Made by a program: the position numbers and the translations under genes | Source: Isosphaeraceae bacterium | GTDB taxonomy: Bacteria; Planctomycetota; Planctomycetia; Isosphaerales; Isosphaeraceae | Length of the DNA: 64,000 bases | Direction: 5' to 3' | NCBI GenBank assembly: GCA_965199885.1 | Contig: CBDATT010000002.1 | Location: 1-64,000 of the forward strand | The notes under the pieces: model-generated | What the model saw: the letters and a program-made list of their open reading frames with translations, nothing else | Told to the model about the DNA's origin: nothing | Databases searched by the model: none | Part shown: positions 1-64,000 of the stretch, one piece after another | Layout: the number at the start of each line of letters is the position of its first letter | Numbering within the stretch: the stretch's first letter is position 1

Positions 1-1330
1 GTAACAAATTTAAGGAGTTTTGGGGAATCGCGGCATTTGGGGGGAATGGCTTCAAGCCGTACGGTTGCGTCAAAGTTCCATCAGCTGCTCTAGGCAGAAA
101 GTTTACTGGATCAGTCCAACCACTATTCACTGGTGTTGTGATACCTGCCATGGTTTCTCTCCATGTTGGAAATCCCCACCAAGTTTGCTTAGCACTAGGG
201 GACACCAAATTATCACCTAAATCGAGTGCATTGTGGTTGTTTGAAATCCCGTAGTAAGTGTCATTGCCTGGATACAAGAAGTGATCCCATCCCAGACCGA
301 GACGATTAGGGTCAGGTGTAGAATACATGCCCGGATAAATGAACGGAAAGGCATAAATATCGTAAGAGCCGGGGTTTAACCTATTAGAGTTAGACGCTTC
401 ATTCATGAAAATATTGGGAGAATTAAAAGGATGGTTGCCAGCCCCATCTGTGTAAATCGTAGGATAATAGTCTGGAACACCATCGCCAATAATGTTTCCA
501 TTATTGTCAACATTATTGTCGTCAGGGGTATTATCAAAGTTATTGCGCGTTCCCTGGTTATCAGTAAAATCATTTGCAAAACGAGGACGAAATGCTCTAT
601 TCTCCCTGTTCGTCAAATCTTCGAGGTCATTTACTAATGGAATGGCGGACTTGGAGCCACCGGGCCTGCAAGATATATCGTTCATTCCTTGCCAGCTAAC
701 AATAGTGGAATTGCCAAAAGCCTGACTTTTAAAATAGTATTGGTACGTGTTTGGGCCAAACATCAAGGTTGAAAAGTCGCCTGCAACAGTGTTACCAATC
801 ACTATGGATTTCTGTCGTTCAGGTGAGACCAAGAATACTCTACGGTAAAGATTACCGTTCCGAAGAAAGTAGATGACTTCAGCCACTTGGCTAGTAATTG
901 AGGTTGGTTGGATGCTCTGATTCACAGAAGAGCCTTTGCTGCCTAACCATTGGCGTCCCGTGAAGAACTGACCATCCGGGGCGCGGGTGGTGAAGGCGAG
1001 GTAGTCGTCGGAGTCTTCCCCCTGGATGTCGGCGGGGGCGTTCTCGCCGTATTCGAAGTAGCCGCGCTTGTCGCGCGGGTCGTTCGGGGGCGTCATCTTG
1101 GCGGTCACGCCAGCCAGGTCGGACCGGATGATCGAGTCGATCTGGCGGAGGTTGACGTCGAGTTCCTGGATCGTCCGCGAAGCGCTCATGGCGCCGGTGG
1201 CGACCTGAAAGATCTGGACCAGGATCACCATCATCAGGATGACGAGGGCGACCACGACGAGCATTTCGACCAGAGTCACGCCCCGGCGGCGATCTTGAGG
1301 ACCGCTTGGGCGTCGGATCAGCGTCAGCAT
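1..1330 (-). CDS. prepilin-type N-terminal cleavage/methylation domain protein (large pseudopilin-like); C-terminal end lies beyond window start
   Basis: Minus-strand ATG at 1330-1328. My own translation gives MLTLIRRPSGPQDRRRG|VTLVEMLVVVALVILMMVILVQ, a class III prepilin signal with hydrophobic helix. The frame stays open to position 1 (443+ codons). It is absent from the ORF track only because no stop falls inside the window. It is the 5th of five tandem prepilin-type genes. Confidence 0.6.
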   Translation of the reverse strand, partial: MLTLIRRPSGPQDRRRGVTLVEMLVVVALVILMMVILVQIFQVATGAMSASRTIQELDVNLRQIDSIIRSDLAGVTAKMTPPNDPRDKRGYFEYGENAPADIQGEDSDDYLAFTTRAPDGQFFTGRQWLGSKGSSVNQSIQPTSITSQVAEVIYFLRNGNLYRRVFLVSPERQKSIVIGNTVAGDFSTLMFGPNTYQYYFKSQAFGNSTIVSWQGMNDISCRPGGSKSAIPLVNDLEDLTNRENRAFRPRFANDFTDNQGTRNNFDNTPDDNNVDNNGNIIGDGVPDYYPTIYTDGAGNHPFNSPNIFMNEASNSNRLNPGSYDIYAFPFIYPGMYSTPDPNRLGLGWDHFLYPGNDTYYGISNNHNALDLGDNLVSPSAKQTWWGFPTWRETMAGITTPVNSGWTDPVNFLPRAADGTLTQPYGLKPFPPNAAIPQNSLNLL

Positions 1331-1409
1331 ATCGACTCCTCCCCGGCGAGCCGGGTCATGACTGGGGACAGATGGGTCAGGCGAATGGGTGGTCGAGTTC
1401 ATCACGAGG

Positions 1410-2843
1410 TCAGTGAACCTCGAAGGTCCGGTTAAACACGTTGACCACGCTCGGCATAACCAGGGCGACGTTCAGGTGAAGCGGGTTGTTGCTGGCATCG
1501 ACCGCTGTTGCGGTCCGGACCCGCGAGTTCAGGATCACCACCATCGACCGATACCCCGAGGCACCCAGGACGAGGTCGGGGCCGGGGTCGGCGCGCTTGG
1601 CGACCTGGTACCAGTAATTCCGGACGAACGACGACTGCGTGGTGCCGACCCGGGTCCTGTAGCGCGAGACGACCCGCTCGTAGGTCGTATCGCAAATCCA
1701 GCCACCGACGCGGACCGGCGGGTCGGCCAGGGCGCTGTTCCAGCGCAGGAGGACGGCCCGGGCGTTCCCGCCGTAACCGTAAACCGCCTCGACGACCGTC
1801 TCGCCGGTCGGGGCGAACCCGAGCCCGTTGGGCAGGGGGTCGTAACCAAACGGGCGGCTATCGCAGACGACCACATCGCCGGTGAACTGGGCGCCGTTGC
1901 CGTTGGCGTCGATCTGCCGGCCGGTGAAGAACCAGCTAAAGCGATAATCCGCCTGTGGTCCCCCCGTGGAGAGGTCGGGCAGGAGCGGGCTTGACGAGGT
2001 CGCCTGCCGGAGAAGCAAGTTGGCAGGCAGGGCGGCCCCAACTGCCGAGGTCTTTGTCTCGGTGTCGCCGTAGACGATGTCGTCGATCGAGGTGAACACG
2101 TTCCCGGCCACATCGGCGGGCTGATACAGGAAGGTGGGCGGGTTGGCGCTCGGGTCGTCGTTGTGGTGCGTGAAGGCGAACTGCGGGGTCAGACCACCAC
2201 TATTCCAGGGGACGAAGTTGGTCAACCGCTGCAAGCCGTGGGCGCTGGCGATGTTGCCGTCGGGGTCCAGGTGGATGTACGGCGTCGTGGTCCCGAAGAT
2301 ACCCGACCCGAACCGGGCCTCGCCCAACATGTAAGTGGCGCTGCCACCCGTGACCAGGCCCGGCGGCACGATCAGCGTCGGGTCGTACGTCATCGTGCTG
2401 GTGGTCGAGTTGGGTGGGTTGGCGGGCAAGACGTGCGCCAGTTCACGCCAGAGCGGGTCGTAGCAGATCGGCAACCCGTTCGCCAGGCCGACATTGTTGG
2501 TCGGGATCAAGACGCTGCCCGACGCGATCGTGTTGACGTAGGTGCCATCGGGCAAGGCATCCTGCACGAACGGGTCGCGGGTGCCGTACCAGGTATTCAG
2601 GAACGACGGTTTGAAGAAGAGCGCCCGCGAGTCGATATCATCGGCGGCGTCCTCGTACGTCAGTCCAGCGCGACCCTGACGAGTCCCTTCGCGGAGGCGG
2701 AGCAACCCGAGCGGGAACAGGGTCGCCAGCGAGATCAACCCGACCCCCATGATCAGGATCGCGATCAGGATCTCGGTCAGGGTGATCCCGGACCGACGCG
2801 GGCGGCGTTGTCCCAGAGCGTAAGCAGTAGTGGCGGCGGTCAT
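1410..2843 (-). CDS. prepilin-type N-terminal cleavage/methylation domain protein (large pseudopilin-like, 477 aa)
   Basis: N-terminus MTAATTAYALGQRRPRRSG|ITLTEILIAILIMGVGL shows a basic leader, Gly at -1, Glu at +5 and a hydrophobic helix. It is Gly/Thr/Asn/Pro-rich. It overlaps the upstream gene by 4 nt (ATGA), consistent with operon coupling. Confidence 0.65.
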   Translation of the reverse strand: MTAATTAYALGQRRPRRSGITLTEILIAILIMGVGLISLATLFPLGLLRLREGTRQGRAGLTYEDAADDIDSRALFFKPSFLNTWYGTRDPFVQDALPDGTYVNTIASGSVLIPTNNVGLANGLPICYDPLWRELAHVLPANPPNSTTSTMTYDPTLIVPPGLVTGGSATYMLGEARFGSGIFGTTTPYIHLDPDGNIASAHGLQRLTNFVPWNSGGLTPQFAFTHHNDDPSANPPTFLYQPADVAGNVFTSIDDIVYGDTETKTSAVGAALPANLLLRQATSSSPLLPDLSTGGPQADYRFSWFFTGRQIDANGNGAQFTGDVVVCDSRPFGYDPLPNGLGFAPTGETVVEAVYGYGGNARAVLLRWNSALADPPVRVGGWICDTTYERVVSRYRTRVGTTQSSFVRNYWYQVAKRADPGPDLVLGASGYRSMVVILNSRVRTATAVDASNNPLHLNVALVMPSVVNVFNRTFEVH

Positions 2844-4378
2844 TGCGACTCCTTCGTGCCACTCTGGGCGTCGTAGTACGGGGCGCTGGTGTCGTAGGCG
2901 TCGAAGTTTTCGATCGAGTTGGAGACGATCTGCCCGGTCCGCGTGAACAGCGTCAAGAGCCGCCGTTCTCCCTTCAGGAACGTCGGGCCGGCATAGTTGG
3001 CGGCCCCCTGCGGCAGCGGCAGCAGGTACGTTTGCGGGTTCGATGTGTCGGTGTAATGCGGATTTACTTTTGGCTTGAGAAGGGTCGTCGTCCCGATCGC
3101 CTGCTCGCCCCAGAGGGGGGCCGAGAGGTCTTCGCGCTCGGTGATCCAGAAGTGGAGGAACGGCAAGTTGGCGACCGGCGAGTTGGTGTAATAGCCACCG
3201 CCACCCGACCCGGTCCCCTGTGTGACCACGCGCCCCGACTGGTCGATCAAAACATCGACATTTCCCGAGAACGGATCGACCGGTAACCGCGACCGTTCCG
3301 GCAGCATGATCGAGTAACCCGGCTGGCTCGATACTGCCGCGTTCCAGGTCGTCAGGTCGATAACGGCCCCCGCCGGCAGCGTGGTCTCAGCGGAGTTCGG
3401 CGAGACGACCGGGCGACGGATGATCGTGTAGTTCGCGTTCGCTGGCGGCGATGACGAGTAGATCCCTTCAAACACTTCTTTTTCGTACTCGTCACCGATG
3501 AGCATCTCGTGGGGACCATCAATGACCCCATCTTGGTCATCGTCGATCCCGTTGTGCCCAGGGTCGATATAGCCGTCGCCGTCGTTGTCGATCCCGTCGC
3601 ACCCTTCGTCGATCCAGCCGTCGCCGTCGTCGTCGATCCCGTTCATGAGGTTGAGGTATTCAAGCACCGGCGTGTAAATCGGCGTTGCGGGATTTGGCGA
3701 GACAGGTACGTCGCCGAAATAAGCCAGAGAGGTCTCGCTGGCCAGACTCCCATAGGAAATGTACCTTTCGGGGTTGGCTGGTATTGCCCCCGTCGTCGCC
3801 GTTGAGGTGTGCATCGGCCCAACGATGGTATAGAACGGCCCCGAATCATTGAAGCGGATCTTGTCGCCCTGACGGATGTTATATTGCCACCCGGTGGGAG
3901 CGTTTTGAATGTATGCAGTGCCGCTGCTGGTCACTGTCGAGGTAACCTCTGCAGCCCCGACCCGCAGGTATTGCACAGAAGCCCCGGTCGAGTCGATCAG
4001 GTTAGAGGCCACCGGCACAAACGTACCACCGTTGACAACCCCCTCATGGTAATCGGGTGCCGGCTCGATCGGGACGAACCGGTTCGAGGCCAATGGCGAG
4101 CCATCCTGGGCATTGTTGAGAAAGTTGAAGGTCGGATCAGGCAGGAGCCGGATACCGCGGGGGGCGTTGGCGCGGATGGCGGCGTCGCGGGCACCGGAGA
4201 GGGCGGCTTGCAGGACGCGGGCGGCCTCGCTGACCCGCCGCTCGTTGAGCGCGGGCAGGATGACCGGTAGCGCCACGGCGCTGATCAGGCCGATGATGGC
4301 GACCACCACCAGCAGTTCGATCAAGGTGAAGCCCCGGGGCCGGAGCCGGGGGGCGATGGGATGCGTCGTCGCGGGCAT
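2840..4378 (-). CDS. prepilin-type N-terminal cleavage/methylation domain protein with acidic DxDxDG calcium-binding-like repeats (512 aa)
   Basis: N-terminus MPATTHPIAPRLRPRG|[15 protein letters not shown]. An internal block GIDDDGDGWIDEGCDGIDNDGDGYIDPGHNGIDDDQDGVIDG is present. Its start overlaps the stop of the upstream gene by 1 nt (TGATG). Confidence 0.65.
   Translation of the reverse strand: MPATTHPIAPRLRPRGFTLIELLVVVAIIGLISAVALPVILPALNERRVSEAARVLQAALSGARDAAIRANAPRGIRLLPDPTFNFLNNAQDGSPLASNRFVPIEPAPDYHEGVVNGGTFVPVASNLIDSTGASVQYLRVGAAEVTSTVTSSGTAYIQNAPTGWQYNIRQGDKIRFNDSGPFYTIVGPMHTSTATTGAIPANPERYISYGSLASETSLAYFGDVPVSPNPATPIYTPVLEYLNLMNGIDDDGDGWIDEGCDGIDNDGDGYIDPGHNGIDDDQDGVIDGPHEMLIGDEYEKEVFEGIYSSSPPANANYTIIRRPVVSPNSAETTLPAGAVIDLTTWNAAVSSQPGYSIMLPERSRLPVDPFSGNVDVLIDQSGRVVTQGTGSGGGGYYTNSPVANLPFLHFWITEREDLSAPLWGEQAIGTTTLLKPKVNPHYTDTSNPQTYLLPLPQGAANYAGPTFLKGERRLLTLFTRTGQIVSNSIENFDAYDTSAPYYDAQSGTKESQ
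3515..3640 (-). repeat. degenerate repeats of gtcgatccc / gtcgccgtcg encoding D-rich DxDxDG units in prepilin protein 3
   Basis: Repeated gtcgatcccgtt...gccgtcgccgtcgtt units on the plus strand encode GIDDDGDGWIDEGCDGIDNDGDGYIDPGHNGIDDDQDGVIDG. Confidence 0.5.
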
Positions 4379-6132
4379 CAGCGAACTCCCGTGCTGGGGG
4401 CCGAGGTGTTGTGGTTGGTGATATCGTCCAGCCCGGCATCGGTCTGGAGGTAGACGGTAGTGCCACTACTGGCGTCGGGGATTTCGAAGAAATGGCCCGA
4501 GGTCGCGGCATTCAGGCGGGCAATCGGGTTGGATTGCGACGCCTGGTTCTCGATGAGGATCAGGGCCTGCGTGTTGGCCTGAATAGTGGTCGCCGGGGCG
4601 ATCGGGAATGTGAAATTGGACCCCGACGAATCCGCCGTCAGCGCTGAATAATCCTTCGAAAACTGGGCGACCCCAGGTTCTTTATCGGGACCTGATGACA
4701 GGATCAGGAACTTCGAGAAGTAGGCCCGGCGATCGTACACGCCCGTCCGGTCCCATCCGGTTCCCGCTGGCGGTGTCGGGCTGGCGACGGGGCTGGTGAC
4801 CGGATCGACCAGGATGCCGAAGTAGTGCATGAATCCGAGTGCGCCTTTGCTCTGGCCGGGTAAGCTGCCATCCGGAGCGGTGAATGTTGGGCCGTAAGGA
4901 TGCGCAGTCGGTGCAGTTGTGAACCCGGGGTTGGCCAGCGCGGTCCACCAGCCGGGCGAAACCAGATACTGGTTCGGGTCGAGCGGGTCGAGTTGGCGGG
5001 TCTCGCTGTAGCCGTTGTACGGGGCGCTCCCCTTCTGCGTGTCGGACGAGCCGGGGACCGCACCGTAGTAGATCGGCAAGCGGAAGAACTGGAGCGGTTC
5101 GCCCCAGGCATCGACAAACTCGGGGAGGCCATCGCCGTCGGTATCGGCCACTTCGCGGGCGGTGAACTCGTCGCGGTTGAAGACGCTGCCGAGCGGGCCG
5201 ACCCCTTCGACCAGGACGGCATAAAGCATCTCGGCCCGTGCTGTCTTGTGTGTGTGCAGGGCCAACCGAGCATTGACGGCGCTCAGAAAGCTGGCTCCTG
5301 CCGGGCTCCCGTTGACCAGAACCTCGCTTAGTTCGTCGATAAAGCCGTTGGCGTTGTTGTCGCCGCCATCGAACGCCTGCGTGACGTTGACGGTTGTGCC
5401 CGAGTTTGCCGTGATCAGGTCGCTTGCCGCCGCCGCGTACAGGTTTTTGTAGACACCACCCGCCGCCGCGAACGAGGCGCCAAACATCCCTGTCACCGAG
5501 AGTTGGTTGTTATCGTTCGGATAAGGGTTGGTGATATTCGTTGAGGAGTCGCCATATCCTTCAAACAAGCCGCCCGCAGTCGTGTAGGGCGCTGTCGGCG
5601 AAGCGATGTTCGGATCACGGACAAAACCAATCCCCAACGGTACGACATAATTAGACAGACTCGTCCCACCAACAGGAAAGGCTGATGCAGCGAAGTTGAG
5701 CGGGTAAAACGCGCTGAAGGCGGCCCCATCAGTCGTGGCCGAGTTGAGATAAAAGACGTCGGGCAGTTCCGACCGGAGGTAGTCATACTGGGCGATCACC
5801 TGCGCCCGCCGCTCATCCGAGCCACCCGACGACACTGAACCGACCGGAATATAGTTACCACTGGCCAGGAAGTTGATCGCCGCCAGGTAGCGATGCGTCT
5901 GGTTGACCGGTGCCGTCGCGTTGAGCAGCGCATCGAGCCGGTCGGCGACGCCGGTTTCGAGTTTGGTGATGATTGTCTGCGTGGCGCGTTCCTCAGCACG
6001 ACGGACACCGTCGGCGGCGGCAACCAGGATCAACGAGATGATCAGCCCGATGATCGCGATCACCACCAGGAGTTCGATCAACGTGAAACCCGATGGGCTT
6101 CGCTTGTGCTCGTCGCGGGGGTATCGTCGCAT
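4378..6132 (-). CDS. prepilin-type N-terminal cleavage/methylation domain protein (about 584 aa)
   Basis: The ORF track begins at 6348. The prepilin motif MRRYPRDEHKRSPSG|[15 protein letters not shown] begins at the internal Met (codon 6132-6130), which has an AAGGAA Shine-Dalgarno-like sequence upstream. The upstream 216 nt of the ORF coincide with a conserved terminator-like hairpin, so the start was moved. Confidence 0.6.
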   Translation of the reverse strand: MRRYPRDEHKRSPSGFTLIELLVVIAIIGLIISLILVAAADGVRRAEERATQTIITKLETGVADRLDALLNATAPVNQTHRYLAAINFLASGNYIPVGSVSSGGSDERRAQVIAQYDYLRSELPDVFYLNSATTDGAAFSAFYPLNFAASAFPVGGTSLSNYVVPLGIGFVRDPNIASPTAPYTTAGGLFEGYGDSSTNITNPYPNDNNQLSVTGMFGASFAAAGGVYKNLYAAAASDLITANSGTTVNVTQAFDGGDNNANGFIDELSEVLVNGSPAGASFLSAVNARLALHTHKTARAEMLYAVLVEGVGPLGSVFNRDEFTAREVADTDGDGLPEFVDAWGEPLQFFRLPIYYGAVPGSSDTQKGSAPYNGYSETRQLDPLDPNQYLVSPGWWTALANPGFTTAPTAHPYGPTFTAPDGSLPGQSKGALGFMHYFGILVDPVTSPVASPTPPAGTGWDRTGVYDRRAYFSKFLILSSGPDKEPGVAQFSKDYSALTADSSGSNFTFPIAPATTIQANTQALILIENQASQSNPIARLNAATSGHFFEIPDASSGTTVYLQTDAGLDDITNHNTSAPSTGVR

Positions 6133-6283
6133 GGCGTCCGCCGTTCCTTTGTTCGCTGCCCGTCGCTGCGCTACTGACTCACTCACCAATGAACCATTCC
6201 GCCCGATCCGGGGCGGATCGACTCCAAGCCGACCCGCCCCACCCTGCGATCCGAACCGTTTCCTACGGAACGAGTCAGTGCCG

Positions 6284-6336
6284 AAAAAGAGGGACAGGCA
6301 CCGCTCCTGCGTCGCTTGAGCCAGTCCCCTTTTTCT
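6284..6336. terminator. conserved bidirectional terminator-like hairpin (copy 1): A-tract, 9-bp GC stem, conserved 21-nt loop, T-tract
   Basis: AAAAAGAGGGACAGGC-ACCGCTCCTGCGTCGCTTGAG-CCAGTCCCCTTTTTC lies immediately 3' of the minus-strand prepilin gene (stop at 6364) and 5' of the next gene (start at 6132). Confidence 0.5.
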
Positions 6337-6363
6337 CGACCCCTCCACGCGCCAGGAAATCGC

Positions 6364-7545
6364 TTAGTCGAGCCGACCACCCGAGAAGTTGGTGATGTTG
6401 TCGCTCTCACGCTGGCGAATACCCGTCTGGTCATCACCGTTGATATTGCCGGGGTCGGTTGCCACCGGCAGCATCGGCAACTTGCCGTTGCCTCCCAGGC
6501 TATTTTGCACATAAGTCCCACCCAGGCCGTAGTACCGATCCTGCCCGGCGGAAAAGAGCTGGAACGAGTTCGGATTCAGCCACGAGACCGTCCCCGATGC
6601 CGCCGGCCCCGAGGTGTAGGGGTTCGGCGAGGGGGAAATATCCAGGGTGGACGCCGTGTTGGTCCCCGACAGATACACCGGGAAGTTGACCAGGAAGCCG
6701 CGAGCCACCGGCGTGCTGCCGTCTTCCTCGAACTCGTAGTCGATCGCCGTCGCCGAGTTGTGGCCGAGCCCATTGATGTCGTTCGGGTCGTACGAGTTCG
6801 TGCCGTACGAGGCGAAGTAGGCATAAGCGCGGCGGTTGCCCGGCGTGATGTCGAGCGGGTCGAGGTACGACGGGATGTGGTCGCCGTCAAGGTCCACCAA
6901 TCGGCCGGCGACGAACTCGTAGTTGGCCGCTGTCCGGTTGGTGGCGAGGGTGCTGTTGATGAACGGATTCGTCGGGAGCTTGCTGAACCCACTCACGCCG
7001 GTGACGACGCCGTTGTTCAGGATCGGAATCCCGCCGAGGAAGAAGGTCAGGCATTCCGACCCATTCAAAAGGGTGGCATGCCCCAGGGCACCGTCATTGA
7101 TCCCGTTGCCGTTGAAGTCGAAGAAACCAGGGCTCGTCGGCGGGACCAGAAAGTTGACCCGCGGCCAGAACGACCGGAGGATGGCCAGCGACCGGTTAGC
7201 GAGGTCCTTGTCGGTGATGTCGGAATCGTTCGACCCGGCGCCGGCGATTGCGGTGCCTGCTGCTGAGGCGAAGAAGGCGGTAAACCCCGCCTCGGGCAAC
7301 AAGACCCGGCTCGGCGGGAAGGCGCCATAGGTCGTCTTGAAGCTCGCCAGCGCGGTCGCCATGTTGTTCAACTCGGCGGCGACCTGCGCTTCGCGGGCTC
7401 GCCGGAACGCACCCGCAATCGCGGGGAGCAAGAGCGCCAGCAGGATGGCGATGATCAGGATCACAACCAGAATTTCCACCAGCGTGAAGCCAAGCCGGCG
7501 GCTGCCAGAGCCAGGGCGAAGGTCGGGGCGGTCGGGGCGGTCCAT
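6364..7545 (-). CDS. prepilin-type N-terminal cleavage/methylation domain protein (about 394 aa)
   Basis: The prepilin motif MDRPDRPDLRPGSGSRRLG|FTLVEILVVILIIAIL starts at the internal Met (7545-7543). The upstream part of the ORF is a Pro-rich low-complexity artefact. The start coordinate is uncertain and could extend as far as 7749. Confidence 0.55.
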   Translation of the reverse strand: MDRPDRPDLRPGSGSRRLGFTLVEILVVILIIAILLALLLPAIAGAFRRAREAQVAAELNNMATALASFKTTYGAFPPSRVLLPEAGFTAFFASAAGTAIAGAGSNDSDITDKDLANRSLAILRSFWPRVNFLVPPTSPGFFDFNGNGINDGALGHATLLNGSECLTFFLGGIPILNNGVVTGVSGFSKLPTNPFINSTLATNRTAANYEFVAGRLVDLDGDHIPSYLDPLDITPGNRRAYAYFASYGTNSYDPNDINGLGHNSATAIDYEFEEDGSTPVARGFLVNFPVYLSGTNTASTLDISPSPNPYTSGPAASGTVSWLNPNSFQLFSAGQDRYYGLGGTYVQNSLGGNGKLPMLPVATDPGNINGDDQTGIRQRESDNITNFSGGRLD

Positions 7546-7770
7546 CGGTCGAAGCTCCGCGGAAGGTGGTTCAGGAGGAGAAACAGGTTTACCCAGGACA
7601 ACGAAACCAGTGTGTTTTGGGGACGACCCGGGCCAGACCCGCCGGGCGGCACCGGGGGCCGCTCCGCTCCGCGCCGGCAGCCGGATCGCGGCGGAAGGTG
7701 AATCAACCGGGTCGATTTCAGGGTGACCAGGCAACGAAGGGAGGATCAACCGCGCGGAGCGAGGACGTCC

Positions 7771-7798
7771 GGCCCGTGATCTCGCGAGATTACGGGCC
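7771..7798. promoter_or_regulatory. 28-nt near-perfect palindrome between gspF/pilC stop and prepilin gene start
   Basis: GGCCCGTGATCTCG|CGAGATTACGGGCC (13 of 14 pairs complementary). It could be an RNA hairpin or a dimeric operator. Confidence 0.3.
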
Positions 7799-7860
7799 GA
7801 TCAGCCCGGCGTGACGACCAATTCGGCCGCCACGCCTCGGGTTTTGCCAGGGTCGTCGGC

Positions 7861-9111
7861 TCAGCCCGACAGCTTGCTGATCAGCGAGATCAGCGGCAGG
7901 AACAACGCGATGACGATGAACCCGATGATCCCACCCAGGACCACGATCATGATCGGTTCAAGCAAGCTCACCAGCGACTCGACCAGCGTTTCGACTTCTT
8001 CGTCATAGTTGTCGGCAATCTTGTTGAGCATCGTGTCGAGGTCGCCCGTTTCCTCACCGACGTCGATCATGTTGACCACGATGTCGTCGACGATCCGCGC
8101 TTCGCGGAGCGGCTGCGCGATCGTTTCCCCTTCGCGGATACTCTCGTAGATCCGGGTAAACGCCCGCTCGAACACCATGTTCCCCGCCGTGTCGCGGACG
8201 ATGTTCAGCGACTCCAAAATCGGCACGCCCGACTGCACCAGCGTCCCCAGCGTCCGCGTCGTCCGGGCCACCGTCGACTTCTCGACGATCTGCCCCATGA
8301 CCGGAATCAAGAGCAAGATCCGGTCAAGGATGTACGCTCCCGTCTTGTTCCGATAGATCAATTTAATCATGATCACAAACAAGACCGGTGCCAGGATGAC
8401 AAGATAAAACTTGTCGACCACGACGTGGCTGGCCACGATCAGGAATTTGGTCATCCCCGGCAGGTCGACGCCGAAGTCTTTGAAGATCGCCTCGAACTTC
8501 GGAATGATGAAGTACAGGATGAACCCGACGATCAAGCACGCGACCGAGATGACGACGATCGGGTAAACCATCGCCGACTTGATCCGCCGCTTCAGCGTTT
8601 GCGACTTTTCCTTGAAGTCCGCCAGGCGCTGCAAGATCGCTTCCAGGGCACCGCCCGCCTCACCCGCCTTGATCATGTTGCAATAGAGCTTGTCGAACGC
8701 CTTGGGGTGCTTGGCGAAGGCGTCGGAGAGCGTGGCTCCCGACTCGATATCTTCAACCACGTCTTCCAAAGCGTTCTTCAAGACCCCCGGCTTCGACTGG
8801 CCGTGGAGGATCTTCAGGCTCCGCAGGATCGGCAGACCGGCGTCTTGCAGCGTCGAAAGCTGACGGGTGAACGTGCAAAGCTGCTTCGTCGAGATCTTGC
8901 CGATCGTGAACGACTTCTTCTTCCCCTTGCGCCCGCCCTTCTTGGCGCCGGCGGGTCCCTTTTTCTTCGCCTTGGCCCGCTCGGAGATCTTCGTGACGAA
9001 GAACCCCTTCTGGCGGATCAGTTGCTGCGCTTCTTCCTGGGTGCTGGCGTCGATGGTGTCCTTCACCTCGCGCCCGGTATTATCCATCGCCTCATATTGA
9101 AACGTCGGCAT
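7861..9111 (-). CDS. type II secretion system protein F / type IV pilus platform protein PilC family
   Basis: 416 aa with two GspF-type repeats and three TM segments. It has an unusual Lys-rich insertion, AKAKKKGPAGAKKGGRKGKKK, in the N-terminal cytoplasmic domain. Confidence 0.85.
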   Translation of the reverse strand: MPTFQYEAMDNTGREVKDTIDASTQEEAQQLIRQKGFFVTKISERAKAKKKGPAGAKKGGRKGKKKSFTIGKISTKQLCTFTRQLSTLQDAGLPILRSLKILHGQSKPGVLKNALEDVVEDIESGATLSDAFAKHPKAFDKLYCNMIKAGEAGGALEAILQRLADFKEKSQTLKRRIKSAMVYPIVVISVACLIVGFILYFIIPKFEAIFKDFGVDLPGMTKFLIVASHVVVDKFYLVILAPVLFVIMIKLIYRNKTGAYILDRILLLIPVMGQIVEKSTVARTTRTLGTLVQSGVPILESLNIVRDTAGNMVFERAFTRIYESIREGETIAQPLREARIVDDIVVNMIDVGEETGDLDTMLNKIADNYDEEVETLVESLVSLLEPIMIVVLGGIIGFIVIALFLPLISLISKLSG

Positions 9112-9211
9112 CCTCGGGACTCCTTCGCTCGGTCTGGGTCGCGGTGGTCGGTGACAGTGTCAGCAGGAAGTGATTCAATGATTGAAACGAATCAGGCCAG
9201 GCCGGGGCGGC

Positions 9212-10930
9212 TCACTCGTCGTCGAGCATGGTTTCGCGGATGATCTCTTCGATCGACGTTTGCCCGGTGTGGATCGCTTCGAGCCCCGACTCGCGGAGGG
9301 TTCGCATCCCGTACTTCCGGCACTCGTCGCGGAAAGCGTCGAGCGACGCTTCGGAGACGACCATCTCGCGGAGGTGTTCGTTCATGACCAGGAGTTCATA
9401 GATCCCCATCCGCCCCTTGTACCCGGTGTTGTTGCACTTCTCGCAACCCTTGCCGTAGTAGAACTTTTTCGACGCGGCGACCTCGGGGGTCATCCCCAGC
9501 TCCATCGCCACTTCGGGACTCGGGGTGAACTCGGTCCGGCAGTTGGTGCAGATCCGCCGGACGAGCCGTTGCGCGAGCACCGCCTCGATCGTCGCGGTGA
9601 TCAAGAACGTCGGGATACCCATGTCACGGAGCCGGGTGATCGCCGACGGCGCGTCGTTGGTGTGCAGCGTCGTGAAGACGATGTGCCCGGTCAACGACGC
9701 CTGAATCGCGATCTCGGCGGTTTCAAGGTCGCGGGTCTCACCGACGAGGATCTTGTCGGGGTCTTGCCGCAGGATCGCCCGCAAGCAGGCGGCGAACGTC
9801 ACCCCGATCTCGCCGTTGATCGGCACCTGGATCAGGCCGTCGATGTCGTACTCGACCGGCTCCTCGGTGGTGATGATCTTTTCTTCCGGCGTGTTCAACT
9901 CGTTGAGCGTGGCGTAGAGCGTCGTCGTCTTGCCCGACGACGTCGGCCCGGTCACCAGGATGATCCCGTTCGGCTTGTGGATGATCTCGCGCCAGACCAC
10001 CAGCGTATCCTCGGGCATGCCGATCTTGCGGATGTCGAGGTTGACCACGGTCCGGTCGAGGATTCGCAGCACGACGCTCTCACCGAACAGGGTCGGCAGG
10101 GTCGAAACGCGGATATCGACCTGGTTACCGCCGATCGCCAGCTCGATCCGGCCGTCCTGCGGCAGCCGACGTTCGGCGATGTCGAGGTTCGACATGACCT
10201 TGATGCGCGACGAGATCGCGGGGGCCAGGTGGCGGGGCGGCGGCACGAGTTCATAGAGGATGCCGTCCACCCGGTACCGCATCTTGTACTCGTCTTCAAA
10301 CGGCTCGAAGTGGATGTCCGACGCCTTGTCCTTGATGGCGAGCAGGAGCACCATGTTCAGGAGCTTGCGAACGGGCGCGGCCTCGGCCATTTCCTCGATC
10401 GCTTCGAGGTCGATCGTGTTTTCGTTCCGGTTCTGGAACTGCGACAGCCCCTTGTCGTTTTCGATCTGCTTGACGACGTCCTGAATCGACTCCTGCTTGC
10501 CGGCATAGAGGCGCGTGATCGCCGCCATCACGTCGGATTCCGCCGCGATCACCCCTTTGACGTCGACGCCGAGGAACGACTTGATGCTGTCGAGCGTCTG
10601 CGGGTCGCGGGGGTCGGCCATCGCGACGGTGACGCTCTTGTCCTTCTTGTGCTGCGAGACCGGGACGATCTTGAACGTCGTCGCCATCGTCTCGTTGACC
10701 AGCTCGGTCAACTCGGCGGGCACCGCCATCTCACCGAGCCGAACCACCTTCATGCCGAACTGTTCGCCGAGCGCCTTGAGCACCTGATCCTCGGTGACCA
10801 CGCCGAGGCGCACCGCGACCTTGCCCAGCAGCTCGTTATCCGACCGCTTCTGCTCTTCGAGCACCTTCCAGAGGGTATCGTCGCTGATGTACCCCATGTC
10901 GACCAGGATCGTGCCGATTCGCCGAGCCAT
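9212..10930 (-). CDS. GspE/PilB-family secretion ATPase with N-terminal T2SSE_N domain
   Basis: 572 aa. Walker A box GPTSSGKTTTLYA, Asp box, His box, and a tetracysteine motif CTNC...CEKC are present. The N-terminal region resembles the GspE N-domain. Confidence 0.85.
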   Translation of the reverse strand: MARRIGTILVDMGYISDDTLWKVLEEQKRSDNELLGKVAVRLGVVTEDQVLKALGEQFGMKVVRLGEMAVPAELTELVNETMATTFKIVPVSQHKKDKSVTVAMADPRDPQTLDSIKSFLGVDVKGVIAAESDVMAAITRLYAGKQESIQDVVKQIENDKGLSQFQNRNENTIDLEAIEEMAEAAPVRKLLNMVLLLAIKDKASDIHFEPFEDEYKMRYRVDGILYELVPPPRHLAPAISSRIKVMSNLDIAERRLPQDGRIELAIGGNQVDIRVSTLPTLFGESVVLRILDRTVVNLDIRKIGMPEDTLVVWREIIHKPNGIILVTGPTSSGKTTTLYATLNELNTPEEKIITTEEPVEYDIDGLIQVPINGEIGVTFAACLRAILRQDPDKILVGETRDLETAEIAIQASLTGHIVFTTLHTNDAPSAITRLRDMGIPTFLITATIEAVLAQRLVRRICTNCRTEFTPSPEVAMELGMTPEVAASKKFYYGKGCEKCNNTGYKGRMGIYELLVMNEHLREMVVSEASLDAFRDECRKYGMRTLRESGLEAIHTGQTSIEEIIRETMLDDE

Positions 10931-11183
10931 GCATCCACCCTTCTTCCGCGCGGGCCAATCGTGTCCGGACTTTTGCTTGCCGCGATCAGGTCAGATTGAG
11001 TTGAATTCGAGCAGCCCGGACCAGAACGGCCCAGGCGAGGACTAGAATGAAGTGGCGAGTCCGGGGAAGACTCGCCGCGAGGCAAACCTGGATTGCTGTT
11101 GGACTTTGGACGCCTGGCGACCCCAAAAAGTTTCCGGCGTGTTGCTGAATTGCATCAACCGGCCGTCACCGAGCCGCCGAGTT

Positions 11184-12293
11184 TCAATCGTCCTCTTCCT
11201 CCGCCTCGTCGTCGTCCATGATCCCCTTTTTGGCGTTGTCGATGCGTCCCCGCAACTCTTCCGGTTTCCGCGACTTGTACATCGCTTCCTCTTCCGTGAT
11301 CAGCCCCTGCTTCCACAGGTTATACAGGCTGTCATCGAGGAGGATCATCCCGTGTTTGCGCCCGGTCTGAATCGACGAGTCGATCCGGTACGTCTTGTTT
11401 TCGCGGATCAGGTTCGAGATGGCGGGGGTGACGACGAGCATCTCGTACGCGGCGACCAGCCCCTTGGGGATGCGGGGCACAAGCGCCTGCGCGAGCACCC
11501 CGAGGATGGCGACGGAAAGCTGCGTGCGGATCTGGTCCTGCTGTTCCTTCGGGAACACGTCGATGATCCGGTTGACCGTTCCTTCAGCCGAGTTCGTGTG
11601 CAGCGTCCCGAAGACGATGTGCCCGGTCTCGGCGGCGGTGACGGCGGCCTGAATCGTCGCGAGGTCACGCATTTCGCCGACGAGGATGATGTCGGGGTCC
11701 ATCCGGAGGGCACGCCGAATCGCCTCGGGGAAGTCGGGAACGTCGATCCCGATCTCGCGCTGGTTGATCAGCGACTTCTTGTGCTTGTGGTAGTACTCGA
11801 TCGGGTCTTCGATCGTGATGATGTGCCGGTCCATGTTGTCGTTGATCCAGTTGATCATCGACGCCAGGGATGTCGTCTTGCCCGACCCCGTCGGCCCCGT
11901 CACGAGGATCAAACCGCGCGGCCGTTGAATCAACTGCTCCATGACGGCCGGCAACCCGAGTTGCTGGAACGTCAGGAATTCGTTCGGCACCCGTCGGAGG
12001 ACCAGGCCGATATTGCCGCGCTGCTTGAAGATGGCAACGCGGAACCGGGCGGCATCACCGAAGGCGAACCCAAAGTCGCACCCGCCGACTTCCTGCAACT
12101 CCTGCTGGCAGCGTTCGGGGGTGATCGACTTCATCAGGGCCGAGGTGTCCGACGACTCAAGCACCTTTGTATTGAGCGGGACCATGTGCCCGCCCAGCCG
12201 GAGCATCGGCTTTGAGCCGACGGTCAGGTGGAGGTCGCTGGCCTTTTGGGTCACGACCGTTTGCAACAACTTGTCGATCAGCAGCGTTCCCAT
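11184..12293 (-). CDS. pilT: twitching motility / pilus retraction ATPase PilT family
   Basis: 369 aa with no N-terminal GspE domain. Walker A box GPTGSGKTTSLASMIN and the PilT-type AIRRALRMDPDIILVGEMRD and His box are present. It has an acidic C-terminal tail DDDEAEEEDD. Confidence 0.85.
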   Translation of the reverse strand: MGTLLIDKLLQTVVTQKASDLHLTVGSKPMLRLGGHMVPLNTKVLESSDTSALMKSITPERCQQELQEVGGCDFGFAFGDAARFRVAIFKQRGNIGLVLRRVPNEFLTFQQLGLPAVMEQLIQRPRGLILVTGPTGSGKTTSLASMINWINDNMDRHIITIEDPIEYYHKHKKSLINQREIGIDVPDFPEAIRRALRMDPDIILVGEMRDLATIQAAVTAAETGHIVFGTLHTNSAEGTVNRIIDVFPKEQQDQIRTQLSVAILGVLAQALVPRIPKGLVAAYEMLVVTPAISNLIRENKTYRIDSSIQTGRKHGMILLDDSLYNLWKQGLITEEEAMYKSRKPEELRGRIDNAKKGIMDDDEAEEEDD

Positions 12294-12632
12294 GAGCGAG
12301 TCGAACCTTTCGCGGAGACTCCGCCAACATCAACCCCACCAGCGCGAGTCGGGGGGTTGACTTTGTCCTGTCGACTAGATGTCCACCGAAAAGGCACCAC
12401 TTTCCGATCGGAAGTGGCGGACCGAGAGAACGATCGGTCCACACCTGATTATTTCGGTGGACAAGGGGAGGATCAAGCACGCCCCCCGAGCGAATTTCGT
12501 CGTAAGCGGCGACGACGGCTCGAATCTCAGGGCAGATCCGAGCCGTCGCGGGGGTCTTGTGGGACGACCCAAACCGGGATCATCCCGAGCAATCCAATGA
12601 GTAGAGACAGTTGGTATTGCGTGCGGTCCGAA

Positions 12633-14366
12633 TCATGTGCCGGTTTCGGACATCGACTCGTGGTGGGTGATCCGGAGGATCTCGTCGATCGTCGTCAGCC
12701 CCTTGAGAGCCTTGATGATCCCGTCCTCGAACAACGTGTGCATCCCCTGTTTCCGAGCGGCTTTACGGATGACGTTGGTCGGTTCCCCCTTGAACGTCAT
12801 GTCGCGGATGGTGCTGGTCATCACCATCAACTCATGGATACCCATCCGGCCCCGGTAGCCCGTCTTGTTGCAGTTCGAGCACCCCTTGCCCTTCATGAAG
12901 TTCGCCTTCTTGGCGATCTCGGGACGGATGCCGATCGACTTCAAAACGTGCGCGGCGGGCTCGTACCGAACCTTGCACTTCGGGCAGATTTTCCGGACCA
13001 ACCGCTGCGCCATGATCCCCATAACCGAGCTGGCGACGAGGAACGGTTGCACGCCGATATCGACCAGTCTTGTTACAGCACTGGGCGCATCGTTCGTGTG
13101 CAGTGTACTGAAAACCAAGTGTCCTGTCAGGCTGGCCTGGATCGCCGTGTTGGCCGTCTCCTCGTCGCGGATTTCCCCGACCAGGAGGATGTTCGGATTT
13201 TGCCGGAGCATGGCCCGGATGATCCGCGCGAACGTCATGCCGATCTTGGCCTTGACCTCGCACTGGTTGACGCCGGGGAGGTAGTACTCGACCGGGTCCT
13301 CGGCGGTGATGATCTTGACGTCGGGGCGGTTCAACTCGTTGAGCGCGGCGTACAGGGTGGTCGTCTTGCCCGACCCCGTCGGCCCGGTCACGAGCAAGAT
13401 CCCGTTCGGCCGTTTGATCAGAGCCTGGAACCGCTTCCAGTTGTCGTCGGAGAATCCCATGTCGCGTAGACTGACCTTGATGTTATCGCGGTCCAGGATT
13501 CGCATGACGACCGACTGGCCATGGTTGGTCGGCAGGATCGAGACGCGGAGGTCGATGTCCTTGCCGGCGACGTGGATCTTGATCCGGCCGTCCTGCGGGC
13601 GCCGTTTTTCGGCAATGTCGATCGACCCCATGATCTTGATACGACTGACCATCGCCCCGAGGAGCCGGCGCGGGGCCGAGTCGCGCTCGACGCAAACGCC
13701 GTCGATCCGGTAGCGAATTCGGACCCGGTCGCCGAACGGTTCGATGTGGATGTCGGAGGCACGGGTGACGACCGCTTCCTGAATGATCAGGTGGACCAAC
13801 CGGATGACCGGCGCGTCGCCTTCTTCGAGCGTGTTTGCCGACGACCCGCTCTTGCCGGCCCCTGGACCTTCGTCGGAGAAGTCGATCGCGGTGTCGGTAA
13901 ATTCCGAGATCATCGAGTCGATCGACTCGGATTCCTGCGACTTGCCGCCATAATACTTGTTGATCGCTTCGAGGATCGCTTCCTTTGACGCCAGCGCCAC
14001 GTCGATCTCGCGGTTCAGGACGAACCGGAGTTTGTCGACCGTCTCGAAGTCGTTCGGGTTGGCCATGATGACCCGGATCATCCCGTTGACCGACGAGAGC
14101 GGCATCACGATGTTTTCGCGCGCGAGCGACTCAGGGACGAGTTCGAGCACCGACGCCGGGATGTCGATATCACGGAGCGCGATGAAATCCATGCTGAACT
14201 GCTCAGCCTTGGCCTTCATCACATCGTCGGTATCAACGTAACCGAGTTTCGCCAGCGCATCTTCCAGCGGCATGTTGCCCATCCGCTGGGCTTCCTTGAG
14301 CTGGTCGGGTCCGATCACCCCGCGCTTGACGAGGATATCGCTCCACTCACGAGCTTGCTTGGCCAT
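12633..14366 (-). CDS. second GspE/PilB-family secretion ATPase (paralogue of the 9212-10930 gene)
   Basis: Walker A box GPTGSGKTTTLYAA and a tetracysteine motif CPKC...CSNC. The start was moved to the Met at 14366, which has GGAGGA 6 nt upstream. Together with the other ATPases it flanks pilT. Confidence 0.8.
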   Translation of the reverse strand: MAKQAREWSDILVKRGVIGPDQLKEAQRMGNMPLEDALAKLGYVDTDDVMKAKAEQFSMDFIALRDIDIPASVLELVPESLARENIVMPLSSVNGMIRVIMANPNDFETVDKLRFVLNREIDVALASKEAILEAINKYYGGKSQESESIDSMISEFTDTAIDFSDEGPGAGKSGSSANTLEEGDAPVIRLVHLIIQEAVVTRASDIHIEPFGDRVRIRYRIDGVCVERDSAPRRLLGAMVSRIKIMGSIDIAEKRRPQDGRIKIHVAGKDIDLRVSILPTNHGQSVVMRILDRDNIKVSLRDMGFSDDNWKRFQALIKRPNGILLVTGPTGSGKTTTLYAALNELNRPDVKIITAEDPVEYYLPGVNQCEVKAKIGMTFARIIRAMLRQNPNILLVGEIRDEETANTAIQASLTGHLVFSTLHTNDAPSAVTRLVDIGVQPFLVASSVMGIMAQRLVRKICPKCKVRYEPAAHVLKSIGIRPEIAKKANFMKGKGCSNCNKTGYRGRMGIHELMVMTSTIRDMTFKGEPTNVIRKAARKQGMHTLFEDGIIKALKGLTTIDEILRITHHESMSETGT

Positions 14367-15245
14367 TGAGGTCCTCCGGAAGAAGGCGCGGAAGGTGATG
14401 GGACAGGATGCGAAAGCCAATCAGATTGGATCAAAACGTCGGCGCGGCGCGGCGACGGGACACATCGCGAACGGAAGCGCCCCCTGCATCATTCTAGCTT
14501 GTCGAGACGATGCGTGAATCCAGGGGTCGGCAAATGGCGGGGATTCACCCTGTCGGCGGTGATCGACTCGCAGGTCGCCTCAACGGCGCAACAGGATGCC
14601 AACCGGCCGGATCAACGCGGAATTGCGCGGCCGATCTTTCCCCAGGCTACCACGCCCACCCCTGACCCACAAGCGGCGCAGGCAAAAACCAGTCTCTATC
14701 AGAGATCTTAGATTTGTTGTGTGGGTGCAACCCACCGTGAATTTGACCTGCTCCCACCAGGCACCTCGAATCAGATTCTGTGGTCTTTCAATGACCACGC
14801 CCACGATCAATGGGATCCCACTTTGTAAAGTCTGGATCTGGCAAAGAATTGACGCTCTGCCATCCGAAACTTCCCCCCTTCGGAGGCGGAGATGAGTACC
14901 AGCGCAAGAAAGGCGACCTCGCCTCGTCCGATGTGGCCTTACGAACCCGATTAGATTGTCTTAAATAGGGCGATGTGGACAGATTATTGAAAATTCGGAA
15001 ATTATTTTGCCAAAGTAAACTGAAATGTCTCGCGATCTCCGATACTATTTCTGTTCAAACGTGCCGACGGTTGCGTCCCGGTCGGGTGGGTGTCAGTTTT
15101 CCGGGGCCAGATTCTGCCTTTTTTGGTCGGTTCCGGTCCACCGCACACGGGGGGCGGCACCCCCTCGACCAGGACGCAACTGGGGCGCATGGGAGCCTCG
15201 CATCGTCGAATTTCACACCCAGGATCGCCGAGGGAGTCTGCATCC

Positions 15246-16214
15246 ATGAGCACTTCCGCCGCTCGGATCGAAGCCAACCGTAAAAACGCTCAGCTCAGCA
15301 CCGGTCCGACCAGCGTTGCCGGCAAGGCGGCGTCGCGGGGCAACGCCCTGAAGCATGGCCTGACCGCGACCGTCGTGGATCTCCCGCCCGACCATGCTCT
15401 GGCCCAGGGGGTCAACCTGCCTGGAGCAGCCTGGGGTAATGGCCAGATCAGGCGGGTGATGAGCCAGATCGACCGCGCCCAGCGGATCGAAGCCGACCTC
15501 CGCGCCGCGGCGGTCTGGCGTGCCCGGACGATGTGGCACGACGACCGCCAGGTCGAGGTCGCGCACCTGGGCGCCACCCTTGCCCGCGACCCGGCCCGCG
15601 TTGCGCTCTTGCTCCAGCAGACCCCGCACGGCTGCGACTGGCTGCTCGAGCGCTGGCGTGGGTTGGCGCGGGTGGTCGAGGCGGGCACGCTCTGGAACGA
15701 CGAGCAAAGCGAGTTGGTTTTCGACATGCTTGGCGTCCCTCGGCCGATCCGGACCGGCTTCCCGACCGGCACAACGCCGGATGATCAGGCCCGCCTGGCG
15801 CGCAATGTCCTGACGGACCTCACGGCGCGCCACGCCCGCGTCGTCGAGGCCGATGAGGTGGCCCGAAAGTTGGCCAGCAACGACGCCCGCGATACCCCGA
15901 CCGTCGAACTCCGCCAGGTCCGCCGCTACGAGCTTGGCCTGTTCCGTCAGCTCCGCTGGCTCCTCTCGACCACGTTCGGACCCACACCCGTTGCCGCGCC
16001 ATCCGATCCCGCTGAGCCAACCGTCGCCGAATCCGCCGCACCAAACGAAGCCATTCCTCCTGCCGAAACGAAGCCAACTCAGCCCGAGCCCGACGTGGTG
16101 CTTGACGACGAATCGGCTCCTCGACCGGCTCGGAGGCATCCCGACCCGGCCAAACTGGCCCAGCGCGACCGCAAAAATCGGCGCAAGCGGCAAGGTCAAA
16201 GTCGCTCTCGCTGA
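15246..16214 (+). CDS. hypothetical protein, member of a two-copy paralogous family in this window (N-terminal motif SAARxEANRxNAQLSxGP...KHGLT)
   Basis: Start chosen at MSTSAARIEANRKNAQLSTGPTSVAGKAASRGNALKHGLTA, which aligns with the N-terminus of the 54311 gene. The Pro-rich C-terminal tail is shared. Paralogy supports the plus strand over the antisense ORF 15213-16235. Confidence 0.45.
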   Translation: MSTSAARIEANRKNAQLSTGPTSVAGKAASRGNALKHGLTATVVDLPPDHALAQGVNLPGAAWGNGQIRRVMSQIDRAQRIEADLRAAAVWRARTMWHDDRQVEVAHLGATLARDPARVALLLQQTPHGCDWLLERWRGLARVVEAGTLWNDEQSELVFDMLGVPRPIRTGFPTGTTPDDQARLARNVLTDLTARHARVVEADEVARKLASNDARDTPTVELRQVRRYELGLFRQLRWLLSTTFGPTPVAAPSDPAEPTVAESAAPNEAIPPAETKPTQPEPDVVLDDESAPRPARRHPDPAKLAQRDRKNRRKRQGQSRSR

Positions 16215-16370
16215 ATCCGCCGCGTTCTTTCTCAATCCAGACCGTTTTCAAGGCGTCCCGACTTTGGGTCACCGACCCCGCGCGCCCCGAGGTTTGCCGA
16301 TCGTTGTGGCACGTCGTCCGCCGGGATAGCATGGGGCGACTCTGGCCGCATCCCTCGTCGAGACCTCACC

Positions 16371-17696
16371 ATGCCCCGAATTATTGCCTGGCATTTTGCC
16401 GCCGCCGTTGTGCTTCTGATAGGTCTTCCCCTCCCGGCGCAGGAGCCGACCCCGCCGTCGCGGCCAACCATCATCCGCGCTGGGCGGCTGATTGATGTGC
16501 GCGCTGGTCGGGTTTTGACCGATCAGGCCATCGTGGTCGTGGGCGAGCGGATCAAGACCGTGGGTCCCGCCGCCGAGATCCTCAAGTCGGCCCCAACGGA
16601 TGCCACGATTGTGGATCTCTCCAGCGCGACCGTCTTGCCGGGCCTGATGGATTGCCACACCCACGTCTTGCTGCAAGGCGACATCACCGCCGCCGAGTAC
16701 GACGAGCAACTCCTCAAGGAGTCGATCCCCTACCGCGCCATCCGCGCCACGGCCGCCGCGCGGATCGCCTTGATGAACGGGTTCACCGCGATCCGCGACC
16801 TCGAAACCGAGGGGGCCATGTATGCCGATGTGGACGTCAAAAAAGCCATCCAGCGTGGGGTGATCCCCGGTCCCCGGATGTTCGTCTCGACCCGGGCCTT
16901 CTCGGCGACCGGGATGTATCCCTTGCTCGGCTACTCGTGGGAGTTGAAGGTTCCCGAGGGCGTCCAGATCGTCGACGGCGCTGACGCCATCCGCAAGGCC
17001 GTCCGCGAGCAGGTCGGGCATGGTGCTGACTGGATCAAGTTCTACTCGGACCGCAAATATTACCTGGAGAACGGCAAGCTTCGGAGCAAGGTCAACTTCA
17101 CCGAGGAGGAGATGAACGCCCTCGTGACCGAGGCCCACCGCCTCGACCGCAAGGTCGCCGCGCACGCGATCGGCAAGGACGGGATCATGGCCGCGCTCAA
17201 GGCGGGGGCTGATACGATCGAGCACGGCGACGGCTTTGATGCCGAGTCGATCGACCTCATGGTTCAAAAAGGCGTCTACTGGTGCCCGACCATCTACGTC
17301 ACCGCCTACGTCGCCGACGGTCGCGCCGCGGCGGGCAACCCGATCTGGCAACAGATGATCAAGCTGCAAGAAAAAGCCTTCGGCGAAGCGGTCAAGAAGG
17401 GGGCCAAGATCGCCTACGGGACCGACGCCGGCGGCTACGCCTGGACCGAGAACCAGGCCAAGGAAATGTCCTACATGGTCCGCTGGGGGATGACCCCGAT
17501 GCAGGCCATCCAGTCCGCCACCACCGTCGCCGCCCAGCTCTTGCAAAGCGAAAATGACCTGGGAGCGCTCGAACCCGGCAAGTTCGCCGACATCGTCGCC
17601 ACCACCAACGACCCCCTCGCCGACATCAGCGAACTCGAACACGTCAAGTTCGTCATGAAGAACGGCCAGATCTACAAAAACGAAATCCGCAAGTGA
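16371..17696 (+). CDS. amidohydrolase family metal-dependent hydrolase, secreted
   Basis: Signal peptide MPRIIAWHFAAAVVLLIGLPLPAQEP. The HxH metal motif LMDCHTHVLL, plus AAHAIGKDG and YGTDAGG, are typical of the amidohydrolase superfamily (imidazolonepropionase / Xaa-Pro dipeptidase-like). Confidence 0.8.
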   Translation: MPRIIAWHFAAAVVLLIGLPLPAQEPTPPSRPTIIRAGRLIDVRAGRVLTDQAIVVVGERIKTVGPAAEILKSAPTDATIVDLSSATVLPGLMDCHTHVLLQGDITAAEYDEQLLKESIPYRAIRATAAARIALMNGFTAIRDLETEGAMYADVDVKKAIQRGVIPGPRMFVSTRAFSATGMYPLLGYSWELKVPEGVQIVDGADAIRKAVREQVGHGADWIKFYSDRKYYLENGKLRSKVNFTEEEMNALVTEAHRLDRKVAAHAIGKDGIMAALKAGADTIEHGDGFDAESIDLMVQKGVYWCPTIYVTAYVADGRAAAGNPIWQQMIKLQEKAFGEAVKKGAKIAYGTDAGGYAWTENQAKEMSYMVRWGMTPMQAIQSATTVAAQLLQSENDLGALEPGKFADIVATTNDPLADISELEHVKFVMKNGQIYKNEIRK

Positions 17697-17809
17697 GCAT
17701 GTTCTGGCGGATGCGTGCAACCCACCGCGCGCCGTGACAGGGAGGTTACCCCAGACCCGACACGATCGCACGGTCGGTTTCCCCCCGGCATGACGCCGCG
17801 GGGCTGCGA

Positions 17810-19978
17810 TCAGATTGCGTGGTGGCCGTTGCTGATCGGGGCTTCGGTCCCGGTTTTGAGTTCCTCGATCTCGTCGGCCTTGGGCATCGAGCCGAGCGTT
17901 TCGCGCGTCATCCGGTCGGCGAACTCCTGGAGCGATGCGGTGGCGTTGGAGTCGGCCTCGGAGAGGGCGAAGCCCGACTTTTCGGCCACGAGGAGGTTGA
18001 GCAGGAGGCCGAAGACCCCCTGGCTGGCACCCAGACCACCGAGGCCCGAGCCAGAGCTATCCTGTCCTGTACCACCGGCGCTAAAAACGCGCTCGGGGAC
18101 GAGGGGTTGGGTGCTGGCGGCCAGCTTCTCGGCCACTTCGGCGAGCGCGAAGAGGCGGGGGTCGGAGTAGGACTGGATCTTGCGGAGGAGGACGGATGCC
18201 TCGGAGAGCCCGACCTGGAGGAGGCGCGAGCCTTCGCCCCGCCCGGCCAGGACGCGCTGCTGACTTTCGGCCTGCGCGGTGATGACCATCTGCTCAGCCT
18301 GCTTGCGGGCGCGGGCGAGCGCGGCCTCGCCTTCGTTCTCGGCGATCCGGACCTGGACCAGCGATTGGGTGAGTTGGGCCTGCATCCCGGCCTCGGCGCG
18401 GGCTTCGTTGAGGGTTTGCTGCTTGACCTCGGCGGCTCGCTGCCGTTCAAAGGTCTCGATCTGTTCGATCGAGAGTTGGCGGAGGCGAAGCTGTTCCAGC
18501 AAGGTCTCGATCTTGCCGCCGGCTTCGGCGGTGTCGGGCTTGCCGATCAGGACGTCGACGCACTCGATGTCGAACTCGGAGAACCGGCGGAACAGCTCGG
18601 CGCGGGCTTCGAGCTGGATCGAGTCGCGCTCATGCAAGAGCGCCAGCATGGTCCGCTTGTGGGCGACGTCGCGGAAGTAGGCGCTCAGCATCGGGTCGAG
18701 CGTCTGCGTGATCAGCTTCTTGACGTCGCCGAACCGCTGGATCACGCCCGGAGCCTTCTGGTAGTCGATGTGGACGACCACCGACAGCGGCAAGGTCGGC
18801 TCATAAGCGTCCTTGGTGACGAGGTCGATCGACCGCAAGCTCTCGTCGTACCGGTGCGTCTCGCTCCGGCCGGTGACCCAGTGGAGGACGAAGTTGGTCG
18901 TTGGGACCAGGACGATGGTGCCGGCATAGGTGTTGAAGGCATACTTGCCCGGCCCGAACGGGCGTTCGAGGACGCCGCGCTCCCCTTCGGCCACGCGCTC
19001 GCCGTGGCGGAACTTGGCCCCCGACGTGTCCTGCCCAGCGCGGCCGTAGTAGCTGACGACGACCCCGACGAAGCCGATCGGCACGACCGTCTTGGGCATC
19101 ATCTCGACGCTGGCAAACCAGCGGTTGATGAAGTAGGTGCCGTCGGTCAGGGGGTAATACTGCCGGCCCCGATAGCCCCCGGCGCGGAGGAAGGCCTCGG
19201 TGTCCTGGTAGTTGTTGTGGAAGTGTTTATCCGTCCGATCCGCCCCGACGGCGGGCGCGATGATCTCGCCCGGCCCGAGCGACGGCCCATCCTGAACCGT
19301 GACGATCCCGATCCCGTCGACGGTCGCCGTCACGCCGGGGTTGAGCGGGTCCTGGTAGCTGATCGGGCCGCCGACGACGACCGGGCTGAATCCGTTGATC
19401 CGTTCCAGTTCCGACTGCCAGCCGACCAGTGTTTCCAGTTCCTGCCGCCCGGCTGCTTCCAGGCGGTAAACCTCGTCCTGAGCGATGACGGTGAACAGGC
19501 CAAGATTGATCGCGTAGACCCCTTCGCGGAGGATCTGCCGCTGCCGTCCCCGCTGGCCGATGGTGGGCTCGGCGTCGTCGGTCGTCCGCTCGCCCGCCAG
19601 AAAGATCCGGGCGTCCTGGAAGTCGTTGCAGGCCGCGACTACCCGGGCCAGGGTCTGGCTGGGGGCCAGCGACTCGCCATCGCGGGCGTAAACGTAGGCA
19701 ATCTTCCCCTGTGGGATCGCGACCAGCCGGACCGGGTGGACCCGATACTGGAAGAACCAGTAGCCGAAGTGGAGCCCACCCCGCAAGACGTCGACCTGGA
19801 GGCCCGCTTCGCCTCGGAGCGCGATGATCCGCCCCTCGCTGACCGAGCCGAGGCTCGACCAGAGCTTCTCAACCACGCCGACCTTGTTGTTGGGGATGTA
19901 GCGAACCCCCAGGGCCAGCCAACCGAGCACAAACAGAACCAACCCAGCACCCGCGACCCACACCAAAGGCGTGTTCAT
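17810..19978 (-). CDS. SPFH/band-7 domain protein, flotillin (YqiK/FloT)-like
   Basis: 722 aa with an N-terminal TM helix, an SPFH-like region, and a long C-terminal coiled-coil with Ala/Glu/Gln-rich heptads (EARAEAGMQAQL...AENEGEAALARARKQAEQ). Confidence 0.55.
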   Translation of the reverse strand: MNTPLVWVAGAGLVLFVLGWLALGVRYIPNNKVGVVEKLWSSLGSVSEGRIIALRGEAGLQVDVLRGGLHFGYWFFQYRVHPVRLVAIPQGKIAYVYARDGESLAPSQTLARVVAACNDFQDARIFLAGERTTDDAEPTIGQRGRQRQILREGVYAINLGLFTVIAQDEVYRLEAAGRQELETLVGWQSELERINGFSPVVVGGPISYQDPLNPGVTATVDGIGIVTVQDGPSLGPGEIIAPAVGADRTDKHFHNNYQDTEAFLRAGGYRGRQYYPLTDGTYFINRWFASVEMMPKTVVPIGFVGVVVSYYGRAGQDTSGAKFRHGERVAEGERGVLERPFGPGKYAFNTYAGTIVLVPTTNFVLHWVTGRSETHRYDESLRSIDLVTKDAYEPTLPLSVVVHIDYQKAPGVIQRFGDVKKLITQTLDPMLSAYFRDVAHKRTMLALLHERDSIQLEARAELFRRFSEFDIECVDVLIGKPDTAEAGGKIETLLEQLRLRQLSIEQIETFERQRAAEVKQQTLNEARAEAGMQAQLTQSLVQVRIAENEGEAALARARKQAEQMVITAQAESQQRVLAGRGEGSRLLQVGLSEASVLLRKIQSYSDPRLFALAEVAEKLAASTQPLVPERVFSAGGTGQDSSGSGLGGLGASQGVFGLLLNLLVAEKSGFALSEADSNATASLQEFADRMTRETLGSMPKADEIEELKTGTEAPISNGHHAI

Positions 19979-20161
19979 GGGAGCGAAACCCTCCTGGCAA
20001 CCCTGGGTCCACCGGCCACCGAACCGATCAAGCGGCCGGCCGGAACCACGACGTATCGCCCGATATCAGCGAATACTTGCGTCAGTTGCGCCTGGATATT
20101 CGGTGGGCTGAGACCGAGATTGGATCAAATCGCCCCCCGCAATTGCGGATTTTAGGCGAGA

Positions 20162-20560
20162 TCAACGCTCGTACAGTTCGATCGGCAGGCCGTCAGGATC
20201 GGCGAAGAAGGTGAACCGCTTGCCCGTGAACTCGTCGACCCGGATTGGCTCGACGTGGACCCCATGTTCGGCCAGGCTGGCGACGGCCGCATCGAGGTCA
20301 GCGACTTCGAATGCGAGGTGCCGGAGGCCGCGGGCTTCGGGGTAACTCGGTCGAGGCGGAGGAGACGGGAACGAGAACAGCTCGATCTGGCTGCCGTCGG
20401 GCAACTGGAGGTCGAGTTTGTACGAGCTCCGCTCGGCCCGGTGGACCTCGCGGATGACCGGTAGGCCGAGGATCTCGGTGTAGAACGCCTTCGACCGGGC
20501 GTAGTCCGAGCTGATGATGGCGACGTGGTGGACTCGAAGGATGGCGAGCGGTGCGGGCAT
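20162..20560 (-). CDS. VOC family protein (glyoxalase I / bleomycin-resistance fold)
   Basis: About 133 aa from the internal Met MPAPLAILRVHHVAIISSDYARSKAFY. The HHVA...E...H...E spacing is typical of vicinal oxygen chelate enzymes. The upstream ORF extension overlaps the terminator hairpin. Confidence 0.6.
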   Translation of the reverse strand: MPAPLAILRVHHVAIISSDYARSKAFYTEILGLPVIREVHRAERSSYKLDLQLPDGSQIELFSFPSPPPRPSYPEARGLRHLAFEVADLDAAVASLAEHGVHVEPIRVDEFTGKRFTFFADPDGLPIELYER

Positions 20561-20675
20561 GATGGCCTCGGTCGTGGGGCTTCGAAACGAGGATGGGCTC
20601 CCGGCCTTCGTCGAGAGCCCACCCACTTATTCCAGGACCGACGCGGTTAACCAAGCCAAAGGCGAAGGCCAGCCG

Positions 20676-20728
20676 CAAGAAAGGGGACAGACACCGCTCC
20701 TCCGTCGCTTGAGTCAGTCCCCTTTTGC
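20676..20728. terminator. conserved bidirectional terminator-like hairpin (copy 2), near-identical to 6284-6336
   Basis: GAAAGGGGACAGAC-ACCGCTCCTCCGTCGCTTGAG-TCAGTCCCCTTTTG lies immediately 3' of ppdK (stop at 20798) and 5' of the VOC gene. The loop differs by 1 nt from copy 1. Confidence 0.5.
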
Positions 20729-20797
20729 CAACCGCCAAGCTGTTCCTGATTTATCTGCATCAATCCTCTGTGGATCGAGACTCTGTCACCTGATCGA

Positions 20798-23470
20798 TCA
20801 ACGGTCGCGGCTGATCGACTTGCCGTCGGCGAGGGCCGCCTGCGCAGCGGCGAGGCGGGCGATCGGGACGCGGAAGGGGGAGCAGGAGACGTAGTCCATG
20901 CCGACCTTGTGGCAGAACATGACAGACTCGGGGTCGCCGCCGTGCTCGCCGCAGATCCCGACCTTGAGGTGCTCGCCTTTGGCCTTGCGGACGGCGCGGC
21001 CCTTGGTGGTCCCCATCTCGACAAGCTGGCCCACGCCCGAGGCGTCGAGCGTCTGGAACGGGTCCACCGGCAGGATCTTGTGCTCGACGTAGGCTGGCAC
21101 GAACGAGCCGATGTCGTCGCGGCTGAACCCGAAGGTCATCTGCGTCAGGTCGTTGGTCCCGAACGAGAAGAACTCGGCCTCCTCGGCGATCTTGTCGGCC
21201 GTCAGGGCAGCGCGGGGTACCTCGATCATGGTGCCGATCAGGTACTCGACCTTGGCGCCCGCCTTGGCCATGCACTCGTCGGCGATCCGGATCGCCCGCT
21301 TCTTGAGGAACGACAGCTCCTCGACGGTCCCGACGAGCGGGATCATGATCTCGGGCAGGACGTTCTTGCCCGCCTGCTTGACCTGAATGGCGGCCTCGAT
21401 GATGGCCCGGACCTGCATGTCGCCGATCTCGGGGAACTTGATCGCCAGGCGGCAACCACGGAGCCCGAGCATCGGGTTGGCCTCGTGGAGCGAGGCCACG
21501 CGGTCCTTGACCTTCTGGACCGGCACGCCCAGCTGCTTGGCGACTTCAGCCTGACCGGCCTCGTCGTGCGGCAGGAACTCGTGCAGGGGCGGGTCGAGCA
21601 GGCGGATCGTGACGGGCAGGCCGTCCATCGCCTCGAAGAGACCGACGAAGTCGGCCTTCTGGTAGGGTTCGAGCGCGGCGAGGGCCGACTTCCGGCCAGC
21701 CTCGTCGTCGGCGAGGATCATCTTCCGCATGTCGACGATCCGCTGCCCCTCGAAGAACATGTGCTCGGTCCGGCAGAGGCCGATCCCCTCGGCGCCGAAC
21801 TCGCGGGCCTTGAGCGCGTCCTTGGGCGAGTCGGCGTTGGTCCGCACTTTCATGGTCCGAACCTTGTCGGCGTAGGCCATGTAGGTGGCGAAGCTGCCGC
21901 TCATCTGAGCGTCGATCGTCGGGACCTGGCCGATCATGACGTCGCCGGTGGTCCCGTCGATGGTCAGCCATTCGCCGACCTTGACGACCTTGCCGCCGAT
22001 CGTGATCTGGCCGCCCTTCTCGTCGATCTGGAGGGCGTCGCAGCCGACCACGCAGGGCTTGCCCCAACCGCGGGCGACGACCGCCGCGTGGCTGGCCTTG
22101 CCGCCGGTCGCGGTCAAAATCCCCTTGGCCAGGTGCATCCCGGCGACGTCTTCGGGGCTGGTTTCCTTCCGGACGAGCATGATCGACTCGCCGGGGTGCT
22201 TCTCGGCGTACTCAACGGCAGCTTCGGCCGAGAGGATCACCTTGCCGGCAGCGGCTCCCGGGCTGGCGGCGATTCCCTGCGCAACGGCCTTGACGTCGGC
22301 CTTGGGGTCAAGGCTGGGCAAGAGCAGGTGGTTCAAGTCGTTCGGGTTGACCCGGTTGATGGCGGTATGCTCGGTGATCAGACCGGCTTCAACCATCTCG
22401 ACGGCGATCCGCACAGCCGAGCTGCCGGTTCGCTTGCCGGTCCGGGTTTGCAGCATATAGAGGGTGCCGTCCTGGACGGTGAACTCGATATCCTGCATCT
22501 CCTTGTAGTGCTGTTCGAGCTTCTGACGGATACCCATGAGCTGGTCATAGACCTTGGGCATGTCGTCCTGGAGGCGGCTGATCGGCTCGGGGGTCCGGAT
22601 GCCGGCGACGACGTCCTCACCCTGGGCGTTGATCAGGTAGTCGCCATAGAAGACGTCTTCGCCGGTGTTCGGGTCGCGGGTGAAGGCGACGCCGGTGCCC
22701 GAGTTCTCGCCCATGTTGCCGAAGACCATCGCCTGGACGTTGACGGCGGTGCCCTTCAGGCCGGTGATCCGCTCGATCCGGCGGTACTCGATCGCCTTCT
22801 TGCCTTCCCAGCTATTGAAAACGGCCATGATGGCCTTCCAGAGCTGGTCCTTCGGGTCCTGCGGGAAGTCCTCGCCGGTCCCTTTTTTGTAGACCGCCTT
22901 GTACTTCGTGACCAGTTCCTTGAGGTCGTCACCCGACAGTTCGGTGTCGAGCTGGACGCCGCGAGCATGCTTCAAGGTGTGGAGTTCATGCTCGAACAGC
23001 TCGTGCTCGACCCCCATGACGACCGAGCCGAACATGTCGATCAACCGGCGGTAGCCGTCGTAGGCGAACCGGACGTTGCCGGTCTTCTTGGCCAGCCCTT
23101 CGGTCGCCACGTCGGACAGACCAAGGTTGAGAATCGTGTTCATCATCCCGGGCATCGAGAGCGCAGCACCCGAGCGGACCGAGACGAGGAGAGGGTCGGC
23201 CGGGTCGCCGAGCTTGGCCCCCATCTCCTTTTCCACCTGGGCGATGGCGGCTTCGACCTGCGGCTTGGTCAGTTCGGGGAGCTTCTTCCCCAGCTCGTAA
23301 TACTCAGCGCAGACCTCGGTCGTGATCGTGAAGCCGGGGGGCACGGGGATACCGATCACGCTCATCTCGGCCAGGTTGGCCCCTTTGCCGCCGAGCAAGG
23401 ACTTCATGTCGGCCTTGCCCTCAGCCTTACCACCGCCGAAGGAATACACATACTTGTGCGAGTCGGACAT
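20798..23470 (-). CDS. ppdK: pyruvate, phosphate dikinase
   Basis: 890 aa with an N-terminal ATP-grasp region (GGKGANLAEM), the central phospho-His domain (GGKASHAAVVARGWG), and a C-terminal PEP-utilizer TIM barrel (ICGE...GMDYVSCSPFRVP). PPDK is unmistakable. Confidence 0.95.
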   Translation of the reverse strand: MSDSHKYVYSFGGGKAEGKADMKSLLGGKGANLAEMSVIGIPVPPGFTITTEVCAEYYELGKKLPELTKPQVEAAIAQVEKEMGAKLGDPADPLLVSVRSGAALSMPGMMNTILNLGLSDVATEGLAKKTGNVRFAYDGYRRLIDMFGSVVMGVEHELFEHELHTLKHARGVQLDTELSGDDLKELVTKYKAVYKKGTGEDFPQDPKDQLWKAIMAVFNSWEGKKAIEYRRIERITGLKGTAVNVQAMVFGNMGENSGTGVAFTRDPNTGEDVFYGDYLINAQGEDVVAGIRTPEPISRLQDDMPKVYDQLMGIRQKLEQHYKEMQDIEFTVQDGTLYMLQTRTGKRTGSSAVRIAVEMVEAGLITEHTAINRVNPNDLNHLLLPSLDPKADVKAVAQGIAASPGAAAGKVILSAEAAVEYAEKHPGESIMLVRKETSPEDVAGMHLAKGILTATGGKASHAAVVARGWGKPCVVGCDALQIDEKGGQITIGGKVVKVGEWLTIDGTTGDVMIGQVPTIDAQMSGSFATYMAYADKVRTMKVRTNADSPKDALKAREFGAEGIGLCRTEHMFFEGQRIVDMRKMILADDEAGRKSALAALEPYQKADFVGLFEAMDGLPVTIRLLDPPLHEFLPHDEAGQAEVAKQLGVPVQKVKDRVASLHEANPMLGLRGCRLAIKFPEIGDMQVRAIIEAAIQVKQAGKNVLPEIMIPLVGTVEELSFLKKRAIRIADECMAKAGAKVEYLIGTMIEVPRAALTADKIAEEAEFFSFGTNDLTQMTFGFSRDDIGSFVPAYVEHKILPVDPFQTLDASGVGQLVEMGTTKGRAVRKAKGEHLKVGICGEHGGDPESVMFCHKVGMDYVSCSPFRVPIARLAAAQAALADGKSISRDR

Positions 23471-23652
23471 CGGTCGTGCAAACTCCCTGAAACCACGTCA
23501 ATCAAAAGGTGAGCGCTACCTGGGCATCCCTGCCGCGGGGCCATCGTCCAGGCCCAATCATCCTAATCACCGGATGATCCACACGTTAATCGACCTCCCG
23601 AGCGGGCGTCAAGGCGCCAGGGGCTGGCCTGGGTCGGTGTGGGGGCGTCGGT

Positions 23653-24258
23653 TCAGGCCAGCGGCGCGGCCGGGAACACGCCCAGATAAATCTCGCGCAG
23701 CGGCACGGCGACGGCCGGATCGGGCAAGGTGAGGATGCCGTCGGGCCAGGCCAGGTCGGTCCGGGGCCACGAGTCGTCGGCCTGCCGGTCGTACTGCTCA
23801 ACAGCGGGTGACTCTTGCCCGACGAGGATGTAATGCCTCAGCGATGCAATCCGGCGGTAGTGGGCGAACTTGGCACCCCGGTCCGACTTCTGGGTGCTGG
23901 GTGACAGGATCTCGATGATGACCCGGGGGTTGGTCAAGGTATCGAACTGGTTGTCGATGAACTGGGGTTCGTCGCAGACGATGATGAAGTCAGGGTAGGT
24001 GTAGGAACCATCGGTGATGGCCACCCGGAGGTCGTTTGAACCGACGGTACAGGGACCGCCCAGGAGGTGACCGTAAATCCTCGCCTGGAGATTGCTGGAG
24101 ATCCGGATGTGCCGGTAACTGGTCCCAGCCATGGCGTGGGGCGACCCTTCGCGGGGGTACATCACGCCGTTGAAGAACTCGCTCTTGAACTCGGCCTCGC
24201 GCTCGATGGCCAGGTATTCGGCTCCGGTCATGCGGCTCGGGCGGGGAGAGGACGCCAT
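23653..24258 (-). CDS. Uma2 family endonuclease (DUF820, PD-(D/E)xK fold)
   Basis: 201 aa. The motifs EYLAIEREAEFKSEFFNGVMY, PDFIIVCDE, IIEILSPST and KFAHYRRIASLRHYILV match Uma2/DUF820 family signatures. Confidence 0.6.
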   Translation of the reverse strand: MASSPRPSRMTGAEYLAIEREAEFKSEFFNGVMYPREGSPHAMAGTSYRHIRISSNLQARIYGHLLGGPCTVGSNDLRVAITDGSYTYPDFIIVCDEPQFIDNQFDTLTNPRVIIEILSPSTQKSDRGAKFAHYRRIASLRHYILVGQESPAVEQYDRQADDSWPRTDLAWPDGILTLPDPAVAVPLREIYLGVFPAAPLA

Positions 24259-24417
24259 GGGTATCTCCTGCGCGGACGAGGGGGCAAGGAACCTGGATAA
24301 ATGATGGCCAGATTAACACCAAAGGCCCCACGCGGCGACTGGCAAACCGGTGGGTGGGCGGTTACTCTGAGAGCAGGAACTGAGCCCGATCACCGTTGCC
24401 GACGCTGAGGGTCGCTC

Positions 24418-25146
24418 ATGCAACGCCATCTTGTCCCGCAGATCACTCCTCTCGACGACCCGGACTACCCCTCGCGTGACGGTAACCCGATGTCCGATAA
24501 CATGCTCCAGTTTCGCTGGATCACGACGGTCCAGGGGGGGCTCGACACCTTGTTCGGCGATGATCCTCAGGTCGTCGTGGCGGGCGACTGCCTGTGGTAT
24601 CCAGTGGAAGGGAACAACAAGATCCGGATCGCCCCCGACACGATGGTGATCTTCGGTCGGCCCCGAGGGGACCGAGGATCGTACATTCAGCACCGCGAGG
24701 CGGGCATTCCAGTTCATGTCGCCTTTGAAGTCCTCTCGCCGGGCAACCGCGCGGGGGAGATGCGCCGCAAACTGGCGTTCTACGAGACGTACGGCGTCGA
24801 GGAGTATTACATCCTCGACCCCGATTTCGCCCGCCACAAAGGTTACCTGCGCGAGGGGGATAAGCTTGTGCCCGTCCCCGACCTGTTTGGCTTCACCAGC
24901 CCCCGACTGGGCATTCGGTTCGAGATGACGCGAACCATGAAGAAGGAACTCCGGATCGTGACGCCCAGTGGCACCCTGTTCCAACCCTATTTCGATATTG
25001 CCCGGAAACTCGACGTGTCGGAGCGGCGGATCGAAGCGGAACGCGAGCGGGCCAACGAGGCGGAACTACAGGCGACCGCCGACCGTGAGCGAGTCGAGCG
25101 GTTGCTGGCGCAGTTGCGGGCCTCCGGCATGGAGCCGGACGCCTGA
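24418..25146 (+). CDS. Uma2 family endonuclease (DUF820) with C-terminal coiled-coil extension
   Basis: 242 aa. The motifs PDTMVIFGRP, AFEVLSPGNRAGEMRRKLAFYETYGVEEYYILDP match the DUF820 core. The C-terminus is an Arg/Glu-rich coiled-coil. It is divergent from the other Uma2 gene. Confidence 0.6.
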   Translation: MQRHLVPQITPLDDPDYPSRDGNPMSDNMLQFRWITTVQGGLDTLFGDDPQVVVAGDCLWYPVEGNNKIRIAPDTMVIFGRPRGDRGSYIQHREAGIPVHVAFEVLSPGNRAGEMRRKLAFYETYGVEEYYILDPDFARHKGYLREGDKLVPVPDLFGFTSPRLGIRFEMTRTMKKELRIVTPSGTLFQPYFDIARKLDVSERRIEAERERANEAELQATADRERVERLLAQLRASGMEPDA

Positions 25147-25266
25147 CCGGTCTGACGGTTTGAGCCAATTCACCTTGTCGATCCGGTGAAATTGGCGATA
25201 ATTTCGCGGTGGTGATCGGTCAAAGGATCGAGAACCGGGTTGAGACGGATCTCAGGGCGAGACTTG

Positions 25267-26172
25267 ATGCCGATCCAGTTCAGCATGCTGGCCAGTGGTT
25301 CGAGGGGCAACACGGCCCTCGTGCGCGCGGGGCATAGCGGGGTCCTGATCGACTTTGGCCTGATCCCGAGCGCCCTTGAAGGGCGGCTCGGCGAGGTCGG
25401 CGCGGGGTGGCGGCACATCTCGGCCGCCCTGTTAACCCATACCCACGGCGACCATGCCAACCCAGCCACCTTGCGGTGGTTTGCGAACCAGAAGATCGTG
25501 CTGTACTGCCATGAGGGGCACCGCAAGAATCTCGGGAATCGGCCGGGGTTCATGGAGCTGGACGAGCTGGGGTTGGTCCGGCACTTTGATGACCGGCCGT
25601 TCCTGACGCCAGCGGGGATGCGGGTGGAACCGGTCGAGTTGAGCCACGACGGCGGGCCGACGTTTGGTTTTCGGATCGAGGCGCGGGCCGAGCGGAAGGC
25701 GCGGCCGGTCTCGGTCGGGTACATGGCCGATACGGGAACCTGGACCGACGCGATGGTCGAGGCGATGAGCGACGTCGCCCTGCTCGGGGTCGAGTTCAAC
25801 CACGACGTCGAGTTGCAGCGGCGGTCGGGGCGCGCTGGGTTCCTGATCGCGCGGAACCTTGGGCCGCGTGGGCATCTCTCGAACGATCAGGGGGCGAAGC
25901 TGGTCTCGGCGGTCCTGAAGCGGTCGTCGCCGGGGTCGCTCCGGCATGTGGTCCTGCTCCACCTGAGCGAGCAATGCAACCGCCCGGCGCTCGCCATCGA
26001 GGAGGCCACCAACGCCGTCCGCGCCTCGGGCCGGAAGGTGGCTGTTCATGCCGCCCGCCAGCGTGATGCCTTCCCCAATATCCACGTCCTGCCCGGGCGT
26101 AAATCCCGAGCCGTGGCCCCGACGGCGCCGGGTCCCGCCTCCGGCTTCCTGTTTCCCTGGGAAGTGGATTGA
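25267..26172 (+). CDS. MBL-fold metallo-hydrolase
   Basis: The HTHGDH zinc motif (LLTHTHGDHANP), a downstream His and an HLSNDQG motif are present. Start chosen at MPIQFSMLASGSRGN. Confidence 0.7.
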   Translation: MPIQFSMLASGSRGNTALVRAGHSGVLIDFGLIPSALEGRLGEVGAGWRHISAALLTHTHGDHANPATLRWFANQKIVLYCHEGHRKNLGNRPGFMELDELGLVRHFDDRPFLTPAGMRVEPVELSHDGGPTFGFRIEARAERKARPVSVGYMADTGTWTDAMVEAMSDVALLGVEFNHDVELQRRSGRAGFLIARNLGPRGHLSNDQGAKLVSAVLKRSSPGSLRHVVLLHLSEQCNRPALAIEEATNAVRASGRKVAVHAARQRDAFPNIHVLPGRKSRAVAPTAPGPASGFLFPWEVD

Positions 26173-26873
26173 TCGTGGGCCGAGACTTCTTCCTGAGCGA
26201 TGTTCACCTGCGGCTCGACTTCCCCGAGCGCGGGGCTCGGCTGGCAGCGCTGGTGGATCAGCTCGATCCGAGCGACTCGCTGACGATCGTCGGTGACCTC
26301 TGCGACTTCTGGTTCGCCGCCCGCCAGCAGCGGCTCGACCCGATAATCGGGCCGGGCATCCGGGCCCTGGCCCAGTTCCGCCAGCGTGGGGGCCGGATCA
26401 CGATCCTGGCGGGCAACCACGACGCCTGGCTCGGGCCGTTCTATGAGCAGACCTTCAGCGCAACCTTCGTGCCTGACAAGCTGGAGCGGACCGTCGGCGG
26501 CCTCCGGACCCTGATTACCCACGGCCACCGGCTCGGAGCGCGAACTCCCTGGAAAGTCGGGCTCGAAAGCCGGGCCTTCCTCGCCGCGTTCCGGGCCGTG
26601 CCCGCAACCCTGGCCGACTTCCTCGGCAACCAGTTGCACCAAACCAACGAAGCCCACCAGGACGAGTTCACCCAGCGCGGGCTGGATGCCTACCAGCGTT
26701 ACGCCAATGGCGTCGGCGACCGCTATGACCTGGTGATCCTCGGGCACGTCCACCGCCCGCTCGATACCGGGTCCACGCATCCCAGGTTGGTGGTGCTGGG
26801 AGGCTGGCATGAGGGGTCGGCCTACCTCGTTGCGGACGGGGCCGACGTCCGGCATGTCGTGCAGCCAGGTTGA
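26169..26873 (+). CDS. metallophosphoesterase, LpxH (UDP-2,3-diacylglucosamine hydrolase)-like
   Basis: Calcineurin-like motifs SDVHL (DxH), VGDLCDFW (GDxxD), AGNHDAW (GNHD/E) and GHVH are present. It overlaps the MBL gene by 4 nt. Confidence 0.55.
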   Translation: MIVGRDFFLSDVHLRLDFPERGARLAALVDQLDPSDSLTIVGDLCDFWFAARQQRLDPIIGPGIRALAQFRQRGGRITILAGNHDAWLGPFYEQTFSATFVPDKLERTVGGLRTLITHGHRLGARTPWKVGLESRAFLAAFRAVPATLADFLGNQLHQTNEAHQDEFTQRGLDAYQRYANGVGDRYDLVILGHVHRPLDTGSTHPRLVVLGGWHEGSAYLVADGADVRHVVQPG

Positions 26874-27231
26874 CGGTTGTCCGTGGAATTCGGTGGATGC
26901 GCGCGGAGAAGGGTTGCAAATCCCCGCTGCTTTTCCAATAATTGCCCGCGCCGAGTCAATTCGGTGAGCATACGGTTGATCCATCGAGTGGCCGCATCCG
27001 CATGATCCGACTCCCGCCGTTTGGTTCGGGGTCGGTCTGGCTGTTCGGTCGACGTCCGGAGTTTCGGATTGTCACCTGGCTGCTCTTGCTCCGGGAGCCG
27101 ATCCGGCCCTCGCGCTGGCTCCCGTCGGTCCGCCCCAGTCGTCGCCCTGCCGCGATTCTGAGATCGGGGTGGCCGCAACGGATCATCTGGTGGCCCTCAC
27201 GACGGGGTTGACCGGAACAAGGACCGACCGA

Positions 27232-28455
27232 ATGACCGTCTTCCAAGAGTTTTTCGATAACTTCAAGCACAACCTATTTAAGCCTTTGCTCCTCTTCTTC
27301 TACATGGGCTTTCTGGTCCCGATCCTCGGGGTCGAGTTCGAATTCCCCCACGTCATCTATCAGGGGCTGACAATCTACCTGCTGGTTGCGATCGGCTGGA
27401 AAGGGGGGGAGGAACTGGCCCGGCTCAAGGCGGACGAGTTGACGCAAGCCCTGGAGTTCATGGGCGTCGGGTTCTTGACCAACTTCGTGATCGGCATCAT
27501 GGCGTTTCTGGTCCTGCGTGCTTGCACCAGGCTCCGCCGGGTTGACGCTGCCACCGTGGCTGGCTACTACGGTTCGGACTCGGCGGGGACGTTCGCGACG
27601 TGTCAGGGGGTGCTCGGCGGCTTGATCGCCATGGGGCAGTCGGAGTACCAGTATGCTCCCTACATGCCGGTCATGCTGGCGGTGATGGAGATTCCCGGCT
27701 GCCTGGTCGCCTTGTTCCTCGTAACTCGCCTGCGGTCCACCGGGATGGATGCCCTGGGCTACATGCCCGACGAGGTGGGGTACGACCCCCAGGCCCAGCG
27801 TGCTCCGCTTGCCGAGGAACAAGGGCACGGCCACGCCGCCCCGACCTCGCACGGGACGCAGGTCGGCGAACTGAGTCATGAGTCGCGCGGGGCCAAGAAG
27901 CCGCCCGGCATGTTCAGCGGCGAACTCCTCCACGAAGTCTTCCTCAATCCGGGGCTGTATCTGCTCTTTGGGGGCATCCTGATCGGGTTCGTCAGTGGCA
28001 CCCAGAACAAGCCGAACAAGGATGATATCACCGGTCCCGATGACAAACTGTTTCTGGAGATGTTTCAGGGTCTGCTCTGCCTGTTCCTGCTTGAAATGGG
28101 GATGACGGCGTCGCGCAAACTCAAGGATTTGCAGCGAAGCGGGGCATACTTCATCGTGTTTGGACTGCTGGCCCCGGTCGTGTTCGCGACGCTCGGGATC
28201 GCGGTTGCTCACATGTTCAGCATGGCTATCCATCAACCCTTACAACTCGGCACCTATGTCTTGTTCTCGGTGCTATGCGGGGCCGCGTCCTATATCGCCG
28301 TGCCGGCGGTCCAGCGGCTCGCGATTCCCGAGGCAAGTCCCACGCTGCCGCTGGCGGCATCGCTGGGCTTGACATTCTCTTTTAATGTCACAATCGGCAT
28401 TCCGCTCTACATTCAGATCGCAAAAGCGGTGATGAAGACTTTCCCGGCGGGATGA
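27232..28455 (+). CDS. SbtA-family (DUF897) putative sodium-dependent bicarbonate transporter
   Basis: Two inverted membrane repeats are separated by a cytoplasmic loop. I aligned conserved blocks by eye to cyanobacterial SbtA: LLVAIGWKGGEEL, RVDAATVAGYYGSDSAGTF, LFLLEMGMTASRKLKDL and AASYIAVPAVQRLAIPEASPTLPLAASLGLTF. Confidence 0.65.
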   Translation: MTVFQEFFDNFKHNLFKPLLLFFYMGFLVPILGVEFEFPHVIYQGLTIYLLVAIGWKGGEELARLKADELTQALEFMGVGFLTNFVIGIMAFLVLRACTRLRRVDAATVAGYYGSDSAGTFATCQGVLGGLIAMGQSEYQYAPYMPVMLAVMEIPGCLVALFLVTRLRSTGMDALGYMPDEVGYDPQAQRAPLAEEQGHGHAAPTSHGTQVGELSHESRGAKKPPGMFSGELLHEVFLNPGLYLLFGGILIGFVSGTQNKPNKDDITGPDDKLFLEMFQGLLCLFLLEMGMTASRKLKDLQRSGAYFIVFGLLAPVVFATLGIAVAHMFSMAIHQPLQLGTYVLFSVLCGAASYIAVPAVQRLAIPEASPTLPLAASLGLTFSFNVTIGIPLYIQIAKAVMKTFPAG

Positions 28456-28613
28456 ACCGCGTATAATGAAGATCTCACGTCGGCCCGGCGGTCCCGGTCC
28501 GTGGCTTGGCATCACGTCCCCGGGGGGGAAGACGTGGTGCCAGTTGCGGGCCGGGACCACCGGGCCGGCTTCATTGGTGGCTGGTCGATATTAACGGTGC
28601 TGGTTGATTGGCA

Positions 28614-29417
28614 TCAACGGTCGGCTTCCAGGCTGGCGATCAGGTCTCGAAGACCGGTATCGAACGGCTGGAGTTCAAGTGACCGCCGCCAGACGGCGAC
28701 CGCTTCCTCCCGCTTGCCCAGTTGCATCAGGCACTGAGCCAGACCGCCGAGCGCCCCGAAGTGGTACGGGTTCCGATCGAGCACCTGGCGGCAATCCGCG
28801 GCACTGGCAGCATGCCGACCCAGGAAAAAGTGAGCAATCGCCCGCTGATTGTAAGCCTCGGCGAAGTCGGGCGCCTCGGCAATGAGTCGGTTGGCGGCCT
28901 CGATCGCCTCGGGCAGTCGGTCCTGACCGATCAACTTGCGGATCTGGGTGAGTTCGTCGTTCTGCGCGGCCGACCCGGCGCGGTACCAGATCGCCCAGAG
29001 GGCATCATGCGCCAGACCCCGGACCATCGGGTCCTTGTCCTTGAGCGCTTTGGCCACGGTGGCGTTGCTGGCGGCGAACCCACCATAAAGACCCAGGCTT
29101 ACGACCGATGCCCGTCGTGCCCGGAGGTCGGTCGATTCCAGCAACCGGCCGAGCGTCGCCTCGGTGTAGCGGGCCGACACGTTCCGGTGGAACCCATCGA
29201 GATCCCCATCACGGAGCAGGTTGTCGTAGAGGTCAACCAGAACCGAAGTGCTGCTGTTGGGTGCGGAAGCCATGAGATCAGGTCCATTCCGGCGCGAATC
29301 CGAGGAGGAACCAACCCCGCCGGCAGTGACCGTCGGCAAGCCACCCAGCGCTCCCGCCAGGAACCAGGCCAAAGCTCCAGAACGGGATTTCGAGCGGGCG
29401 AGCAGTCTCGGCGGCAC
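28614..29417 (-). CDS. secreted HEAT/TPR-like repeat protein
   Basis: The signal-like N-terminus is followed by alpha-helical repeats (DKDPMVRGLAHDALWAIWYR; AEAYNQRAIAHFFLGRHAASAADCRQVLDRNPYHFGALGGLAQCLMQLGKREEA). Confidence 0.45.
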   Translation of the reverse strand: MPPRLLARSKSRSGALAWFLAGALGGLPTVTAGGVGSSSDSRRNGPDLMASAPNSSTSVLVDLYDNLLRDGDLDGFHRNVSARYTEATLGRLLESTDLRARRASVVSLGLYGGFAASNATVAKALKDKDPMVRGLAHDALWAIWYRAGSAAQNDELTQIRKLIGQDRLPEAIEAANRLIAEAPDFAEAYNQRAIAHFFLGRHAASAADCRQVLDRNPYHFGALGGLAQCLMQLGKREEAVAVWRRSLELQPFDTGLRDLIASLEADR

Positions 29418-29703
29418 GAGGTACGCTCCGATCGGGTCGGAAAAGATTGGGGGCGGAAGTGACGGACAGAGTTCACTTCAGTCTAACAATTTCCGCCGTG
29501 GTCGCTCGCCAGGAATTTTCGGGTTCTGATCAGGATCTGCTCGATTTTGGAGGCCATCGAGACGATGACAACCGCTTTTTCTGAAGGTGACGAGAAAAAT
29601 CGATCGCTGATTCTCGACTTTTTGTCTAGGGTTCAGCTGGCTGGACTGGCTATCCTGGGGCCGGGTCGGGTGGTTGAGGTGAGCGCAAGCGGAGGGATGG
29701 CTC

Positions 29704-31347
29704 ATGGCTCAGGTCGTGCGGGGTGCGGTGGGATTGATCGTGGTCCTGGGTGGGCTGGCCGCTCTGCCTGCGGTGGCGCAGCCGGTCGCCAACTGGGATG
29801 AGCGGATCGCGCCGATCGTCAACGCGAAGGAATACGCGGGGGCGCACTGGGGGATGCTGGTCGTCGACCTGGCGACGGGTCGCCCAGTTTTCGAGCGGAA
29901 CCCTGATCAACTCTTTTGCCCGGCTTCGGTCACCAAGCTATTCACAACCGCCGCCGCGCTGGCCGACCTTGGCGCGGATTATCGGTTCAAGACGCCCGTT
30001 GTGCGGCGGGGTGAGGTCAAGGACGGGACGCTCCAGGGGGACCTGATCCTGATCGCTCAGGGCGACCTGAGCCTCGGGGGTCGGACCGGTCCGGATGGGT
30101 CGCTCCTGTTCACCGATGGCGACCACTCGTACGGCAACGGCGACCTCGTCCCGTGCGACCCGCTCGCCGGCCTGGTCCACCTCGCCCGCGAGGTCCACAG
30201 CAGCGGCATCCGCGCGGTGACCGGCGACGTGATTGTGGATGACCGGCTGTTCGAGGCCGCCGTCAGCACCGGGAGCGGCCCAACGCACGTCTCGCCGAGC
30301 GTGATCAACGACAACATCATCGACGTGGTCGTCACTCCCGGCACCAAAGTCGGCGAGCCCGCGAAGGTTCGCTTGATCCCCGAAACGACCTTTGCCGCCG
30401 CCGACGTCCGGGTCGAGACCACCGCCGAAAACTCGGGTGCGGCGTCAGTCCAGGTCCGGTCGGTCGGACCCCGCCGGTTCACCGTCCGCGGCAAGATTCC
30501 GCTCAATCATAAGCCAGTCAACGACACCTATGAGGTCGACGAGCCGGCCGCCTTCGCCCGCGCCCTGTTCATCGAGACCCTGCAAAGCCGAGGTGTCAGC
30601 GTGCTGGGGGCATCGCCGCTGGGCGACAACCATGCCGTCGACTTGCCCGCGAAACCCGACACCCGCAAGCTCCCGACGGTGGCCGAATACACCTCGCCCG
30701 AACTCCGCGAGTATATCCGGGTGATCCTCAAGGTCAGCCAGAACCTCCACGCCAGCACCTTGCCGCTGATCCTCGGCGCTCACCACGGCGAGATCACCCT
30801 CAACCGCGGCCTCCGCCGCGAGGCCGAGATTCTGGAAAAACTCGGCGTCGATACCAAAACGATCTCGTTCGGCGGCGGCGCTGGCGGGTCCAGGTCCGAC
30901 ATGGCAACCCCCCGCGCCACCGTTGCCTTGCTGCGTGCGATGGCGGCTCGCCCCGACTTCGCTGCCTTCGACCAGGCGCTGCCCGTCCTTGGTCGCGACG
31001 GGACGCTGGCCAAGGCGGTTCCTCCCGAGAGTCCCGCGCGTGGCCATGCTCGCGCCAAGACGGGCAGTTACTGGGTCGATAACCCGCTCAACGGCCACCC
31101 GGTCCTGACCAGCAAGGCCCTTGCGGGCTACATGGAGACGGCATCGGGCCGGAAACTGGCCTTCACCTTCTACGTCAACGACGTCCCCTCGCAGGCCATC
31201 GCTCCGACCGTCAGTGAGGCGTCGTCCTTGACCGGCAAGAAGCTCGGTAAGCTCTGCGAGGTCTTCTACACCGACACCGATCCCGCTCCCGCCGAGACCC
31301 CCGCCCCCGCGCCTCCCGCTGCCGAATCGTCCAAGACGGGGAAGTGA
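29704..31347 (+). CDS. dacB: D-alanyl-D-alanine carboxypeptidase/endopeptidase, PBP4 (peptidase S13)
   Basis: Signal peptide. The SxxK motif PASVTKLFTTAAAL, plus YRFKTPV...GDLILIAQGDLSLG and a C-terminal KTG motif (AKTGS), make the PBP4 family architecture clear. Confidence 0.8.
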   Translation: MAQVVRGAVGLIVVLGGLAALPAVAQPVANWDERIAPIVNAKEYAGAHWGMLVVDLATGRPVFERNPDQLFCPASVTKLFTTAAALADLGADYRFKTPVVRRGEVKDGTLQGDLILIAQGDLSLGGRTGPDGSLLFTDGDHSYGNGDLVPCDPLAGLVHLAREVHSSGIRAVTGDVIVDDRLFEAAVSTGSGPTHVSPSVINDNIIDVVVTPGTKVGEPAKVRLIPETTFAAADVRVETTAENSGAASVQVRSVGPRRFTVRGKIPLNHKPVNDTYEVDEPAAFARALFIETLQSRGVSVLGASPLGDNHAVDLPAKPDTRKLPTVAEYTSPELREYIRVILKVSQNLHASTLPLILGAHHGEITLNRGLRREAEILEKLGVDTKTISFGGGAGGSRSDMATPRATVALLRAMAARPDFAAFDQALPVLGRDGTLAKAVPPESPARGHARAKTGSYWVDNPLNGHPVLTSKALAGYMETASGRKLAFTFYVNDVPSQAIAPTVSEASSLTGKKLGKLCEVFYTDTDPAPAETPAPAPPAAESSKTGK

Positions 31348-31414
31348 CCCTTCCAGACGAGATCCGATCTGGTCGGATGCCTTGATCCGATCAGCCTTGC
31401 CCAATTTTTGGTTG

Positions 31415-31427
31415 CCATGTAGCATGG
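31415..31427. promoter_or_regulatory. perfect 13-bp palindrome CCATGTAGCATGG upstream of the Cys-rich secreted gene trio
   Basis: It lies 48 nt upstream of the 31475 start codon, embedded in TTGCCATGTAGCATGGAAGTTG. Confidence 0.3.
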
Positions 31428-31474
31428 AAGTTGTCGATATCCGTTTGGGGTTTTCCTCGCTCGTTGGAACCTGA

Positions 31475-31945
31475 GTGATCATTATGCCGTTCCTACGCTC
31501 CTACCTCCGGCTCGTCTGCCTCACCCTGGGGGTGATCGTCGCGAGTTCGTGGCTGGGACAAGCGGCATCGGCCTGTTCGATGCGGATGGCGGATGGCTCG
31601 ACGTGCGGGGCGGCGGCGAAGTGTGGTTGCTGCTCAGAACCAACCCAGGTTGAGGCCAAGGCAACGAGGCAAGTTGCCACGATTGCGCCTGCCCGTGAAG
31701 TTGGGTCCAGTTCGCTCTGCACCAATTCGGCAACCTGCGTTTGCGGGTCGGATCGACCCACCGCCCCTGAGCCCAGGTCGGGCCGGCTGGCAAGCATGAA
31801 TCGCGTCTCCCTGACGCGGTCGGTCCTGGAAGTGACCTGGATCAATCCACCTGATCTGGTGGGATCGAGCCCGGTCCTTCATCAAGCAGAGGTCTGGGTG
31901 CATGAGGCACCGATCTATCTCCGCTGCTCTCGCTTTCTGATATGA
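31475..31945 (+). CDS. hypothetical secreted cysteine-rich protein
   Basis: N-terminal signal/TM region, then CSMRMADGSTCGAAAKCGCCSEP...CTNSATCVCG. It is the first of three consecutive small Cys-rich secreted genes. Confidence 0.3.
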   Translation: MIIMPFLRSYLRLVCLTLGVIVASSWLGQAASACSMRMADGSTCGAAAKCGCCSEPTQVEAKATRQVATIAPAREVGSSSLCTNSATCVCGSDRPTAPEPRSGRLASMNRVSLTRSVLEVTWINPPDLVGSSPVLHQAEVWVHEAPIYLRCSRFLI

Positions 31946-32182
31946 CGATGCCTCGGCGCTGAGGTTCTCGCGGCTCGCGTTGTCCGTGCTGACATCGAGT
32001 CGCTGGGCATCCCCGCGCCGGGGACGAGGATGACGATCTGGCTGGCTCCTGACTGTTTGAGGAACTGCCTGGCCGGGTCGTCCTCCCTTTCCCTGGTCAA
32101 TCCGGGGTCAGGTAACCGTGCGGTCCGCGTTGGGCGGAGCGACGGGTTCCGATTCGTCATGGCAAGAACGGGAGTTGATCCG

Positions 32183-32455
32183 ATGATCCGACGGAAATTG
32201 ATGGGATTGAGTGGCCTGCTGATCCTGGCCGCCTTGGTGGGCACTCAGGCGGCGGACAGGTCGAAGGCTTCGGCCGCCCGGACCGCGTGTGCCTGCTGTG
32301 GCGCTGCCTGCACTTGCCCGGCTTGCACCTGCGATGCTCAGTCCAAGATGGGCGCTGGCTGTGATTGCTGCGGCGACACCTGCTGCACGACGGAGCAAGC
32401 GGCAGTCGAATCTGCCACCAAGTCGTGCTGCTCGACCAAGACCGTGGCTCACTGA
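32183..32455 (+). CDS. small secreted metallothionein-like cysteine-rich protein
   Basis: Signal peptide MIRRKLMGLSGLLILAALVGTQA. The mature part, about 65 aa, has 14 Cys in CxC/CC clusters (ACACCGAACTCPACTCDAQSKMGAGCDCCGDTCCTTEQ...CCSTK). Confidence 0.4.
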   Translation: MIRRKLMGLSGLLILAALVGTQAADRSKASAARTACACCGAACTCPACTCDAQSKMGAGCDCCGDTCCTTEQAAVESATKSCCSTKTVAH

Positions 32456-32604
32456 GTCTCTATCCATAAAAAGAGGCCGATTCTCGATGGCAGTCGAGAA
32501 CCGGCCCGGTGGGATTCGCACGGTCTGAAGTCCGCTGAATCTGGGAGCCGCTCACGTTGGGTGGGCGGCCCCGCATCTTGATTGTACGCTCCAGGACGAA
32601 AAAA

Positions 32605-33066
32605 ATGGACCGTCGCGCATTGTTTGGTCTGATGGCGGCCGGAACCGCCGGCTTGCTGACCCTGAATTCGGGCAAATCCGCCACGGCAGCCTTTGTTCCC
32701 GCCGACAAGATGAAGGCGATGGAAGACTGCCTCAAGGCGTGCAAGAGCTGTGCGGCTCTTTGCGAGGAAACCTTCCACCACTGCTTCGGCCTGGTGACCG
32801 AGGGGAAGAAAGAGCACGCGAAGGCAGCCGAACTGGCGCTGGATTGTGCTGACTTCTGTGCCCTGTCGGTGAAGATGATGCTTCGTCAGAGCGATCTGAT
32901 GCCGTTTTCGTGCGGAGCATGCGCTGAGGCTTGCAAGAAGTGCGGCGACGCTTGTGCTCCGTTCGACAGCGAGATGATGAAACAGTGCACCGCCGCCTGC
33001 CGCGAGTGCGAAAAGACCTGCAAGGCGATGGCCGCAGCCATGCCAGCGGGTCATCATCACGAATGA
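32605..33066 (+). CDS. four-helix-bundle copper-binding protein (DUF326), Csp-like copper storage protein with Tat signal
   Basis: Twin-arginine signal MDRRALFGLMAAGTAGLLTL. The mature part has repeated Cys ladders along helices (CLKACKSCAALCEE..HHC; ALDCADFCALS; CGACAEACKKCGDAC; CTAACRECEKTCKAM) and an HHHE C-terminus. Confidence 0.6.
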   Translation: MDRRALFGLMAAGTAGLLTLNSGKSATAAFVPADKMKAMEDCLKACKSCAALCEETFHHCFGLVTEGKKEHAKAAELALDCADFCALSVKMMLRQSDLMPFSCGACAEACKKCGDACAPFDSEMMKQCTAACRECEKTCKAMAAAMPAGHHHE

Positions 33067-33152
33067 TCCGGTAACCCACTGTGGTGCTGGAATCCGCCGG
33101 ACCGCAACCGAGCAATCGGTTACGGCCCGGCTGGCTTCATTTCAGGCCAATC

Positions 33153-35009
33153 TTACTCATCGACGCCGCGATGGCAGCTTTCCGCCGGAGTGGGCAGGGG
33201 GGCCATGCTCGGATGCAGGTGGGGGGCGTGTGGGGGACGATCGGCGTGGTCGGCCCGGCGGTTGGCGTGCGTGTGCGTGCGGGGGACGACCTCGGTGTCG
33301 TCGGGGTTCATCGCGTGGACGCGCAGCTCGTGGGTTGGCAACGGGATGATGATCCCGGCGGCGGCAAACCGGCGCTGGATTTCGCCGTTGAGACGGTGGC
33401 GCACGCGACCGAGGACGCTTGGGTCGGGGACGTAGGTGTAGAGAATGAAGTCGAGCGCGGCCGAGCCGATTGAGTCGAGCCAGGCCGATGAGACGGGGTT
33501 GTTCAGGACGTCGACGTCGGCATGCGCCAGGCTCAGCAAGAGGTCCGTCACCTTGTCGGCGTCGGTCCCGAGCATGACGTTGACGTGGATCGTCAGGCGA
33601 ACAACCTTGTCCTTGTGGGTCCAGTTGACGAGGTTGCCGGTAATGAACGCGCGGTTGGGCACGATCATGCTCTGGTTGTCGCCGTTGACGATGGTGGTCG
33701 CGCGGATATTGATCCGGTCGACGCTGCCGGTCATCCCGCCGACGGTGACGAGGTCGCCAACGCGGATCGGGCGCTCGACGAGGAGGATGATCCCGCTGAC
33801 GAAGTTCGAGACGATCTCCTGCAACCCGAATCCGAGCCCAACGCCGAGCGCCGCCAGGACCACGCCGATCCGCTCCATCCCCAGGTGGACCGCCGACAGC
33901 CCGGCCAGCGCGCCGACCGCCAGCACGACATAGCGGCACAAGGTCACCATGGCGAACCGAACGCCGGGGTCGTCACTCATCCGGGGGAAGACGACCACGG
34001 TGAAGAAAGTCTGCGTGTTCCGCCAGACCCCCGCCGTGGCGACCAAAATCACCAGCATGACGACCAGGTTCCCCACGGTGACGACCTGATTTGGGCCGAC
34101 CGACCAGAGCTGGTGATCGCCGATGTAGCGGAACAGCGCCAGGTCGACGTCGAACAGGTAAGCCGCCACGACGGCTCCCAGGATCACGACACTGATCCGG
34201 GCCAGCTTGCGGAGCCGGGCCACGGCATCCTCGACCGGCGCTCCCGAGGCATCCGTCGGCGTCGAGGTCGTGGCGTCAAGCGTCGGCGAGGTCGTGGTTG
34301 TGGTCGTATTGTGCCAGCGCCAGGCGTGGTGGTTGATCAGTTGCAACAGGCCGAGATAAATCCCCCAGCAGACCGCCACCAGCACCAGCATCGACCCGCC
34401 GGCGTAGGTCAACCGGCGCGCGGTGAAGTGGTAACCGATGACGTCGAGGACGAAGATCGACGCCAGCGCTGTCAGGATCAACGGGGCAACCACGCGGCGG
34501 TGCCGCCCAACCCAACCGAGCCGCGCCGGGTCGGCCGTCAGCCAGATCAGGACCGGCGACGTGCCCCGGAGCAGCCGATAGGCCAGAATCCAGCAGGTCA
34601 GCTCGAAACCAATCACGAGCAACCGCCCGAGCGACCCCGCCGCGATCGGCCGACCCCCCGGCGCGATCCACCCCTGACTCAGCAGGAACTCGGGGATCAG
34701 CAGGCACGCCCCGGTAATCGCCAGGGTGTGGCAGACCCGCTTGAACTGCCGACGGACGTCATGCGGCGCCCCGAGGTCGGCGTCGGCCCAGCCGCCCGAG
34801 CGAAACGTGACCCGCCCGGCCAGCGAAACAAACAGCGCCACCGCCAGGCCCAGCAAGACGATGCACGCCGGCCAGGCCAGGTCGCGCGGCCAGGGAGCCG
34901 ACTTCACCGCGAACGCCACCAGGGCCAGATACACCGGCCACGTCGCCGCCGAGACCAGGCCATAGGCCAATCGCCGTAATTTCCGCATCGTTTCCGCTCC
35001 GGTCATCAT
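33153..35009 (-). CDS. mechanosensitive ion channel, MscS family (MscK/KefA-like membrane and channel portion)
   Basis: About 10 TM helices, then the MscS core GLGFGLQEIVSNFVSGIILLVERPIRVGDLVTVGGMTGSVDRINIRATTIVNGDNQSMIVPN and a C-terminal cytoplasmic domain. Confidence 0.8.
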   Translation of the reverse strand: MMTGAETMRKLRRLAYGLVSAATWPVYLALVAFAVKSAPWPRDLAWPACIVLLGLAVALFVSLAGRVTFRSGGWADADLGAPHDVRRQFKRVCHTLAITGACLLIPEFLLSQGWIAPGGRPIAAGSLGRLLVIGFELTCWILAYRLLRGTSPVLIWLTADPARLGWVGRHRRVVAPLILTALASIFVLDVIGYHFTARRLTYAGGSMLVLVAVCWGIYLGLLQLINHHAWRWHNTTTTTTSPTLDATTSTPTDASGAPVEDAVARLRKLARISVVILGAVVAAYLFDVDLALFRYIGDHQLWSVGPNQVVTVGNLVVMLVILVATAGVWRNTQTFFTVVVFPRMSDDPGVRFAMVTLCRYVVLAVGALAGLSAVHLGMERIGVVLAALGVGLGFGLQEIVSNFVSGIILLVERPIRVGDLVTVGGMTGSVDRINIRATTIVNGDNQSMIVPNRAFITGNLVNWTHKDKVVRLTIHVNVMLGTDADKVTDLLLSLAHADVDVLNNPVSSAWLDSIGSAALDFILYTYVPDPSVLGRVRHRLNGEIQRRFAAAGIIIPLPTHELRVHAMNPDDTEVVPRTHTHANRRADHADRPPHAPHLHPSMAPLPTPAESCHRGVDE

Positions 35010-35041
35010 CGGGAATGTCGCTCTATGAGGAGAGGATTTGT

Positions 35042-36994
35042 TCAGCCGACCACGGCGCTCGGGGCGTTCTCAGCGGTCATCGACGGGTCGGGAGCGGCCA
35101 GCCGGAGCCGGTCCAGCGCCTTCTGTCCCAACCGGAGCGGCCAGGGCAGGACCACCAGCCCCACGATCGCCAGGATGAAGTCGGGCGCGACCCGACCCCA
35201 GAGCGACCGGTCGCCCACCTCGGCACCCAGCTTGACCACCGCCCGCGCTGTCCGGACCGCGTCGCTCCGGGCATGCAGCAACGTGGCCGTGCCGATCGGC
35301 TCGGCGTCGCGGACCCAGAAGATATGCGTCCGAATGAACGTATACTCTTCATCGAGCGTGCGAATCCGGCGTTCGATTTCAGATTGTGTATTCTCGGCAC
35401 GTTGGGCGAGCTTCTGAAGGACGGCCTGAAGCCGATTCATCAGCGTAAGGTGCCTTGCCTCCATCACGTCGAGGAGACTTTCGGCCTCATGGTGGCGCGC
35501 CTCGGGGAGCTTGTCGAGCAGGGCTTCGCGGTCGTACCGGTCGTCGCGAGCGTCGTTGACGAGGTCGAGTTCGACGTCGGCCAGGGCGTTCTCAAAAGTG
35601 GTCAACTCGCTCCGGATGGTATCCAGATCTCCCTTGACGATCGACGTTCGGATCGGGCCGATCCGCCGGAACGAGTTCTTGAGCCGGATCACGTCGAGCG
35701 GGCTCACGTTGCCGTCGTTCAGGGGCTGTTTCAGGTTCTTCTCGAAGTAGTCGACGGTCTCGTCGGCCAGCTTCTTTTGCTTGTCGACCGACAGATTACC
35801 CTGGGTGGTGGCGAGAGCCTTTTCATAAGCGACGGCTTTGCCTTCAAGGCGGAGCAACTCGGCCGAGCGCTGGGCTCGGTAACGTTCGAGGACGTCGTCG
35901 GTATGCTCGGCCTTGCTTTCTTCCTTGGCGACAGCGCTCTGGAGGTCTTTTTGCTGGCGCTCGCTCTGGCTGGCGTAGCGTTTTTCCATCCATTCGACGA
36001 TCCGCCGGCTGACCTCGATTCGGTTCGCCTTGGCCTGAATCTGCAAGGCGCCGAGGTCGGCTTGCCGCCCGTTGAGCGTGATCCGGGCTTCCAGGGTGGC
36101 CAGGTGCTCGGTCTCGACCCGATATTCCCACTCGTAGTTGACCAACCGGTCGCGGGCCAGATCGCGGGCTTCAGGCGTTCCGGCGTTGGTGATGGCCAGT
36201 TCGCGCTCGTTTCGGCCCGCCGCGAGCGCCGCGAGTGTCTGGTGGACCTGGTCGCGCTCGGCCTTGAGCGTCGCCGGGTCGACCCTGGCGGCCTGCACCT
36301 CGCGGAGTTTGGTCAGATCGCCCGACCGCTCGTTGAGTTCCTGCCGTGCGGCGTCGATCGCTTCCTTCATTTCGGCCAGGTGGGCCTCAGGAGACTTGGC
36401 CGGTGCCGTGGCCACGGGCGCGGCGAACGCCTGCGGCAACAGGTCATCGGGCGACTTCGTTGCCTGCTCGGCCATCGTCCGGGTCCGGTCGAGGTCTGCC
36501 TTGAGTTCCGCTTCCATCTGGTCGGGGCTCGGGTTTGGATGCTCGGCCAGGGCTCGCTTGTCGGCGGCGGCCTTCCAGGCGTCGAGCAGCTTCATCCGCC
36601 GTTGGAGAACCTCGACGGTCGCCCTGGTCGCCGGGTTGTCCTTCTTGTCGGGCGCGTCCAGCTCCTTGAGTCGCGCTTCGGTCCCCGCCCGCGTCCGGCT
36701 CGCCTCCGTCATGCTCCCCGGCGCGATCACCACCGGAGTCGGCGTGGCGGTCGGAGTGGTGCTGGCGGGATTGTCGTTCGTCGCTGCGGGCAAGGCCGGG
36801 AGTGCTACCGTTGCCGTTGCTTTCGTCGGGGCTGGCTTGTCGGCGGTGGCCGGCTTCTGTGTTTTGCTTGGCGCGGGTGGGCCACCCTGCTGCGGTCCAT
36901 CTCCCCAGGTTGGCTGAAGCGGGGCAAGCGTCAGAATGGACAGGATCAGGGCGCATCGAAGCGCTGGGCGGGCGTGCATCCGTGCTCGCTCCAA
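35042..36994 (-). CDS. MscK/KefA N-terminal-like periplasmic coiled-coil protein (separate ORF upstream of the MscS channel gene)
   Basis: Signal peptide. A long Ala/Glu/Arg/Leu-rich coiled-coil of about 550 aa ends in one TM helix (FILAIVGLVVLPWPL). Its position and architecture mimic the N-terminal half of E. coli MscK, but it is in a different frame from the downstream channel, with a 32-nt gap. Confidence 0.5.
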   Translation of the reverse strand: MERARMHARPALRCALILSILTLAPLQPTWGDGPQQGGPPAPSKTQKPATADKPAPTKATATVALPALPAATNDNPASTTPTATPTPVVIAPGSMTEASRTRAGTEARLKELDAPDKKDNPATRATVEVLQRRMKLLDAWKAAADKRALAEHPNPSPDQMEAELKADLDRTRTMAEQATKSPDDLLPQAFAAPVATAPAKSPEAHLAEMKEAIDAARQELNERSGDLTKLREVQAARVDPATLKAERDQVHQTLAALAAGRNERELAITNAGTPEARDLARDRLVNYEWEYRVETEHLATLEARITLNGRQADLGALQIQAKANRIEVSRRIVEWMEKRYASQSERQQKDLQSAVAKEESKAEHTDDVLERYRAQRSAELLRLEGKAVAYEKALATTQGNLSVDKQKKLADETVDYFEKNLKQPLNDGNVSPLDVIRLKNSFRRIGPIRTSIVKGDLDTIRSELTTFENALADVELDLVNDARDDRYDREALLDKLPEARHHEAESLLDVMEARHLTLMNRLQAVLQKLAQRAENTQSEIERRIRTLDEEYTFIRTHIFWVRDAEPIGTATLLHARSDAVRTARAVVKLGAEVGDRSLWGRVAPDFILAIVGLVVLPWPLRLGQKALDRLRLAAPDPSMTAENAPSAVVG

Positions 36995-37123
36995 GAAGGT
37001 TCATCCGGGTGAATCGAACGGCGACCACTCCCGAGCATCCGTGCGGGCGGTCGCATCGCCAGGTCCGGCAGCCTATCGCAACCTTCCGGACCTGGCAAGC
37101 CGAGAACAGTCAGAGAGCGTGGT

Positions 37124-39703
37124 TCAGACCGACCGCGGCCGGCGGGTCGGGGTTTTGACCGGGGGTGGAGTTGGGCTGGGGAGGCTGGGCTTGCGGGCGA
37201 CTTCCTTGGCGGGGCGGGGGCCGGGCTGGGGTTTGGTCGCGGCGGGCTTGGCCTTCTCGGGGGGGAAGAGGAGCTTGACCACGTCTTCCAGGGTGTCAAC
37301 GGCGTGGAAGGTGACGTCGGCCTTGACCTCGGCGGGCAGTTCGATCAGGTCCTTCTCGTTGTGCCGGGGGATCAGGACGGTCGTGATCCCCGCCCGACGC
37401 GCGGCGAGAACCTTCTCGCGGACGCCACCGACCGGCAACACGCGACCGGTGAGCGTGACCTCGCCGGTCATCGCCAGTTCCTGATGGATCGCGCGGTTGC
37501 TGAACAGGCTGATCAGAGCCGCCGAGATCGCCACTCCAGCCGACGGACCATCTTTGGGCACAGCACCGGCGGGGACGTGGATGTGAACATCGGTCTTGGT
37601 GATCTTGCCGGCGTCGAGACCGAGCGCCTGGGCGTGGCTCCGAAGGAACGAGAGTGCCGCCTGCGCTGATTCCCGCATCGACTCGCCGAGGAGGCCGGTC
37701 AGGGTGAGCGTTCCCTTGCCGGGCATCCCCGAGGCTTCGATAAAGAGGATCTCGCCACCGGTCGGCGTCCAGGCCAGCCCGGTCGAAACGCCGGGCGTGC
37801 CGGTCCGGTCGGCGACCTCGCGGAAGAATTTAGGCGGGCCGAGCATGTCGGCCAGCATCTCGGGAACGACCGTCGTGAGCGACTTGTTCCCCTCGGCGTG
37901 CTTGCGGGCGACCTTCCGGCAGACCGTGGCCAGCTCGCGTTCAAAGTTGCGCAGGCCGGCTTCACGGGTGTAGTCAGCCACGACCCGGCGCACGGCCTCG
38001 TCGTCGAACTGGATCAGCTTGTTGGTCAGACCGTGGGCATCCACCTGCTTGGGGATGATGTACTTCTTGGCGATCGTGACCTTTTCTTCCTCGCTGTACC
38101 CGGCCAGCTCGATAATCTCCATCCGGTCGAGCAGGGGGGCGGGGATGGTGTCGAGCTGGTTCGCTGTGGCGATGAACATGACCTTGGAGAGGTCGAAATC
38201 GACGTCGAGGTAGTGGTCGCGGAACGTCGCGTTTTGTTCGGGATCGAGCACTTCCAGCAGCGCCGCCGAGGGATCGCCGCGGAAGTCAGCGCCGAGTTTG
38301 TCGACCTCGTCAAGCATGAAGACCGGGTTGTTCGACCCTGCCTTGCGCAATCCCTGGATGACCCGGCCCGGCATCGCGGCGACGTAAGTCCGGCGGTGAC
38401 CACGGATCTCGGCCTCGTCGTGGACGCCGCCGAGGCTGATCCGGACGAACTCGCGCCCGAGCGCCTTGGCGATGCTCTTGCCGAGCGACGTCTTGCCCGT
38501 GCCGGGAGGACCGGCAAAGCAGAGGATCGGCCCCTTCATGTCCTTCTTGAGCTTCCGGACGGCAAGGTATTCAAGGATGCGTTCCTTGATCTTTTCCAGG
38601 TCGTAGTGGTCGGCGTCGAGGATCTTGCGGGCCCGCCGGAGGTCCAACCGGTCGCGGCTCGACTTCTCCCAGGGGAGGACGGCGAGCCAGTCGAGGTACG
38701 TGCGGACGATCGAATATTCGGCGGAACTGGGGTGCATCCCGGCCAGCCGGTCCATCTCGCGCTCGGCTTCAACGAGGACGTCGGCGGGGGGCTTGGCCTT
38801 TTCGAGCTTTTCCCAGAGTTCGTCGAGTTCGGGGTTGTCCGACTCGGTCTCACCAAGTTCGTCCTGGATGGCCTTGATTTGCTGGCGGAGGAAGTGGTCG
38901 CGCTGCGCCTTGGTGATCTCCGACCCGACCTGCGCCTGGATCTTGCTGGAGAGTTCGAGAACCGTCAACTGCCGGGTCAGGAACGCGCCCAGCTTTTCCA
39001 GCCGGGTCCGAACGTTGGTCTCGGCGAGGAGTTGCTGCTTTTCCTCGATCGTGAACGGGAGACTTGACCCCAGGAGGTCCGCCAGGCGGCCGGGCTCGCG
39101 GGTGTTCATCGCCGCGACCTGTAACTCCTCGGGAACCTGCTGGCTCTGCTCGATCATCCGCTGGAAGAGGCCGTTGACGTGGTGGACGAGCGCGTCGAGT
39201 TCCACCCCTTCCTCGATCACGTCTTCGAGCGGTTCGATCCGGCCGATCAGGTACGGTTCGGTCTGCACGATCTCGATCAGCCGAGCGCGGAACATCCCCT
39301 GCGAAACGACCCGGGTCGAGCCGTCGGGGAACTTGAGCATCTTGAGGACGTTGCCGACGCTCAGGGTCGGGTACAGGTCGCTGATTGTCGGCTCGTCGGT
39401 CTCGGGATGCCGCTGCGCGATCAGGCCGAGGGTTTTCTCCTCGCCCATGATATCGTCGATCAGCTTGATTCCCGCGGCGCGGTTAACCACCAGCGGCACC
39501 ACGGTTTGCGGAAAGACGACGTCGGACCGGAGCGGGAGCAGGGCCACGCGCTCGGGCATCTCGCCCGGCATGGCGTGCTCGACCTGAACCAAGATCCGCC
39601 CGGTCGCCGTTTCTTCGCCGACAACGTCGCGCGGCACGGCTCCCTCGGCTGGAGTTTCCACCGGGGCGGGGCGAGGTCGGCGCGATCTGGGTTTGGTGCT
39701 CAT
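37124..39703 (-). CDS. lon: ATP-dependent Lon protease
   Basis: LON N-domain, AAA+ Walker A box GPPGTGKTS, sensor motifs, and a C-terminal protease domain with the Ser-Lys dyad (PKDGPSAGVA). There is a Pro/Lys-rich C-terminal tail of about 60 aa. Confidence 0.95.
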   Translation of the reverse strand: MSTKPRSRRPRPAPVETPAEGAVPRDVVGEETATGRILVQVEHAMPGEMPERVALLPLRSDVVFPQTVVPLVVNRAAGIKLIDDIMGEEKTLGLIAQRHPETDEPTISDLYPTLSVGNVLKMLKFPDGSTRVVSQGMFRARLIEIVQTEPYLIGRIEPLEDVIEEGVELDALVHHVNGLFQRMIEQSQQVPEELQVAAMNTREPGRLADLLGSSLPFTIEEKQQLLAETNVRTRLEKLGAFLTRQLTVLELSSKIQAQVGSEITKAQRDHFLRQQIKAIQDELGETESDNPELDELWEKLEKAKPPADVLVEAEREMDRLAGMHPSSAEYSIVRTYLDWLAVLPWEKSSRDRLDLRRARKILDADHYDLEKIKERILEYLAVRKLKKDMKGPILCFAGPPGTGKTSLGKSIAKALGREFVRISLGGVHDEAEIRGHRRTYVAAMPGRVIQGLRKAGSNNPVFMLDEVDKLGADFRGDPSAALLEVLDPEQNATFRDHYLDVDFDLSKVMFIATANQLDTIPAPLLDRMEIIELAGYSEEEKVTIAKKYIIPKQVDAHGLTNKLIQFDDEAVRRVVADYTREAGLRNFERELATVCRKVARKHAEGNKSLTTVVPEMLADMLGPPKFFREVADRTGTPGVSTGLAWTPTGGEILFIEASGMPGKGTLTLTGLLGESMRESAQAALSFLRSHAQALGLDAGKITKTDVHIHVPAGAVPKDGPSAGVAISAALISLFSNRAIHQELAMTGEVTLTGRVLPVGGVREKVLAARRAGITTVLIPRHNEKDLIELPAEVKADVTFHAVDTLEDVVKLLFPPEKAKPAATKPQPGPRPAKEVARKPSLPSPTPPPVKTPTRRPRSV

Positions 39704-39901
39704 GCTTCTCGATCAGCCGGCGCAACACGGCGCACATAAGGTCGGGAACGAACGCCCAGCGACACAAGTCAGGACATCGCTCTCAGGACACCCAGGGTGA
39801 ATTGTCGGGGTGATCCCCCCCGAAGGAAAGGGGAGACCCACTTCAAGCCGCAGTTTCCCACAGACTCGCTAAAATAAACGGTTAAGACGTTCTATCTTGC
39901 C

Positions 39902-40771
39902 TCATTTGCGCCACCAATCGTCATCGTCGCCCCCCTCTTGATACCGGCTCTGGAACTGCGCTGCCTGAAGTAACTGGAAGTTGATCAAACCCAGGTAGCC
40001 GACGAGGAGGGCATTGAAGACCTGATCGCGGGTATAGAGCCAGGTGGCAATCAACGCGGCGACGCCGATGGAAACGATATAGCACCACCTTGCCCCCTGC
40101 CGGCGGTCACGCATCAAGAGGAGCGTCTGCGTGACCTGCCCGCCGTCGAGTGGGAAGATTGGCAGCAGGTTGAGCACTCCCCAGAACAGGTTAATATACA
40201 AAAGATCATGGTAGGCTGACAAGATCAGGGGGGTCGAGAAGACCCAACTCGGCGGTTGGTGGATCAGGGCCTGGCGAATCGGCACCAGATCCAACATCCC
40301 GGTCGGGAGGATGCCCAGGACGAAAGTGCCGATGAGTGCCACCAGGATGAACAGGAGGAACCCGGCCCCTGGCCCCATCAAGATGGTGGCCAGCCGGCGC
40401 CAGGGGCTCCCGTGCTCGCGGTCATAGAAGCAGAGGCCACCCATCCCGTAGAGGACCACCGACGGCCGCTGACGGTCGAGCCACCGCGCCGTCATCCCGT
40501 GGCCAAACTCGTGAACCAGGATCGAGACGAACACGCAGGCGACCCAGACCAGAATTTGTGCCGGTTCGCGGCTCCACCCAAGCAGTGCGGTGACGCCCCA
40601 GAAGAACGGGTTGATCCGAACCGGGATACCCAGCAGGCGAAAGTTCACATCATAAGCGGTGGTCGCGGGCACTCCCAGCATGAGCGATACCTTGCGTCCC
40701 TTCCGGGTCGAACGGATCATCAAAGAAAAGAGAGGGATCAGCCCCAACGGAATCTTACACCAAATCGCCAC
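39902..40771 (-). CDS. site-2 protease family (M50) intramembrane metalloprotease
   Basis: The HEFGH zinc motif lies in a TM helix. NxxPxxxLDGG (LLPIFPLDGGQ) is present, with multiple TM segments. Confidence 0.75.
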   Translation of the reverse strand: MAIWCKIPLGLIPLFSLMIRSTRKGRKVSLMLGVPATTAYDVNFRLLGIPVRINPFFWGVTALLGWSREPAQILVWVACVFVSILVHEFGHGMTARWLDRQRPSVVLYGMGGLCFYDREHGSPWRRLATILMGPGAGFLLFILVALIGTFVLGILPTGMLDLVPIRQALIHQPPSWVFSTPLILSAYHDLLYINLFWGVLNLLPIFPLDGGQVTQTLLLMRDRRQGARWCYIVSIGVAALIATWLYTRDQVFNALLVGYLGLINFQLLQAAQFQSRYQEGGDDDDWWRK

Positions 40772-40996
40772 CGCCCCGCATCATTCTGACCAGATAGCGT
40801 AGACCGATCGGTCCGCTCCGGCAACCCCACCCAACGGATGCCCGGCAGCGAGGTTGGCTTGATGGGTTTCCTCTCAAATAACTTCTCGGCGGCATTATCC
40901 CTCGGCGCCTGGCCTGGTCGGCGCAAAGCTTGGTCGGCAAGATACCGTGGATGGCTACCGCGTGCGCTGGTGTCCCAACTCAAGGAGCAAGTCACC

Positions 40997-41722
40997 ATGA
41001 TAGATGTTGCCACCGCCGTCCGCGACCAGGGTTTCGCCGTGGTCCCCGATCTGATCGATGACAGCACGGCAATTCCTCTGGCCGAAGCGGTCGATCGGGC
41101 ATCGGCAGCAGCGGGCTCGCTCCGCCGCGACCATGCGGTTTATGGGATGCGTGACCTGCTCCGGAGCGTGCCCGAGGTCCGAACGCTGGCGGGATCGGCG
41201 CCCATCCTGGATCAGGTCGAGTCGATCCTGGGCGCCGGGGCGTTCGCCGTCCGGGGACTCTGGTTCGACAAGACACCCGAGGCCAACTGGGGCGTTCCCT
41301 GGCATCAGGATCTGACGATCGCCGTGCGCGAGCGAGTCGATGCGCCCGGCTTCGGCCCCTGGACGGTGAAGGCCGGTATCCCCCACGTCCGGCCGCCGGT
41401 CGAGGTGCTCGACGACATGGTCACGGTCCGGGTCCACCTGGACGACTGCGGACCCGATCGCGGCCCGCTCCAGGTGGTTCCGGGGTCGCATCGAGCGGGC
41501 CGACTTGACGCCGCCGCGACCCGCGCCGCGCTCGACCGGACGCTGAGCGTCGATTGTCTGGTCCGGCGAGGGGGCGCGGTCCTGATGCGACCCTTGATCC
41601 TGCACGGATCGAAGGCGGCGACCGATCCCGACCGGCGCCGGGTCATCCACCTCGAATACGCCGCTGACTCGCTTCCGGGCGGCCTGGCCTGGTTTGAAGT
41701 GGTGGGTCGGACTGCGTTTTGA
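40997..41722 (+). CDS. phytanoyl-CoA dioxygenase (PhyH) family Fe(II)/2-oxoglutarate oxygenase
   Basis: PhyH-type motifs WHQD (HxD) and a downstream His (ILHGS), with Arg. Start chosen at MIDVATAV, which has GGAG 8 nt upstream. Confidence 0.6.
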   Translation: MIDVATAVRDQGFAVVPDLIDDSTAIPLAEAVDRASAAAGSLRRDHAVYGMRDLLRSVPEVRTLAGSAPILDQVESILGAGAFAVRGLWFDKTPEANWGVPWHQDLTIAVRERVDAPGFGPWTVKAGIPHVRPPVEVLDDMVTVRVHLDDCGPDRGPLQVVPGSHRAGRLDAAATRAALDRTLSVDCLVRRGGAVLMRPLILHGSKAATDPDRRRVIHLEYAADSLPGGLAWFEVVGRTAF

Positions 41723-41739
41723 TCATTCCTTGATGATGG

Positions 41740-42138
41740 TCAAGCCACTTGCCACTCGACGAGTTGCTTGATCAGGAGTTCGGCGCCGTCGGCGTCAAGC
41801 GCCAGGACCTCGGGCATCGACAGGCCCTCGGGCGACTTTTGCCACTGGACCGCGTTGGGTTCGCCGGTCAGAACGCTGAACCGACCCGACCCAAGCGTTT
41901 GCAACCGCGTGATCCGGTTCCCTGGCGTCAAAACGTCCCGGGTTCGGGTCCAGAAAAACTCGATCCGGTCCGCCTGGATGGGATCAGGGCGAATCGACCC
42001 TTGTCCCAGCGAGTGGATGGCGTGATCCGGGAGAATGATGATGAGCTTGCGCGCATCACTGATCTGATCCTGAGCAACCCCCGAGTTGGGATCGCTGGCG
42101 AAATGGTCGATCTGGTTCATTGCTTCGGTCTTGGTCAT
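41740..42138 (-). CDS. hypothetical protein
   Basis: 132-aa ORF with ordinary amino-acid composition, in a locally lower-GC (about 55%) patch. No recognisable motif. Confidence 0.3.
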   Translation of the reverse strand: MTKTEAMNQIDHFASDPNSGVAQDQISDARKLIIILPDHAIHSLGQGSIRPDPIQADRIEFFWTRTRDVLTPGNRITRLQTLGSGRFSVLTGEPNAVQWQKSPEGLSMPEVLALDADGAELLIKQLVEWQVA

Positions 42139-42177
42139 GACAAGATTCGCACCAAGAGAAAGAGAGACATCGACAAC

Positions 42178-42594
42178 TCAAAACGCGTTGAGCAACGATT
42201 TCCAGACGGTCGCCGAGTCGTTCAGAGCGTACGCGACGGCTGTTGTCAGTTTCAACATCCCCGTCAACTCATCGAAGGATAAGAGCGGTTTCCAGCAGCA
42301 TTCTGGCAGATCATAATTTGTTTGCAAGAGCCTGACGCCGACCTGGGCCATCCGGGAGTGGAACCGCAAAACGTCATCCAGACTCGCATCGCTCGCTGCG
42401 CCGCCGCAATCAAAGCTCGCAATGGCCAGCACGTTGTTCAGGTCAATCCGCAGCTCGGGACTTGTCACGACCAGCGCAAGATCGATCCCTGGTAAGTTCC
42501 AGACCATGCCGTCGGCCAGCTTCACCTTCGCTCCAGAGGTCCAGCCGGGACGACGACTGTGGCGCTCCAATCGGAATTTTGTAAGGGTTGTCAT
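42178..42594 (-). CDS. hypothetical protein
   Basis: 138-aa ORF immediately upstream of and co-oriented with the 41740-42138 gene, in the same lower-GC patch. No recognisable motif. Confidence 0.3.
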   Translation of the reverse strand: MTTLTKFRLERHSRRPGWTSGAKVKLADGMVWNLPGIDLALVVTSPELRIDLNNVLAIASFDCGGAASDASLDDVLRFHSRMAQVGVRLLQTNYDLPECCWKPLLSFDELTGMLKLTTAVAYALNDSATVWKSLLNAF

Positions 42595-42813
42595 TGTGTT
42601 GTGCTCGCACGACCTGAAAATAAAGCCATGTTCTTATTGAACCTGGCCGCAAATCGTCGCTGCAATCAGGGTTTTCCCCAAAATGCGGGTCGGGTGACTC
42701 GAAGCGAGTTCGAGGAAAAACCTGCGGAATTCCCGGCCTGACTTGCCAGCCAGGTCGGACCCCGCGACAATCGAAACCGCACTGGACCGATCCGCCCGAA
42801 AGGATGATGAGCT

Positions 42814-43656
42814 TTGCGTTTCACGAAGATGCATGGAATTGGCAATGACTATGTTTATGTCGAGACCTTCAACCAGGCCGCTCCCAGCGACCCGGTCGGG
42901 CTGGCGGTTGCCGTCAGTGATCGCCACTTCGGGATCGGGTCGGATGGCCTGATCCTGATCGAACCGTCCGAGCGGGCGGATGCGCGGATGCGAATGTTTA
43001 ACAACGACGGGTCGGAGTCGGAGATGTGCGGCAACGGCGTCCGGTGCGTCGCCAAGTTCATTCACGACCACGCGATCGCCCGCAAGCCGCGCGTGACGGT
43101 GGAGACGGGGCGGGGTGTCTTGACGCTCGACCTCGAAGTGACCGACGGCCAGGCTCACCGGGTCCGCGTCGACATGGGGGCGCCGATCCTCCGGGGCAGC
43201 GAGATCCCGACGACTCTGGCGGGCGACCCCCCGCTCGATGCGCCCATTGAGGTCGGTGGGCAGACCGTGCTGGTGACCGCGATCTCGGTTGGCAACCCGC
43301 ACGCGGTGATCTACGTCGAGGATGTGGCGAACTATCCGGTCGCGACCCTCGGCCCCTTGATCGAACGACACCCGAGTTTCCCCCGGAAGATCAACGTCCA
43401 CTTCGTCGAGGTGATCCATCGCGGCGAGGTTAAGATGCGGACCTGGGAACGCGGGACGGGGATCACCCTGGCCTGCGGAACCGGAGCCTGCGCCGTGGCC
43501 GTGGCGGGCGTCCTGACGGGTCGGACCGACGCGACGCTGCTTGCGCACCTTCCCGGCGGTGACCTGACGCTTGAATGGTCGGGATCGCCCGACTCATCGG
43601 TTTTCATGACCGGCGGCGCCGCCGAGGTCTTTTCCGGCGACTGGCCCGACGCCTGA
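42814..43656 (+). CDS. dapF: diaminopimelate epimerase
   Basis: N-terminus MRFTKMHGIGNDYVYV and the two catalytic Cys contexts (MCGNGVRC and ACGTGACA) are classic DapF. Confidence 0.9.
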   Translation: MRFTKMHGIGNDYVYVETFNQAAPSDPVGLAVAVSDRHFGIGSDGLILIEPSERADARMRMFNNDGSESEMCGNGVRCVAKFIHDHAIARKPRVTVETGRGVLTLDLEVTDGQAHRVRVDMGAPILRGSEIPTTLAGDPPLDAPIEVGGQTVLVTAISVGNPHAVIYVEDVANYPVATLGPLIERHPSFPRKINVHFVEVIHRGEVKMRTWERGTGITLACGTGACAVAVAGVLTGRTDATLLAHLPGGDLTLEWSGSPDSSVFMTGGAAEVFSGDWPDA

Positions 43657-44012
43657 TTGGTCAGCCGAGATGATCCCTGATCGATCAGCACCCCCCTGCG
43701 CATTGACCAGCGCGCCGATTGGCAGTGCGAATGTCATCTCGTCTGTCACAATGGCAGAATCAGGAACGGACACGCTGGTCAGGGGTCATTGCATGGATAC
43801 AATCACGAATTGTTAAGGTTGACCTTTGTTCCGCAGATTGCTCAACAGTTAAGAATTTCCCAACCAGAATTCCAAAAAAATATTTGCAATTCCCCGTATC
43901 TTATCTATCCTATCTACGGCTGGCACTGAGTTTGCCCTAGCTCGGTTCCCTTGTGTGCAATTCTCTTTGCGAGATTGCCTCGATTGACCTCTTTGAATCC
44001 TGGAGTGGATCC

Positions 44013-44324
44013 ATGCGGAATCTCAAGACCTTGGCCCTGGCTGGTGTGATCGGTGTTTTCGCCCTGGCCGGTGACGCCAGCGCCTGTCACAAGAAAAAGT
44101 GCGCCTGCCCGACCACGACCACCGTCGTTTGCGCGGCCCCGGCTCCGGTCGTCGAGTGCGCCCCGGCCAAGAAGTGCCACATGCCCAAGATGCCGAAGAT
44201 GGGCTGCCACAAGAAGGCCGTCGCCACCTGCGCCCCGGTTGCTTACGCCGCTCCGGCCAGCTACGCCGCCCCGACCTACGCCTCGCCGCAGGCTTCGGCT
44301 CAGGCTTCGGGCCAGGGGATGTAA
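44013..44324 (+). CDS. small secreted Cys/Met/His-rich protein (possible metal-binding)
   Basis: Signal peptide MRNLKTLALAGVIGVFALAGDASA, then CHKKKCACPTTTTVVCAAP...ECAPAKKCHMPKMPKMGCHKK with MxxM-like MPKMPKM. It is Ala/Pro-rich. Confidence 0.35.
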   Translation: MRNLKTLALAGVIGVFALAGDASACHKKKCACPTTTTVVCAAPAPVVECAPAKKCHMPKMPKMGCHKKAVATCAPVAYAAPASYAAPTYASPQASAQASGQGM

Positions 44325-44592
44325 ATCCGCCCGCCGAGGCCAGTTGGTTGCGGTCCTGGGAGGGAATTCCAGCGCCGCGAGACTGGTTCGGTGCGCTGAG
44401 TTTTGGCCAACCCGGACCGCACACGATGTCATTTCGCGTGGGTGTCCGGGTTGTTCGTTTCGAAGGTTGGCTGACTCGATCAGTTCTGGCTGGTACGTTC
44501 TGACCAATTCTCTTATAAGATCCGCCACGGACTCAAACCGGCGGCCGACCCGAATGTGACTTGCCGACGACTTGCCCAGGAGGGGCACTCTC

Positions 44593-45258
44593 ATGAAGAT
44601 CCAGCATCCCCTGGCGATCAAGGCGGTCGAGGTTGGTGGCGCCTGGCTGATCCGGCGACTGGCAGGTTCGTGTCGGTTCCACTTCCAATATGCCGACCCG
44701 TCGGTCAACCCCGCCGTGGCCCGCGAGACCGGCCAGCGGTTCATCTACGCATTTTATCATGAAGTGATGCTTTTCCCCGCCTATTACTGGGCGTGGCCCG
44801 AGATGCAGATCCTGATCAGCGACCACCGCGACGGCGAGCTGATTACGCGCGTTGTCCGCCGGCTTGGCTTCGGCGTGATCCGGGGCTCGACCACCCGCGG
44901 CGGCGCCCGCGCGCTCCGCGAGATGACCCACCGGATCGACCAGGGCCACCTCTGCGTCACCCCCGACGGTCCGCGGGGCCCGCGCCGCCACGTCCATCAG
45001 GGGCTCGCGTATCTTTCGAGCAAGACCGGCCTGCCGATCGTCGGCGCGGGGATGGCCTTCAAGAATCCCTGGCGTGCTCGGAGCTGGGATCGCTTCGCCG
45101 TCCCTCGCCCCTTCAGCGCCGCCGCGTGCGTCGTGCCCGAACCGCTCCTGGTCCCCCCCGACGCCGACCGCGAGACCGTTGAATCCTGCCGCGCTGAGGT
45201 CGAACGCCGGATGCTCGCCGCGACCGAGGAAGCCGAGGCCTGGGTCGCGCGGCTGTGA
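44593..45258 (+). CDS. lysophospholipid acyltransferase family protein (DUF374)
   Basis: About 221 aa. The motifs FIYAFYHEVML, ISDHRDGELITRVVRRLGFGVIRGSTTRGGARAL and VTPDGPRGPR are characteristic of DUF374/LPLAT-like proteins. Confidence 0.5.
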   Translation: MKIQHPLAIKAVEVGGAWLIRRLAGSCRFHFQYADPSVNPAVARETGQRFIYAFYHEVMLFPAYYWAWPEMQILISDHRDGELITRVVRRLGFGVIRGSTTRGGARALREMTHRIDQGHLCVTPDGPRGPRRHVHQGLAYLSSKTGLPIVGAGMAFKNPWRARSWDRFAVPRPFSAAACVVPEPLLVPPDADRETVESCRAEVERRMLAATEEAEAWVARL

Positions 45259-45328
45259 GTTCGCGCGGATTCGATCACCCGCCAGTCGCAATCAGGTCAG
45301 ACATCGGGGTCAATTCTTAGTTTCTCTA

Positions 45329-45379
45329 GTTCCCAGCAAAGCAATTCGCATCGCAGAGACCAGATTGCAAATCGCCAAG
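45329..45379. repeat. about 50-nt intergenic repeat, copy A
   Basis: GTTCCCAGCAAAGCAATTCGCATCGCAGAGACCAGATTGCAAATCGCCAAG is about 85% identical to copy B (57053-57103). Confidence 0.4.
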
Positions 45380-45970
45380 TCGGAGAGTCAGAAGTCGTTG
45401 TTAATTATATTTTTAGCTCACATTTTTGGGTTTATGTCCGCAGAAAAAATGCCTCAGTTCGCTTGCTTGTTGGAGAGTGGTGTCAAGAACAACCAAAACT
45501 GACACCAATTTCATTTGCACCGATCGGTTCAGGTCAGGGGAAAGATCTGAGGAATTTTTGGCGCGATCGAAGCGTGGAAAGCGGATTTGATGTTGAGGTG
45601 TTCGATCGGTCGGCCGGAACTGGGTCAGCTCAACATCCGGGGTTGAGCCAGGATCGGCCGGGTTGCTTCGGATTGCCTCGATTTCCTACTCAGGGAGCAA
45701 AGAAGGACGCCCTCCCTTCTGGGTTGGGCATGTTAGCTCACCGCCGTTTGTTGGGCTAGCGCTGGGCCTTCCCCGGGTATTTGGTCCGTGCATAAATTTC
45801 CCCCCTCGGTCGAGTGCCGCCCCGCCGCTGTTTGTCGGGACGGCACTCGACTTTTTTGATGGCGAGAAGTTGGGACCACGCGAATGTTGATGAGTCGGGC
45901 ATGGACGCGCCCGCCGCGACCTGCGATCATGCAGGCGACGCGAATCGACCCGAGGTGACGGAGCCCAACC

Positions 45971-46543
45971 ATGCGCAACGCCAGAATCTGGTTTGTGGGA
46001 ATCGTGAGCGGGGTCGCGGGCGTGGTTGGGTCGGTTCCCGGGCGGGCCAGTGCGCAAGCGGTTGCCTTCGCGCCCACGATTGGTACCGTCCCCGAAGGGA
46101 TCGGCATGACCGCCGTCCCGGTCGTCTCGCACGACCGCCGGTACGTCCGGATCGGGGTCAACGCCGACTTCTCGGCGATCAACCAGATCCAGAACTTCAA
46201 CATCCCGCTCGGAGCCGTCGCCGGTGGTCCGGGACCCGGTGCTGGTGGAGTCGGTGGTGCGGGTGCGGGTGCGGGTGGTTTCCGGAGCGTGGGAACCGCG
46301 AACGGCATGGATGGGCCGGTCGGGATGAACCCGGGGATGGGCTCGGGACTGAATTCCGGGATGATGGGGCCAATGGGCGGCTACTCGAGGTGGGATCAAG
46401 CCTACGCGATGGGCGACGACTCATGGTCGCCCACCCCACGTCGCGCCAGATCGACGCGGAGCAAGACGGCGAACCGAGCCAAACAGGCCACGGCCACGGC
46501 TCGCGCTGCCACGACCCCGGCCAAGGCCGCGCCGCCGAAGTGA
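45971..46543 (+). CDS. hypothetical secreted Gly/Met-rich protein
   Basis: Signal peptide, then a low-complexity GPGPGAGGVGGAGAGAGG and GMNPGMGSGLNSGMMGPMGG region with a basic C-terminus. The strand call is weak because low-complexity sequence is ambiguous in high-GC DNA. Confidence 0.3.
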   Translation: MRNARIWFVGIVSGVAGVVGSVPGRASAQAVAFAPTIGTVPEGIGMTAVPVVSHDRRYVRIGVNADFSAINQIQNFNIPLGAVAGGPGPGAGGVGGAGAGAGGFRSVGTANGMDGPVGMNPGMGSGLNSGMMGPMGGYSRWDQAYAMGDDSWSPTPRRARSTRSKTANRAKQATATARAATTPAKAAPPK

Positions 46544-46561
46544 TCCGACCCGGCGGTCGGT

Positions 46562-47776
46562 TCAGACCTTCAGGTAAAGCCGACGTCGGTCCATCCAGAA
46601 CAGGATCAGCCAGTAGACAGTCAGGAGCGCTGCGCCTTCGAGCAACGTCCGGTACGGAGTTCCAGCGACCTCGAAGATTCCCGCGCCGAGATGCTTCTGG
46701 AAGTTGGCGAGCGTGAAGTCGGCGATCAGGTGCGCCAGGCAATACGCGGCGATGGCGTTCCGGCCGATCACGACGAGCGGATACGTCCAGCCGCGCGAGC
46801 CGAGAACGTCGACCACGCCGTACAGGACCGCCAAGACGACGAAGCAGATCCCGCCGCTGAACAGGACCCATGCCGGGGTCCAGATCCGCTTGACGATCGG
46901 GCAGACGCCGAACCAGTCGAGCACCAGCCCGAGCGCGATTCCGACGGCCCCCGCCAGCAGCATCCGGCCGATCTTGCCGGTCGTCCCGACCTCGTCGAGC
47001 CGGAGCCAGCCGCCCGCGATCAGGCCGAGGAGCATTGTGCCGAGGGTCGGTATAAAGCTCAGGGTCGCGTACCCACCCTTGTGGAAGGGGAGAGCGCTGC
47101 TGGATGGGAACAGGTGGAGGAACCAGCGGTCGAAGGCCGCCGCCAGGTTGCTGTTCTTGTTCCAGTGCGCCGCGAAACCGGTGGCATGGTGCGGCCAGTC
47201 GCTCGGGACGCCGACGCTCGCGTAGTCGAAGTCGGACCCAGGGGCAGGGTACGCCGCGAACGCTCCCCACGAACCGACCAGAATCAGCGCCAGCACGATC
47301 CAGCGCCACCGAGCCGCGCCCAACCCGATCAGAAAAAGCGGGAAGTAGCCCAGGCCGATCTGCGACAGCGTGTCTTCGAACGTGAAGTTTGTTTGCCTGG
47401 ACGTCAGCGACCGGAGCCAGACTCCGAGCAGCACCAGGACAAACGCTCGCCAGCCGGCATGAAGCAGCGACGCCCGCGTCGACTCGCCCCGCCGCACCCG
47501 ACTGGCCAGCGAGAACGGCAAGGCCACGCCGACCAGAAACGAGAACGACGGCTGGATCATGTCGTGGATCGAACATCCGCGCCAGGCGACGTGCGACTGG
47601 TGGTAGCCGAGCCATTGCCAGGTTGGGCTGGCGGGAAACTGCTTCGCCATCTGCCCGAGTTCCAGCACCTCGGCCAGCATCAACAACATGACCGCCCCGC
47701 GGTAGACATCCACCGAGGCGATCCGGACCGGCGATTCTGCGGCGTTGGTGCTCATGGTCGGCGTATTGTGACCCAC
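46562..47776 (-). CDS. DUF5009/DUF1624-like acyltransferase-3-related membrane protein (HGSNAT-like)
   Basis: N-terminal motif RIASVDVYRGAVMLLM followed by about 10 TM helices, typical of the heparan-alpha-glucosaminide N-acetyltransferase-like bacterial family. Confidence 0.5.
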   Translation of the reverse strand: MGHNTPTMSTNAAESPVRIASVDVYRGAVMLLMLAEVLELGQMAKQFPASPTWQWLGYHQSHVAWRGCSIHDMIQPSFSFLVGVALPFSLASRVRRGESTRASLLHAGWRAFVLVLLGVWLRSLTSRQTNFTFEDTLSQIGLGYFPLFLIGLGAARWRWIVLALILVGSWGAFAAYPAPGSDFDYASVGVPSDWPHHATGFAAHWNKNSNLAAAFDRWFLHLFPSSSALPFHKGGYATLSFIPTLGTMLLGLIAGGWLRLDEVGTTGKIGRMLLAGAVGIALGLVLDWFGVCPIVKRIWTPAWVLFSGGICFVVLAVLYGVVDVLGSRGWTYPLVVIGRNAIAAYCLAHLIADFTLANFQKHLGAGIFEVAGTPYRTLLEGAALLTVYWLILFWMDRRRLYLKV

Positions 47777-47838
47777 ACGCCGTCCCCCCGCAAGTCTCGC
47801 CGGTGTCGGTTCAGAACTGGACCGACACTGACGCTGCG

Positions 47839-48291
47839 TCAGCCACCGTCCCCGCGCCCGTCGCGCTCGTGATCATAATGGCCATCGTGCGAGAACGCCT
47901 TCTGGCCATCGTGCGCGGGCTTGTGTTGGCCATCGTGCGAGAACGTGTTCGCCGCCGAACTTAGCAGCAGGCCCATCCCGAATTTCTCGAACGCCTCGAC
48001 GAATTCGGCGTTCAGGCAACGACCGGCTTCGCTGCCGTAATGGGTGAGCAAGTAGCGCTCCACGGGCACGAGAATCCCACCGAGCGTCCGGTTCGGCGGC
48101 AAGTCGAGTTCCAGCAGCCAGCCCACAACCGTCTGGACTTCCGCGACCATCAGGTCCCTGGCCGCGGCGGTCCGATCGCTCGTGCGGTACCGTCGCAAAA
48201 TCGAAATGCAGCAGTCGGACGCTTTGAGCATTTGATTTTTCGTCAAAGAATGCTCGTCCACGCAGGTCGCTCCGCTGAATGTCATCGTCAT
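47839..48291 (-). CDS. hypothetical protein with C-terminal His-rich tandem repeats (FSHDGQ x3)
   Basis: Start moved to MTMTFSG because the upstream ORF extension contains a Fur-box-like palindrome. The C-terminus FSHDGQHKPAHDGQKAFSHDGHYDHERDG is encoded by direct 21-24-nt DNA repeats. Confidence 0.35.
   Translation of the reverse strand: MTMTFSGATCVDEHSLTKNQMLKASDCCISILRRYRTSDRTAAARDLMVAEVQTVVGWLLELDLPPNRTLGGILVPVERYLLTHYGSEAGRCLNAEFVEAFEKFGMGLLLSSAANTFSHDGQHKPAHDGQKAFSHDGHYDHERDGRGDGG
47873..47950 (-). repeat. three direct 21-24-nt repeats (GGCCATCGTGCGAGAACG...) encoding FSHDGQ/H units
   Basis: The repeats are visible directly in the DNA: catggccatcgtgcgagaacgcc / ttctggccatcgtgcgcgggc / ttgtgttggccatcgtgcgagaacg. 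Confidence 0.5.
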
Positions 48292-48335
48292 TGGGTATGT
48301 CTCGGGAAAATGCTGCCAATCATGATGTAAAAGAT

Positions 48336-48355
48336 TGATAATATTTGCATTATCA
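48336..48355. promoter_or_regulatory. Fur-box-like inverted repeat TGATAAT-N6-ATTATCA in divergent intergenic region
   Basis: TGATAATATTTGCATTATCA lies in an AT-rich island between the His-repeat protein gene (minus) and the Crp/Fnr regulator gene (plus). Confidence 0.4.
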
Positions 48356-48717
48356 GTCAAAGCGATTTCTTGCTTTGTTGAATGACACAAGTCTGGCACG
48401 TGACGACCGCAGCGCCATCGTTTCCCAAGTTTGCCGAATGCCACTGGCCGCGTCGGCTGGCAACCGTACCGAACTCAGCGGATTTTTCGCGTGGGCACGC
48501 CCGGAGCAGGGTATCCATCGGGGGAGTATCATATTGATGATAATTTGCGTTAGAATGAGTGGACCAGGCGGTCGGTGTACTGCCGGCATCGTCCTTGATG
48601 TGACCAGGTTGGTTGTGATTAAGAGATTTACTCGCCCTGCGACATCGGGTGATCCGTCGGGGTCAGGCCCTTGCCAGCGGTGGTCTGCTCTCGAGCGATG
48701 GATGGTCCAGGTTGACT

Positions 48718-49434
48718 ATGCCCATTAACCCAGAACCCACCACGTCCGAAAATCGGCTCTTGAAAAAGCTGCCCGCCGCCGAACTCGACCGCTTGCAGCC
48801 GCACCTGAAACTGGAAGATCTGGAGATCAACCAGATCCTCTACGACCTGCGCGGGCCGATTGATACCGCTTACTTCCCCGGCGGTGCTGTGCTCTCGGCC
48901 TTGATGATCATGCAGGATGGGAATGCCATCGAGGTCGCGACCGTCGGCCGGGAAGGGCTGATCGGGCATACCGCCCTGCAGGGGAGTGCGATCTCGCCGA
49001 ACCGGATGATCGTGCAGATCCCGGGCAAGGTCTGGAGGATCTCGGTCGATGCCCTGGCCCGGGAGGCGAACGGGTGCCTTGTTCTACGTGGCCTCCTCAT
49101 CAGATACCAGGTTGCATTCCTGGCGCAGGTGTCTCAATCGGTGGCGTGCAACGGGTTGCACCGGCTTGAACAGCGCTGCTGCTGCTGGCTCCTGATGAGT
49201 CGCGACCGGCTCGGCTCGGATGACCTCCGCTTGACCCAGGAATTTCTTGCCATCATGCTCGGCGCCCGGCGGGCGAGCGTGACCGAAACCCTCAAGCCTC
49301 TCCAGGAAGCCAATCTCGTTCGATCCTACCGCGGGCAGATCTCGATCCTTGACGGGGCAGGGCTCGAAGAGCGGGCGTGCGAGTGCTACCAGATGGTCAA
49401 GGATGAGTACGACCGCTTGCTCGGAGTCTCGTGA
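48718..49434 (+). CDS. Crp/Fnr family transcriptional regulator
   Basis: cNMP-binding beta-roll (YFPGGAVLSALMIMQDGNAIEVATVGREGLIGH) plus a C-terminal HTH (ITQEFLAIMLGARRASVTETLKPLQEANLV). Confidence 0.7.
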   Translation: MPINPEPTTSENRLLKKLPAAELDRLQPHLKLEDLEINQILYDLRGPIDTAYFPGGAVLSALMIMQDGNAIEVATVGREGLIGHTALQGSAISPNRMIVQIPGKVWRISVDALAREANGCLVLRGLLIRYQVAFLAQVSQSVACNGLHRLEQRCCCWLLMSRDRLGSDDLRLTQEFLAIMLGARRASVTETLKPLQEANLVRSYRGQISILDGAGLEERACECYQMVKDEYDRLLGVS

Positions 49435-49582
49435 CTGACAGGGACGTCGCTTGCGAGGGAAAACCCCGAGACCCGAGAGTCAAGTCCTTGTCGGCCTCGG
49501 GCGCCGGTATTATCCTTTGATGATTCATATTACGACCGGAGCGTTTAGCGGCTCCGGAATCATCATCCGGAGTTTCCTTTTG

Positions 49583-50377
49583 ATGCATCATCTCCGTCGC
49601 GCGTTCACCCTGATCGAACTGCTTGTGGTCATCGCCATCATCGCCGTCCTGGTCGGCCTGCTCTTGCCTGCCGTCCAGGGGGCGCGTGAGGCGGCCCGGC
49701 GGATGGACTGCCAGAGCCACCTGCACCAGATCGGGATTGCCACCCTGCAATACTTCGACGACTGGAACGGCCAGTTTTTCCTCCATCACCCGTTCAACGC
49801 CGACAGCGTCCGGGACGTCGACAACGCCGAGTCGTTCGCCGAGATCTACTGGGAAGACAAGATCATGCCCTACATCAACCCGACCTTCGCCAACGAGGCG
49901 ATCGCCAGGGGGGGCACGCAGATCGCCGACGAGAAGATCTTTCGGTGCATGTCGGATACCTCGACCGTGGCGCCCTACATGGACCCCGACACCGGCCTCG
50001 TCGACGGGATCTCGAACCGGACGAGTTACCTGATGAACTCGCTTTTAAGTCACAAGACGGTCCGGTTTGGCCGCTACACGTTCGTTCGGTTCCAGCAGGA
50101 GATGGGGACGTCGAACTTCGTCGCCTTCAACGAGCGCGACGGTGCCGTGATCAACGCCAACATCAACGACCCCGTCGCCGCCACCGACCCCCGGCAGGAC
50201 GACTACGACCTCTGGCTCGGCACCAGGGTTCTCGATACCTGGATTCCCTGGAAACGCCACGGCGCCGCAAACGTCCTCTACCTCGACGGCCACGCCAGAT
50301 CCGTAACCTCGGCCGACGGCTACCTCGGCATGTTCCCCGGCGGCCAGTTGCTCATCAACCCCACGTTCGCTCCCTGA
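49583..50377 (+). CDS. DUF1559 domain protein (prepilin-type N-terminus plus H-X9-DG C-terminal motif; Planctomycete-expanded family)
   Basis: N-terminus [40 protein letters not shown]. The C-terminus [17 protein letters not shown] is an H-Xn-DG motif. Confidence 0.7.
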
Positions 50378-50458
50378 TCAGCCGCCCCGGCGCGAGATCC
50401 GAAGGGGTGGTCCCGGATCGGATCCGCATCAAGGAGTGGCTTTTTGGCTTAACGTCAT

Positions 50459-50722
50459 TCATACCTGTTCCGGCTCAGACACGCTGTTGCGTGCCTTGTG
50501 GATCGAAAAGTAGATGGCGGTGCCAATGCTCGCGAAACCTAAAATGTAACAGCCGAACTTGTACAATTCGCTCATCTTTCCAGGAAGGTCATAGTTTACA
50601 AAACCTCTTGTTTCAACGATTCGCGTCATGTATGCCATGCTGATAAGATCCGATACAACTGGCAAGGCCACGAGGAAGCCACCCGTCACGACGAGGCCAA
50701 TCGCAACTGCGGGATTCATCAT
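50459..50722 (-). CDS. hypothetical small membrane protein
   Basis: 87 aa from MMNPAVAIGLVVTGGFLVALPVV with two predicted TM helices. It lies in a lower-GC patch. The upstream ORF extension is Gly/Arg-rich artefact. Confidence 0.3.
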   Translation of the reverse strand: MMNPAVAIGLVVTGGFLVALPVVSDLISMAYMTRIVETRGFVNYDLPGKMSELYKFGCYILGFASIGTAIYFSIHKARNSVSEPEQV

Positions 50723-50779
50723 TTGACGTTTCCTGATCAAGGACCAACCTGGTCGTAAGCAGGTTACACTTGATCTCCA

Positions 50780-50989
50780 GTGGTTTGCCACTCGATTTTT
50801 CGCCGCCGAAGTTCCTATTCGACTTGCAATCCCTCTTTGACCCCCAGCAGCACCACGTCCGATCGCTTCGCCAGCCTCGCGGCTGGTCGGACCGCCGCCC
50901 GGAGCGCCCACCCCGGCGGGGTCAATCTCCTGTTCGCCGCTGGCCACGTCCAGTTCCGCAAAAATTCGGTCTCGGCGAGCGACTTTTGA
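50780..50989 (+). pseudogene. C-terminal remnant of a DUF1559 (H-X9-DG) family gene
   Basis: It encodes ...SAHPGGVNLLFAAGHVQFRKNSVSASDF, the canonical DUF1559 C-terminal H-X9-DG motif with D->A, but lacks any upstream prepilin N-terminus. The upstream 400 nt are lower-GC and unrelated. Confidence 0.35.
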
Positions 50990-51147
50990 TCCAGACACGC
51001 AATTGCTGTCACACCGATCCGATCCTAGACTGAGCGGAACGAGCACCAACGGCGGGGAGACCACGCCGGTCCGGTCCGATCGGCGTGGCTCGTGCGCATC
51101 CCCGCCGGCAAGTCGCGGTGCTCGAGCTCTACGGGAGATCGCACCTG

Positions 51148-52659
51148 ATGTTTACGAGACGAGCCATCATTGATCGAGGCCGGGGTCGGTCGCTGCTCCG
51201 GCGGCGCGCCGTGCTCGCGGTCGAGGCCATGGAAGGGCGGCAACTGCTGACGGCGGCGGCCTTCTCGGTCACGCAGGACTGGGGGTCGGGCTTCGGCGGG
51301 CAGGTGGTCATCACCAACACGGCGGCAACGCCGGTCACCAACTGGACGCTTGCCTTCGACTTCGACAGGTCGATCACGTCGGTCTGGGACGGCACGATCA
51401 CCAGCCATGTCGGCAACCACTACGTCGTCACCAACGCCGGCTGGAACTCAACCATCGCCGCCACCGGCGGGACCGCCGAGTTCGGCTTCAACGGCGCCAC
51501 CGGCAACGTCGGGACCGACCACCCGACCAACTACACTCTCAACGGCGTCGCCCTCGGTACCGCATCCCCGACGCCAACGCCAACTCCCACACCGTCGCCA
51601 ACTCCAACTCCATCACCAACCCCCACACCAACCCCGACCCCTACACCGACCCCGACCCCGACCCCTACACCATCACCAAGCCCGACGGCACCGGTCGCCG
51701 GGGCCTGGCCATCTCATGTCTACGCTCCTTACGTCGATATGACGTTGTACCCAACTTATAACCTGGTCCAGACCGCTCAACAGCAGGGGATCAAATACTT
51801 CTCGATGGCCTTTATCGTGGCCGACCCGTCCAACAAGGCCCCGAGCTGGGGCGGGTACAGTTCTTATGACGTCAACGGCGGAAGTTTCGACCTGGCGATC
51901 CGGGCGCAGCTTGCCGCGCTTCGCAAGATCGGCGGCGACGCGATGGTCTCCTTCGGCGGTGCGGCGGGGACCGAACTGGCGCAGGCGATCACCAGCGTGC
52001 CAGCCTTGACGGCCGCCTACGAGCAGGTGATCAACGCCTATGGCCTGACCCACATCGACTTCGACATCGAAGGGGCCGCCGAGGCCGACGCCGCGTCGAT
52101 CGCCCGCCGCTCGCAGGCAATCGCGGCGGTCGAGCAGGACATGCTCGCCGCCGGCCGGTCGCTCAGCGTCAGCTATACCTTGCCCGCCTTGCCCACCGGC
52201 CTGACCAGTGATGGCCTGGCCGTGGTCAAATCCGCGCTCCAGTACGGCGTCAAGCTGGCGGGAGTGAACATCATGACGATGGACTTCGGTGACTACGCAG
52301 CTCCGAAGCCCGCCGGGCAGATGGGAAGCTACGTCATCGCCGCGGGCAACGCTCTGGAGGCACAACTGCAAACGCTCTACGGGTCGAGCCAGTCAAGTAC
52401 GCAACTCTGGGCGATGGTCGGGATCACGCCGATGATCGGCGTCAACGACGTCAGCACTGAGGTCTTCGGCATCGCCGACGCCAATCAGGTGCTCGCCTGG
52501 GCCCAATCGAAGGGAATTGGGCGGATTTCGATCTGGTCGCTCAACCGCGATCAGGCCAACCCGAAGGGACCGCTCACCTACGCCGAGGCCACTTCCAGCA
52601 GCATCGCGCAGACGCCGTACCAGTTCTCGATCCTCTTCAACAAGTTCACTTCGTCGTAA
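51148..52659 (+). CDS. secreted chitinase: CBM2 carbohydrate-binding module, Pro/Thr linker, GH18 catalytic domain
   Basis: Signal peptide, a CBM2-like module (SVTQDWGSGFGGQVVITNTAATPVTNWTLAFDF...W...GFNGA...TLNGVALG), a (TP)n linker, and GH18 motifs SFGGAAG (SxGG) and HIDFDIEG (DxDxE). Confidence 0.7.
   Translation: MFTRRAIIDRGRGRSLLRRRAVLAVEAMEGRQLLTAAAFSVTQDWGSGFGGQVVITNTAATPVTNWTLAFDFDRSITSVWDGTITSHVGNHYVVTNAGWNSTIAATGGTAEFGFNGATGNVGTDHPTNYTLNGVALGTASPTPTPTPTPSPTPTPSPTPTPTPTPTPTPTPTPTPSPSPTAPVAGAWPSHVYAPYVDMTLYPTYNLVQTAQQQGIKYFSMAFIVADPSNKAPSWGGYSSYDVNGGSFDLAIRAQLAALRKIGGDAMVSFGGAAGTELAQAITSVPALTAAYEQVINAYGLTHIDFDIEGAAEADAASIARRSQAIAAVEQDMLAAGRSLSVSYTLPALPTGLTSDGLAVVKSALQYGVKLAGVNIMTMDFGDYAAPKPAGQMGSYVIAAGNALEAQLQTLYGSSQSSTQLWAMVGITPMIGVNDVSTEVFGIADANQVLAWAQSKGIGRISIWSLNRDQANPKGPLTYAEATSSSIAQTPYQFSILFNKFTSS
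51565..51690 (+). repeat. tandem ACN-CCN (Thr/Ser-Pro) repeat encoding the PT linker of the chitinase
   Basis: Protein reads SPTPTPTPTPSPTPTPSPTPTPTPTPTPTPTPTPTPSPSPT. The DNA is an imperfect 6-nt tandem repeat. Confidence 0.6.
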
Positions 52660-52751
52660 CGCGGAGCGCAAGGAACGCCCGAACTTCCCGACTGGCCGTC
52701 GCGGCAACGGCGGCCAGGTCTTACCTCGACGGATGGCGGGTGTCCCGGATT

Positions 52752-53642
52752 TTAGCTCGCCTTGCCTTCAAGTCGGCGCTCTCGGCCCAACCGACGCAAC
52801 CGGCGGGCGGCCTCGGATCGCTCTCGACCGAGGAGAATCTGCTTGATCGGCGGCGTGAGTTTCCACGCCATCAAAATAGCCCCCTTCCAGGTCAACCGTT
52901 GCACCCCGGCCGGCTCGTCGACATGGTAGTAACCGCACGCGACGACGTGATGCAGGGTCCGGTCGTAGTCCCTGGTCCGAATCAAGCCGGCGGGATCGTG
53001 CAGGAGCGGATTCACCCGAATCCGCCCGGCGTCATAGCGGTTGACCATGGCACGGTGGACGGATAGAAGCTGGCCCGTCTGCTGGATCTGAGGAAAGACC
53101 GTGGCATGATAGGGGGGCGGGAGGTGTGGGAAGACTCTGGCACTCGACCGATTCCCGGTCACGATCTCGGTGCCATCGGTGAACTCGGTGGTGAAGAGGG
53201 CCGACGACGAGACCTGTCGGCGGTCTCCCTTCAAGGCAATCACGGTCAGGATCTTGGCCCGCTCCGCAGTTTGCTGGTTCTGAAAACTCAACACAAATCC
53301 GGTCCCTTCCTTGGTCCCGTTTTGGAGTTGGTACGCCTCATCGGCGACGAAGCCGAGGCGGGCGAGTTCGGCTGATGCTCGGTGAAAATACGCCCGGACC
53401 TCGGGAGCCGCTGCGGGTCCCGCAGGATCAAACGGCTCGTATTCGGGCCGCAGTGCCATGAACTGGGTCCGATGGAGTTGGATCGGGCCGACAACAAACG
53501 GGATGAGCCCAACCAGCACCAAAAGGCGGAACAGGCCAGCCGCTCCGCCCAGTTGGTCCACGATCCCAGGAAGATTCCAGTAGACCGCAAAGATCGCGAT
53601 GAAAATCATCAAACTGGCGATCTTCGGGCTGGATCGAAGCAT
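52752..53642 (-). CDS. hypothetical membrane protein
   Basis: Two N-terminal TM helices (IASLMIFIAIFAVYW; LFRLLVLVGLIPFVVG) followed by a soluble domain. No recognisable family. Confidence 0.35.
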   Translation of the reverse strand: MLRSSPKIASLMIFIAIFAVYWNLPGIVDQLGGAAGLFRLLVLVGLIPFVVGPIQLHRTQFMALRPEYEPFDPAGPAAAPEVRAYFHRASAELARLGFVADEAYQLQNGTKEGTGFVLSFQNQQTAERAKILTVIALKGDRRQVSSSALFTTEFTDGTEIVTGNRSSARVFPHLPPPYHATVFPQIQQTGQLLSVHRAMVNRYDAGRIRVNPLLHDPAGLIRTRDYDRTLHHVVACGYYHVDEPAGVQRLTWKGAILMAWKLTPPIKQILLGRERSEAARRLRRLGRERRLEGKAS

Positions 53643-53712
53643 AGGGCGATTCCATTTCTCCCAAAAATCGGACCAATCCTCGGGCCGATCGTGCCATGAG
53701 GGCCGCGACCAG

Positions 53713-54132
53713 TCAACCGGTGGGTCCGGGGGTGGCCAGTCGCCACGTTTCGCCCTCGAAGACGATGGACGAGGGGTCGTGGGCGGCGTCGTCGTAGCGG
53801 ATCGTGACCTCTTCGCCCGCCTCGATCGCGCGGAGTGCCACGAACTCGATCAGGCGGTCGGCCAGAACCATGCGGAACTCGGCGTTGGGTGTGGCCGAGT
53901 GGTTGTACAGTGACCCCATCCCGAGCGCGATGGCCACGCTGCCGGCCGCTTCGTCCCACCAGAAGCTGTACGAGTCGAGGATCGTCTGCGAGATCAACGC
54001 GGCCTCGGCGGCCGGGATCACGATCACGGGCGCCTGTTCGATTGTCGCCCCGGTGGCGATCGGCTCCGTGGCGAACACGCCACGACCCGCGCTCGGAGTA
54101 ATCTGGAATCGGATCATCCGCTTAAACTCCAT
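53713..54132 (-). CDS. SET domain-containing protein (putative lysine methyltransferase)
   Basis: GRGVFATEPIATGATI at the N-terminus, NHSATPNAEF (NHSCxPN-like) and a post-SET EEVTIRYDD block are present. Its size of about 135 aa is typical of bacterial SET proteins. Confidence 0.55.
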   Translation of the reverse strand: MEFKRMIRFQITPSAGRGVFATEPIATGATIEQAPVIVIPAAEAALISQTILDSYSFWWDEAAGSVAIALGMGSLYNHSATPNAEFRMVLADRLIEFVALRAIEAGEEVTIRYDDAAHDPSSIVFEGETWRLATPGPTG

Positions 54133-54310
54133 TCACCAAGAGTTACCCCCGCCAGGATGCCAGATCGAACCGGATTTGGAAATAATTTGCGGTATTAAGC
54201 AAATAGTCTGCTTAAACCGGGCGTGAGAACACGATTCTATCTGATGAGCGTTCTTCCCGAGCGCACCATTTCACCGAACCGCTTGATTCTGCACCCGAGG
54301 CCCGACTTCC

Positions 54311-55405
54311 ATGCCTGCTCCCATCTCCGCCGCTCGCCTGCAAGCCAACCGCCGGAACGCCCAGCTTTCGAGCGGACCGAAGACGCCCGAGGGCAAGGCA
54401 CGCTCACGAGCTAACGCCGTCAAGCACGGTCTGACCGGCGCCGGGATCGCCTTGCCGAGCGAGGATGCCGCCGCGATCGAGGCCCGCTTCCTCACGATGC
54501 AGGAAGATTTTGCTCCCTCCACGCTTGGCGGCGCCTTGTTGATCCACCTGGCCGCCCTGATGTCGGTGCGGATCGAGCGCTGTGGTCGCCTGGAAGCCGC
54601 CGCCGTGGCCCACCTCCGTCGCCACGCGGGCGACGAGTTTGAGCTGGCTCGCCTGGACGACATCGACGACCTCTTCCATACCATCACCGCCGACCCGCGC
54701 GGCAATCACCGCCGGTTACAAACGAGTATCGAGGGGGTGGACCTTTTGCTCGCCGCCTTGCAAGGCGTGCGCGATCAGGTCGAATCGGGCGCTTACCAGA
54801 CGTGGACCGACGAGGACCGCGCCCAGGTGGACGCCTTCCTCGGTGGGGCATCCTCGAAGTTCCTGCGGTCGCGGGCCGCTGCGCTGATGCAGGCGTTGCA
54901 GGGCAACCTCGACGGCATCACCTCCCGCGAACGGACCCAACTGCCGCCCGGCGACACGCGCCAGTCGCATCTGCGCGTTGAGCTGATCTTGCTGGTCGAC
55001 GTCGAGCGTGCCCGCCTGGAGCAGGTCCGAGCCACCATCGACCCCTCGATCGTCGCCGATGATCGCCAGGAAGCCGCCGGGCGGGCCACCTTGCCGATGA
55101 CCCCCGAGTCGATCCTCCACAAGAAGTACGAGGCGGCGGCGATCAGCACCTTCCTGCGGGCCATCCGCGACTTCCAGAAGGTCGAAAAGGCCGAAGCCGA
55201 AGCGGTGGCCGAAGTGACTCAACCTGATGTCCAGCCCACAGTTGTGGCTCCCGCCGCAGCGCCTGTTCCCGCCGTGTCGCCTCCGGTCGCCGCCGTTCCC
55301 AATATGCAACCCGTCGTCAAAAACGAACCCATCGCGCCGCGGGCCGTTGACCCCAATCCGAACCCAAACAACGTCCCGGTCCATCATTTTTCCGGGTCGC
55401 GCTGA
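54311..55405 (+). CDS. hypothetical protein, paralogue of the 15246-16214 gene
   Basis: N-terminus MPAPISAARLQANRRNAQLSSGPKTPEGKARSRANAVKHGLTGAG aligns with MSTSAARIEANRKNAQLSTGPTSVAGKAASRGNALKHGLTA. The length is similar and the Pro-rich C-terminus is shared. Confidence 0.45.
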   Translation: MPAPISAARLQANRRNAQLSSGPKTPEGKARSRANAVKHGLTGAGIALPSEDAAAIEARFLTMQEDFAPSTLGGALLIHLAALMSVRIERCGRLEAAAVAHLRRHAGDEFELARLDDIDDLFHTITADPRGNHRRLQTSIEGVDLLLAALQGVRDQVESGAYQTWTDEDRAQVDAFLGGASSKFLRSRAAALMQALQGNLDGITSRERTQLPPGDTRQSHLRVELILLVDVERARLEQVRATIDPSIVADDRQEAAGRATLPMTPESILHKKYEAAAISTFLRAIRDFQKVEKAEAEAVAEVTQPDVQPTVVAPAAAPVPAVSPPVAAVPNMQPVVKNEPIAPRAVDPNPNPNNVPVHHFSGSR

Positions 55406-55613
55406 TCCCCAACCGCCGATTGGCGGCGGATCTTGCCCGGAGCAGCGGCCGAATGCCGACCTGAACGCCCCCAGAATGGGAGCGGATTCGGGCTGTCCGG
55501 CCGGCTCGCGCCCCTAAGGAAGGTTAGTCACGGTTTTTGCTGGCAGTCCGGCGGCGTCCAGTGGTTAGAATCAGACGATCGGACCACTTCGGCACCAGTC
55601 CCGGGAGACCGCC

Positions 55614-57026
55614 ATGTCGAGCCGCGCCGCTGACTCGTTGCTTGCGTTCCAGTGGACCGTCCAGCCCGCTGCCAGCGCGTGGGTAGATGCGGTCTGGATG
55701 ATGGTTCAGCGTGAGCTTCCCTGGGCACGCGACTTTGCCAACCGCCTGCTCAAAGAAGCCGGAACCCGGTTCGTCGACCTGATCGACACGGTTTTCTTGC
55801 CGTTGGGGGATGATCGGCTCGCGAGTGCGCTGGCCGCCGGCTGGGAAGCCAGCGGCACGAGTGGGAACTTCGAAGTTTTCGACCAGCCGCAGGGGATTTT
55901 TCCCTCGATCGCCGTCGGCGCGACGGCGCGGCTCGGTGTGGAGTTGAAGGTCGAGAGCGTGGTCGACTTTCTCGCCGCGCACACCCTGACACGGTCGATC
56001 GAGGGTCGCCCGGGCGCGCCTTATCGCCGGGTCGTCATCGACTCGGGGGCCGGCGTGGACCTGAGCATCGCCGAGCGGCACGGGACGCGAGGCTACTCGA
56101 CCGCTGATGGCCCGGATCTGGCCGCCATCCAGGCCGTGGTCGAGGACTTCCGGACCCGCCCGCGCGATTTCCTCGACCCCGCCGAGGGCTTCGCCGATGC
56201 CGAGCAGCGGATCGACGCCGCGATCGACCGGATCGGCCGCGACCATGCCTGCGACCTCTTCTTCCACGCCGAGCGTGCCTACTGGACGGGTCGGAACCAG
56301 GCGGCGCGGGTTCAAAAAGGGCGGCAGGATCGGCTCGGGATCGGCTGGGCGAACCACGACCACCACACGTATCGGAGCAGCCGATCGAGCTTCGCGCTAC
56401 TCGTCCGGGTCTTCGAAAAGCTCGGCCTCGTCTGCCGCGAGCGGTTCTACGCCGGGCTGGCGGCCGGTTGGGGGGCGCAGGTGATGGAGCACCCCGTGAC
56501 GCGGATCGTCACGTTCAACGACGTCGATCTCTCGCCCGCCGAGCTGCAAGGCGACTTCAGCCACGACGGCCTCGCCCCCCGCGCCAATCTGGCGACCATC
56601 GGCCTCTGGTGCGGGCTCCACGGCGAAGCGTTCCTCCAGGCGGGTATGCACCACCTGGAATGCGTCTTCAGCTTCGACGCCCTCCGCGACCAGCTCGCCG
56701 CCGAGGCCAACATCCGCGTCATGAAGCCCTTCACCGACTTCGGCTACCTCCGCCAGGCGTTCACCGAGGGGGAAAAGTGGGCCGTCGCCCCCACTCGGAT
56801 CGAAGCCTTGCGCAACCAGGGGCTGATCACCCCCGACCAGGCTGATCGGTTCCGGACCGAGGGCGCCATCGGCTCGCACCTCGAAAACCTGGAGCGCAAC
56901 GACGGCTTCAAGGGCTTCAACCAGCACGGAGTCAGCGAGATCATCGCCGCCACCGACCCCCGCCGCCAGGCCGACCGCGACGCCTTCGAGACCGTGGACT
57001 ACCAGACGGTTGGCACGCACGCATGA
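55614..57026 (+). CDS. hypothetical protein (470 aa)
   Basis: Long ORF with balanced, non-low-complexity composition, in contrast to the overlapping antisense ORFs. No family recognised. Confidence 0.4.
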   Translation: MSSRAADSLLAFQWTVQPAASAWVDAVWMMVQRELPWARDFANRLLKEAGTRFVDLIDTVFLPLGDDRLASALAAGWEASGTSGNFEVFDQPQGIFPSIAVGATARLGVELKVESVVDFLAAHTLTRSIEGRPGAPYRRVVIDSGAGVDLSIAERHGTRGYSTADGPDLAAIQAVVEDFRTRPRDFLDPAEGFADAEQRIDAAIDRIGRDHACDLFFHAERAYWTGRNQAARVQKGRQDRLGIGWANHDHHTYRSSRSSFALLVRVFEKLGLVCRERFYAGLAAGWGAQVMEHPVTRIVTFNDVDLSPAELQGDFSHDGLAPRANLATIGLWCGLHGEAFLQAGMHHLECVFSFDALRDQLAAEANIRVMKPFTDFGYLRQAFTEGEKWAVAPTRIEALRNQGLITPDQADRFRTEGAIGSHLENLERNDGFKGFNQHGVSEIIAATDPRRQADRDAFETVDYQTVGTHA

Positions 57027-57052
57027 GTCGGTCGGTTACTGTGTCTTGTCCG

Positions 57053-57128
57053 GTTCCCAGGAAATGAATGCGCATCACAGAGATCAGATCGCAAATCGCA
57101 AAGGGTTCTCATGCCTTGATTTGCGATC
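57053..57128. repeat. about 50-nt intergenic repeat, copy B, including 11-bp perfect-stem hairpin
   Basis: GTTCCCAGGAAATGAATGCGCATCACAGAGATCAGATCGCAAATCGCAAAG, followed by the inverted repeat GATCGCAAATC (57087-97) / GATTTGCGATC (57118-28). Confidence 0.4.
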
Positions 57129-57198
57129 CTGCTATTTGCAATGCATCCTCGGTCTCTAATAATCAAATAAATATTTGTACTTACATATAAAATTCAGT

Positions 57199-57642
57199 TC
57201 ACGAACCCAGCACGACGGCCGCTCCCGTCAGCAGCAGGACCACGCCGCCCACGCGGAGCCACGACACCGCGTGCGGGTCGAACCCGAGTAAGCCGAAGTG
57301 GTCGAGGACGACCGACGTCACGATCTGGCCGGTGACGACGATGCCGAGCCAGGAGGCGGCTCCGAGCTTGCGTGAAAAGGTCACCGTCAGCAACAGGTAG
57401 ACCGCTCCGAGCGAGCCGCCGAGCCAGGCCCACCAGGGGCCGGCCTTCCACTGCGTCGCCGAGGGCCAGGGAGTCCGGGCGATGAGGCCGTAGACAAGCA
57501 GGACCAGAGTGCCCGAGGCGAACGAGGTGATGGCTGCGATGATCGGTTGGTCGAGCTTGACCCGGAGGCCGTTGTTGACTCCCACCTGGATCGCGATCGC
57601 GGCGCCGGCAACCAGGGCGATCGCCGCGTAAGTCCATGACAT
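57199..57642 (-). CDS. DMT family transporter (DUF606/YdcZ-like)
   Basis: 147 aa with 4-5 TM helices and the conserved pattern AIQVGVN...LGGSLGAVYLLLTVTFSRKLGAASWLGIVVTGQI. Confidence 0.6.
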   Translation of the reverse strand: MSWTYAAIALVAGAAIAIQVGVNNGLRVKLDQPIIAAITSFASGTLVLLVYGLIARTPWPSATQWKAGPWWAWLGGSLGAVYLLLTVTFSRKLGAASWLGIVVTGQIVTSVVLDHFGLLGFDPHAVSWLRVGGVVLLLTGAAVVLGS

Positions 57643-57902
57643 AAGCTGGGTCTGACCTTTCGGGTCGAAGAGATCCGGGCGGAGGGCAGCGAAGCTGGGG
57701 GCACATCAGGCTAGCCAGGTTGCGACGAGGATGCAACCGCCCCTTGCCGGACCTCACCTTTCCGTTGATGATAGACTCGGGGGAAAGTCGGCCCAATCCG
57801 GTCGGCTTTGACGCTTTATCCCGTATGAGATCCGAGGCCCCAGCGTCGCGATCGGGCTTGAGCCGTCGAGTCGGAGGCGCTGCGGTGATGGGCGGAGGAC
57901 CG

Positions 57903-58514
57903 ATGGATCTGATCGCGAAGGCGCGGGCCGGTGAGCCCGAAGCCCTTGGCGAGTTGTGTCACCTTTACCGCAACTACATGCGGATGGTGGTCCGGACCGG
58001 CCTTGGCCCGAAGCTCCGCGAGCGGGTGGAACTGTCCGACGTGGTCCAGGAAACCCTGGTCGAGGTGGTCCGCCAATTTCCGCACTTTACCGGCCAGAAC
58101 GAGGCAGCGCTGGTCGGTTGGCTCCGGCGGCTGGTCGGGCAAAAGCTGGCCGACCTCGGGCGCTACCACAGCCGAGCCAAGCGGTCCGGCGAGACCCCCG
58201 ACGTGGCGCTCGACGCCGCGTGGGATCTGCCGGGCGGCGGTGGGGCTGGTGAGGGGGGGCGACTCCTCGACATGCTCTCACTCAGCCAGACCAGTCCAAG
58301 CGAGGCCGTCAGTCGCCGCGAGCAGACCGTCTTGCTGGCCGATGCCCTCGCGGCACTGCCGGAAACCGAGGCCGAAGTCCTCTGGCTCCGCCACGCCGAC
58401 AACCTCTCGTTTGAGGCGATCGGCGACCGGATGGGAGTCAGCCGCAAGAGCATCCGCGGGATCTGGGCCCGCGGCCTGAAAAGCCTGAGGCGGACCCTCG
58501 ACGGCCCGCGCTAG
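57903..58514 (+). CDS. RNA polymerase sigma-70 factor, ECF subfamily
   Basis: Sigma region 2 (LCHLYRNYMRMVV...DVVQETLVEV) and region 4 HTH (EVLWLRHADNLSFEAIGDRMGVSRKSIRGIWARGLKSLR). The start could alternatively be 57888. Confidence 0.7.
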   Translation: MDLIAKARAGEPEALGELCHLYRNYMRMVVRTGLGPKLRERVELSDVVQETLVEVVRQFPHFTGQNEAALVGWLRRLVGQKLADLGRYHSRAKRSGETPDVALDAAWDLPGGGGAGEGGRLLDMLSLSQTSPSEAVSRREQTVLLADALAALPETEAEVLWLRHADNLSFEAIGDRMGVSRKSIRGIWARGLKSLRRTLDGPR

Positions 58515-58599
58515 CTGAATTCTTTCCCAGGCGCGTCGGTCGTGCGTTCGACCTCGTCGCGAGTCCTCCTGACCGACTCCCCGGAAGGGTGCCCTCATC

Positions 58600-61500
58600 A
58601 TGGTCCGGCGCGTGGATAATAGTTCCGACTCCGATCAGCCGACCGGCTTCGACCCCGATGGCTCGACCCTCTCGCCGGGGCGGAACCCTGCGCCGCTGGG
58701 CAACCCCCCGGTGGACCGCGACGAGCGACTCGGCGAGGCGATCGAGGCGTACCTGGAACAGGCCGAGGCGGGTCTGCCGCCCGACCCCGAGACGTTCGCC
58801 GCCGACTACCCCGACCTCGGCGACGACCTCCTCGCCGCGCTCGAAGGTCTGGCGCTGGTCAAGGGGCTGGTCGGTGGTCCCGGCGGTCCCGGCCATCGCC
58901 TCGAAGAAGGCCGGCGCGTCGCGGGCTACCGGATCGTCCGCGAACTCGGGCGGGGCGGGATGGGAGTGGTCTACGAGGCCGTCCATGTCGGGCTCGACCG
59001 GCCGGTCGCGCTCAAGGTCCTGGGATCGCAGGCCACGCCCGACTCGTCGGGGCGGCGGCGGTTCCTCAACGAGGCACGGACAGCGGCGGGCTTGCACCAC
59101 ACGCACATCGTCCCGGTCTTCGACGTCGGCCAGGTCGGCGGCCTCTGCTACTACGCGATGCAGCGGATTGAAGGGTCGGGGCTCGACCGCGTCCTGAAAG
59201 CGCTCCGGCGTGATCGGACCGTCGCGTCGGGTTCGACGCACGGGTCCACCCTCCGGCCGGGCAAGCCCGCCGGCCCGACCGGAGCCAGTCCCAACGGCAA
59301 GCCGGCGGAACCGATCCTCGGCGATGAGACGCTCTCGTGGATGGGCGCCAGCGGCCCGATGAGCGGCGGCGGGTCACGCCGTGGCCGCTGGCCGGTCGAC
59401 GCCGAGACCGAGGACGGGCCGGTCTTCAACCCCCCGCGCGGGTCGAACTATTATCGGTGGGTCGCCGACGTCGGTCGGCAGGCCGCCGAGGCGCTGGCGC
59501 ATGCCCACCAGCGCGGGATCATCCACCGCGACATCAAGCCGTCGAACCTCCTTGTCGATGCCCGAGGTGTGATCTGGGTGGCCGACTTTGGCCTTGCCCG
59601 TCGCCTGGCCGACCCGAGCCAGACGCAGGTCGATAGCCTGCTCGGGACCCCCCGCTACATGAGCCCCGAGCAAGCCAGGACGGGCGCCATCGACGGCCGC
59701 GCCGACGTCTACAGCCTCGGCGCCACCCTCTACGAGTTGATCACCCTCCGCCCGCCGTTCGATGGTCAGACCGCCGCCGAGCTGATCGACCAGATCGCCA
59801 CTCGCGAGCCGAGCCGACCCCGGAAGTTCGACATGCGGGTGCCGCTCGACCTGGAAACGATCCTCCTCAAGGCCCTCGCCAAGCGCCCGAGCGACCGCTA
59901 CGCCGGCGCGAGCGAACTGGCCGAGGATCTGGCCCGGTTCCTGGCCCATGAGCCGGTCCGAGCCCGGCGGATCGGCCCGATTGGCCGGACCTGGCGGTTC
60001 GCCCGCCGCCACCCTGGGGTCTCAGTCGTCTCGGTCCTGGCAACGACGCTTGTCCTGACGACGGCGTCGGTCGCCTATGTCCGGATCGATCGTGCTCGTC
60101 GCGTGGCCGACCGCGCGGCCGACGGGACCTTGCAGGCGTTGCTTGAGACCGAAGCCGTCAACAGCCAGCTGGAAATTGTCAATGACCAGTTGAAGGTCGC
60201 TGTGCTCGAAGGATATGAAAAACAGGCGGCGAACACGCTCTTATCGAGAGCGGCGAACCGGCGGTCGAGCGGGCTTGATCTGGTGAAGCGGGCGGCCAAA
60301 CTGGGCAAGGAGATGCCAGCCGACCCCGACCGGCGGGTCCGCCTCCGCGACCAGGCGCTCGCGTTCCTGACGCTCCGCGACGTCGAGGCCCAACCGCCGA
60401 TCCACCTGACCGACGGTCCGCGCCGGGGGCTCGTCTTTGGCCCGAATAGCCAGCGGATCGCGGCTCTGAGCGAAGATGGGGAACTGGCCGTCTGGAATGT
60501 GGCCGACCGCGAGGCGATCGACGCTTCCCGGATGGCGATCGCCCCGGCGCGTCGGGGTCGGATCGGGCGCGGCGGTGGCTACCGGTCGTTGTTTCCGGGC
60601 GATCGGATCGCGGTGGCCGGCGACCAGTTCGTCGTCATCCAGCCCGACGAGGCGGGCGTCCGCTGGTTCGACGTGACGGCCCCCGATGATCCGGTCGCTG
60701 AGTTCGCCATCAAGGGGCAGCATGTCGTCTCGGTCCTCGCCGCGACCGATAGCCGGCGCTTCGTGACCATCGGTCTACCGATCGCGCCGGCGCGGGTTGG
60801 TCCGCCTGGGCCGGGCCTCGATCCGTCCGGGCCTCGACCTGAGGAGGAAGAATTGCGGATCTGCCTCTGGGATCGCGACCATCCCGACGCTCCCCTGGCG
60901 ATCCTGACGCTCGACCCACCCCCCGCGGATGGCCCGCCCGGTCGGCTCCTGCTGGCCATCGCGCCGGATGGGTCGAAGATTGCCGCGGCGCGGTCGATCG
61001 GGGCCTCGGTGGCGCTCTGGAACGGCGACGGTCTGCCCCTCAAACCGATCCCGATCCAGGGGAACGCCACCGCGCTGGCGATCGGGCCGACCGGGCAACT
61101 GGCGATCGCTGGCAACGGCGGGACCGTGGCGTTCTGGGATCTCGCGCTGCCCAGCCCCAAACCGCTCCCCGGGATCGACTTGCATCTGAACTTCGTCTAC
61201 TTCCTCCGGTTCAGCCCGCGCGACGGGTCGATGCTCGCCGCCGCCGGTTACATGAGCCACGATATCGAACTCTGGGACCTCGCCACGCAGACGCCGATCG
61301 CCGCGCTGGCCGCGCCCGACGGAGTCACCGATCTGGCCTTCGCGCCCGACGGCCGGACCCTGACGGCCGCATCCACCCCCGACCCGAAGACCCAGACCAC
61401 CAGCACCACCGCGCAGATCGCGTTCTGGTCGCTGGTCGAGCCGACGGCTCAGACGGCGCTGGCTGAATCGGGCGATTACACCTCAGCGCTCGCCTTCGGG

Positions 61501-62445
61501 CCGGGCAATCTCCTGGCCATCGCGTCGGTGGAAGCCAACCTCGCCACGGCCGGGCCGCTCCGCCTCTGGGGCGGGCCGGGCCAGTGCCCGCCGTCGATCA
61601 CGTCCTGGCCGAAGGTCCGGCCGATCTCGGTCAGCTTCGACCCCTCAGGGCAACTCATCACCACCGACGCGGACACGCTTCGCTGGTTCCAGCCGCCACA
61701 GATCGAGCCGATCCGCGAGGTCCCGATCCTGAACGAGAACCGACCCCCGAGCCGACCCGGTGAGCGGCGGTTCGACCCGCCTCCTCGGGTCGTCGCCCGG
61801 AGTGCTGATGGCTCGACGCTCCTGATCAGCCGCCGCGATACCCTCTTCTCGTGGCGGGCGAGCGCTCCCACCACGCTCGCCCGCATGACGACCGACGCCG
61901 ACCGGCGGCCGGAAGGGTTCGCCCGCGGAGTCCAGGCCGTGCTCGCCCCTGACGCGACCCGCTTCTACCACCTGGCCCAGCGTGGGGCGGAACTCCTGGC
62001 CCGCCCGATCGACGCCCACGAGATCCACACCCCCGTCTGGACCGTGGCGGTGACGCAGGCGAACCACCTGATCCTGAGCCCCGACGGCCGGACCCTGGCG
62101 ATCGGCAACCACCTGGGCGAGGTCGAACTCCGCGACGCCCTCGATGGTTCGTTTCAGGCCCGACTGCCGATCACCGCCACCGACAAACCGGGACCCGTCG
62201 AGGCGCTTGCCTTCGCCCCGGACGGCCGGACCCTCGCCGTCGGCGGCGGCGAACAGGTCCGCCTCTGGGCCATCGACGCCCCGGCCCGGCCCCTGGTGCG
62301 CCTGTCCGGCTACCGGGGCGCTGTTCGAACCCTGGCGTTCGATCTGCTCGGCGGTCAGATCGCCGGCGCTGATGACAAGATCATCAAGGTCTGGGACCTC
62401 ACTCGGCTCCGCCAGGAACTCGATCGGGTCGGTCTCAACTGGTAA
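58600..62445 (+). CDS. serine/threonine protein kinase with TM segment and C-terminal WD40/beta-propeller repeats
   Basis: Kinase subdomains GRGGMGVVYEA, VALKVL, HRDIKPSNLLVD, DFGLAR and SPEQ. One TM helix is near aa 480. WD-like repeats (VAVWNV, VALWNG, VAFWDL, IELWDL, IKVWDL) follow. Confidence 0.85.
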   Translation: MVRRVDNSSDSDQPTGFDPDGSTLSPGRNPAPLGNPPVDRDERLGEAIEAYLEQAEAGLPPDPETFAADYPDLGDDLLAALEGLALVKGLVGGPGGPGHRLEEGRRVAGYRIVRELGRGGMGVVYEAVHVGLDRPVALKVLGSQATPDSSGRRRFLNEARTAAGLHHTHIVPVFDVGQVGGLCYYAMQRIEGSGLDRVLKALRRDRTVASGSTHGSTLRPGKPAGPTGASPNGKPAEPILGDETLSWMGASGPMSGGGSRRGRWPVDAETEDGPVFNPPRGSNYYRWVADVGRQAAEALAHAHQRGIIHRDIKPSNLLVDARGVIWVADFGLARRLADPSQTQVDSLLGTPRYMSPEQARTGAIDGRADVYSLGATLYELITLRPPFDGQTAAELIDQIATREPSRPRKFDMRVPLDLETILLKALAKRPSDRYAGASELAEDLARFLAHEPVRARRIGPIGRTWRFARRHPGVSVVSVLATTLVLTTASVAYVRIDRARRVADRAADGTLQALLETEAVNSQLEIVNDQLKVAVLEGYEKQAANTLLSRAANRRSSGLDLVKRAAKLGKEMPADPDRRVRLRDQALAFLTLRDVEAQPPIHLTDGPRRGLVFGPNSQRIAALSEDGELAVWNVADREAIDASRMAIAPARRGRIGRGGGYRSLFPGDRIAVAGDQFVVIQPDEAGVRWFDVTAPDDPVAEFAIKGQHVVSVLAATDSRRFVTIGLPIAPARVGPPGPGLDPSGPRPEEEELRICLWDRDHPDAPLAILTLDPPPADGPPGRLLLAIAPDGSKIAAARSIGASVALWNGDGLPLKPIPIQGNATALAIGPTGQLAIAGNGGTVAFWDLALPSPKPLPGIDLHLNFVYFLRFSPRDGSMLAAAGYMSHDIELWDLATQTPIAALAAPDGVTDLAFAPDGRTLTAASTPDPKTQTTSTTAQIAFWSLVEPTAQTALAESGDYTSALAFGPGNLLAIASVEANLATAGPLRLWGGPGQCPPSITSWPKVRPISVSFDPSGQLITTDADTLRWFQPPQIEPIREVPILNENRPPSRPGERRFDPPPRVVARSADGSTLLISRRDTLFSWRASAPTTLARMTTDADRRPEGFARGVQAVLAPDATRFYHLAQRGAELLARPIDAHEIHTPVWTVAVTQANHLILSPDGRTLAIGNHLGEVELRDALDGSFQARLPITATDKPGPVEALAFAPDGRTLAVGGGEQVRLWAIDAPARPLVRLSGYRGAVRTLAFDLLGGQIAGADDKIIKVWDLTRLRQELDRVGLNW

Positions 62446-62817
62446 ACTTTGCCTCGTTTCACCAGATTCTGACCTGATGTTCAGGGAAGATGGGGAAACC
62501 GCGTAATTTCATAAAATTGCTCGAAATGCTTCACTTTCGTAAACAGAATCCGGGTAAAACACCAGCAGTCACGACCGTTTGGGAGGGGTTTCCGCCAGTT
62601 TTGCGGGTGAGAATCATGCTTTTGCCCTGTGAGATCGAAAGATTGCCGATTGCTTTCTTTGGCATCATTTTCAGTCCGAAAGAGTTCGCTCTGAACAATT
62701 TCCATCACGGCAAAGTTTGCGAAATTTTGCAAAAAAAGATTGCATTCCAGGAAGGCATATCCCATCTTGGCAGGGGAACGCGGGGGTCAGCGAGGCTTCC
62801 CACTTCTCCGACTGATC

Positions 62818-63495
62818 ATGGCCGATCGACTGTGGGCAGTGGTGCCATTGCTGGCACTGGAGACTGCGTCCGCTCGGAGCGATACGCACCCGCGAGCTTC
62901 TGCCGGAGTTGGTCTGTTGTATTCACATCCCTTTACCTTTTCTTTTCGTTTTTCCCTTCACCTCTTCTTCGTCCCGTTCCTGAGTCTGCTGCTCGTCGAC
63001 TCATCGCCCGCTCTGGCCAAAGCGGCTGAGTTAGCCCCCCCCGCACCGCCCGTCGTTGATATTCCGCCGCCGCCGCCCGCGCCGGAAACTTTGGAGCCTG
63101 AGAACTTCAAGCCCGCGACGGCCGAAATCTTGCTGTCGCATCCCGTGGCGGTTGCCATGCAGGCCGCAGTCGTCGAGTACGTTCCCGCCGGCGACCCGTA
63201 CGGCTTTACCGCGTGGCTCAACGGCGTCCGATCCCAGTATGGCCTCGGCGCCGTGGGCGTGGACTCCAACCTCTCGAACTGGGCCGCGATGAACAACGGC
63301 CAGCAGAACGCGATGGGCATGGGACACCACGTCATGGGTCCCGCCCGCCGCCAGAACTCGGGGATGGGTGCCGCTGGCACCGTCTGGCAGATGTGGATGG
63401 CGTCACCCGCCCACCAGGCCGCCCTGCTCGATCCCTCGATCAGCATGATCGGGATCGCCGCTGGTGGCGCCTACTGGACTTTCAACGCCTACTGA
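62818..63495 (+). CDS. CAP (SCP/PR-1/YkwD-like) domain secreted protein
   Basis: Signal peptide MADRLWAVVPLLALETASA, a Pro-rich linker, and a C-terminal block VWQMWMASPAHQAALLDPSISMIGIA that resembles the CAP motif WMNSPGHRANIL...GVG. Confidence 0.4.
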   Translation: MADRLWAVVPLLALETASARSDTHPRASAGVGLLYSHPFTFSFRFSLHLFFVPFLSLLLVDSSPALAKAAELAPPAPPVVDIPPPPPAPETLEPENFKPATAEILLSHPVAVAMQAAVVEYVPAGDPYGFTAWLNGVRSQYGLGAVGVDSNLSNWAAMNNGQQNAMGMGHHVMGPARRQNSGMGAAGTVWQMWMASPAHQAALLDPSISMIGIAAGGAYWTFNAY

Positions 63496-63647
63496 GCCTG
63501 GCAGGACGGCAACCTCGGATTCACTTCCGCAACCAGGTTCCCGGTCCAGCATGCAAGCATTCAAAAGGAATCACCGGCAGCGCTCCGGTCGCGGGGCGTT
63601 GCCGGCGGAATTGTCGCCCGGAATTTCGTTGCCGACGGACACCTGGG

Positions 63648-64000
63648 TCAGAGGAACAACTCAGCGCGGATCTTGGCGATGATCGCCTGTTCGAGCTTGG
63701 TATCGCGTCCTCGGGAAATCCAGCCGCCGGGGATCTGCACGGGGCCGACGACTTCGCGGCTCCGGTTGACGGTCTGAATGTTATTGAACACAGCGCGACC
63801 CATCGACTGGCGGTCGGGCTGGAGCAGGTCTTCCAGCTCCTTGTAAACCTCGACGCGGACCGCCCACCCTTGCCCGTTCGTGGCGGGGTCAACGGTCACA
63901 AAGGCAATCCGGCGGATCGACTGCAACGAGCTTTCCAACCGCTCGTGGAAGCCGACCGAATCCCCCTCCCACGGTTCGAGCAGCGTGGCCCCGGTCTTCG
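63648..64000 (-). CDS. hypothetical protein, N-terminal end beyond window
   Basis: The minus-strand frame is open from the window edge (my translation ...KTGATLLEPWEGDSVGFHERLESSLQSIRRIAFVTVDPATNGQGW...) to the stop at 63648. No family recognised. Confidence 0.25.
   Translation of the reverse strand, partial: KTGATLLEPWEGDSVGFHERLESSLQSIRRIAFVTVDPATNGQGWAVRVEVYKELEDLLQPDRQSMGRAVFNNIQTVNRSREVVGPVQIPGGWISRGRDTKLEQAIIAKIRAELFL

What the first reader, a model, noticed from the sequence alone, without database searches (positions are those of the whole stretch)
1..14366. T2SS/T4P-like operon with three secretion ATPases, one platform protein and five consecutive giant prepilin-type proteins
Gene order on the minus strand is GspE/PilB-like ATPase, PilT, second GspE/PilB-like ATPase, GspF/PilC, then five prepilin-type genes of 394 to 584+ aa. 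Canonical major/minor pseudopilins and pilins are 130-330 aa. The prepilin genes are tightly packed, with 4-nt and 1-nt start/stop overlaps. Each has a basic leader ending in Gly followed by (F/I/V)TL(I/V/T)E and a hydrophobic helix. No secretin (GspD/PilQ), prepilin peptidase (PilD/GspO) or PilMNOP/GspCLM genes occur in the operon or anywhere in the window. Pairing two PilB/GspE paralogues with a PilT suggests an extension/retraction machine whose fibre is built from very large subunits. That is not a described T2SS or T4aP architecture.
Basis: partly seen in the sequence, partly recalled or inferred. Interest (0 to 1): 0.7.

Follow-up and report, generated by a model that had tools for sequence, protein, structure and literature searches.

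The report
Planctomycete pilus machine with giant pilins
This is a real, conserved planctomycete operon for a type IV pilus-like machine whose pilin subunits are three to fifteen times the usual size; a Planctopirus operon with the same gene order was reported essential for growth, but nobody has worked out what the machine does.

Summary
On the minus strand of window 1-14366 lie PilB-like ATPase 1, PilT, PilB-like ATPase 2, PilC, then five prepilin genes (393, 584, 512, 477 and >443 aa). All five score above Pfam's N_methyl threshold. No secretin, prepilin peptidase or PilMNOP/GspCLM gene occurs in the window.

The operon runs past position 1. In relatives, prepilin 5 is about 660 aa. It is followed by a 2,200-2,400-aa protein with a pilin-like N-terminus lacking Glu5 (as in GspK, from my own knowledge), then a DUF1559 prepilin.

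The order is kept in 13 loci from Isosphaeraceae and more distant relatives. The motor genes are 57-92% identical, the prepilins 26-54%.

Both large ATPases are closest to T4aP PilB. The AlphaFold model of prepilin 1 (pLDDT 89) has a GspG-like core plus about 250 extra residues. None of the five is DUF1559.

Planctopirus limnophila carries an operon with the same gene order, Plim_0410-0401. Tn-seq called nine genes essential and PilT unclear. I could not confirm that match by sequence.

Best reading: a planctomycete-specific type IV filament machine, with prepilin 1 as shaft and the others plus the giant as tip complex. It is a new variant of a known kind.

The parts
12633..14366 (-). PilB1: PilB/GspE-family extension ATPase (577 aa). 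It has an MshEN-type N-domain with a degenerate c-di-GMP motif, Walker A GPTGSGKT, and two CxxC pairs.
   Evidence: Pfam T2SSE E 8.5e-135 and MshEN 4.2e-19. NCBIfam GspE 617.7 bits and PilB 604.6 bits, both just under the equivalog cutoffs. Best PDB relatives are T4aP PilB chains 5zfr, 6olj and 5tsg. Motifs.
14491..14518 (-). Sigma-70-like promoter candidate upstream of pilB1 (TTCACG-16-TAGAAT).
   Evidence: Consensus scan. This is a weak consensus match only.
12448..12476 (-). Conserved internal promoter candidate TTGATC-17-AATAAT in the pilB1-pilT spacer.
   Evidence: Scan hit. CTTGAT and ATAAT are invariant in five Isosphaeraceae loci.
12356..12384 (-). Conserved block GGACATCTAGTCGACAGGACAAAGTCAAC downstream of that promoter. 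It may be an operator or a 5'-UTR element.
   Evidence: Alignment A5. The degenerate pattern recurs at the same place in L002, L003, L005 and L006. No Rfam match.
11184..12293 (-). PilT retraction ATPase (369 aa). Walker A is intact and it carries an AISNLIRE motif.
   Evidence: TIGR01420 456.9 bits against a cutoff of 319.1. Motifs. 73-92% identical in related loci.
9212..10930 (-). PilB2: second PilB-type extension ATPase (572 aa) with an intact tandem MshEN c-di-GMP-binding motif.
   Evidence: T2SSE E 2.1e-137. NF053729 c-di-GMP motif 53.2 bits against a cutoff of 38. Best PDB relatives are Geobacter PilB 6olj and 5tsg at 540 bits, against GspE at 427 bits. 43% identical to PilB1. The duplication is old: each paralogue is 58-62% identical to its own counterpart in the distant loci L011 and L014, and 40-46% to the other.
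7861..9111 (-). PilC/GspF platform protein (416 aa).
   Evidence: T2SSF E 2.8e-67 in two repeats. GspF TIGR02120 404.7 bits against a cutoff of 424.
6364..7545 (-). P1: prepilin of 393 aa (mature 374 aa, 39 kDa, one Cys). It has a GspG-like core with about 250 extra residues and is the candidate shaft subunit.
4378..6132 (-). P2: prepilin of 584 aa (mature 60 kDa, no Cys). It is an accessory member: absent in Singulisphaera, present in distant relatives.
   Evidence: N_methyl 30 bits. Orthologues in L001-L006, L010, L011 and L013. Missing from L008.
2840..4378 (-). P3: prepilin of 512 aa, GspH/FimU-like at the N-terminus, with three acidic DxDxDG repeats at residues 249-287.
   Evidence: N_methyl 32.2 bits. 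GspH TIGR01708 E 9.1e-13 over residues 15-91, and Verru_Chthon D TIGR02596 E 2.5e-10; both are below cutoff. Repeats.
1410..2843 (-). P4: prepilin of 477 aa, in the GspI/PilV position.
   Evidence: N_methyl 21.8 bits. PilV TIGR02523 E 9e-4, N-terminal 25 residues only. Orthologues aligned in A2. The single-sequence AF2 model failed beyond the helix.
1..1330 (-). P5: prepilin cut by the window edge (443 of about 660 aa), in the GspJ/PilW position.
   Evidence: N_methyl 22.1 bits. Full-length orthologues are 600-710 aa. In every related locus that extends far enough it is followed by the giant gene.

Best explanation
This is a Planctomycetota-specific member of the type IV filament superfamily.

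**Proposed mechanism.**
1. A prepilin peptidase encoded elsewhere cleaves all the prepilins after the leader Gly.
2. A tip or priming complex forms first in the inner membrane. It is made of P3 (H-like), P4 (I-like), P5 (J-like) and the 2,200-2,400-aa K-like protein encoded just beyond position 1. That giant protein lacks Glu5 and caps the complex. P2 is an accessory member.
3. Two non-redundant PilB-type ATPases act on the single PilC platform and polymerise the 39-kDa GspG-like subunit P1 underneath the tip. PilB2 is probably gated by c-di-GMP through its MshEN motif.
4. PilT depolymerises the fibre.

The result would be an unusually thick, retractable fibre carrying a tip protein of about 250 kDa. 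It would be used to bind surfaces or polymers and pull them toward the cell.

**Shown here.** Gene content and order; the family assignments of the four motor proteins; the class III signal peptides; the GspG-like core of P1; conservation of the whole set.

**Inferred.** The shaft and tip roles; the H/I/J/K mapping; c-di-GMP control; the cellular function; the equivalence to the essential Plim_0410-0401 operon.
For: **Motor module.**
- HMM matches.
- Both PilBs are closer to solved T4aP PilB than to GspE.
- PilT passes its curated cutoff and keeps AISNLIRE.
- PilB2 passes the c-di-GMP motif cutoff.

**Pilins.**
- All five pass N_methyl and have Gly(-1) and Glu(+5).
- P3 matches GspH to residue 91.
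- The giant's N-terminus, RRRG|IVLVL..., has no Glu5 in Tundrisphaera, Singulisphaera or locus L013. From my own knowledge of T2SS, GspK is the one pseudopilin that lacks Glu5.
- The globular parts of P1-P5, the giant and DUF1559 are mutually unrelated by BLAST. They are distinct families in a fixed order, not tandem copies.

**Conservation.**
- The same order appears in L001-L003, L005-L008 and L010-L014.
- Position-by-position orthology holds down to 61% PilC identity.

**Link to Planctopirus limnophila.**
- PMC10632474 lists Plim_0410 (T2SS E), 0409 (twitching motility), 0408 (T2SS E), 0407 (T2SS protein) and six planctomycete-only hypothetical proteins. All are essential by Tn-seq except PilT, which is "unclear".
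- Lengths back-calculated from the insertion indices are 565/370/570/419 aa for the four motor genes and 1,599 aa for Plim_0401. This is the same pattern as here.
- P. limnophila has 12-nm pili-like fibres on its large crateriform structures, and they bind dextran (PMC5394234).
Against: - No secretin, alignment proteins or peptidase were found near the operon in any locus. How a fibre of this size would cross the outer membrane is therefore unexplained.
- Only P1 has a usable structure model. The P4 model failed (pLDDT 35).
- Profiles of P3, P4, P5 and the giant hit solved structures only through the N-terminal helix or not at all. The I/J/K assignments therefore rest on gene order and N-terminal features.
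- Nothing shows that P1 is abundant or is the shaft subunit. A small major pilin elsewhere in the genome cannot be excluded.
- The Plim equivalence was not checked by sequence.
- Essentiality fits a secretion or envelope role at least as well as an adhesive pilus.
Confidence: 0.55

Rival explanations
1. It is a T2SS-like secretion or envelope-biogenesis machine. P1 would form a short periplasmic endopilus, capped by the H-I-J-K-like complex. That endopilus would push folded substrates out, or place surface proteins such as the many DUF1559 prepilin-like proteins. Loss would be lethal because the envelope fails.
For: - P1's best structural matches are the major pseudopilins EpsG and PulG rather than T4a pilins.
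- P1 has one Cys, so it cannot have the C-terminal disulfide that, from my own knowledge, is typical of T4a pilins.
- The minor-pilin order is G, H, I, J, K-like, with the last lacking Glu5.
- A DUF1559 prepilin is conserved right after the giant gene in L003, L006, L007, L008 and L010.
- The P. limnophila operon with the same gene order is essential. T2SS genes also score as essential in Vibrio cholerae Tn screens (abstract of PMC7771236).
Against: - A conserved PilT with an intact motif sits inside the operon. From my own knowledge, T2SSs lack a retraction ATPase.
- Both ATPases carry MshEN-type N-domains and resemble PilB more than GspE.
- No GspC, L, M or D lies nearby.
- A 250-kDa cap is hard to fit inside a secretin vestibule.
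Confidence: 0.2
2. It is an ordinary T4aP. The shaft would be a small PilA encoded elsewhere, and all five large prepilins plus the giant would be minor or "modular" tip pilins and adhesins, analogous to FimU-PilVWX-PilY1-PilE.
For: - Modular minor pilins with grafted domains are widespread, up to 860 aa (PMC8179133).
- T4aP genes are normally scattered. Gemmataceae genomes are reported to hold PilQ, PilM, PilN, PilO and PilD (PMC7397252), and Singulisphaera is reported to hold PilD/TadV (PMC11279305).
- The prepilins evolve fast, as exposed tip proteins do: 26-54% identity against 57-92% for the motor genes.
Against: - P1 sits first after pilC and has a GspG/major-subunit-like N-terminus and core.
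- P1 keeps a near-constant length of about 370-430 aa across a very large family.
- No small pilin gene is present in any of the loci examined.
- This reading would leave six or seven minor pilins, more than any described T4aP set that I know of.
Confidence: 0.2
3. It is two machines in one operon. PilB1 and PilB2 would each drive assembly of a different filament on the same PilC platform, for example P1 fibres and DUF1559-type fibres. This would parallel the wide and narrow pili of Thermus made by one machinery.
For: - The PilB duplication is ancient and both copies are retained.
- Both copies are essential in P. limnophila.
- Only PilB2 keeps the c-di-GMP motif.
- A separate conserved promoter lies between pilB1 and pilT.
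- DUF1559 has 68 paralogues in P. limnophila, two of them essential.
Against: - There is no direct evidence for two filament types from this locus.
- There is a single platform protein and a single tip set.
- Both ATPases being essential is equally explained by a hetero-oligomer or by sequential priming and elongation roles.
Confidence: 0.05

Closest known systems
Type IVa pilus machinery (PilB-PilT-PilC of Myxococcus xanthus, Geobacter metallireducens, Thermus thermophilus)
   Same: - PilB-type extension ATPases with an MshEN/GSPII N-domain and a tetracysteine motif.
- A PilT that passes the curated family cutoff.
- A PilC platform protein.
- The pilB-pilT-(pilB)-pilC gene order.
- Prepilins with Gly(-1) and Glu(+5).

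   Different: - Two PilB paralogues share one PilC.
- No PilMNOPQ or PilD lies nearby.
- The candidate major subunit is 374 aa with no disulfide, and its core is closest to GspG.
- The minor pilins are 458-650 aa mature, and there is a pilin-like protein of about 2,400 aa.
Type II secretion pseudopilus (GspG major subunit; GspH-I-J-K tip complex, PDB 3ci0)
   Same: - The P1 core superposes on EpsG and PulG.
- The P3 N-terminus matches GspH.
- The order is G, H, I, J, K-like.
- The last and largest member lacks Glu5, like GspK.
   Different: - PilT is present.
- The ATPases are PilB-like.
- No GspC, L, M or D is present.
- Every subunit is 3-8 times larger than its T2SS counterpart.
- No HMM match to GspI, J or K.
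- There is an extra member, P2.
Planctopirus limnophila operon Plim_0410-Plim_0401 (Rivas-Marin et al. 2023, PMC10632474)
   Same: - The annotated order is T2SS-E, twitching-motility protein, T2SS-E, T2SS protein, then six planctomycete-restricted hypothetical proteins.
- The inferred lengths are 565/370/570/419 aa for the motor genes, and the last gene is 1,599 aa.

   Different: - It comes from a different order of the phylum.
- The six unknown genes were not described as pilins.
- Homology to P1-P5 and the giant was not verified by sequence here.
- The inferred subunit sizes (about 350-470 aa) are smaller than in this window.
Verru_Chthon cassette proteins A-D (TIGR02600, TIGR02598, TIGR02599, TIGR02596; bioinformatically defined, function unknown)
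   Same: - From my own knowledge, it is a cassette of prepilin-type proteins plus one very large protein in the PVC superphylum.
- P3 hits family D and the Tundrisphaera P5 hits family C at the N-terminus.
- UniProt names the Singulisphaera giant "Verru_Chthon cassette protein A".
   Different: - All hits are far below the curated cutoffs and cover only the N-terminal helix.
- Four giant homologues gave no NCBIfam hit to that family even at E<=10.
Modular minor pilins and tip adhesins (S. sanguinis PilB/PilC, CofB, TcpB, ComZ, PilY1)
   Same: A pilin module carries large extra modules, which are thought to be displayed at the filament tip (PMC8179133).
   Different: - Here every pilin in the set is enlarged, including the GspG-like one.
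- The extra parts match no known domain.
- The largest, at 2,200-2,600 aa, is about three times the largest modular pilin catalogued there (860 aa).

Membership tests
Type IV filament superfamily | PilB/GspE-family hexameric assembly ATPase | tested here: met
   T2SSE E 8.5e-135 and 2.1e-137. Walker A and B, His box and CxxC pairs are intact.
Type IV filament superfamily | PilC/GspF polytopic platform protein | tested here: met
   T2SSF E 2.8e-67 in two repeats.
Type IV filament superfamily | Subunits with a class III signal peptide (short basic leader, Gly -1, Glu +5, hydrophobic alpha-1N) | tested here: met
   N_methyl is above the gathering score for all five. Motifs listed.
Type IV filament superfamily | Dedicated prepilin peptidase (PilD/GspO, A24) | tested here: inconclusive
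   Absent from the 64-kb window and from the flanks of related loci. The whole genome could not be scanned. PilD/TadV is reported for Singulisphaera Ch08 (PMC11279305).
Type IVa pilus (T4aP) | PilT retraction ATPase | tested here: met
   TIGR01420 456.9 bits against a cutoff of 319.1. AISNLIRE motif present.
Type IVa pilus (T4aP) | PilB equivalog (TIGR02538) | tested here: not met
   627.9 bits (PilB2) and 604.6 bits (PilB1) against a cutoff of 675.65. Even so, the nearest solved relatives are T4aP PilBs.
Type IVa pilus (T4aP) | PilMNOP alignment complex and PilQ secretin | tested here: inconclusive
   None in the window or within 10 kb of the operon in Tundrisphaera, Singulisphaera or L010. 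The rest of the genome was not searchable.
Type IVa pilus (T4aP) | Small major pilin (about 130-210 aa) with a C-terminal disulfide-bonded D-region | tested here: not met
Type II secretion system | GspE and GspF equivalogs | tested here: not met
   GspE TIGR02533 gives 617.7 and 611 bits against a cutoff of 630.25. GspF TIGR02120 gives 404.7 bits against 424. Both are marginally below.
Type II secretion system | GspG major pseudopilin | tested here: inconclusive
Type II secretion system | GspH, I, J and K minor pseudopilins | tested here: inconclusive
   - P3 matches GspH at 48.5 bits against a cutoff of 80.
- There are no HMM or PDB-profile hits for I, J or K.
- The order, and the absence of Glu5 in the last member, agree with the T2SS pattern.
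Type II secretion system | GspC/L/M assembly platform, GspD secretin, and no retraction ATPase | tested here: not met
   No GspC, L, M or D in the window. PilT is present and conserved.
DUF1559 (PF07596, SBP_bac_10) planctomycete prepilin-like proteins | PF07596 domain following the N_methyl motif | tested here: not met
   - P1-P5 give no PF07596 hit at E<=0.01, and the full-length Tundrisphaera P5 gives none at E<=0.1.
- hhalign of the P1 family against DUF1559 proteins aligns only the N-terminal 83 columns.
- True DUF1559 genes do hit the model: window 49439-50377 and the gene after the giant.
Verru_Chthon cassette (TIGR02596/02598/02599/02600) | Scores above the curated cutoffs for the four families | tested here: not met
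   - Family D: 40.8 bits against a cutoff of 70, for P3.
- Family C: 15.6 bits against 256.5, for the Tundrisphaera P5.
- Family B: no hit.
- Family A: no hit for four giant homologues.
Modular pilins (pilin module plus grafted module) | A recognisable pilin fold plus an additional folded region | tested here: met
   Met for P1 only. About 92-113 residues superpose on GspG, and the remaining roughly 250 residues are modelled with confidence. P2-P5 could not be tested, because the AF2 run without an alignment failed.

The most novel reading that the evidence does not exclude
This operon builds the 12-nm fibres that emerge from planctomycete crateriform structures.

- The fibre would be a retractable type IV filament with a shaft of 35-40-kDa GspG-like subunits.
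- Its cap would be a 170-280-kDa pilin.
- It would use a planctomycete-specific outer-membrane conduit instead of a secretin.
- It would be essential because it is the cell's route for capturing and importing polymers or for building its surface.
Probability: 0.2. Interest if true: 0.9.

Novelty: new variant of a known kind. Interest (0 to 1): 0.68.

Why it matters
**What is unusual.** Type IV filaments are among the best-studied bacterial nanomachines. Their subunits are almost always small, at 10-20 kDa.

Here every subunit is enlarged:
- the shaft candidate is 39 kDa;
- the minor pilins are 49-72 kDa;
- the GspK-like member is about 256 kDa.

The set is kept in order across deeply diverged planctomycetes. 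It is driven by two non-redundant PilB ATPases plus a PilT.

**Link to essentiality.** The gene order matches the Plim_0410-0401 operon, whose genes were scored essential in the only planctomycete Tn-seq study I found in the searchable library. That study did not recognise the six unknown genes as pilins.

**What becomes testable if the equivalence holds.**
- What the crateriform-structure fibres are made of.
- How these bacteria bind and take up polymers.
- What the huge DUF1559 prepilin family is for.
- How a filament of 40-kDa subunits and a 250-kDa cap is assembled and crosses an outer membrane.

Tried and rejected
**Searches and computations that gave nothing.**
- An exact look-up of P4 in the assembly index found nothing.
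The single-sequence run gave pLDDT 35, usable only for the N-terminal helix. The GspI-like fold of P4 is therefore untested.
- The afdb50 fold library was unavailable. Foldseek against PDB gave no significant hit for P1.
- Profiles of P3, P4, P5 and the giant against PDB sequences matched only the pilin N-terminal helix or nothing.
- The giant protein has no Pfam or NCBIfam hit.
- The UniProt label "Verru_Chthon cassette protein A" could not be reproduced.
- I tried to reach Planctopirus by searching with the most distant P1 representative, P0370. Named hits stayed within Isosphaeraceae and unnamed metagenome contigs. The representative proteins carry no taxon names.
- The Singulisphaera transcriptome supplement holds no per-gene data for the locus.
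- No Rfam family matches in window 1-15200.

**Ideas rejected.**
- The prepilins are not DUF1559 proteins.
- They are not tandem duplicates of one pilin gene. Their globular parts are unrelated.
- A terminator or attenuator after P1 is not good evidence for major-pilin status. The 231-nt spacer folds well (z -2.0), but the spacer is 65 nt, 77 nt and a 4-nt overlap in relatives.
- The ExbB/ExbD genes (Tundrisphaera) and BamA gene (Singulisphaera) downstream are not conserved, so they are not part of the system.

Full report
**1. What is in the sequence**

ORF listing and translation give nine co-directional minus-strand genes between positions 1 and 14366:
- PilB1 (12633-14366)
- PilT (11184-12293)
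- PilB2 (9212-10930)
- PilC (7861-9111)
- five prepilins: P1 (6364-7545, 393 aa), P2 (4378-6132, 584 aa), P3 (2840-4378, 512 aa), P4 (1410-2843, 477 aa) and P5 (2-1330, 443 aa, truncated by the window edge)

Pfam and NCBIfam assign the two large ATPases to T2SSE, with E 8.5e-135 and 2.1e-137. Each also has an MshEN N-domain. The small ATPase belongs to the PilT family (456.9 bits, cutoff 319.1). The membrane protein is T2SSF. All five remaining proteins pass the gathering score for N_methyl.

Each prepilin has a 15-19-residue basic leader ending in Gly, then Glu at +5, then a hydrophobic helix. The 4-nt overlap (P3/P4) and the 1-nt overlap (P2/P3) are real.

GC3 is 0.74-0.90 in the called frames.

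**2. What is absent**

I scanned 29 other window ORFs against Pfam, covering all ORFs I called of 190 aa or more. There is no secretin, no A24 prepilin peptidase and no PilM/N/O/P or GspC/L/M. The upstream flank holds housekeeping genes: amidohydrolase, an SPFH protein, glyoxalase and pyruvate phosphate dikinase. One ordinary DUF1559 prepilin lies far away at 49439-50377.

**3. The operon continues beyond the window**

A scan of species-representative genomes with P4 returned six loci from Tundrisphaera sp. TA3 and from Isosphaeraceae and Planctomycetota MAGs. tblastn shows complete synteny in the five full-length loci. PilB1, PilT, PilB2 and PilC are 74-95% identical there. P1-P5 are only 32-54% identical in full-length matches, with short conserved segments up to 69%.

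In the complete Tundrisphaera genome, P5 is 663 aa. It is followed by a 2,397-aa ORF, then a 403-aa DUF1559 prepilin, then ExbB/ExbD.

Singulisphaera Ch08 has the same layout without P2. Its giant is 2,209 aa, followed by a DUF1559 prepilin and then BamA. Locus L010 has all five prepilins, a 2,421-aa giant and a DUF1559 prepilin, followed by unrelated genes.

The conserved unit is therefore:

pilB1 - pilT - pilB2 - pilC - P1 - (P2) - P3 - P4 - P5 - giant - DUF1559

Whatever follows differs from genome to genome.

More distant metagenome loci keep the same order, with PilC only 61-64% identical:
- L011/L012: prepilins of 319, 342, 377, 429 and 600 aa, then a giant cut by the contig end.
- L013: prepilins of 356, 334, 371, 349 and 485 aa, then a giant of at least 1,750 aa.
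- L014: the four motor genes, then a 304-aa P1.

Each protein is most similar to its positional counterpart in the window. Each PilB paralogue is 58-62% identical to its own counterpart and only 40-46% to the other. The duplication therefore predates these lineages.

**4. The motor is of the T4aP type**

Against solved structures, both PilB1 and PilB2 are closest to T4aP PilB from Geobacter and Myxococcus and to Thermus PilF. GspE/EpsE score 40-110 bits lower.

The equivalog models for PilB, GspE and GspF are all missed by small margins, so the proteins belong to neither curated subfamily.

All three ATPases keep Walker A, Walker B and the His box. Both PilBs keep the tetracysteine motif. PilT keeps AISNLIRE.

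PilB2 passes the curated MshE-type c-di-GMP motif model (53.2 bits against 38). PilB1 does not (26.1 bits).

**5. The pilins**

*P1.* The P1 family has 288 near-full-length homologues of 370-430 aa. An exhaustive profile search found 1,472 cluster representatives (50% identity clusters) at E<=1e-30. That score cannot come from the helix alone.

P1 has one cysteine, so it cannot have the T4a C-terminal disulfide. It is not a DUF1559 protein: Pfam gives no hit, and profile-profile alignment stops after the first 83 columns.

*The others.*
- P3 matches GspH through residue 91 (E 9e-13, sub-threshold). It carries three acidic DxDxDG repeats.
- P4 has a weak PilV-like N-terminus.
- P5 has only generic pilin N-terminal hits.
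- The giant has no Pfam, NCBIfam or PDB-profile hit at all.

The giant's N-terminus is a basic leader ending in Gly and followed by IVLVL or VVLIL, so it has no Glu5. This holds in Tundrisphaera, Singulisphaera and L013. From my own knowledge, among T2SS pseudopilins only GspK lacks Glu5. GspK is also the largest pseudopilin and caps the tip complex.

The globular parts of P1-P5, the giant and DUF1559 are unrelated to one another by BLAST. They are distinct families held in a fixed order.

Taken together, the order reads G-like, extra, H-like, I-position, J-position, K-like. Only the G and H assignments have direct support. I, J and K are inferred from position and N-terminal features. My attempt to model P4 failed for lack of an admissible alignment.

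**6. Link to the literature**

*Planctopirus limnophila operon.* Rivas-Marin et al. 2023 (PMC10632474) single out the locus Plim_0410-Plim_0401. Four genes are annotated T2SS protein E, twitching motility protein, T2SS protein E and T2SS protein. They are followed by six hypothetical proteins restricted to Planctomycetes. Operon-mapper calls an operon from Plim_0409 to Plim_0402.

Their supplementary tables score every gene as essential except PilT, which is "unclear" (insertion indices 0-0.0056, against 0.022 for PilT).

I had no Plim sequences. However, the printed insertion indices can be inverted to gene lengths. This gives 565, 370, 570 and 419 aa for the four annotated genes, which are the sizes of PilB1, PilT, PilB2 and PilC. 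For Plim_0401 the only solution is 1,599 aa. The smallest solutions for Plim_0406, 0405, 0404 and 0403 are 352, 370, 360 and 468 aa. These are close to the sizes in L013 and L011.

This is strong circumstantial evidence that the Plim operon and the window operon are the same system. It remains an inference.

*Fibres.* Boedeker et al. [quoted passage not shown] These fibres bind dextran. Separate 6-nm fibres form the stalk. The proteins that make up either fibre are not named in that paper or in the 2025 review.

A rough scaling, which is my own inference, assumes a similar helical rise and a diameter proportional to the square root of subunit mass. It puts a filament of 39-kDa subunits near 10 nm.

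*Modular pilins.* Raynaud et al. 2021 (PMC8179133) show that modular minor pilins are widespread, up to 860 aa. Large pilins as such are therefore not new.

I found no paper in the searchable library that describes this operon as a pilus system.

**7. Interpretation**

The best-supported reading is a planctomycete-specific type IV filament machine. It has a T4aP-type motor (two PilB, one PilT, one PilC). Its pilin set is arranged like the T2SS G-H-I-J-K set, but every member is greatly enlarged.

In this reading P1 is the shaft. P3, P4, P5 and the giant, with P2, form the tip. The peptidase and any outer-membrane conduit are encoded elsewhere or are lineage-specific.

The main rivals are:
- a T2SS-like endopilus for secretion or surface-protein placement, which would fit the essentiality and the conserved DUF1559 gene;
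- an ordinary T4aP whose small major pilin lies elsewhere;
- two filaments sharing one platform.

PilT, the PilB-like ATPases and the lack of GspC/L/M/D argue against a classical T2SS. P1's position, N-terminus, GspG-like core and constant size argue for a shaft role but do not prove it.

**8. Novelty and score**

The components belong to a well-known superfamily, so this is not categorically new. The combination has not been described:
- two PilBs with one PilC and one PilT;
- an enlarged GspG-like subunit;
- four enlarged minor pilins;
- a 2,200-2,600-aa Glu5-less pilin-like protein;
- a trailing DUF1559 prepilin.

It is conserved across deeply diverged lineages and probably essential. I rate it a new variant of a known kind, with interest 0.68.

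**9. Regulatory details seen on the way**

The 339-nt pilB1-pilT spacer carries a sigma-70-like promoter (TTGATC-17-AATAAT, window 12448-12476). Its core bases are invariant in five Isosphaeraceae loci. A second conserved block lies at 12356-12384. This agrees with the Operon-mapper call that the Planctopirus operon starts at pilT. No Rfam family matches the region.

Noticed in passing
window 12356-12476 (minus strand): The pilB1-pilT spacer has a promoter-like TTGATC-17-AATAAT whose core bases are invariant in five Isosphaeraceae loci. About 60 nt downstream is a second conserved block, GGACATCTAGTCGACAGGACAAAGTCAAC, with repeated GACA units. It may be an operator or leader element. It has no Rfam match, and the degenerate pattern was not found in the distant loci L011 and L014.
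   Followed up: partly
window 49439-50377 (+) and 51034-52659 (+): An ordinary DUF1559 prepilin (N_methyl plus PF07596) lies about 650 nt upstream of a CBM2 + GH18 chitinase-like protein. This is of interest because of published suggestions that planctomycete pili help attachment to chitin.
   Followed up: no
L007 17361-18572; L008 16792-18018; L010 17438-18661; also L003 and L006: A DUF1559 prepilin of about 400 aa always directly follows the giant gene. The Tundrisphaera and Singulisphaera copies are 44% identical. The genes after it differ between genomes. It therefore looks like the last gene of the conserved unit.
   Followed up: partly
window 1-2000: GC falls to 55% here, against 60-71% across the rest of the window. 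The region is the Asn/Asp-rich C-terminal part of P5 that lies within the window (for example NNFDNTPDDNNVDNNGNIIGDG). It may be a hypervariable or recently exchanged segment.
   Followed up: no
P3 residues 249-287 (window about 3518-3634, minus); also P1 143-151, P2 258-267 and 330-338, giant 393-401 in L007: There are acidic DxDxDG-type motifs, three in tandem in P3 (DDDGDGWIDE, DNDGDGYID, DDDQDGVID). They resemble calcium-binding loops. From my own knowledge, calcium sites matter in GspG and PilY1.
   Followed up: no
L013 202-3421; L014 10001-10915: In the most distant loci several prepilins have Ala instead of Gly at position -1 (RSA|FTLLE, RWA|FTLIE, RRA|FTLVE). From my own knowledge this is unusual for prepilin peptidase substrates.
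   Followed up: no
window 11054-11076 (minus) and 6133-6363 (minus): A 9-bp GC-rich hairpin followed by a T-poor tail lies between pilT and pilB2. The 231-nt P1-P2 spacer is strongly structured (MFE -100.5 kcal/mol, z -2.0). The P1-P2 spacer length is not conserved in relatives.
   Followed up: partly
window 23653-24312 (-) and 24409-25146 (+): Two divergently oriented Uma2-family putative restriction endonuclease genes lie side by side.
   Followed up: no
window 57645-58514 (+) and 58573-62445 (+): An ECF-type sigma factor gene is immediately followed by a 1,290-aa Ser/Thr protein kinase with C-terminal WD40 beta-propellers. The region has 70-71% GC.
   Followed up: no
window 15024-16214, 35042-37000, 46562-47872, 52752-53849, 54287-55405, 55569-57026: Six sizeable ORFs (365-652 aa) with coding-like GC3 have no Pfam match at E<=0.001.
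   Followed up: no

Follow-up and report, generated by a model that had tools for sequence, protein, structure and literature searches.

Five prepilin-type genes beside T2SSF and T2SSE genes

The window (the whole 64 kb stretch of DNA analysed here) opens in a cluster with the order five PF07963 ORFs (nt 1-7749), T2SSF and T2SSE, and the same order was found in the related loci L048, L055, L057 and L059. All of these genes are on the minus strand. A T2SSE/GspE-type ATPase (9212-10930) and a T2SSF/GspF-type platform protein (7861-9111), which is 96-99% identical to its relatives, are followed downstream by the prepilin-type genes g1 (6364-7749), g2 (4378-6348), g3 (2840-4378), which has DxDxDG repeats, g4 (1410-2843, GC3 0.87) and, last of the five, g5, which starts at nt 1330 and runs off the window at nt 1. 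An earlier note on this DNA had described g5 as the fifth prepilin-type gene, and this was confirmed by PF07963 matches in all five ORFs (nt 1330-7749). The g2 ORF as listed probably begins too early, so that it spans a terminator-like hairpin at 6284-6333. Long intact ORFs run throughout the window, whose per-base quality looks high.

The prepilin cleavage/methylation motif of g5, G↓VTLVE, occupies residues 14-37 (1220-1291, minus strand) and matches PF07963 with E = 1e-4 (22.1 bits, against a cut-off of 21.2). The N-terminal motif reads RRRG↓VTLVEMLVVVALVILMM, a class III signal with Glu5 present.

A sharp composition switch within g5

The earlier note reported an abrupt mid-gene GC switch near nt 950. 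This switch is real, and g5 is compositionally chimeric. GC in 200-nt windows was 0.38-0.48 over nt 1-900 and 0.62-0.67 from nt 901 on, and maximum likelihood applied to the first 3 kb placed the change point at nt 951 (two segments versus one, 2*delta lnL = 124.7). The GC content of nt 1-900 was 0.434, compared with a mean of 0.640 (sd 0.033, minimum 0.549) in the remaining 900-nt windows. GC3 fell from 0.87 in codons 1-126 (the 5' module, 953-1330, minus strand), which have genome-typical composition, to 0.42 in codons 127-443 (the AT-rich part, 2-952, minus strand), and GC1 fell from 0.66 to 0.44. In most plausible genes elsewhere in the window GC3 is about 0.7-0.9.

By codon-usage likelihood the break falls after codon 126 (nt 953); the 2-lnL support interval spans codons 122-128 (nt 947-967, minus strand, peptide FFTGRQW). 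GC3 alone placed it after codon 118. The switch is sharp, taking at most 10 codons, and in frame. Within the family FFTGRQW is a nearly invariant motif, after which comes a loop that varies in length. As many as about 26 nt (nt 951-976) fit both codon usages.

A single reading frame stays open across the switch. The 317 AT-rich codons contain no stop in the g5 frame, which has a chance probability of about 2e-8, and the other five frames of this part contain 10-36 stops each. The protein encoded by the AT-rich part, combined with the codon usage of this genome, predicts a GC3 of 0.83, and the observed value of 0.42 lies far below this (z = -19.3). The GC drop is synonymous, beyond the effect of amino acids alone. 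No other gene in the 64 kb, and no sequence in 1.07 Mb of related loci, matches this composition. The claim that nothing else in 64 kb resembles it holds for long stretches, but short patches below 50% GC do exist (up to about 430 nt, mostly between long ORFs).

The AT-rich part continues a narrow family of GspJ-like proteins

g5 encodes a large GspJ-like minor pseudopilin, of a family of about 680 residues that is confined to Isosphaeraceae and whose members are labelled PulJ/GspJ family by their sources. Among 5.8 billion protein clusters, 719 matches to g5 were found; the best covers 100% of the query, and the top ones cover 88-100% and are collinear. A full HMMER scan of 1.84 billion proteins with the AT-rich part returned only 205 representatives. 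These matches are full-length; they begin near residue 115-190, in proteins about 650-750 residues long, and the central domain occurred only in this architecture. Alignment with family members runs unbroken across the junction, and residues 128-440 (approximately) of family members of about 680 residues correspond to the AT-rich part of g5. On these alignments, the AT-rich part is a collinear orthologous continuation of the family and not a foreign module. Some relatives carry two tandem g5 paralogues.

The predicted model has a GspJ-type fold, in which a long alpha-1 helix is packed on beta sheets, and the junction is predicted to sit between beta strands of this core, within the most conserved motif of the family. 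A conserved block in the AT-rich part, ITSQVAEVIYFLRNGNLYRRVFLV (827-898, minus strand), has a protein sequence identical to that of relatives but is written in AT-rich codons, and corresponds to beta strands 146-170 of the GspJ-like core in the model of the homologue P0004. About 450 residues beyond the core have no assigned fold, and a profile search against PDB sequences matched the pilin helix only, with no match to solved structures past the N-terminal helix. The Asn/Asp-rich peptide NNFDNTPDDNNVDNNGNIIGDGVPDYYP (461-544, minus strand), to which the earlier note drew attention, is present; it is, however, an Asn-expanded form of a DxDxDG-like motif that is conserved in the family as DGIPDDNNGDGVPDYYP. 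The chimeric gene proposed in that note thus stands with respect to composition and its own history of AT pressure. The proposal of a separate C-terminal module or adhesin domain does not, since this part is collinear and orthologous and the junction lies inside the fold. Exchange of the polymorphic-toxin type likewise found no support, as family members are collinear and share the same central domain.

Orthologues encode this domain at GC3 0.57-0.96, mostly at least 0.7, and all family members come from genome regions of at least about 56% GC. The family central region contains 8.3% Asn, and central GC3 is slightly below 5' GC3 in 46 of 49 homologue ORFs, with a median difference of about 0.07.

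Codon and amino acid history of the AT-rich part

Codon choice in the AT-rich part departs strongly from that of the genome: AGA and AGG make up 47% of Arg codons (2% in the genome), TTA and TTG 67% of Leu codons (19%), and TCG none of 25 Ser codons (49%). The GC-ending codons that remain are also off the genome preference (TCC 6 versus TCG 0; GGC 12 versus GGG 2). Uniform codon usage, such as random back-translation would give, was rejected (chi-square p = 0.0066). Compared with 120 homologues, FYMINK residues are increased (z = +3.2) and GARP residues decreased (z = -2.7). At conserved columns ten GARP residues have disappeared and none has been added, and the net shift towards AT-rich codons was +15, compared with 1.6 +/- 4.2 in 40 homologues; the 31 changes at these columns are an ordinary number. 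At fourfold sites the base in the window follows the family consensus in the 5' part and is independent of it in the AT-rich part. This saturation indicates that the segment is long-diverged and not recently mutated. The AT-rich part has been shaped by long evolution under AT pressure.

Relatives show dips in the same segment

The orthologue comparison, which the earlier note had set as a refutation of recent acquisition, gave a divided answer: most orthologues carry the domain at normal high GC, and in a few the same segment has a partial dip in GC3. The clearest dip is that of L057, where codons 123-438 have GC3 0.61 against 0.91 outside (2*delta lnL about 91). Its left edge, between APE and GQTFSGRQWL, is the same as that of the window, and high GC3 resumes after the dip on one contig. 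L050, L020 and L058 have weaker dips, ending at window-equivalent codons of about 431-437, and a dip in L053 ends beyond the aligned part. Composition-corrected z values were -19.3 (window), -10.7, -7.0, -5.2 and -4.5, with the rest at -3.8 or weaker. The GC3 of the segment thus forms a series of 0.42, 0.61, 0.72-0.74 and 0.80 across the window and relatives, and most family members have no dip. This orthologue pattern fits segment-wise replacement or drift over evolutionary time and not programmed switching.

The two parts of g5 also differ in how they have diverged. The 5' module is 83-89% identical to its closest homologues and is conserved at synonymous sites too: with five relatives it shares identical codons at 71-84% of positions, against 58-65% by chance, whereas the central part is at chance. 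In nearly all loci the 5' module has a GC3 higher than expected for the locus. For natural pairs whose 5' parts share 88-89% identity, the identity of the central parts is 59-68%, and at the same level of 5' identity it is 62% here; the protein divergence of the central segment is normal for the family. Across loci, central-part identity tracks that of the neighbouring resident genes g1-g4. In a bootstrap of affinity (group-identity resampling, 500 replicates), the nearest group was B for the 5' part in 439 of 500 replicates and A for the central part in 493 of 500, and the flanking g3 and g4 are also nearest to group-A loci.

No support was found for one ancestral import common to the window and L057 with partial amelioration afterwards, as AT-ending sites in the two loci are independent (odds ratio 1.0, a test with power limited by saturation). 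The G kept at consensus-G sites in L057 had been taken as proof of native origin; this was withdrawn, because amino-acid-specific codon preference in a GC-rich host gives the same result. Residual GC-ending codons had no power as an ancestry test, since outside the 5' module even natural high-GC pairs come close to chance.

Searches for a donor, cassettes and mobility

The low-GC donor proposed in the earlier note did not emerge from any collection searched. Nothing more than about 55-61% identical to the AT-rich part was found in 5.8 billion clusters, 1.84 billion representatives, 185,579 species genomes (GTDB), JGI metagenomes, viral contigs, or plasmids and phages (these last by both DNA and protein). 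Silent cassettes sharing the junction had also been suggested, but the 64 kb held no cassette, junction repeat or second copy. In a tblastn search with homologue central parts only one copy was found in the 64 kb, with no second or partial one; the junction 30-mer is unique there at up to 3 mismatches; and no direct or inverted repeat lies at the junction, nor does any inverted repeat involve nt 1-1330. The window contains no tRNA genes. The junction-side border shows no repeat, integrase or tRNA as a signature of mobility, and the far border is beyond nt 1.

Possible origins of the composition switch

We tentatively prefer to read g5 as truly mosaic: a conserved 5' module that recombines is joined to a central segment that evolves separately and is an imported low-GC allele. 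The first 122 or so codons would form a module kept similar, even synonymously, by recombination among lineages, and the segment of codons 123-440 (approximately) would evolve as a unit of its own. The central allele may have been exposed for long to AT-biased pressure in a gene pool of lower GC, possibly that of an unsampled relative or a mobile element, before recombination joined it to the resident 5' module. A crossover within the conserved sequence coding for FFTGRQW would give a product in frame and in register. We infer both the import of the allele and the joining of the two parts in the cell. Consistent with this reading are the sharp GC3 step within one open frame, codon usage that is neither uniform nor that of this genome, amino acid changes at conserved columns that run towards AT-rich codons, and saturated fourfold sites. 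The break falls in the most conserved motif, just ahead of an indel-rich loop, where a homology-guided crossover is expected. The 5' module is synonymously conserved and the central part is at chance, the bootstrap affinities of the two differ, and independent assemblies (L057 and, more weakly, L050, L020, L058 and L053) show the same segment as a unit. Against import stand the lack of a donor in the collections searched and of any family member from a region below about 56% GC, a border free of integrase, tRNA or repeat, and protein distances that are as vertical descent predicts, with identity that tracks g1-g4. A gap of 45 points in GC3 would also leave the alleles little nucleotide identity, making homologous recombination between them difficult.

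The window alone cannot tell import apart from drift in place or assembly error. The protein distances and nearest relatives of the segment match those of the flanking resident genes, which speaks for a resident, vertically inherited central allele that became too divergent to recombine and decayed to an AT-biased mutational equilibrium. Such an allele would escape GC-biased gene conversion (gBGC), proposed for bacteria in a published hypothesis (Lassalle et al. 2015, PMC4450053), while the 5' module would recombine and stay GC-rich, and the cliff would mark the end of the recombining tract. The missing donor, the graded dips limited to the same segment in relatives, AT-ending sites that are not common to the window and L057, as independent equilibria would give, a synonymously conserved 5' module with GC3 above locus expectation in nearly all loci, and an edge at the change from conserved to indel-rich sequence all agree with drift in place. 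We nevertheless regard it as possible but doubtful: g1-g4 are equally divergent between lineages and yet have GC3 of 0.74-0.87, most family members have no dip, and its mechanism is inferred. As the residual GC-ending codons are off the genome preference, decay in place would have to be complete, and we know of no case of a 45-point within-gene GC3 drop that arose in place. It is rather unlikely, in our estimate, that the cliff is a recombination footprint in the full sense, with the 5' module homogenised and driven to high GC3 by gBGC and old non-recombining central alleles decaying, by amounts that vary from lineage to lineage, to GC3 of 0.74, 0.61 and 0.42. A chimeric assembly is a still weaker candidate. 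In that case the first 950 nt or so would come from the orthologous gene of another, low-GC organism in the sample, joined through a short k-mer, and the in-register join at the most conserved motif, the likeliest k-mer to be shared by two orthologues, would be explained, with about 26 nt (nt 951-976) compatible with both sides. The anomaly also reaches the window edge, which could be a contig tip, and the segment has no known natural donor or close relative. However, a false join needs the same unsampled low-GC carrier of a narrow family as import does, and a single one cannot give the internal dip of L057, which has the same left edge and normal flanks on both sides. Milder versions occur in other independent assemblies, a join in frame and register would not come from random chimeric reads, and the high-looking per-base quality and long intact ORFs also argue against it.

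The remaining explanations are far less probable. Silent cassettes or invertible segments outside the window could supply the central or 3' part, swapped in by dedicated machinery. This would suit a minor pilin-like subunit whose switch comes directly after a conserved module, the arrangement of Neisseria pilE/pilS and the R64 PilV shufflon; some relatives have tandem g5 paralogues, and a would-be shufflon region downstream of g5 falls outside the window. We consider such programmed variation very improbable, as the 64 kb has no second or partial copy and no direct or inverted junction repeat, no recombinase was noticed beside g5 in the window, and a cassette store would have genome composition, leaving GC3 0.42 and the saturated synonymous sites unexplained. 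If a resident high-GC sequence had recently undergone local hypermutation, for example by cytosine deamination, this could account for a bulk third-position shift that is mainly C to T and G to A and for C>T as the commonest synonymous difference from homologues. Such hypermutation is scarcely credible: a transition-only form tested at fourfold sites was rejected, since consensus-G sites carry T at least as often as A (5-6 versus 2-5) and the base is independent of the consensus; the use of AGA/AGG and TCT/TCC needs transversions; and the amino acid composition has shifted too, with the frame intact. An ancient vertical domain whose low GC stems from Asn/Asp/Tyr-rich composition alone agrees with the somewhat Asn-rich central region of the family and its slightly lower GC3 relative to the 5' part, but it is refuted by the GC3 of 0.42 against 0.83 expected and by orthologues that encode the domain mostly at 0.7 or above.

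Implications

Provided that the hybrid is real, the evolution of the central segment is separate from that of the conserved ends in a tip-type subunit of a planctomycete secretion or pilus-like filament, the pattern also shown by flagellins and pilins under phage or predator pressure. Either an unsampled low-GC gene pool would then exchange DNA with GC-rich Isosphaeraceae, or a non-recombining gene segment could fall in place from GC3 of about 0.9 to about 0.4. A fall in place would bear on a long-standing question, how bacterial genomes are kept GC-rich, which the graded series (window, L057, L050/L058) makes testable with population data. Should the recombination footprint hold, recombination and not codon selection would keep GC3 near 0.9 in a GC-rich bacterium, and g5 would be a within-gene natural experiment in which the mutational equilibrium is read directly, at GC3 of about 0.42 or less. 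If the join is instead an assembly chimera, it warns that in-register joins at conserved motifs can mimic gene mosaics.

Comparison with known systems

g5 shares the prepilin motif with Glu5 with the T2SS minor pseudopilins GspJ, PulJ and XcpW and with PilW-like minor pilins, and its position as the last of five pilin-like genes beside GspE/GspF-type genes is that of GspJ-type systems. However, GspJ has about 200 residues and the g5 family about 680, and this family, unlike GspJ at large, is restricted to Isosphaeraceae-like planctomycetes.

In Neisseria pilE/pilS and the R64 PilV shufflon, as in g5, the downstream part has a history different from that of a constant 5' part, but g5 has no silent copies, junction repeats or inverted repeats in the 64 kb, and those systems give no composition shift. 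Inter-genome chimeric contigs from metagenomes also show abrupt composition change at a conserved motif near a sequence end; in g5 the join is in frame and in register, and it is mirrored by the internal dip of L057 with the same left edge. Bacterial gBGC (PMC4450053) resembles g5 in that GC3 is higher in the part with signs of recombination and lower in the other. What has been published is a modest genome-wide correlation, in contrast to the sharp intragenic cliff in g5. To our knowledge, no such cliff down to GC3 0.42 has so far been attributed to gBGC.

The variable regions of flagellins and pilins have atypical GC. For P. aeruginosa, the gain of pilin cassettes and of alternative minor-pilin sets by horizontal transfer has been discussed (PMC11841053). 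g5 differs from these mosaic filament genes in its extreme step of 45 points in GC3, which lies inside the pilin-like core fold rather than at the border of a surface domain, in that no donor or alternative allele class has been sampled, and in the protein divergence of its segment, which is not unusual. Like the central region of flagellin and the 'pilin island' alleles of P. aeruginosa, however, g5 combines a conserved 5' module with a segment of atypical composition and its own history, and as in mosaic filament genes the boundary recurs in several lineages, here in L057 and others.

A compositional step inside g5

The pseudopilin gene g5 starts at nt 1330 on the minus strand and runs off the window at nt 1, with 443 codons visible. 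In 200-nt windows, GC was 0.38-0.48 as far as nt 900 and 0.62-0.67 thereafter, and over the first 3 kb a change point was placed at nt 951 (two segments versus one, 2*delta lnL = 124.7). GC of nt 1-900 was 0.434; the remaining 900-nt windows of the 64 kb ranged from 0.549 to about 0.71 (mean 0.640, sd 0.033), and other patches below 50% GC were at most about 430 nt long and lay mostly between long ORFs. GC at third codon positions (GC3) fell from 0.87 in codons 1-126, the 5' part, to 0.42 in codons 127-443, the AT-rich part, and GC at first positions from 0.66 to 0.44; the drop is mainly synonymous. GC3 was mostly ~0.7-0.9 in plausible genes elsewhere in the window. When the codon usages of the genome and of the AT-rich part were compared by likelihood, the switch was located just past codon 126 (nt 953), with a 2-lnL support interval of codons 122-128, encoding FFTGRQW; GC3 alone placed it at codon 118. 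The AT-rich stretch is coding, since its 317 codons contain no stop (chance ~2e-8) and each of the other five frames contains 10-36. Together, the GC, codon-position, frame and patch results bear out in every part what the earlier note had observed: an abrupt GC switch within the ORF from 1330, an open frame, and no comparable patch in 64 kb.

The g5 family and its genomic neighbourhood

As previously proposed, g5 is the fifth prepilin-type gene: five consecutive minus-strand ORFs (nt 1-7749) each carry the PF07963 N-terminal methylation motif, with genes of GspF type (7861-9111) and GspE type (9212-10930) upstream, an order shared with related contigs L048, L055, L057 and L059. We found 719 homologues of g5. 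The best are 600-750 aa long and align over all 443 visible residues (100%), with identity of up to 64%; those with names are annotated as pseudopilins of the PulJ/GspJ or PulG type, from Isosphaeraceae such as Singulisphaera and Tundrisphaera. The signal motif, the core fold predicted from a homologue model and the gene context are those of a GspJ-like minor pseudopilin, a likeness that rests on these three features in a protein three times larger than GspJ.

Several further features of the neighbourhood were observed. GspF and GspE showed 94-99% protein identity to their nearest relatives, versus just 50-65% for all five pilin-like genes (window 1410-9111 against L048, L050 and L055); the entire pseudopilin block is fast-evolving. 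Three paralogous GspE/PilB/PilT-type ATPase genes in a row (9200-14420; repeat families D1, D3, D5, D8) suggest both extension and retraction motors, which would point away from a plain T2SS and to a type IV pilus-like system. A 50-nt repeat (6284-6333 and 20677-20726, 88% identical) forms a GC-rich hairpin with A and T runs on its two sides, resembling a bidirectional terminator. Since the first copy sits between g1 (6364-7749) and g2 (4378-6348), the listed g2 start at 6348 is probably over-extended, and a terminator downstream of g1 would fit g1 being an abundant major subunit. At 49599-49676, well away from the main cluster, a further motif coding for a prepilin-type N-terminus forms a 40-nt inverted repeat with the g3 N-terminus (I1; 90% complementary, blastn matches). 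The third gene, g3, also carries tandem DxDxDG-type, calcium-binding-like repeats (DDDGDGWIDEGCDGIDNDGDGYIDPGHNGIDDDQDGVIDG; 3536-3625), whereas g5 has one such motif only (461-544). Downstream of g5, relatives encode a conserved, very large protein of up to >2,500 aa without Pfam hits (L048 12157-14004; L049 3669-11420; L057 8147-12076; L059 8208-14040; 60-68% identity between loci), whose corresponding place in this genome is just beyond the window.

The AT-rich part as a collinear portion of the family

The protein alignment of g5 with its relatives was continuous across the junction at FFTGRQW, and a 24-residue block just downstream (ITSQVAEVIYFLRNGNLYRRVFLV) was identical in protein to relatives while encoded by AT-rich codons. 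In the structure model the junction falls after strand 123-127 and before strands 146-170 of the core, and is thus predicted to split the fold rather than to mark a domain border. Searched alone against 1.84 billion representative proteins, the AT-rich part matched 205 relatives only; full-length relatives, of ~650-750 aa, hold it from about residue 115-190. As a module it does not move between architectures. Its protein divergence is also ordinary: natural high-GC pairs with 88-89% identical 5' parts had central parts 59-68% identical, the corresponding values for g5 against the homologue P0001 were 89% and 62%, and across loci its identity varied in step with that of g1-g4, the resident genes next to it. 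The description of g5 as a chimeric gene thus holds for composition, but an acquired C-terminal adhesin module is not supported, given the collinear alignment, the junction inside the fold and the single architecture. The Asn/Asp-rich peptide is present, but as an Asn-expanded form of the conserved DxDxDG-like family motif.

Several signs show that AT bias acted on the AT-rich part for a long time. Its codon usage, unlike this genome's, favours ATT, TTT, AAT, GAT, TTA/TTG, AGA/CGT and TCT/TCC, lacks TCG and is non-uniform (p = 0.0066). Its amino-acid composition was the most AT-shifted among 215 family members (FYMINK 0.315, z = +3.2; GARP 0.268, z = -2.7); at conserved columns it differed from consensus at 31 sites, an ordinary number, but in one direction, ten GARP residues being lost and none gained. 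At fourfold-degenerate sites its bases were independent of the family consensus (at consensus-G sites: A 2, C 3, G 3, T 6), whereas those of the 5' part tracked it; this independence excludes recent hypermutation of the cytosine-deamination type as well as simple synonymous recoding. An account from amino-acid composition alone likewise fails, since the protein and this genome's usage predict a GC3 of 0.83 (z = -19.3).

GC3 dips in relatives and two units within g5

Comparison with orthologues gave a divided answer: none of 56 related loci (1.07 Mb) contained a 900-nt stretch below 0.49 GC, but several had a milder GC3 dip in the corresponding segment. It was clearest in L057, a Logan contig whose product P0005 ranks among the nearest relatives for the central part. 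There, GC3 was 0.61 in codons 123-438 versus 0.91 outside (2*delta lnL ~91). The left edge, between APE and GQTFSGRQWL, lies at the same place as the window's step, and the right edge, at window-equivalent codon ~442, coincides with the window's edge; past it GC3 is high again, and neighbouring genes are normal. Corrected for amino-acid content and each locus's own codon usage, central-segment z was -19.3 in the window, -10.7 in L057, -7.0 in L050, -5.2 in L053, -4.5 in L020, and no stronger than -3.8 in the 40-odd others; within these genes, neither the 5' nor the 3' part was depleted. Right edges of the weaker dips clustered at window-equivalent codons 431-437 (L050, L020, L058). In the window and in L057, AT-ending sites fell independently of each other (odds ratio 1.0, with power limited by saturation), which argues that the two dips are not one inherited state. 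Some relatives carry two g5 paralogues in tandem (L056 3102-7029; P0012/P0013 on one 83.5-kb JGI contig); in L056 the first, P0039, had low GC3 (~0.66) over the greater part of its length (about codons 79-658) and the second, P0021, no depression.

The 5' module (first ~122 codons) shared 71-84% identical codons with five relatives, versus 58-65% by chance, and the central part was at chance. GC3 of the module exceeded locus expectation in almost every locus (window 953-1330 and ~48 related loci). In bootstraps, homologue group B was nearest to the 5' part (439/500) and group A to the central part (493/500). From these contrasts, g5 comprises a 5' module that is conserved and apparently recombines, and a central unit (about codons 123-440) of separate history. 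Recombinational homogenisation or nucleotide-level constraint could underlie the module's synonymous-site conservation.

Origin of the step

That g5 is a real mosaic gene, by import or by in-place drift, we consider probable. Our tentative choice is that the central allele came from a lower-GC gene pool and that a crossover within FFTGRQW would have joined it to the 5' module, as a sharp step to foreign, equilibrated codon usage is conventionally read. However, the very large collections searched yielded no donor, family members all sit in contexts of ~56% GC or more, protein distances are normal, and alleles so divergent would share very little nucleotide identity for recombination. The missing donor and congruent protein distances would be accounted for, as would the relatives' graded dips and the contrasting behaviour of the 5' module, had an allele that no longer recombines escaped GC-biased gene conversion (a hypothesis from PMC4450053) and drifted towards AT in place. 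We hold this possible but doubtful: the mechanism is one that we infer, and it must explain both the complete decay in the window and why g1-g4, equally divergent, are GC-rich.

An assembly chimera at the junction is unlikely. The join is at a conserved motif with a possibly shared k-mer, up to ~26 nt fit both codon usages, and the anomaly reaches the window edge; yet an artefact would require the same unsampled low-GC carrier as import, and L057 has the same segment as an internal dip with normal flanks on a single contig. Programmed cassette or shufflon-type switching, which the window does not support and which leaves the composition unexplained, is very improbable.

Comparison with known systems

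The earlier note had suggested swapping of a C-terminal tip or adhesin cassette, by analogy with pilin antigenic variation or polymorphic-toxin exchange. The window offers no support for such swapping, and both analogies failed: of the features that define silent-cassette variation and polymorphic-toxin exchange, g5 lacked those tested. Read as a mosaic, g5 differs from known mosaic filament genes in the size of its step, in the position of that step inside the core fold, and in that no alternative allele was sampled. It is closest to such surface-filament genes, whose ends are conserved and whose variable region can be replaced. A recombination unit comprising just the 3' region of an ORF has been described (PMC2568036), and pilin cassettes and alternative minor-pilin sets gained horizontally are discussed for P. 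aeruginosa (PMC11841053).

Follow-up and report, generated by a model that had tools for sequence, protein, structure and literature searches.

Dispersed terminator-like hairpin repeats downstream of genes in Isosphaeraceae: a probable small lineage-specific family

Two hairpin copies and their neighbouring genes

The stretch of DNA analysed here, 64 kb long and referred to below as the window, carries two copies of a hairpin repeat, each located between tandem genes on the minus strand. Copy 1 (6284-6335, minus strand) lies between a type IV pilin or pseudopilin-like gene with an N_methyl motif (6364-7749, minus strand), whose stop codon is 28 nt before the repeat, and a second pseudopilin-like gene (4378-6132, minus strand), whose true start, the ATG at 6132, is 151 nt from the end of the copy. 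Copy 2 (20679-20727, minus strand) is found 70 nt after the stop codon of ppdK, which encodes pyruvate, phosphate dikinase (20798-23470, minus strand), and 118 nt before the start of a glyoxalase/VOC-family gene (20162-20560, minus strand). The tandem arrangement claimed in an earlier note on this DNA was confirmed for both copies by the gene coordinates and domains. Both ppdK and PilC fall in the Isosphaeraceae, and the best named relative by ppdK is Tundrisphaera lichenicola (87%).

It had also been claimed that the motif creates spurious N-termini in the open reading frames running through it, and alignment and domain position agreed that the real starts lie downstream. The real pilin start in the alignment of relatives is the conserved AGGAACGGCGGACGCCATG at 6132, which comes with a Shine-Dalgarno sequence, and the longer reading frame that runs to 6348 through copy 1 is spurious. 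Similarly, when residues are numbered from a point just upstream of the ATG at 20560, the Glyoxalase domain starts at residue 10. With such N-terminal extensions at two window loci, masking of the repeat would improve start-site calls.

Direct reading of the letters showed that both hairpins exist in the window with the sequences quoted in the earlier note; the coordinates given there were 1-3 nt off, and the exact spans are those stated above. Copy 1 reads AAAAAGAGGGACAGGCACCGCTCCTGCGTCGCTTGAGCCAGTCCCCTTTTTC on the plus strand and copy 2 reads GAAAGGGGACAGACACCGCTCCTCCGTCGCTTGAGTCAGTCCCCTTTTG; on the minus strand, the sense strand of all four flanking genes, they become GAAAAAGGGGACTGGC-TCAAGCGACGCAGGAGCGGT-GCCTGTCCCTCTTTTT and CAAAAGGGGACTGAC-TCAAGCGACGGAGGAGCGGT-GTCTGTCCCCTTTC, respectively. 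Both copies have the same orientation, 14.4 kb apart, and they scored 82.4 and 80.1 bits with the covariance model R1. They shared 40 of 43 bases (93%, E=1.6e-12, blastn-short). A 39-nt pattern in which the three positions that differ were set to N matched the two copies only (0 matches expected from 100 shuffles), as did a 21-nt loop pattern with up to 3 mismatches; the pattern form of the repeat, for use with mismatches, is AAAGGGGACTGRCTCNAGCGA. When model R1 was run over the 64-kb window with filters off, a third copy was not found, which leaves n=2 in 64 kb. One weak match (20576-20638, 12.2 bits, E=0.25) was rejected as a family member; it is a different hairpin on the minus strand (GGGCTC/GAGCCC with a 14-nt loop) in the 5' leader of the glyoxalase gene and is probably unrelated to the repeat. 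Alignment of the copies with 100 nt on each side limited their likeness to about 50 nt, with abrupt limits at the A- and T-tracts, and the flanks were unrelated right to the edges of the element.

Other repeats were also present in the window. Three tandem T2SSE/PilB-like ATPase paralogues at 9650-13650 have many direct repeats of 30-117 nt in common, including the Walker-box regions, and they account for most of the direct repeat families of the window. At 15070-15180, where the first T2SS ATPase gene diverges from a plus-strand gene beginning at 15247, there is an inverted repeat of 23 nt, with arms 87% complementary and separated by 65 nt, that encloses a terminator-like GGGGCCAGATTCTGCCTT followed by TTTTGG.

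Homologous copies in a related genome and corresponding sites in relatives

BLAST of the motif against the loci of relatives revealed three clear copies in L054 (ENA ERZ25071720 contig_7), a related Isosphaeraceae genome with a ppdK 95% identical at the amino acid level and 89% at the nucleotide level, of which 22.7 kb was covered. These copies scored 83-88 bits with model R1. The hairpin of copy A (6277-6327) has the same strand sense and lies in an element at 6238-6359, that of copy B (6462-6515) is inverted in an element at 6432-6553, and that of copy C (14275-14327) is inverted in locus coordinates in an element at 14245-14366. Copies were thus found at densities of two per 64 kb in the window and three per 22.7 kb in L054. 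The finding of three further homologous copies bears out the earlier proposal of a repeat family rather than of independently evolved terminators. All five copies occupy non-orthologous sites, all are intergenic and downstream of a CDS, and four of the five face the same way with respect to the gene upstream. The genes around the copies (pilin, ppdK, glyoxalase, sdhB/L28 and a DUF7310 gene) have unrelated functions.

In all three L054 copies the hairpin forms the centre of an element of about 122 nt with 22-bp terminal inverted repeats, GGGTGCGCCAACGGATTCTGGC / GCCAGAATCCGTTGGCGCACCC. Five terminal-repeat arms were found in L054 with up to 2 mismatches, compared with 0 expected, and folding of the element gave a nested palindrome (z-scores of -4.4 to -7.5). 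Copy B is bordered at both ends by a 9-bp direct repeat, CACGAACAC, which may be a target duplication; by inspection, no target-site duplication was evident at the other four copies (copies 1 and 2 of the window, copies A and C of L054). The 22-bp arms were not found in the window with up to 3 mismatches, and the window copies end in AAAA/TTTT. Copy 1 is flanked by a degenerate outer palindrome that has only a degenerate likeness to the outer inverted repeats of L054. As the window copies have neither outer inverted repeats nor a target-site duplication, transposition is only a possibility for them.

Copies A and B form an inverted pair, each after a direct repeat of about 70 nt (ctggccag.ggcgga.tgggtcgaaggtg...). 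A segment of 3.07 kb (L054:6136-9203) is missing from the related locus L002, and the pair lies at the left edge of this segment. A cobalamin riboswitch (RF00174, 102 bits) was also observed within this segment, at L054:6618-6828 on the plus strand, and is followed by N_methyl/SBP_bac_10 and DUF4465 genes.

No motif copies were found by BLAST or model R1 in L002, L055-L060 and L061, which together cover about 110 kb from relatives. For copy 1, the pilin spacer was compared in L056, L057, L058 and L060, while L061 was left out as too short to reach the spacer. In these four relatives the spacer was without the motif and about 100 nt shorter. The distance from the pilin stop codon to a conserved hairpin at 6210-6240 is about 25-35 nt in relatives and about 123 nt in the window, where the extra spacer (6241-6363, minus strand) holds copy 1 and shows as a window-specific block opposite an alignment gap of about 88 nt. 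Copy 1 appears, from the aligned spacers, to have been added just upstream of the 6210-6240 hairpin. L057 and L058 also have this intercistronic hairpin between the two pseudopilin genes (GGGGCGGGTCGGCTTGGAGTCGATCCGCCCC, minus strand); its consensus stem of 13 bp (-24.7 kcal/mol) shows two compensatory pairs, and it has no T-tract. One possible role is that of a native attenuator, or of a processing or stability element, setting the ratio of the upstream pilin to the downstream pilins.

At the 3' end of ppdK, four lineages with PpdK proteins 89-96% identical carry four unrelated hairpins past the stop codon (window 20679-20727; L056:12717-12749; L054:12721-12757; L057:2948-3035). The hairpin of L056 is GAGGCTGCCGGAT...ATCCGGCAGCCTC, that of L054 and L002 is CACGAGGCCGCTGGAT..., that of L057 is a palindrome with arms of about 30 bp, and in the window no strong hairpin other than the motif has a T-tract there. 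The gene that follows also varies by lineage, being a glyoxalase, T2SS ATPase or Uma2 gene or a convergent amidohydrolase gene. The differing hairpins show rapid turnover, with copy 2 in a slot that is held by terminator-like hairpins in relatives. The L28-sdhB spacer is about 97% identical between L054 and L002 except that L054 has the hairpin element and L002 a different, AT-rich palindromic element.

Larger collections were also searched. The loop pattern ACCGCTCCTNCGTCGCTTGAG gave one match in GTDB representative genomes, in a Hadarchaeota MAG, which was without stems and attributable to chance, and the loop core TCAAGCGACGNAGGAGCGG gave 51 matches in JGI metagenomes, all in unrelated sequence without stems. 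These exact patterns also missed the L054 copies because the L054 loops, GAGGWACGAGC(G), differ from the window type, GACGSAGGAGCGG. The patterns are thus so specific that the negative scans set no bound on how widely the family is spread. In viral contigs, both the stem-anchored core pattern and the terminal-inverted-repeat pattern were absent. BLAST against plasmids gave no match for the L054 element and insignificant Sinorhizobium matches only (E=0.2) for a window copy, so that no parent IS or transposase was identified, the viral-contig and plasmid searches having given no significant match. Six-frame translations of the motif compared with a protein database yielded 160 word-sharing candidates, none of which scored.

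Structure and conservation of the hairpin

The core of the repeat is about 50 nt long and consists of AAAA, GGGGAC.T.GGC, a 20-nt loop, GCC.T.GTCCCC and a T-tract. The minus-strand consensus of the window copies is AAAA-GGGGAC-T-GRC-(20-nt loop)-GYC-T-GTCCCY-T-rich. In the predicted fold, a 6-bp stem is followed by a T.T mismatch, a 3-bp stem and a mostly unstructured 20-nt loop. For copy 1, the outer stem P1 pairs 6290-6295 with 6324-6329, its outer pair being a G.U formed on the minus strand only; the mismatch is at 6296 / 6323, the inner stem P2 pairs 6297-6299 with 6320-6322, and the loop spans 6300-6319. The A- and U-tracts are able to lengthen the predicted helix of the window copies. 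The earlier note had described a 21-nt loop with one difference between the copies: the match of 20/21 is correct, but the loop is 20 nt once the closing C-G is paired, and in this count 19 of 20 positions are identical.

The note had further called the hairpin bidirectional and terminator-like, and the predicted architecture agrees, with a G+C stem between AAAA and a T-rich tail that is calculated to be stable on either strand. For the five copies folded as isolated 39-40-nt hairpins, the free energy was -13.9 to -22.1 kcal/mol on both strands (-13.9 to -17.8 kcal/mol for the window copies), and in each of the five copies, whichever strand is read, the first 8 nt past the stem include 4-6 T. 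Given this stability and the T-rich tails on either strand, the label is a fair one. The loops of intrinsic terminators are typically short, about 3-10 nt, and by this measure the repeat falls outside, its loop of 19-20 nt being far larger than the canonical one. A consensus terminator scanner allowing loops of 3-8 nt picked up a sub-hairpin of copy 1 only. Three further observations count against reading the repeat as a terminator. Folding z-scores were modest (-1.5 to -1.9 for 71-nt regions around the window copies), terminator-like sites were not enriched in the window (14, compared with 16.6 in shuffles), and copy 1 lies within an apparent pilin operon, where full termination would deprive the downstream genes. 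Rfam gave no match in the window at the gathering threshold, and at permissive E-values it gave sub-threshold miRNA/sRNA noise only (E of 0.14 or higher).

Comparison of the five copies showed that the stems are better conserved than the loop. Little or no variation was seen in the AAAA, the two stems and three of the T's in the tail, and the variable columns numbered 6/20 in the loop and 3/18 in the stem, two of these three being one compensatory pair. Between genomes, 16-17 of 18 stem positions were identical, compared with 15-16 of 20 in the loop, a loop identity about equal to the ppdK third-codon identity of 0.76. The proposal in the earlier note that the conserved loop is a recognition site was therefore not supported, since the loop is the most variable part of the repeat between genomes and changes at about the third-codon level; the 20/21 match within the window instead reflects recent common ancestry.

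The stem covariation reported before (GGC/GCC versus GAC/GTC) is real in that the P2 stem of copy 2 carries a true compensatory double transition, from G-C to A-T, but it is a single event among five members. The chance that two of three substitutions would fall compensatorily on one pair is about 0.011, and in a covariation check on the five sequences the observed value was reached in 96 of 500 shuffles. One compensatory pair is thus suggestive of covariation, not decisive. Alternative helices within the loop (GCUC/GAGC and CGC/GCG) were considered and rejected, since they had no covariation support and the substitutions of the window copies break them.

Interpretation and comparison with known repeats

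To our knowledge, neither transcription termination nor the small repeat elements of Planctomycetota have received more than slight study. We favour, with some reservation, the reading that the two window sites belong to a small lineage-specific family of dispersed intergenic palindromic repeats, which most likely act as a terminator or a 3'-end protective hairpin. Homology of the copies, the family members of a second genome, absence at the orthologous sites of relatives and the stronger conservation of the stem are observed; from these we infer a mode of mobility and a possible terminator activity. The family would spread, or be replaced, through a non-autonomous process resembling that of MITEs or REPs, and the core would land and persist just downstream of stop codons, being gained, lost and replaced at gene 3' ends. 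In the window the core alone would be recognisable, since it moves alone or since its outer repeats have decayed, and at the 3' end of ppdK it would take the place of the other terminator-like hairpins of relatives. The RNA of the core could then serve as a Rho-independent-like terminator or a 3'-end protective hairpin workable on either strand. The 3' placement, together with stems and A/T tracts that are kept while the loop drifts, makes such an RNA-level role the most likely one, and a function as terminator or 3'-end stabiliser is plausible on the predicted folds. A defined terminator-like repeat family would provide a handle on how high-GC planctomycetes end their transcripts and a case for terminator turnover by repeat insertion, while opening no new class of system.

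A more far-reaching version of this reading, which we regard as possible but doubtful, is that the core of about 50 nt is a self-contained, portable bidirectional terminator module and itself the unit of spread, present alone here and as MITE cargo in the sister lineage. If true, planctomycetes would acquire or replace 3'-end terminators by repeat insertion, not by local evolution, and this would explain why every lineage has a different hairpin after ppdK.

We consider it unlikely that the repeat is selfish or neutral DNA, namely a decayed MITE or REP-like relic whose A and T tracts are termini tolerated 3' of genes. Such a relic would be in keeping with the patchy distribution in close relatives, with the version bounded by terminal inverted repeats in L054, and with a loop whose size is atypical for terminators. 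The AAAA/TTTT ends of the SPRITE repeats of Streptococcus pneumoniae have been read as minimal terminal inverted repeats (PMC3049150), and conservation of the stem could equally serve recognition by a transposase at the DNA level. However, stems and tracts together exceed ppdK third-codon conservation (40-44 of 49 core positions identical between genomes, compared with 0.76), the one compensatory change keeps the pairing, and copy 2 sits in the slot of relatives' terminator-like hairpins.

The reading preferred in the earlier note, a structured functional RNA motif (cis-regulatory or the 3' end of an sRNA) with the long loop as a protein or RNA recognition site, is improbable. The nearly identical window loops and the compensatory stem change would suit it, some loops contain an SD/CsrA-like AGGA, and only in the minus-strand RNA can copy 1 form its outer G.U pair and the pairing around copy 2 be extended by G.U. 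A loop of this kind would be expected to be more conserved than the stem, with several covarying pairs, but the variable columns ran the other way with a single pair, and between genomes the loop is the least conserved part and roughly neutral. Furthermore, AGGA is missing from L054 copies B and C, the in-loop helices lack covariation support and a G-to-A change in the window breaks the GCUC/GAGC helix, the neighbouring genes are functionally unrelated, no Rfam family matched, and the motif is missing at the orthologous sites of relatives.

Two ordinary terminators that became alike through a one-off local duplication or gene conversion, with no family behind them, are a very improbable explanation. 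The small number, spacing and common orientation of the window copies and the scans with exact window loop patterns, which gave no genuine match in either the GTDB representative genomes or the JGI metagenomes, would agree with it, but it is already largely refuted by the three homologous L054 copies at other loci, and the window flanks are unrelated right to the edges of the element. Finally, a DNA-level protein-binding palindrome GGGAC-N28-GTCCC (an operator, nucleoid-protein or recombination site) is scarcely credible: its inverted half-sites are perfectly conserved in all five copies, but the copies are placed 3' of genes, not at promoters, GGGAC-N15-45-GTCCC is not enriched in the window (4 found, 7.1 expected), and inspection of the sequence found no integron attC or REP GTAG/CGTC signatures. 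Readings as an integron attC site, a CRISPR or a REP-tagged element were also ruled out on sequence.

Judged by its sequence, the repeat is no member of the SPRITE, MITE or REP families and would rather be a new member of that general kind, not a new RNA class. Its closest described analogue is the SPRITE of S. pneumoniae, a dispersed terminator-like repeat with AAAA/TTTT termini that is enriched at CDS 3' ends and has no known parent IS (PMC3049150). Like the repeat described here, SPRITE gives a transcript with a stem followed by a U-rich tract, has AAAA...TTTT termini and lies near CDS 3' ends; it is non-coding and without an obvious parent IS, and it shows a patchy presence within one species group (PMC3049150). 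The two have no sequence relationship. SPRITE is an AT-rich Firmicute repeat with an 18-bp duplex and a long U-tract (PMC3049150), whereas the planctomycete repeat is G+C-rich and bidirectionally symmetric, with a stem of 6+3 bp and a 20-nt loop, and in one genome it is nested in an element bounded by terminal inverted repeats.

MITEs, which have been proposed as providers of terminators (PMC10969869), include the Correia (CREE) elements of Neisseria and ERIC (PMC10969869), and the L054 version resembles them in being an intergenic element of about 122 nt with 22-bp terminal inverted repeats and a long hairpin. It is also insertion-polymorphic between relatives, with a possible 9-bp target duplication at one copy. 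As in MITEs, the dispersed non-coding copies show presence/absence polymorphism, with five copies at five non-orthologous sites and with orthologous positions observed to be empty or differently filled. The window copies differ in having no recognisable terminal inverted repeats or target-site duplications, and instead of a terminator-like core, Correia elements have promoters and sites for IHF and RNase III (PMC10969869).

REP, BIME and REPIN elements, which are mobilised by RAYT, share with the repeat the character of short extragenic imperfect palindromes 3' of genes that form species-specific families, and REPs have been implicated in termination and mRNA stabilisation (PMC3733652). The inverted pair of L054 copies A and B adds to the likeness. 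REPs also occur in Planctomycetes, and they carry terminal GTAG/CGTC tags (PMC3733652). The repeat has no such tag: it ends in AAAAGGGGAC...GTCCCCTTTT, and CGTC was confined to the window-type loop, the loops of L054 having none. Its stem is short for a 20-nt loop, and no RAYT was identified in the 64-kb window or the 22.7 kb of L054. As predicted from sequence, the repeat also resembles bidirectional intrinsic terminators, with a G+C hairpin between an A-tract and a T-tract 28-70 nt past stop codons; a loop of 20 nt and an internal T.T mismatch are unusual for these, and the copies are homologous repeats, not locally evolved structures.

Palindromic elements of other kinds were also observed in the lineage of L054. 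At L002:12690-12880, a nested palindrome of about 170 nt with inner arms of about 33 bp (GGGGTGCCACGGGTTCGGTACTCCGACCCCGTG...) separates the ppdK stop codon from the terminator-like hairpin; L054, otherwise collinear, does not have it, and it represents a second, unrelated MITE-like family. The L28-sdhB site seems to be a hotspot for palindromic cassettes of different kinds. The L002 element there (L002:14375-14540) is AT-rich, is made of GATTGCAAAT-type repeats and sits exactly at the site of the L054 hairpin element, bracketed by a 12-bp inverted repeat (CGCTGACGCAAG / CTTGCGTCAGCG).
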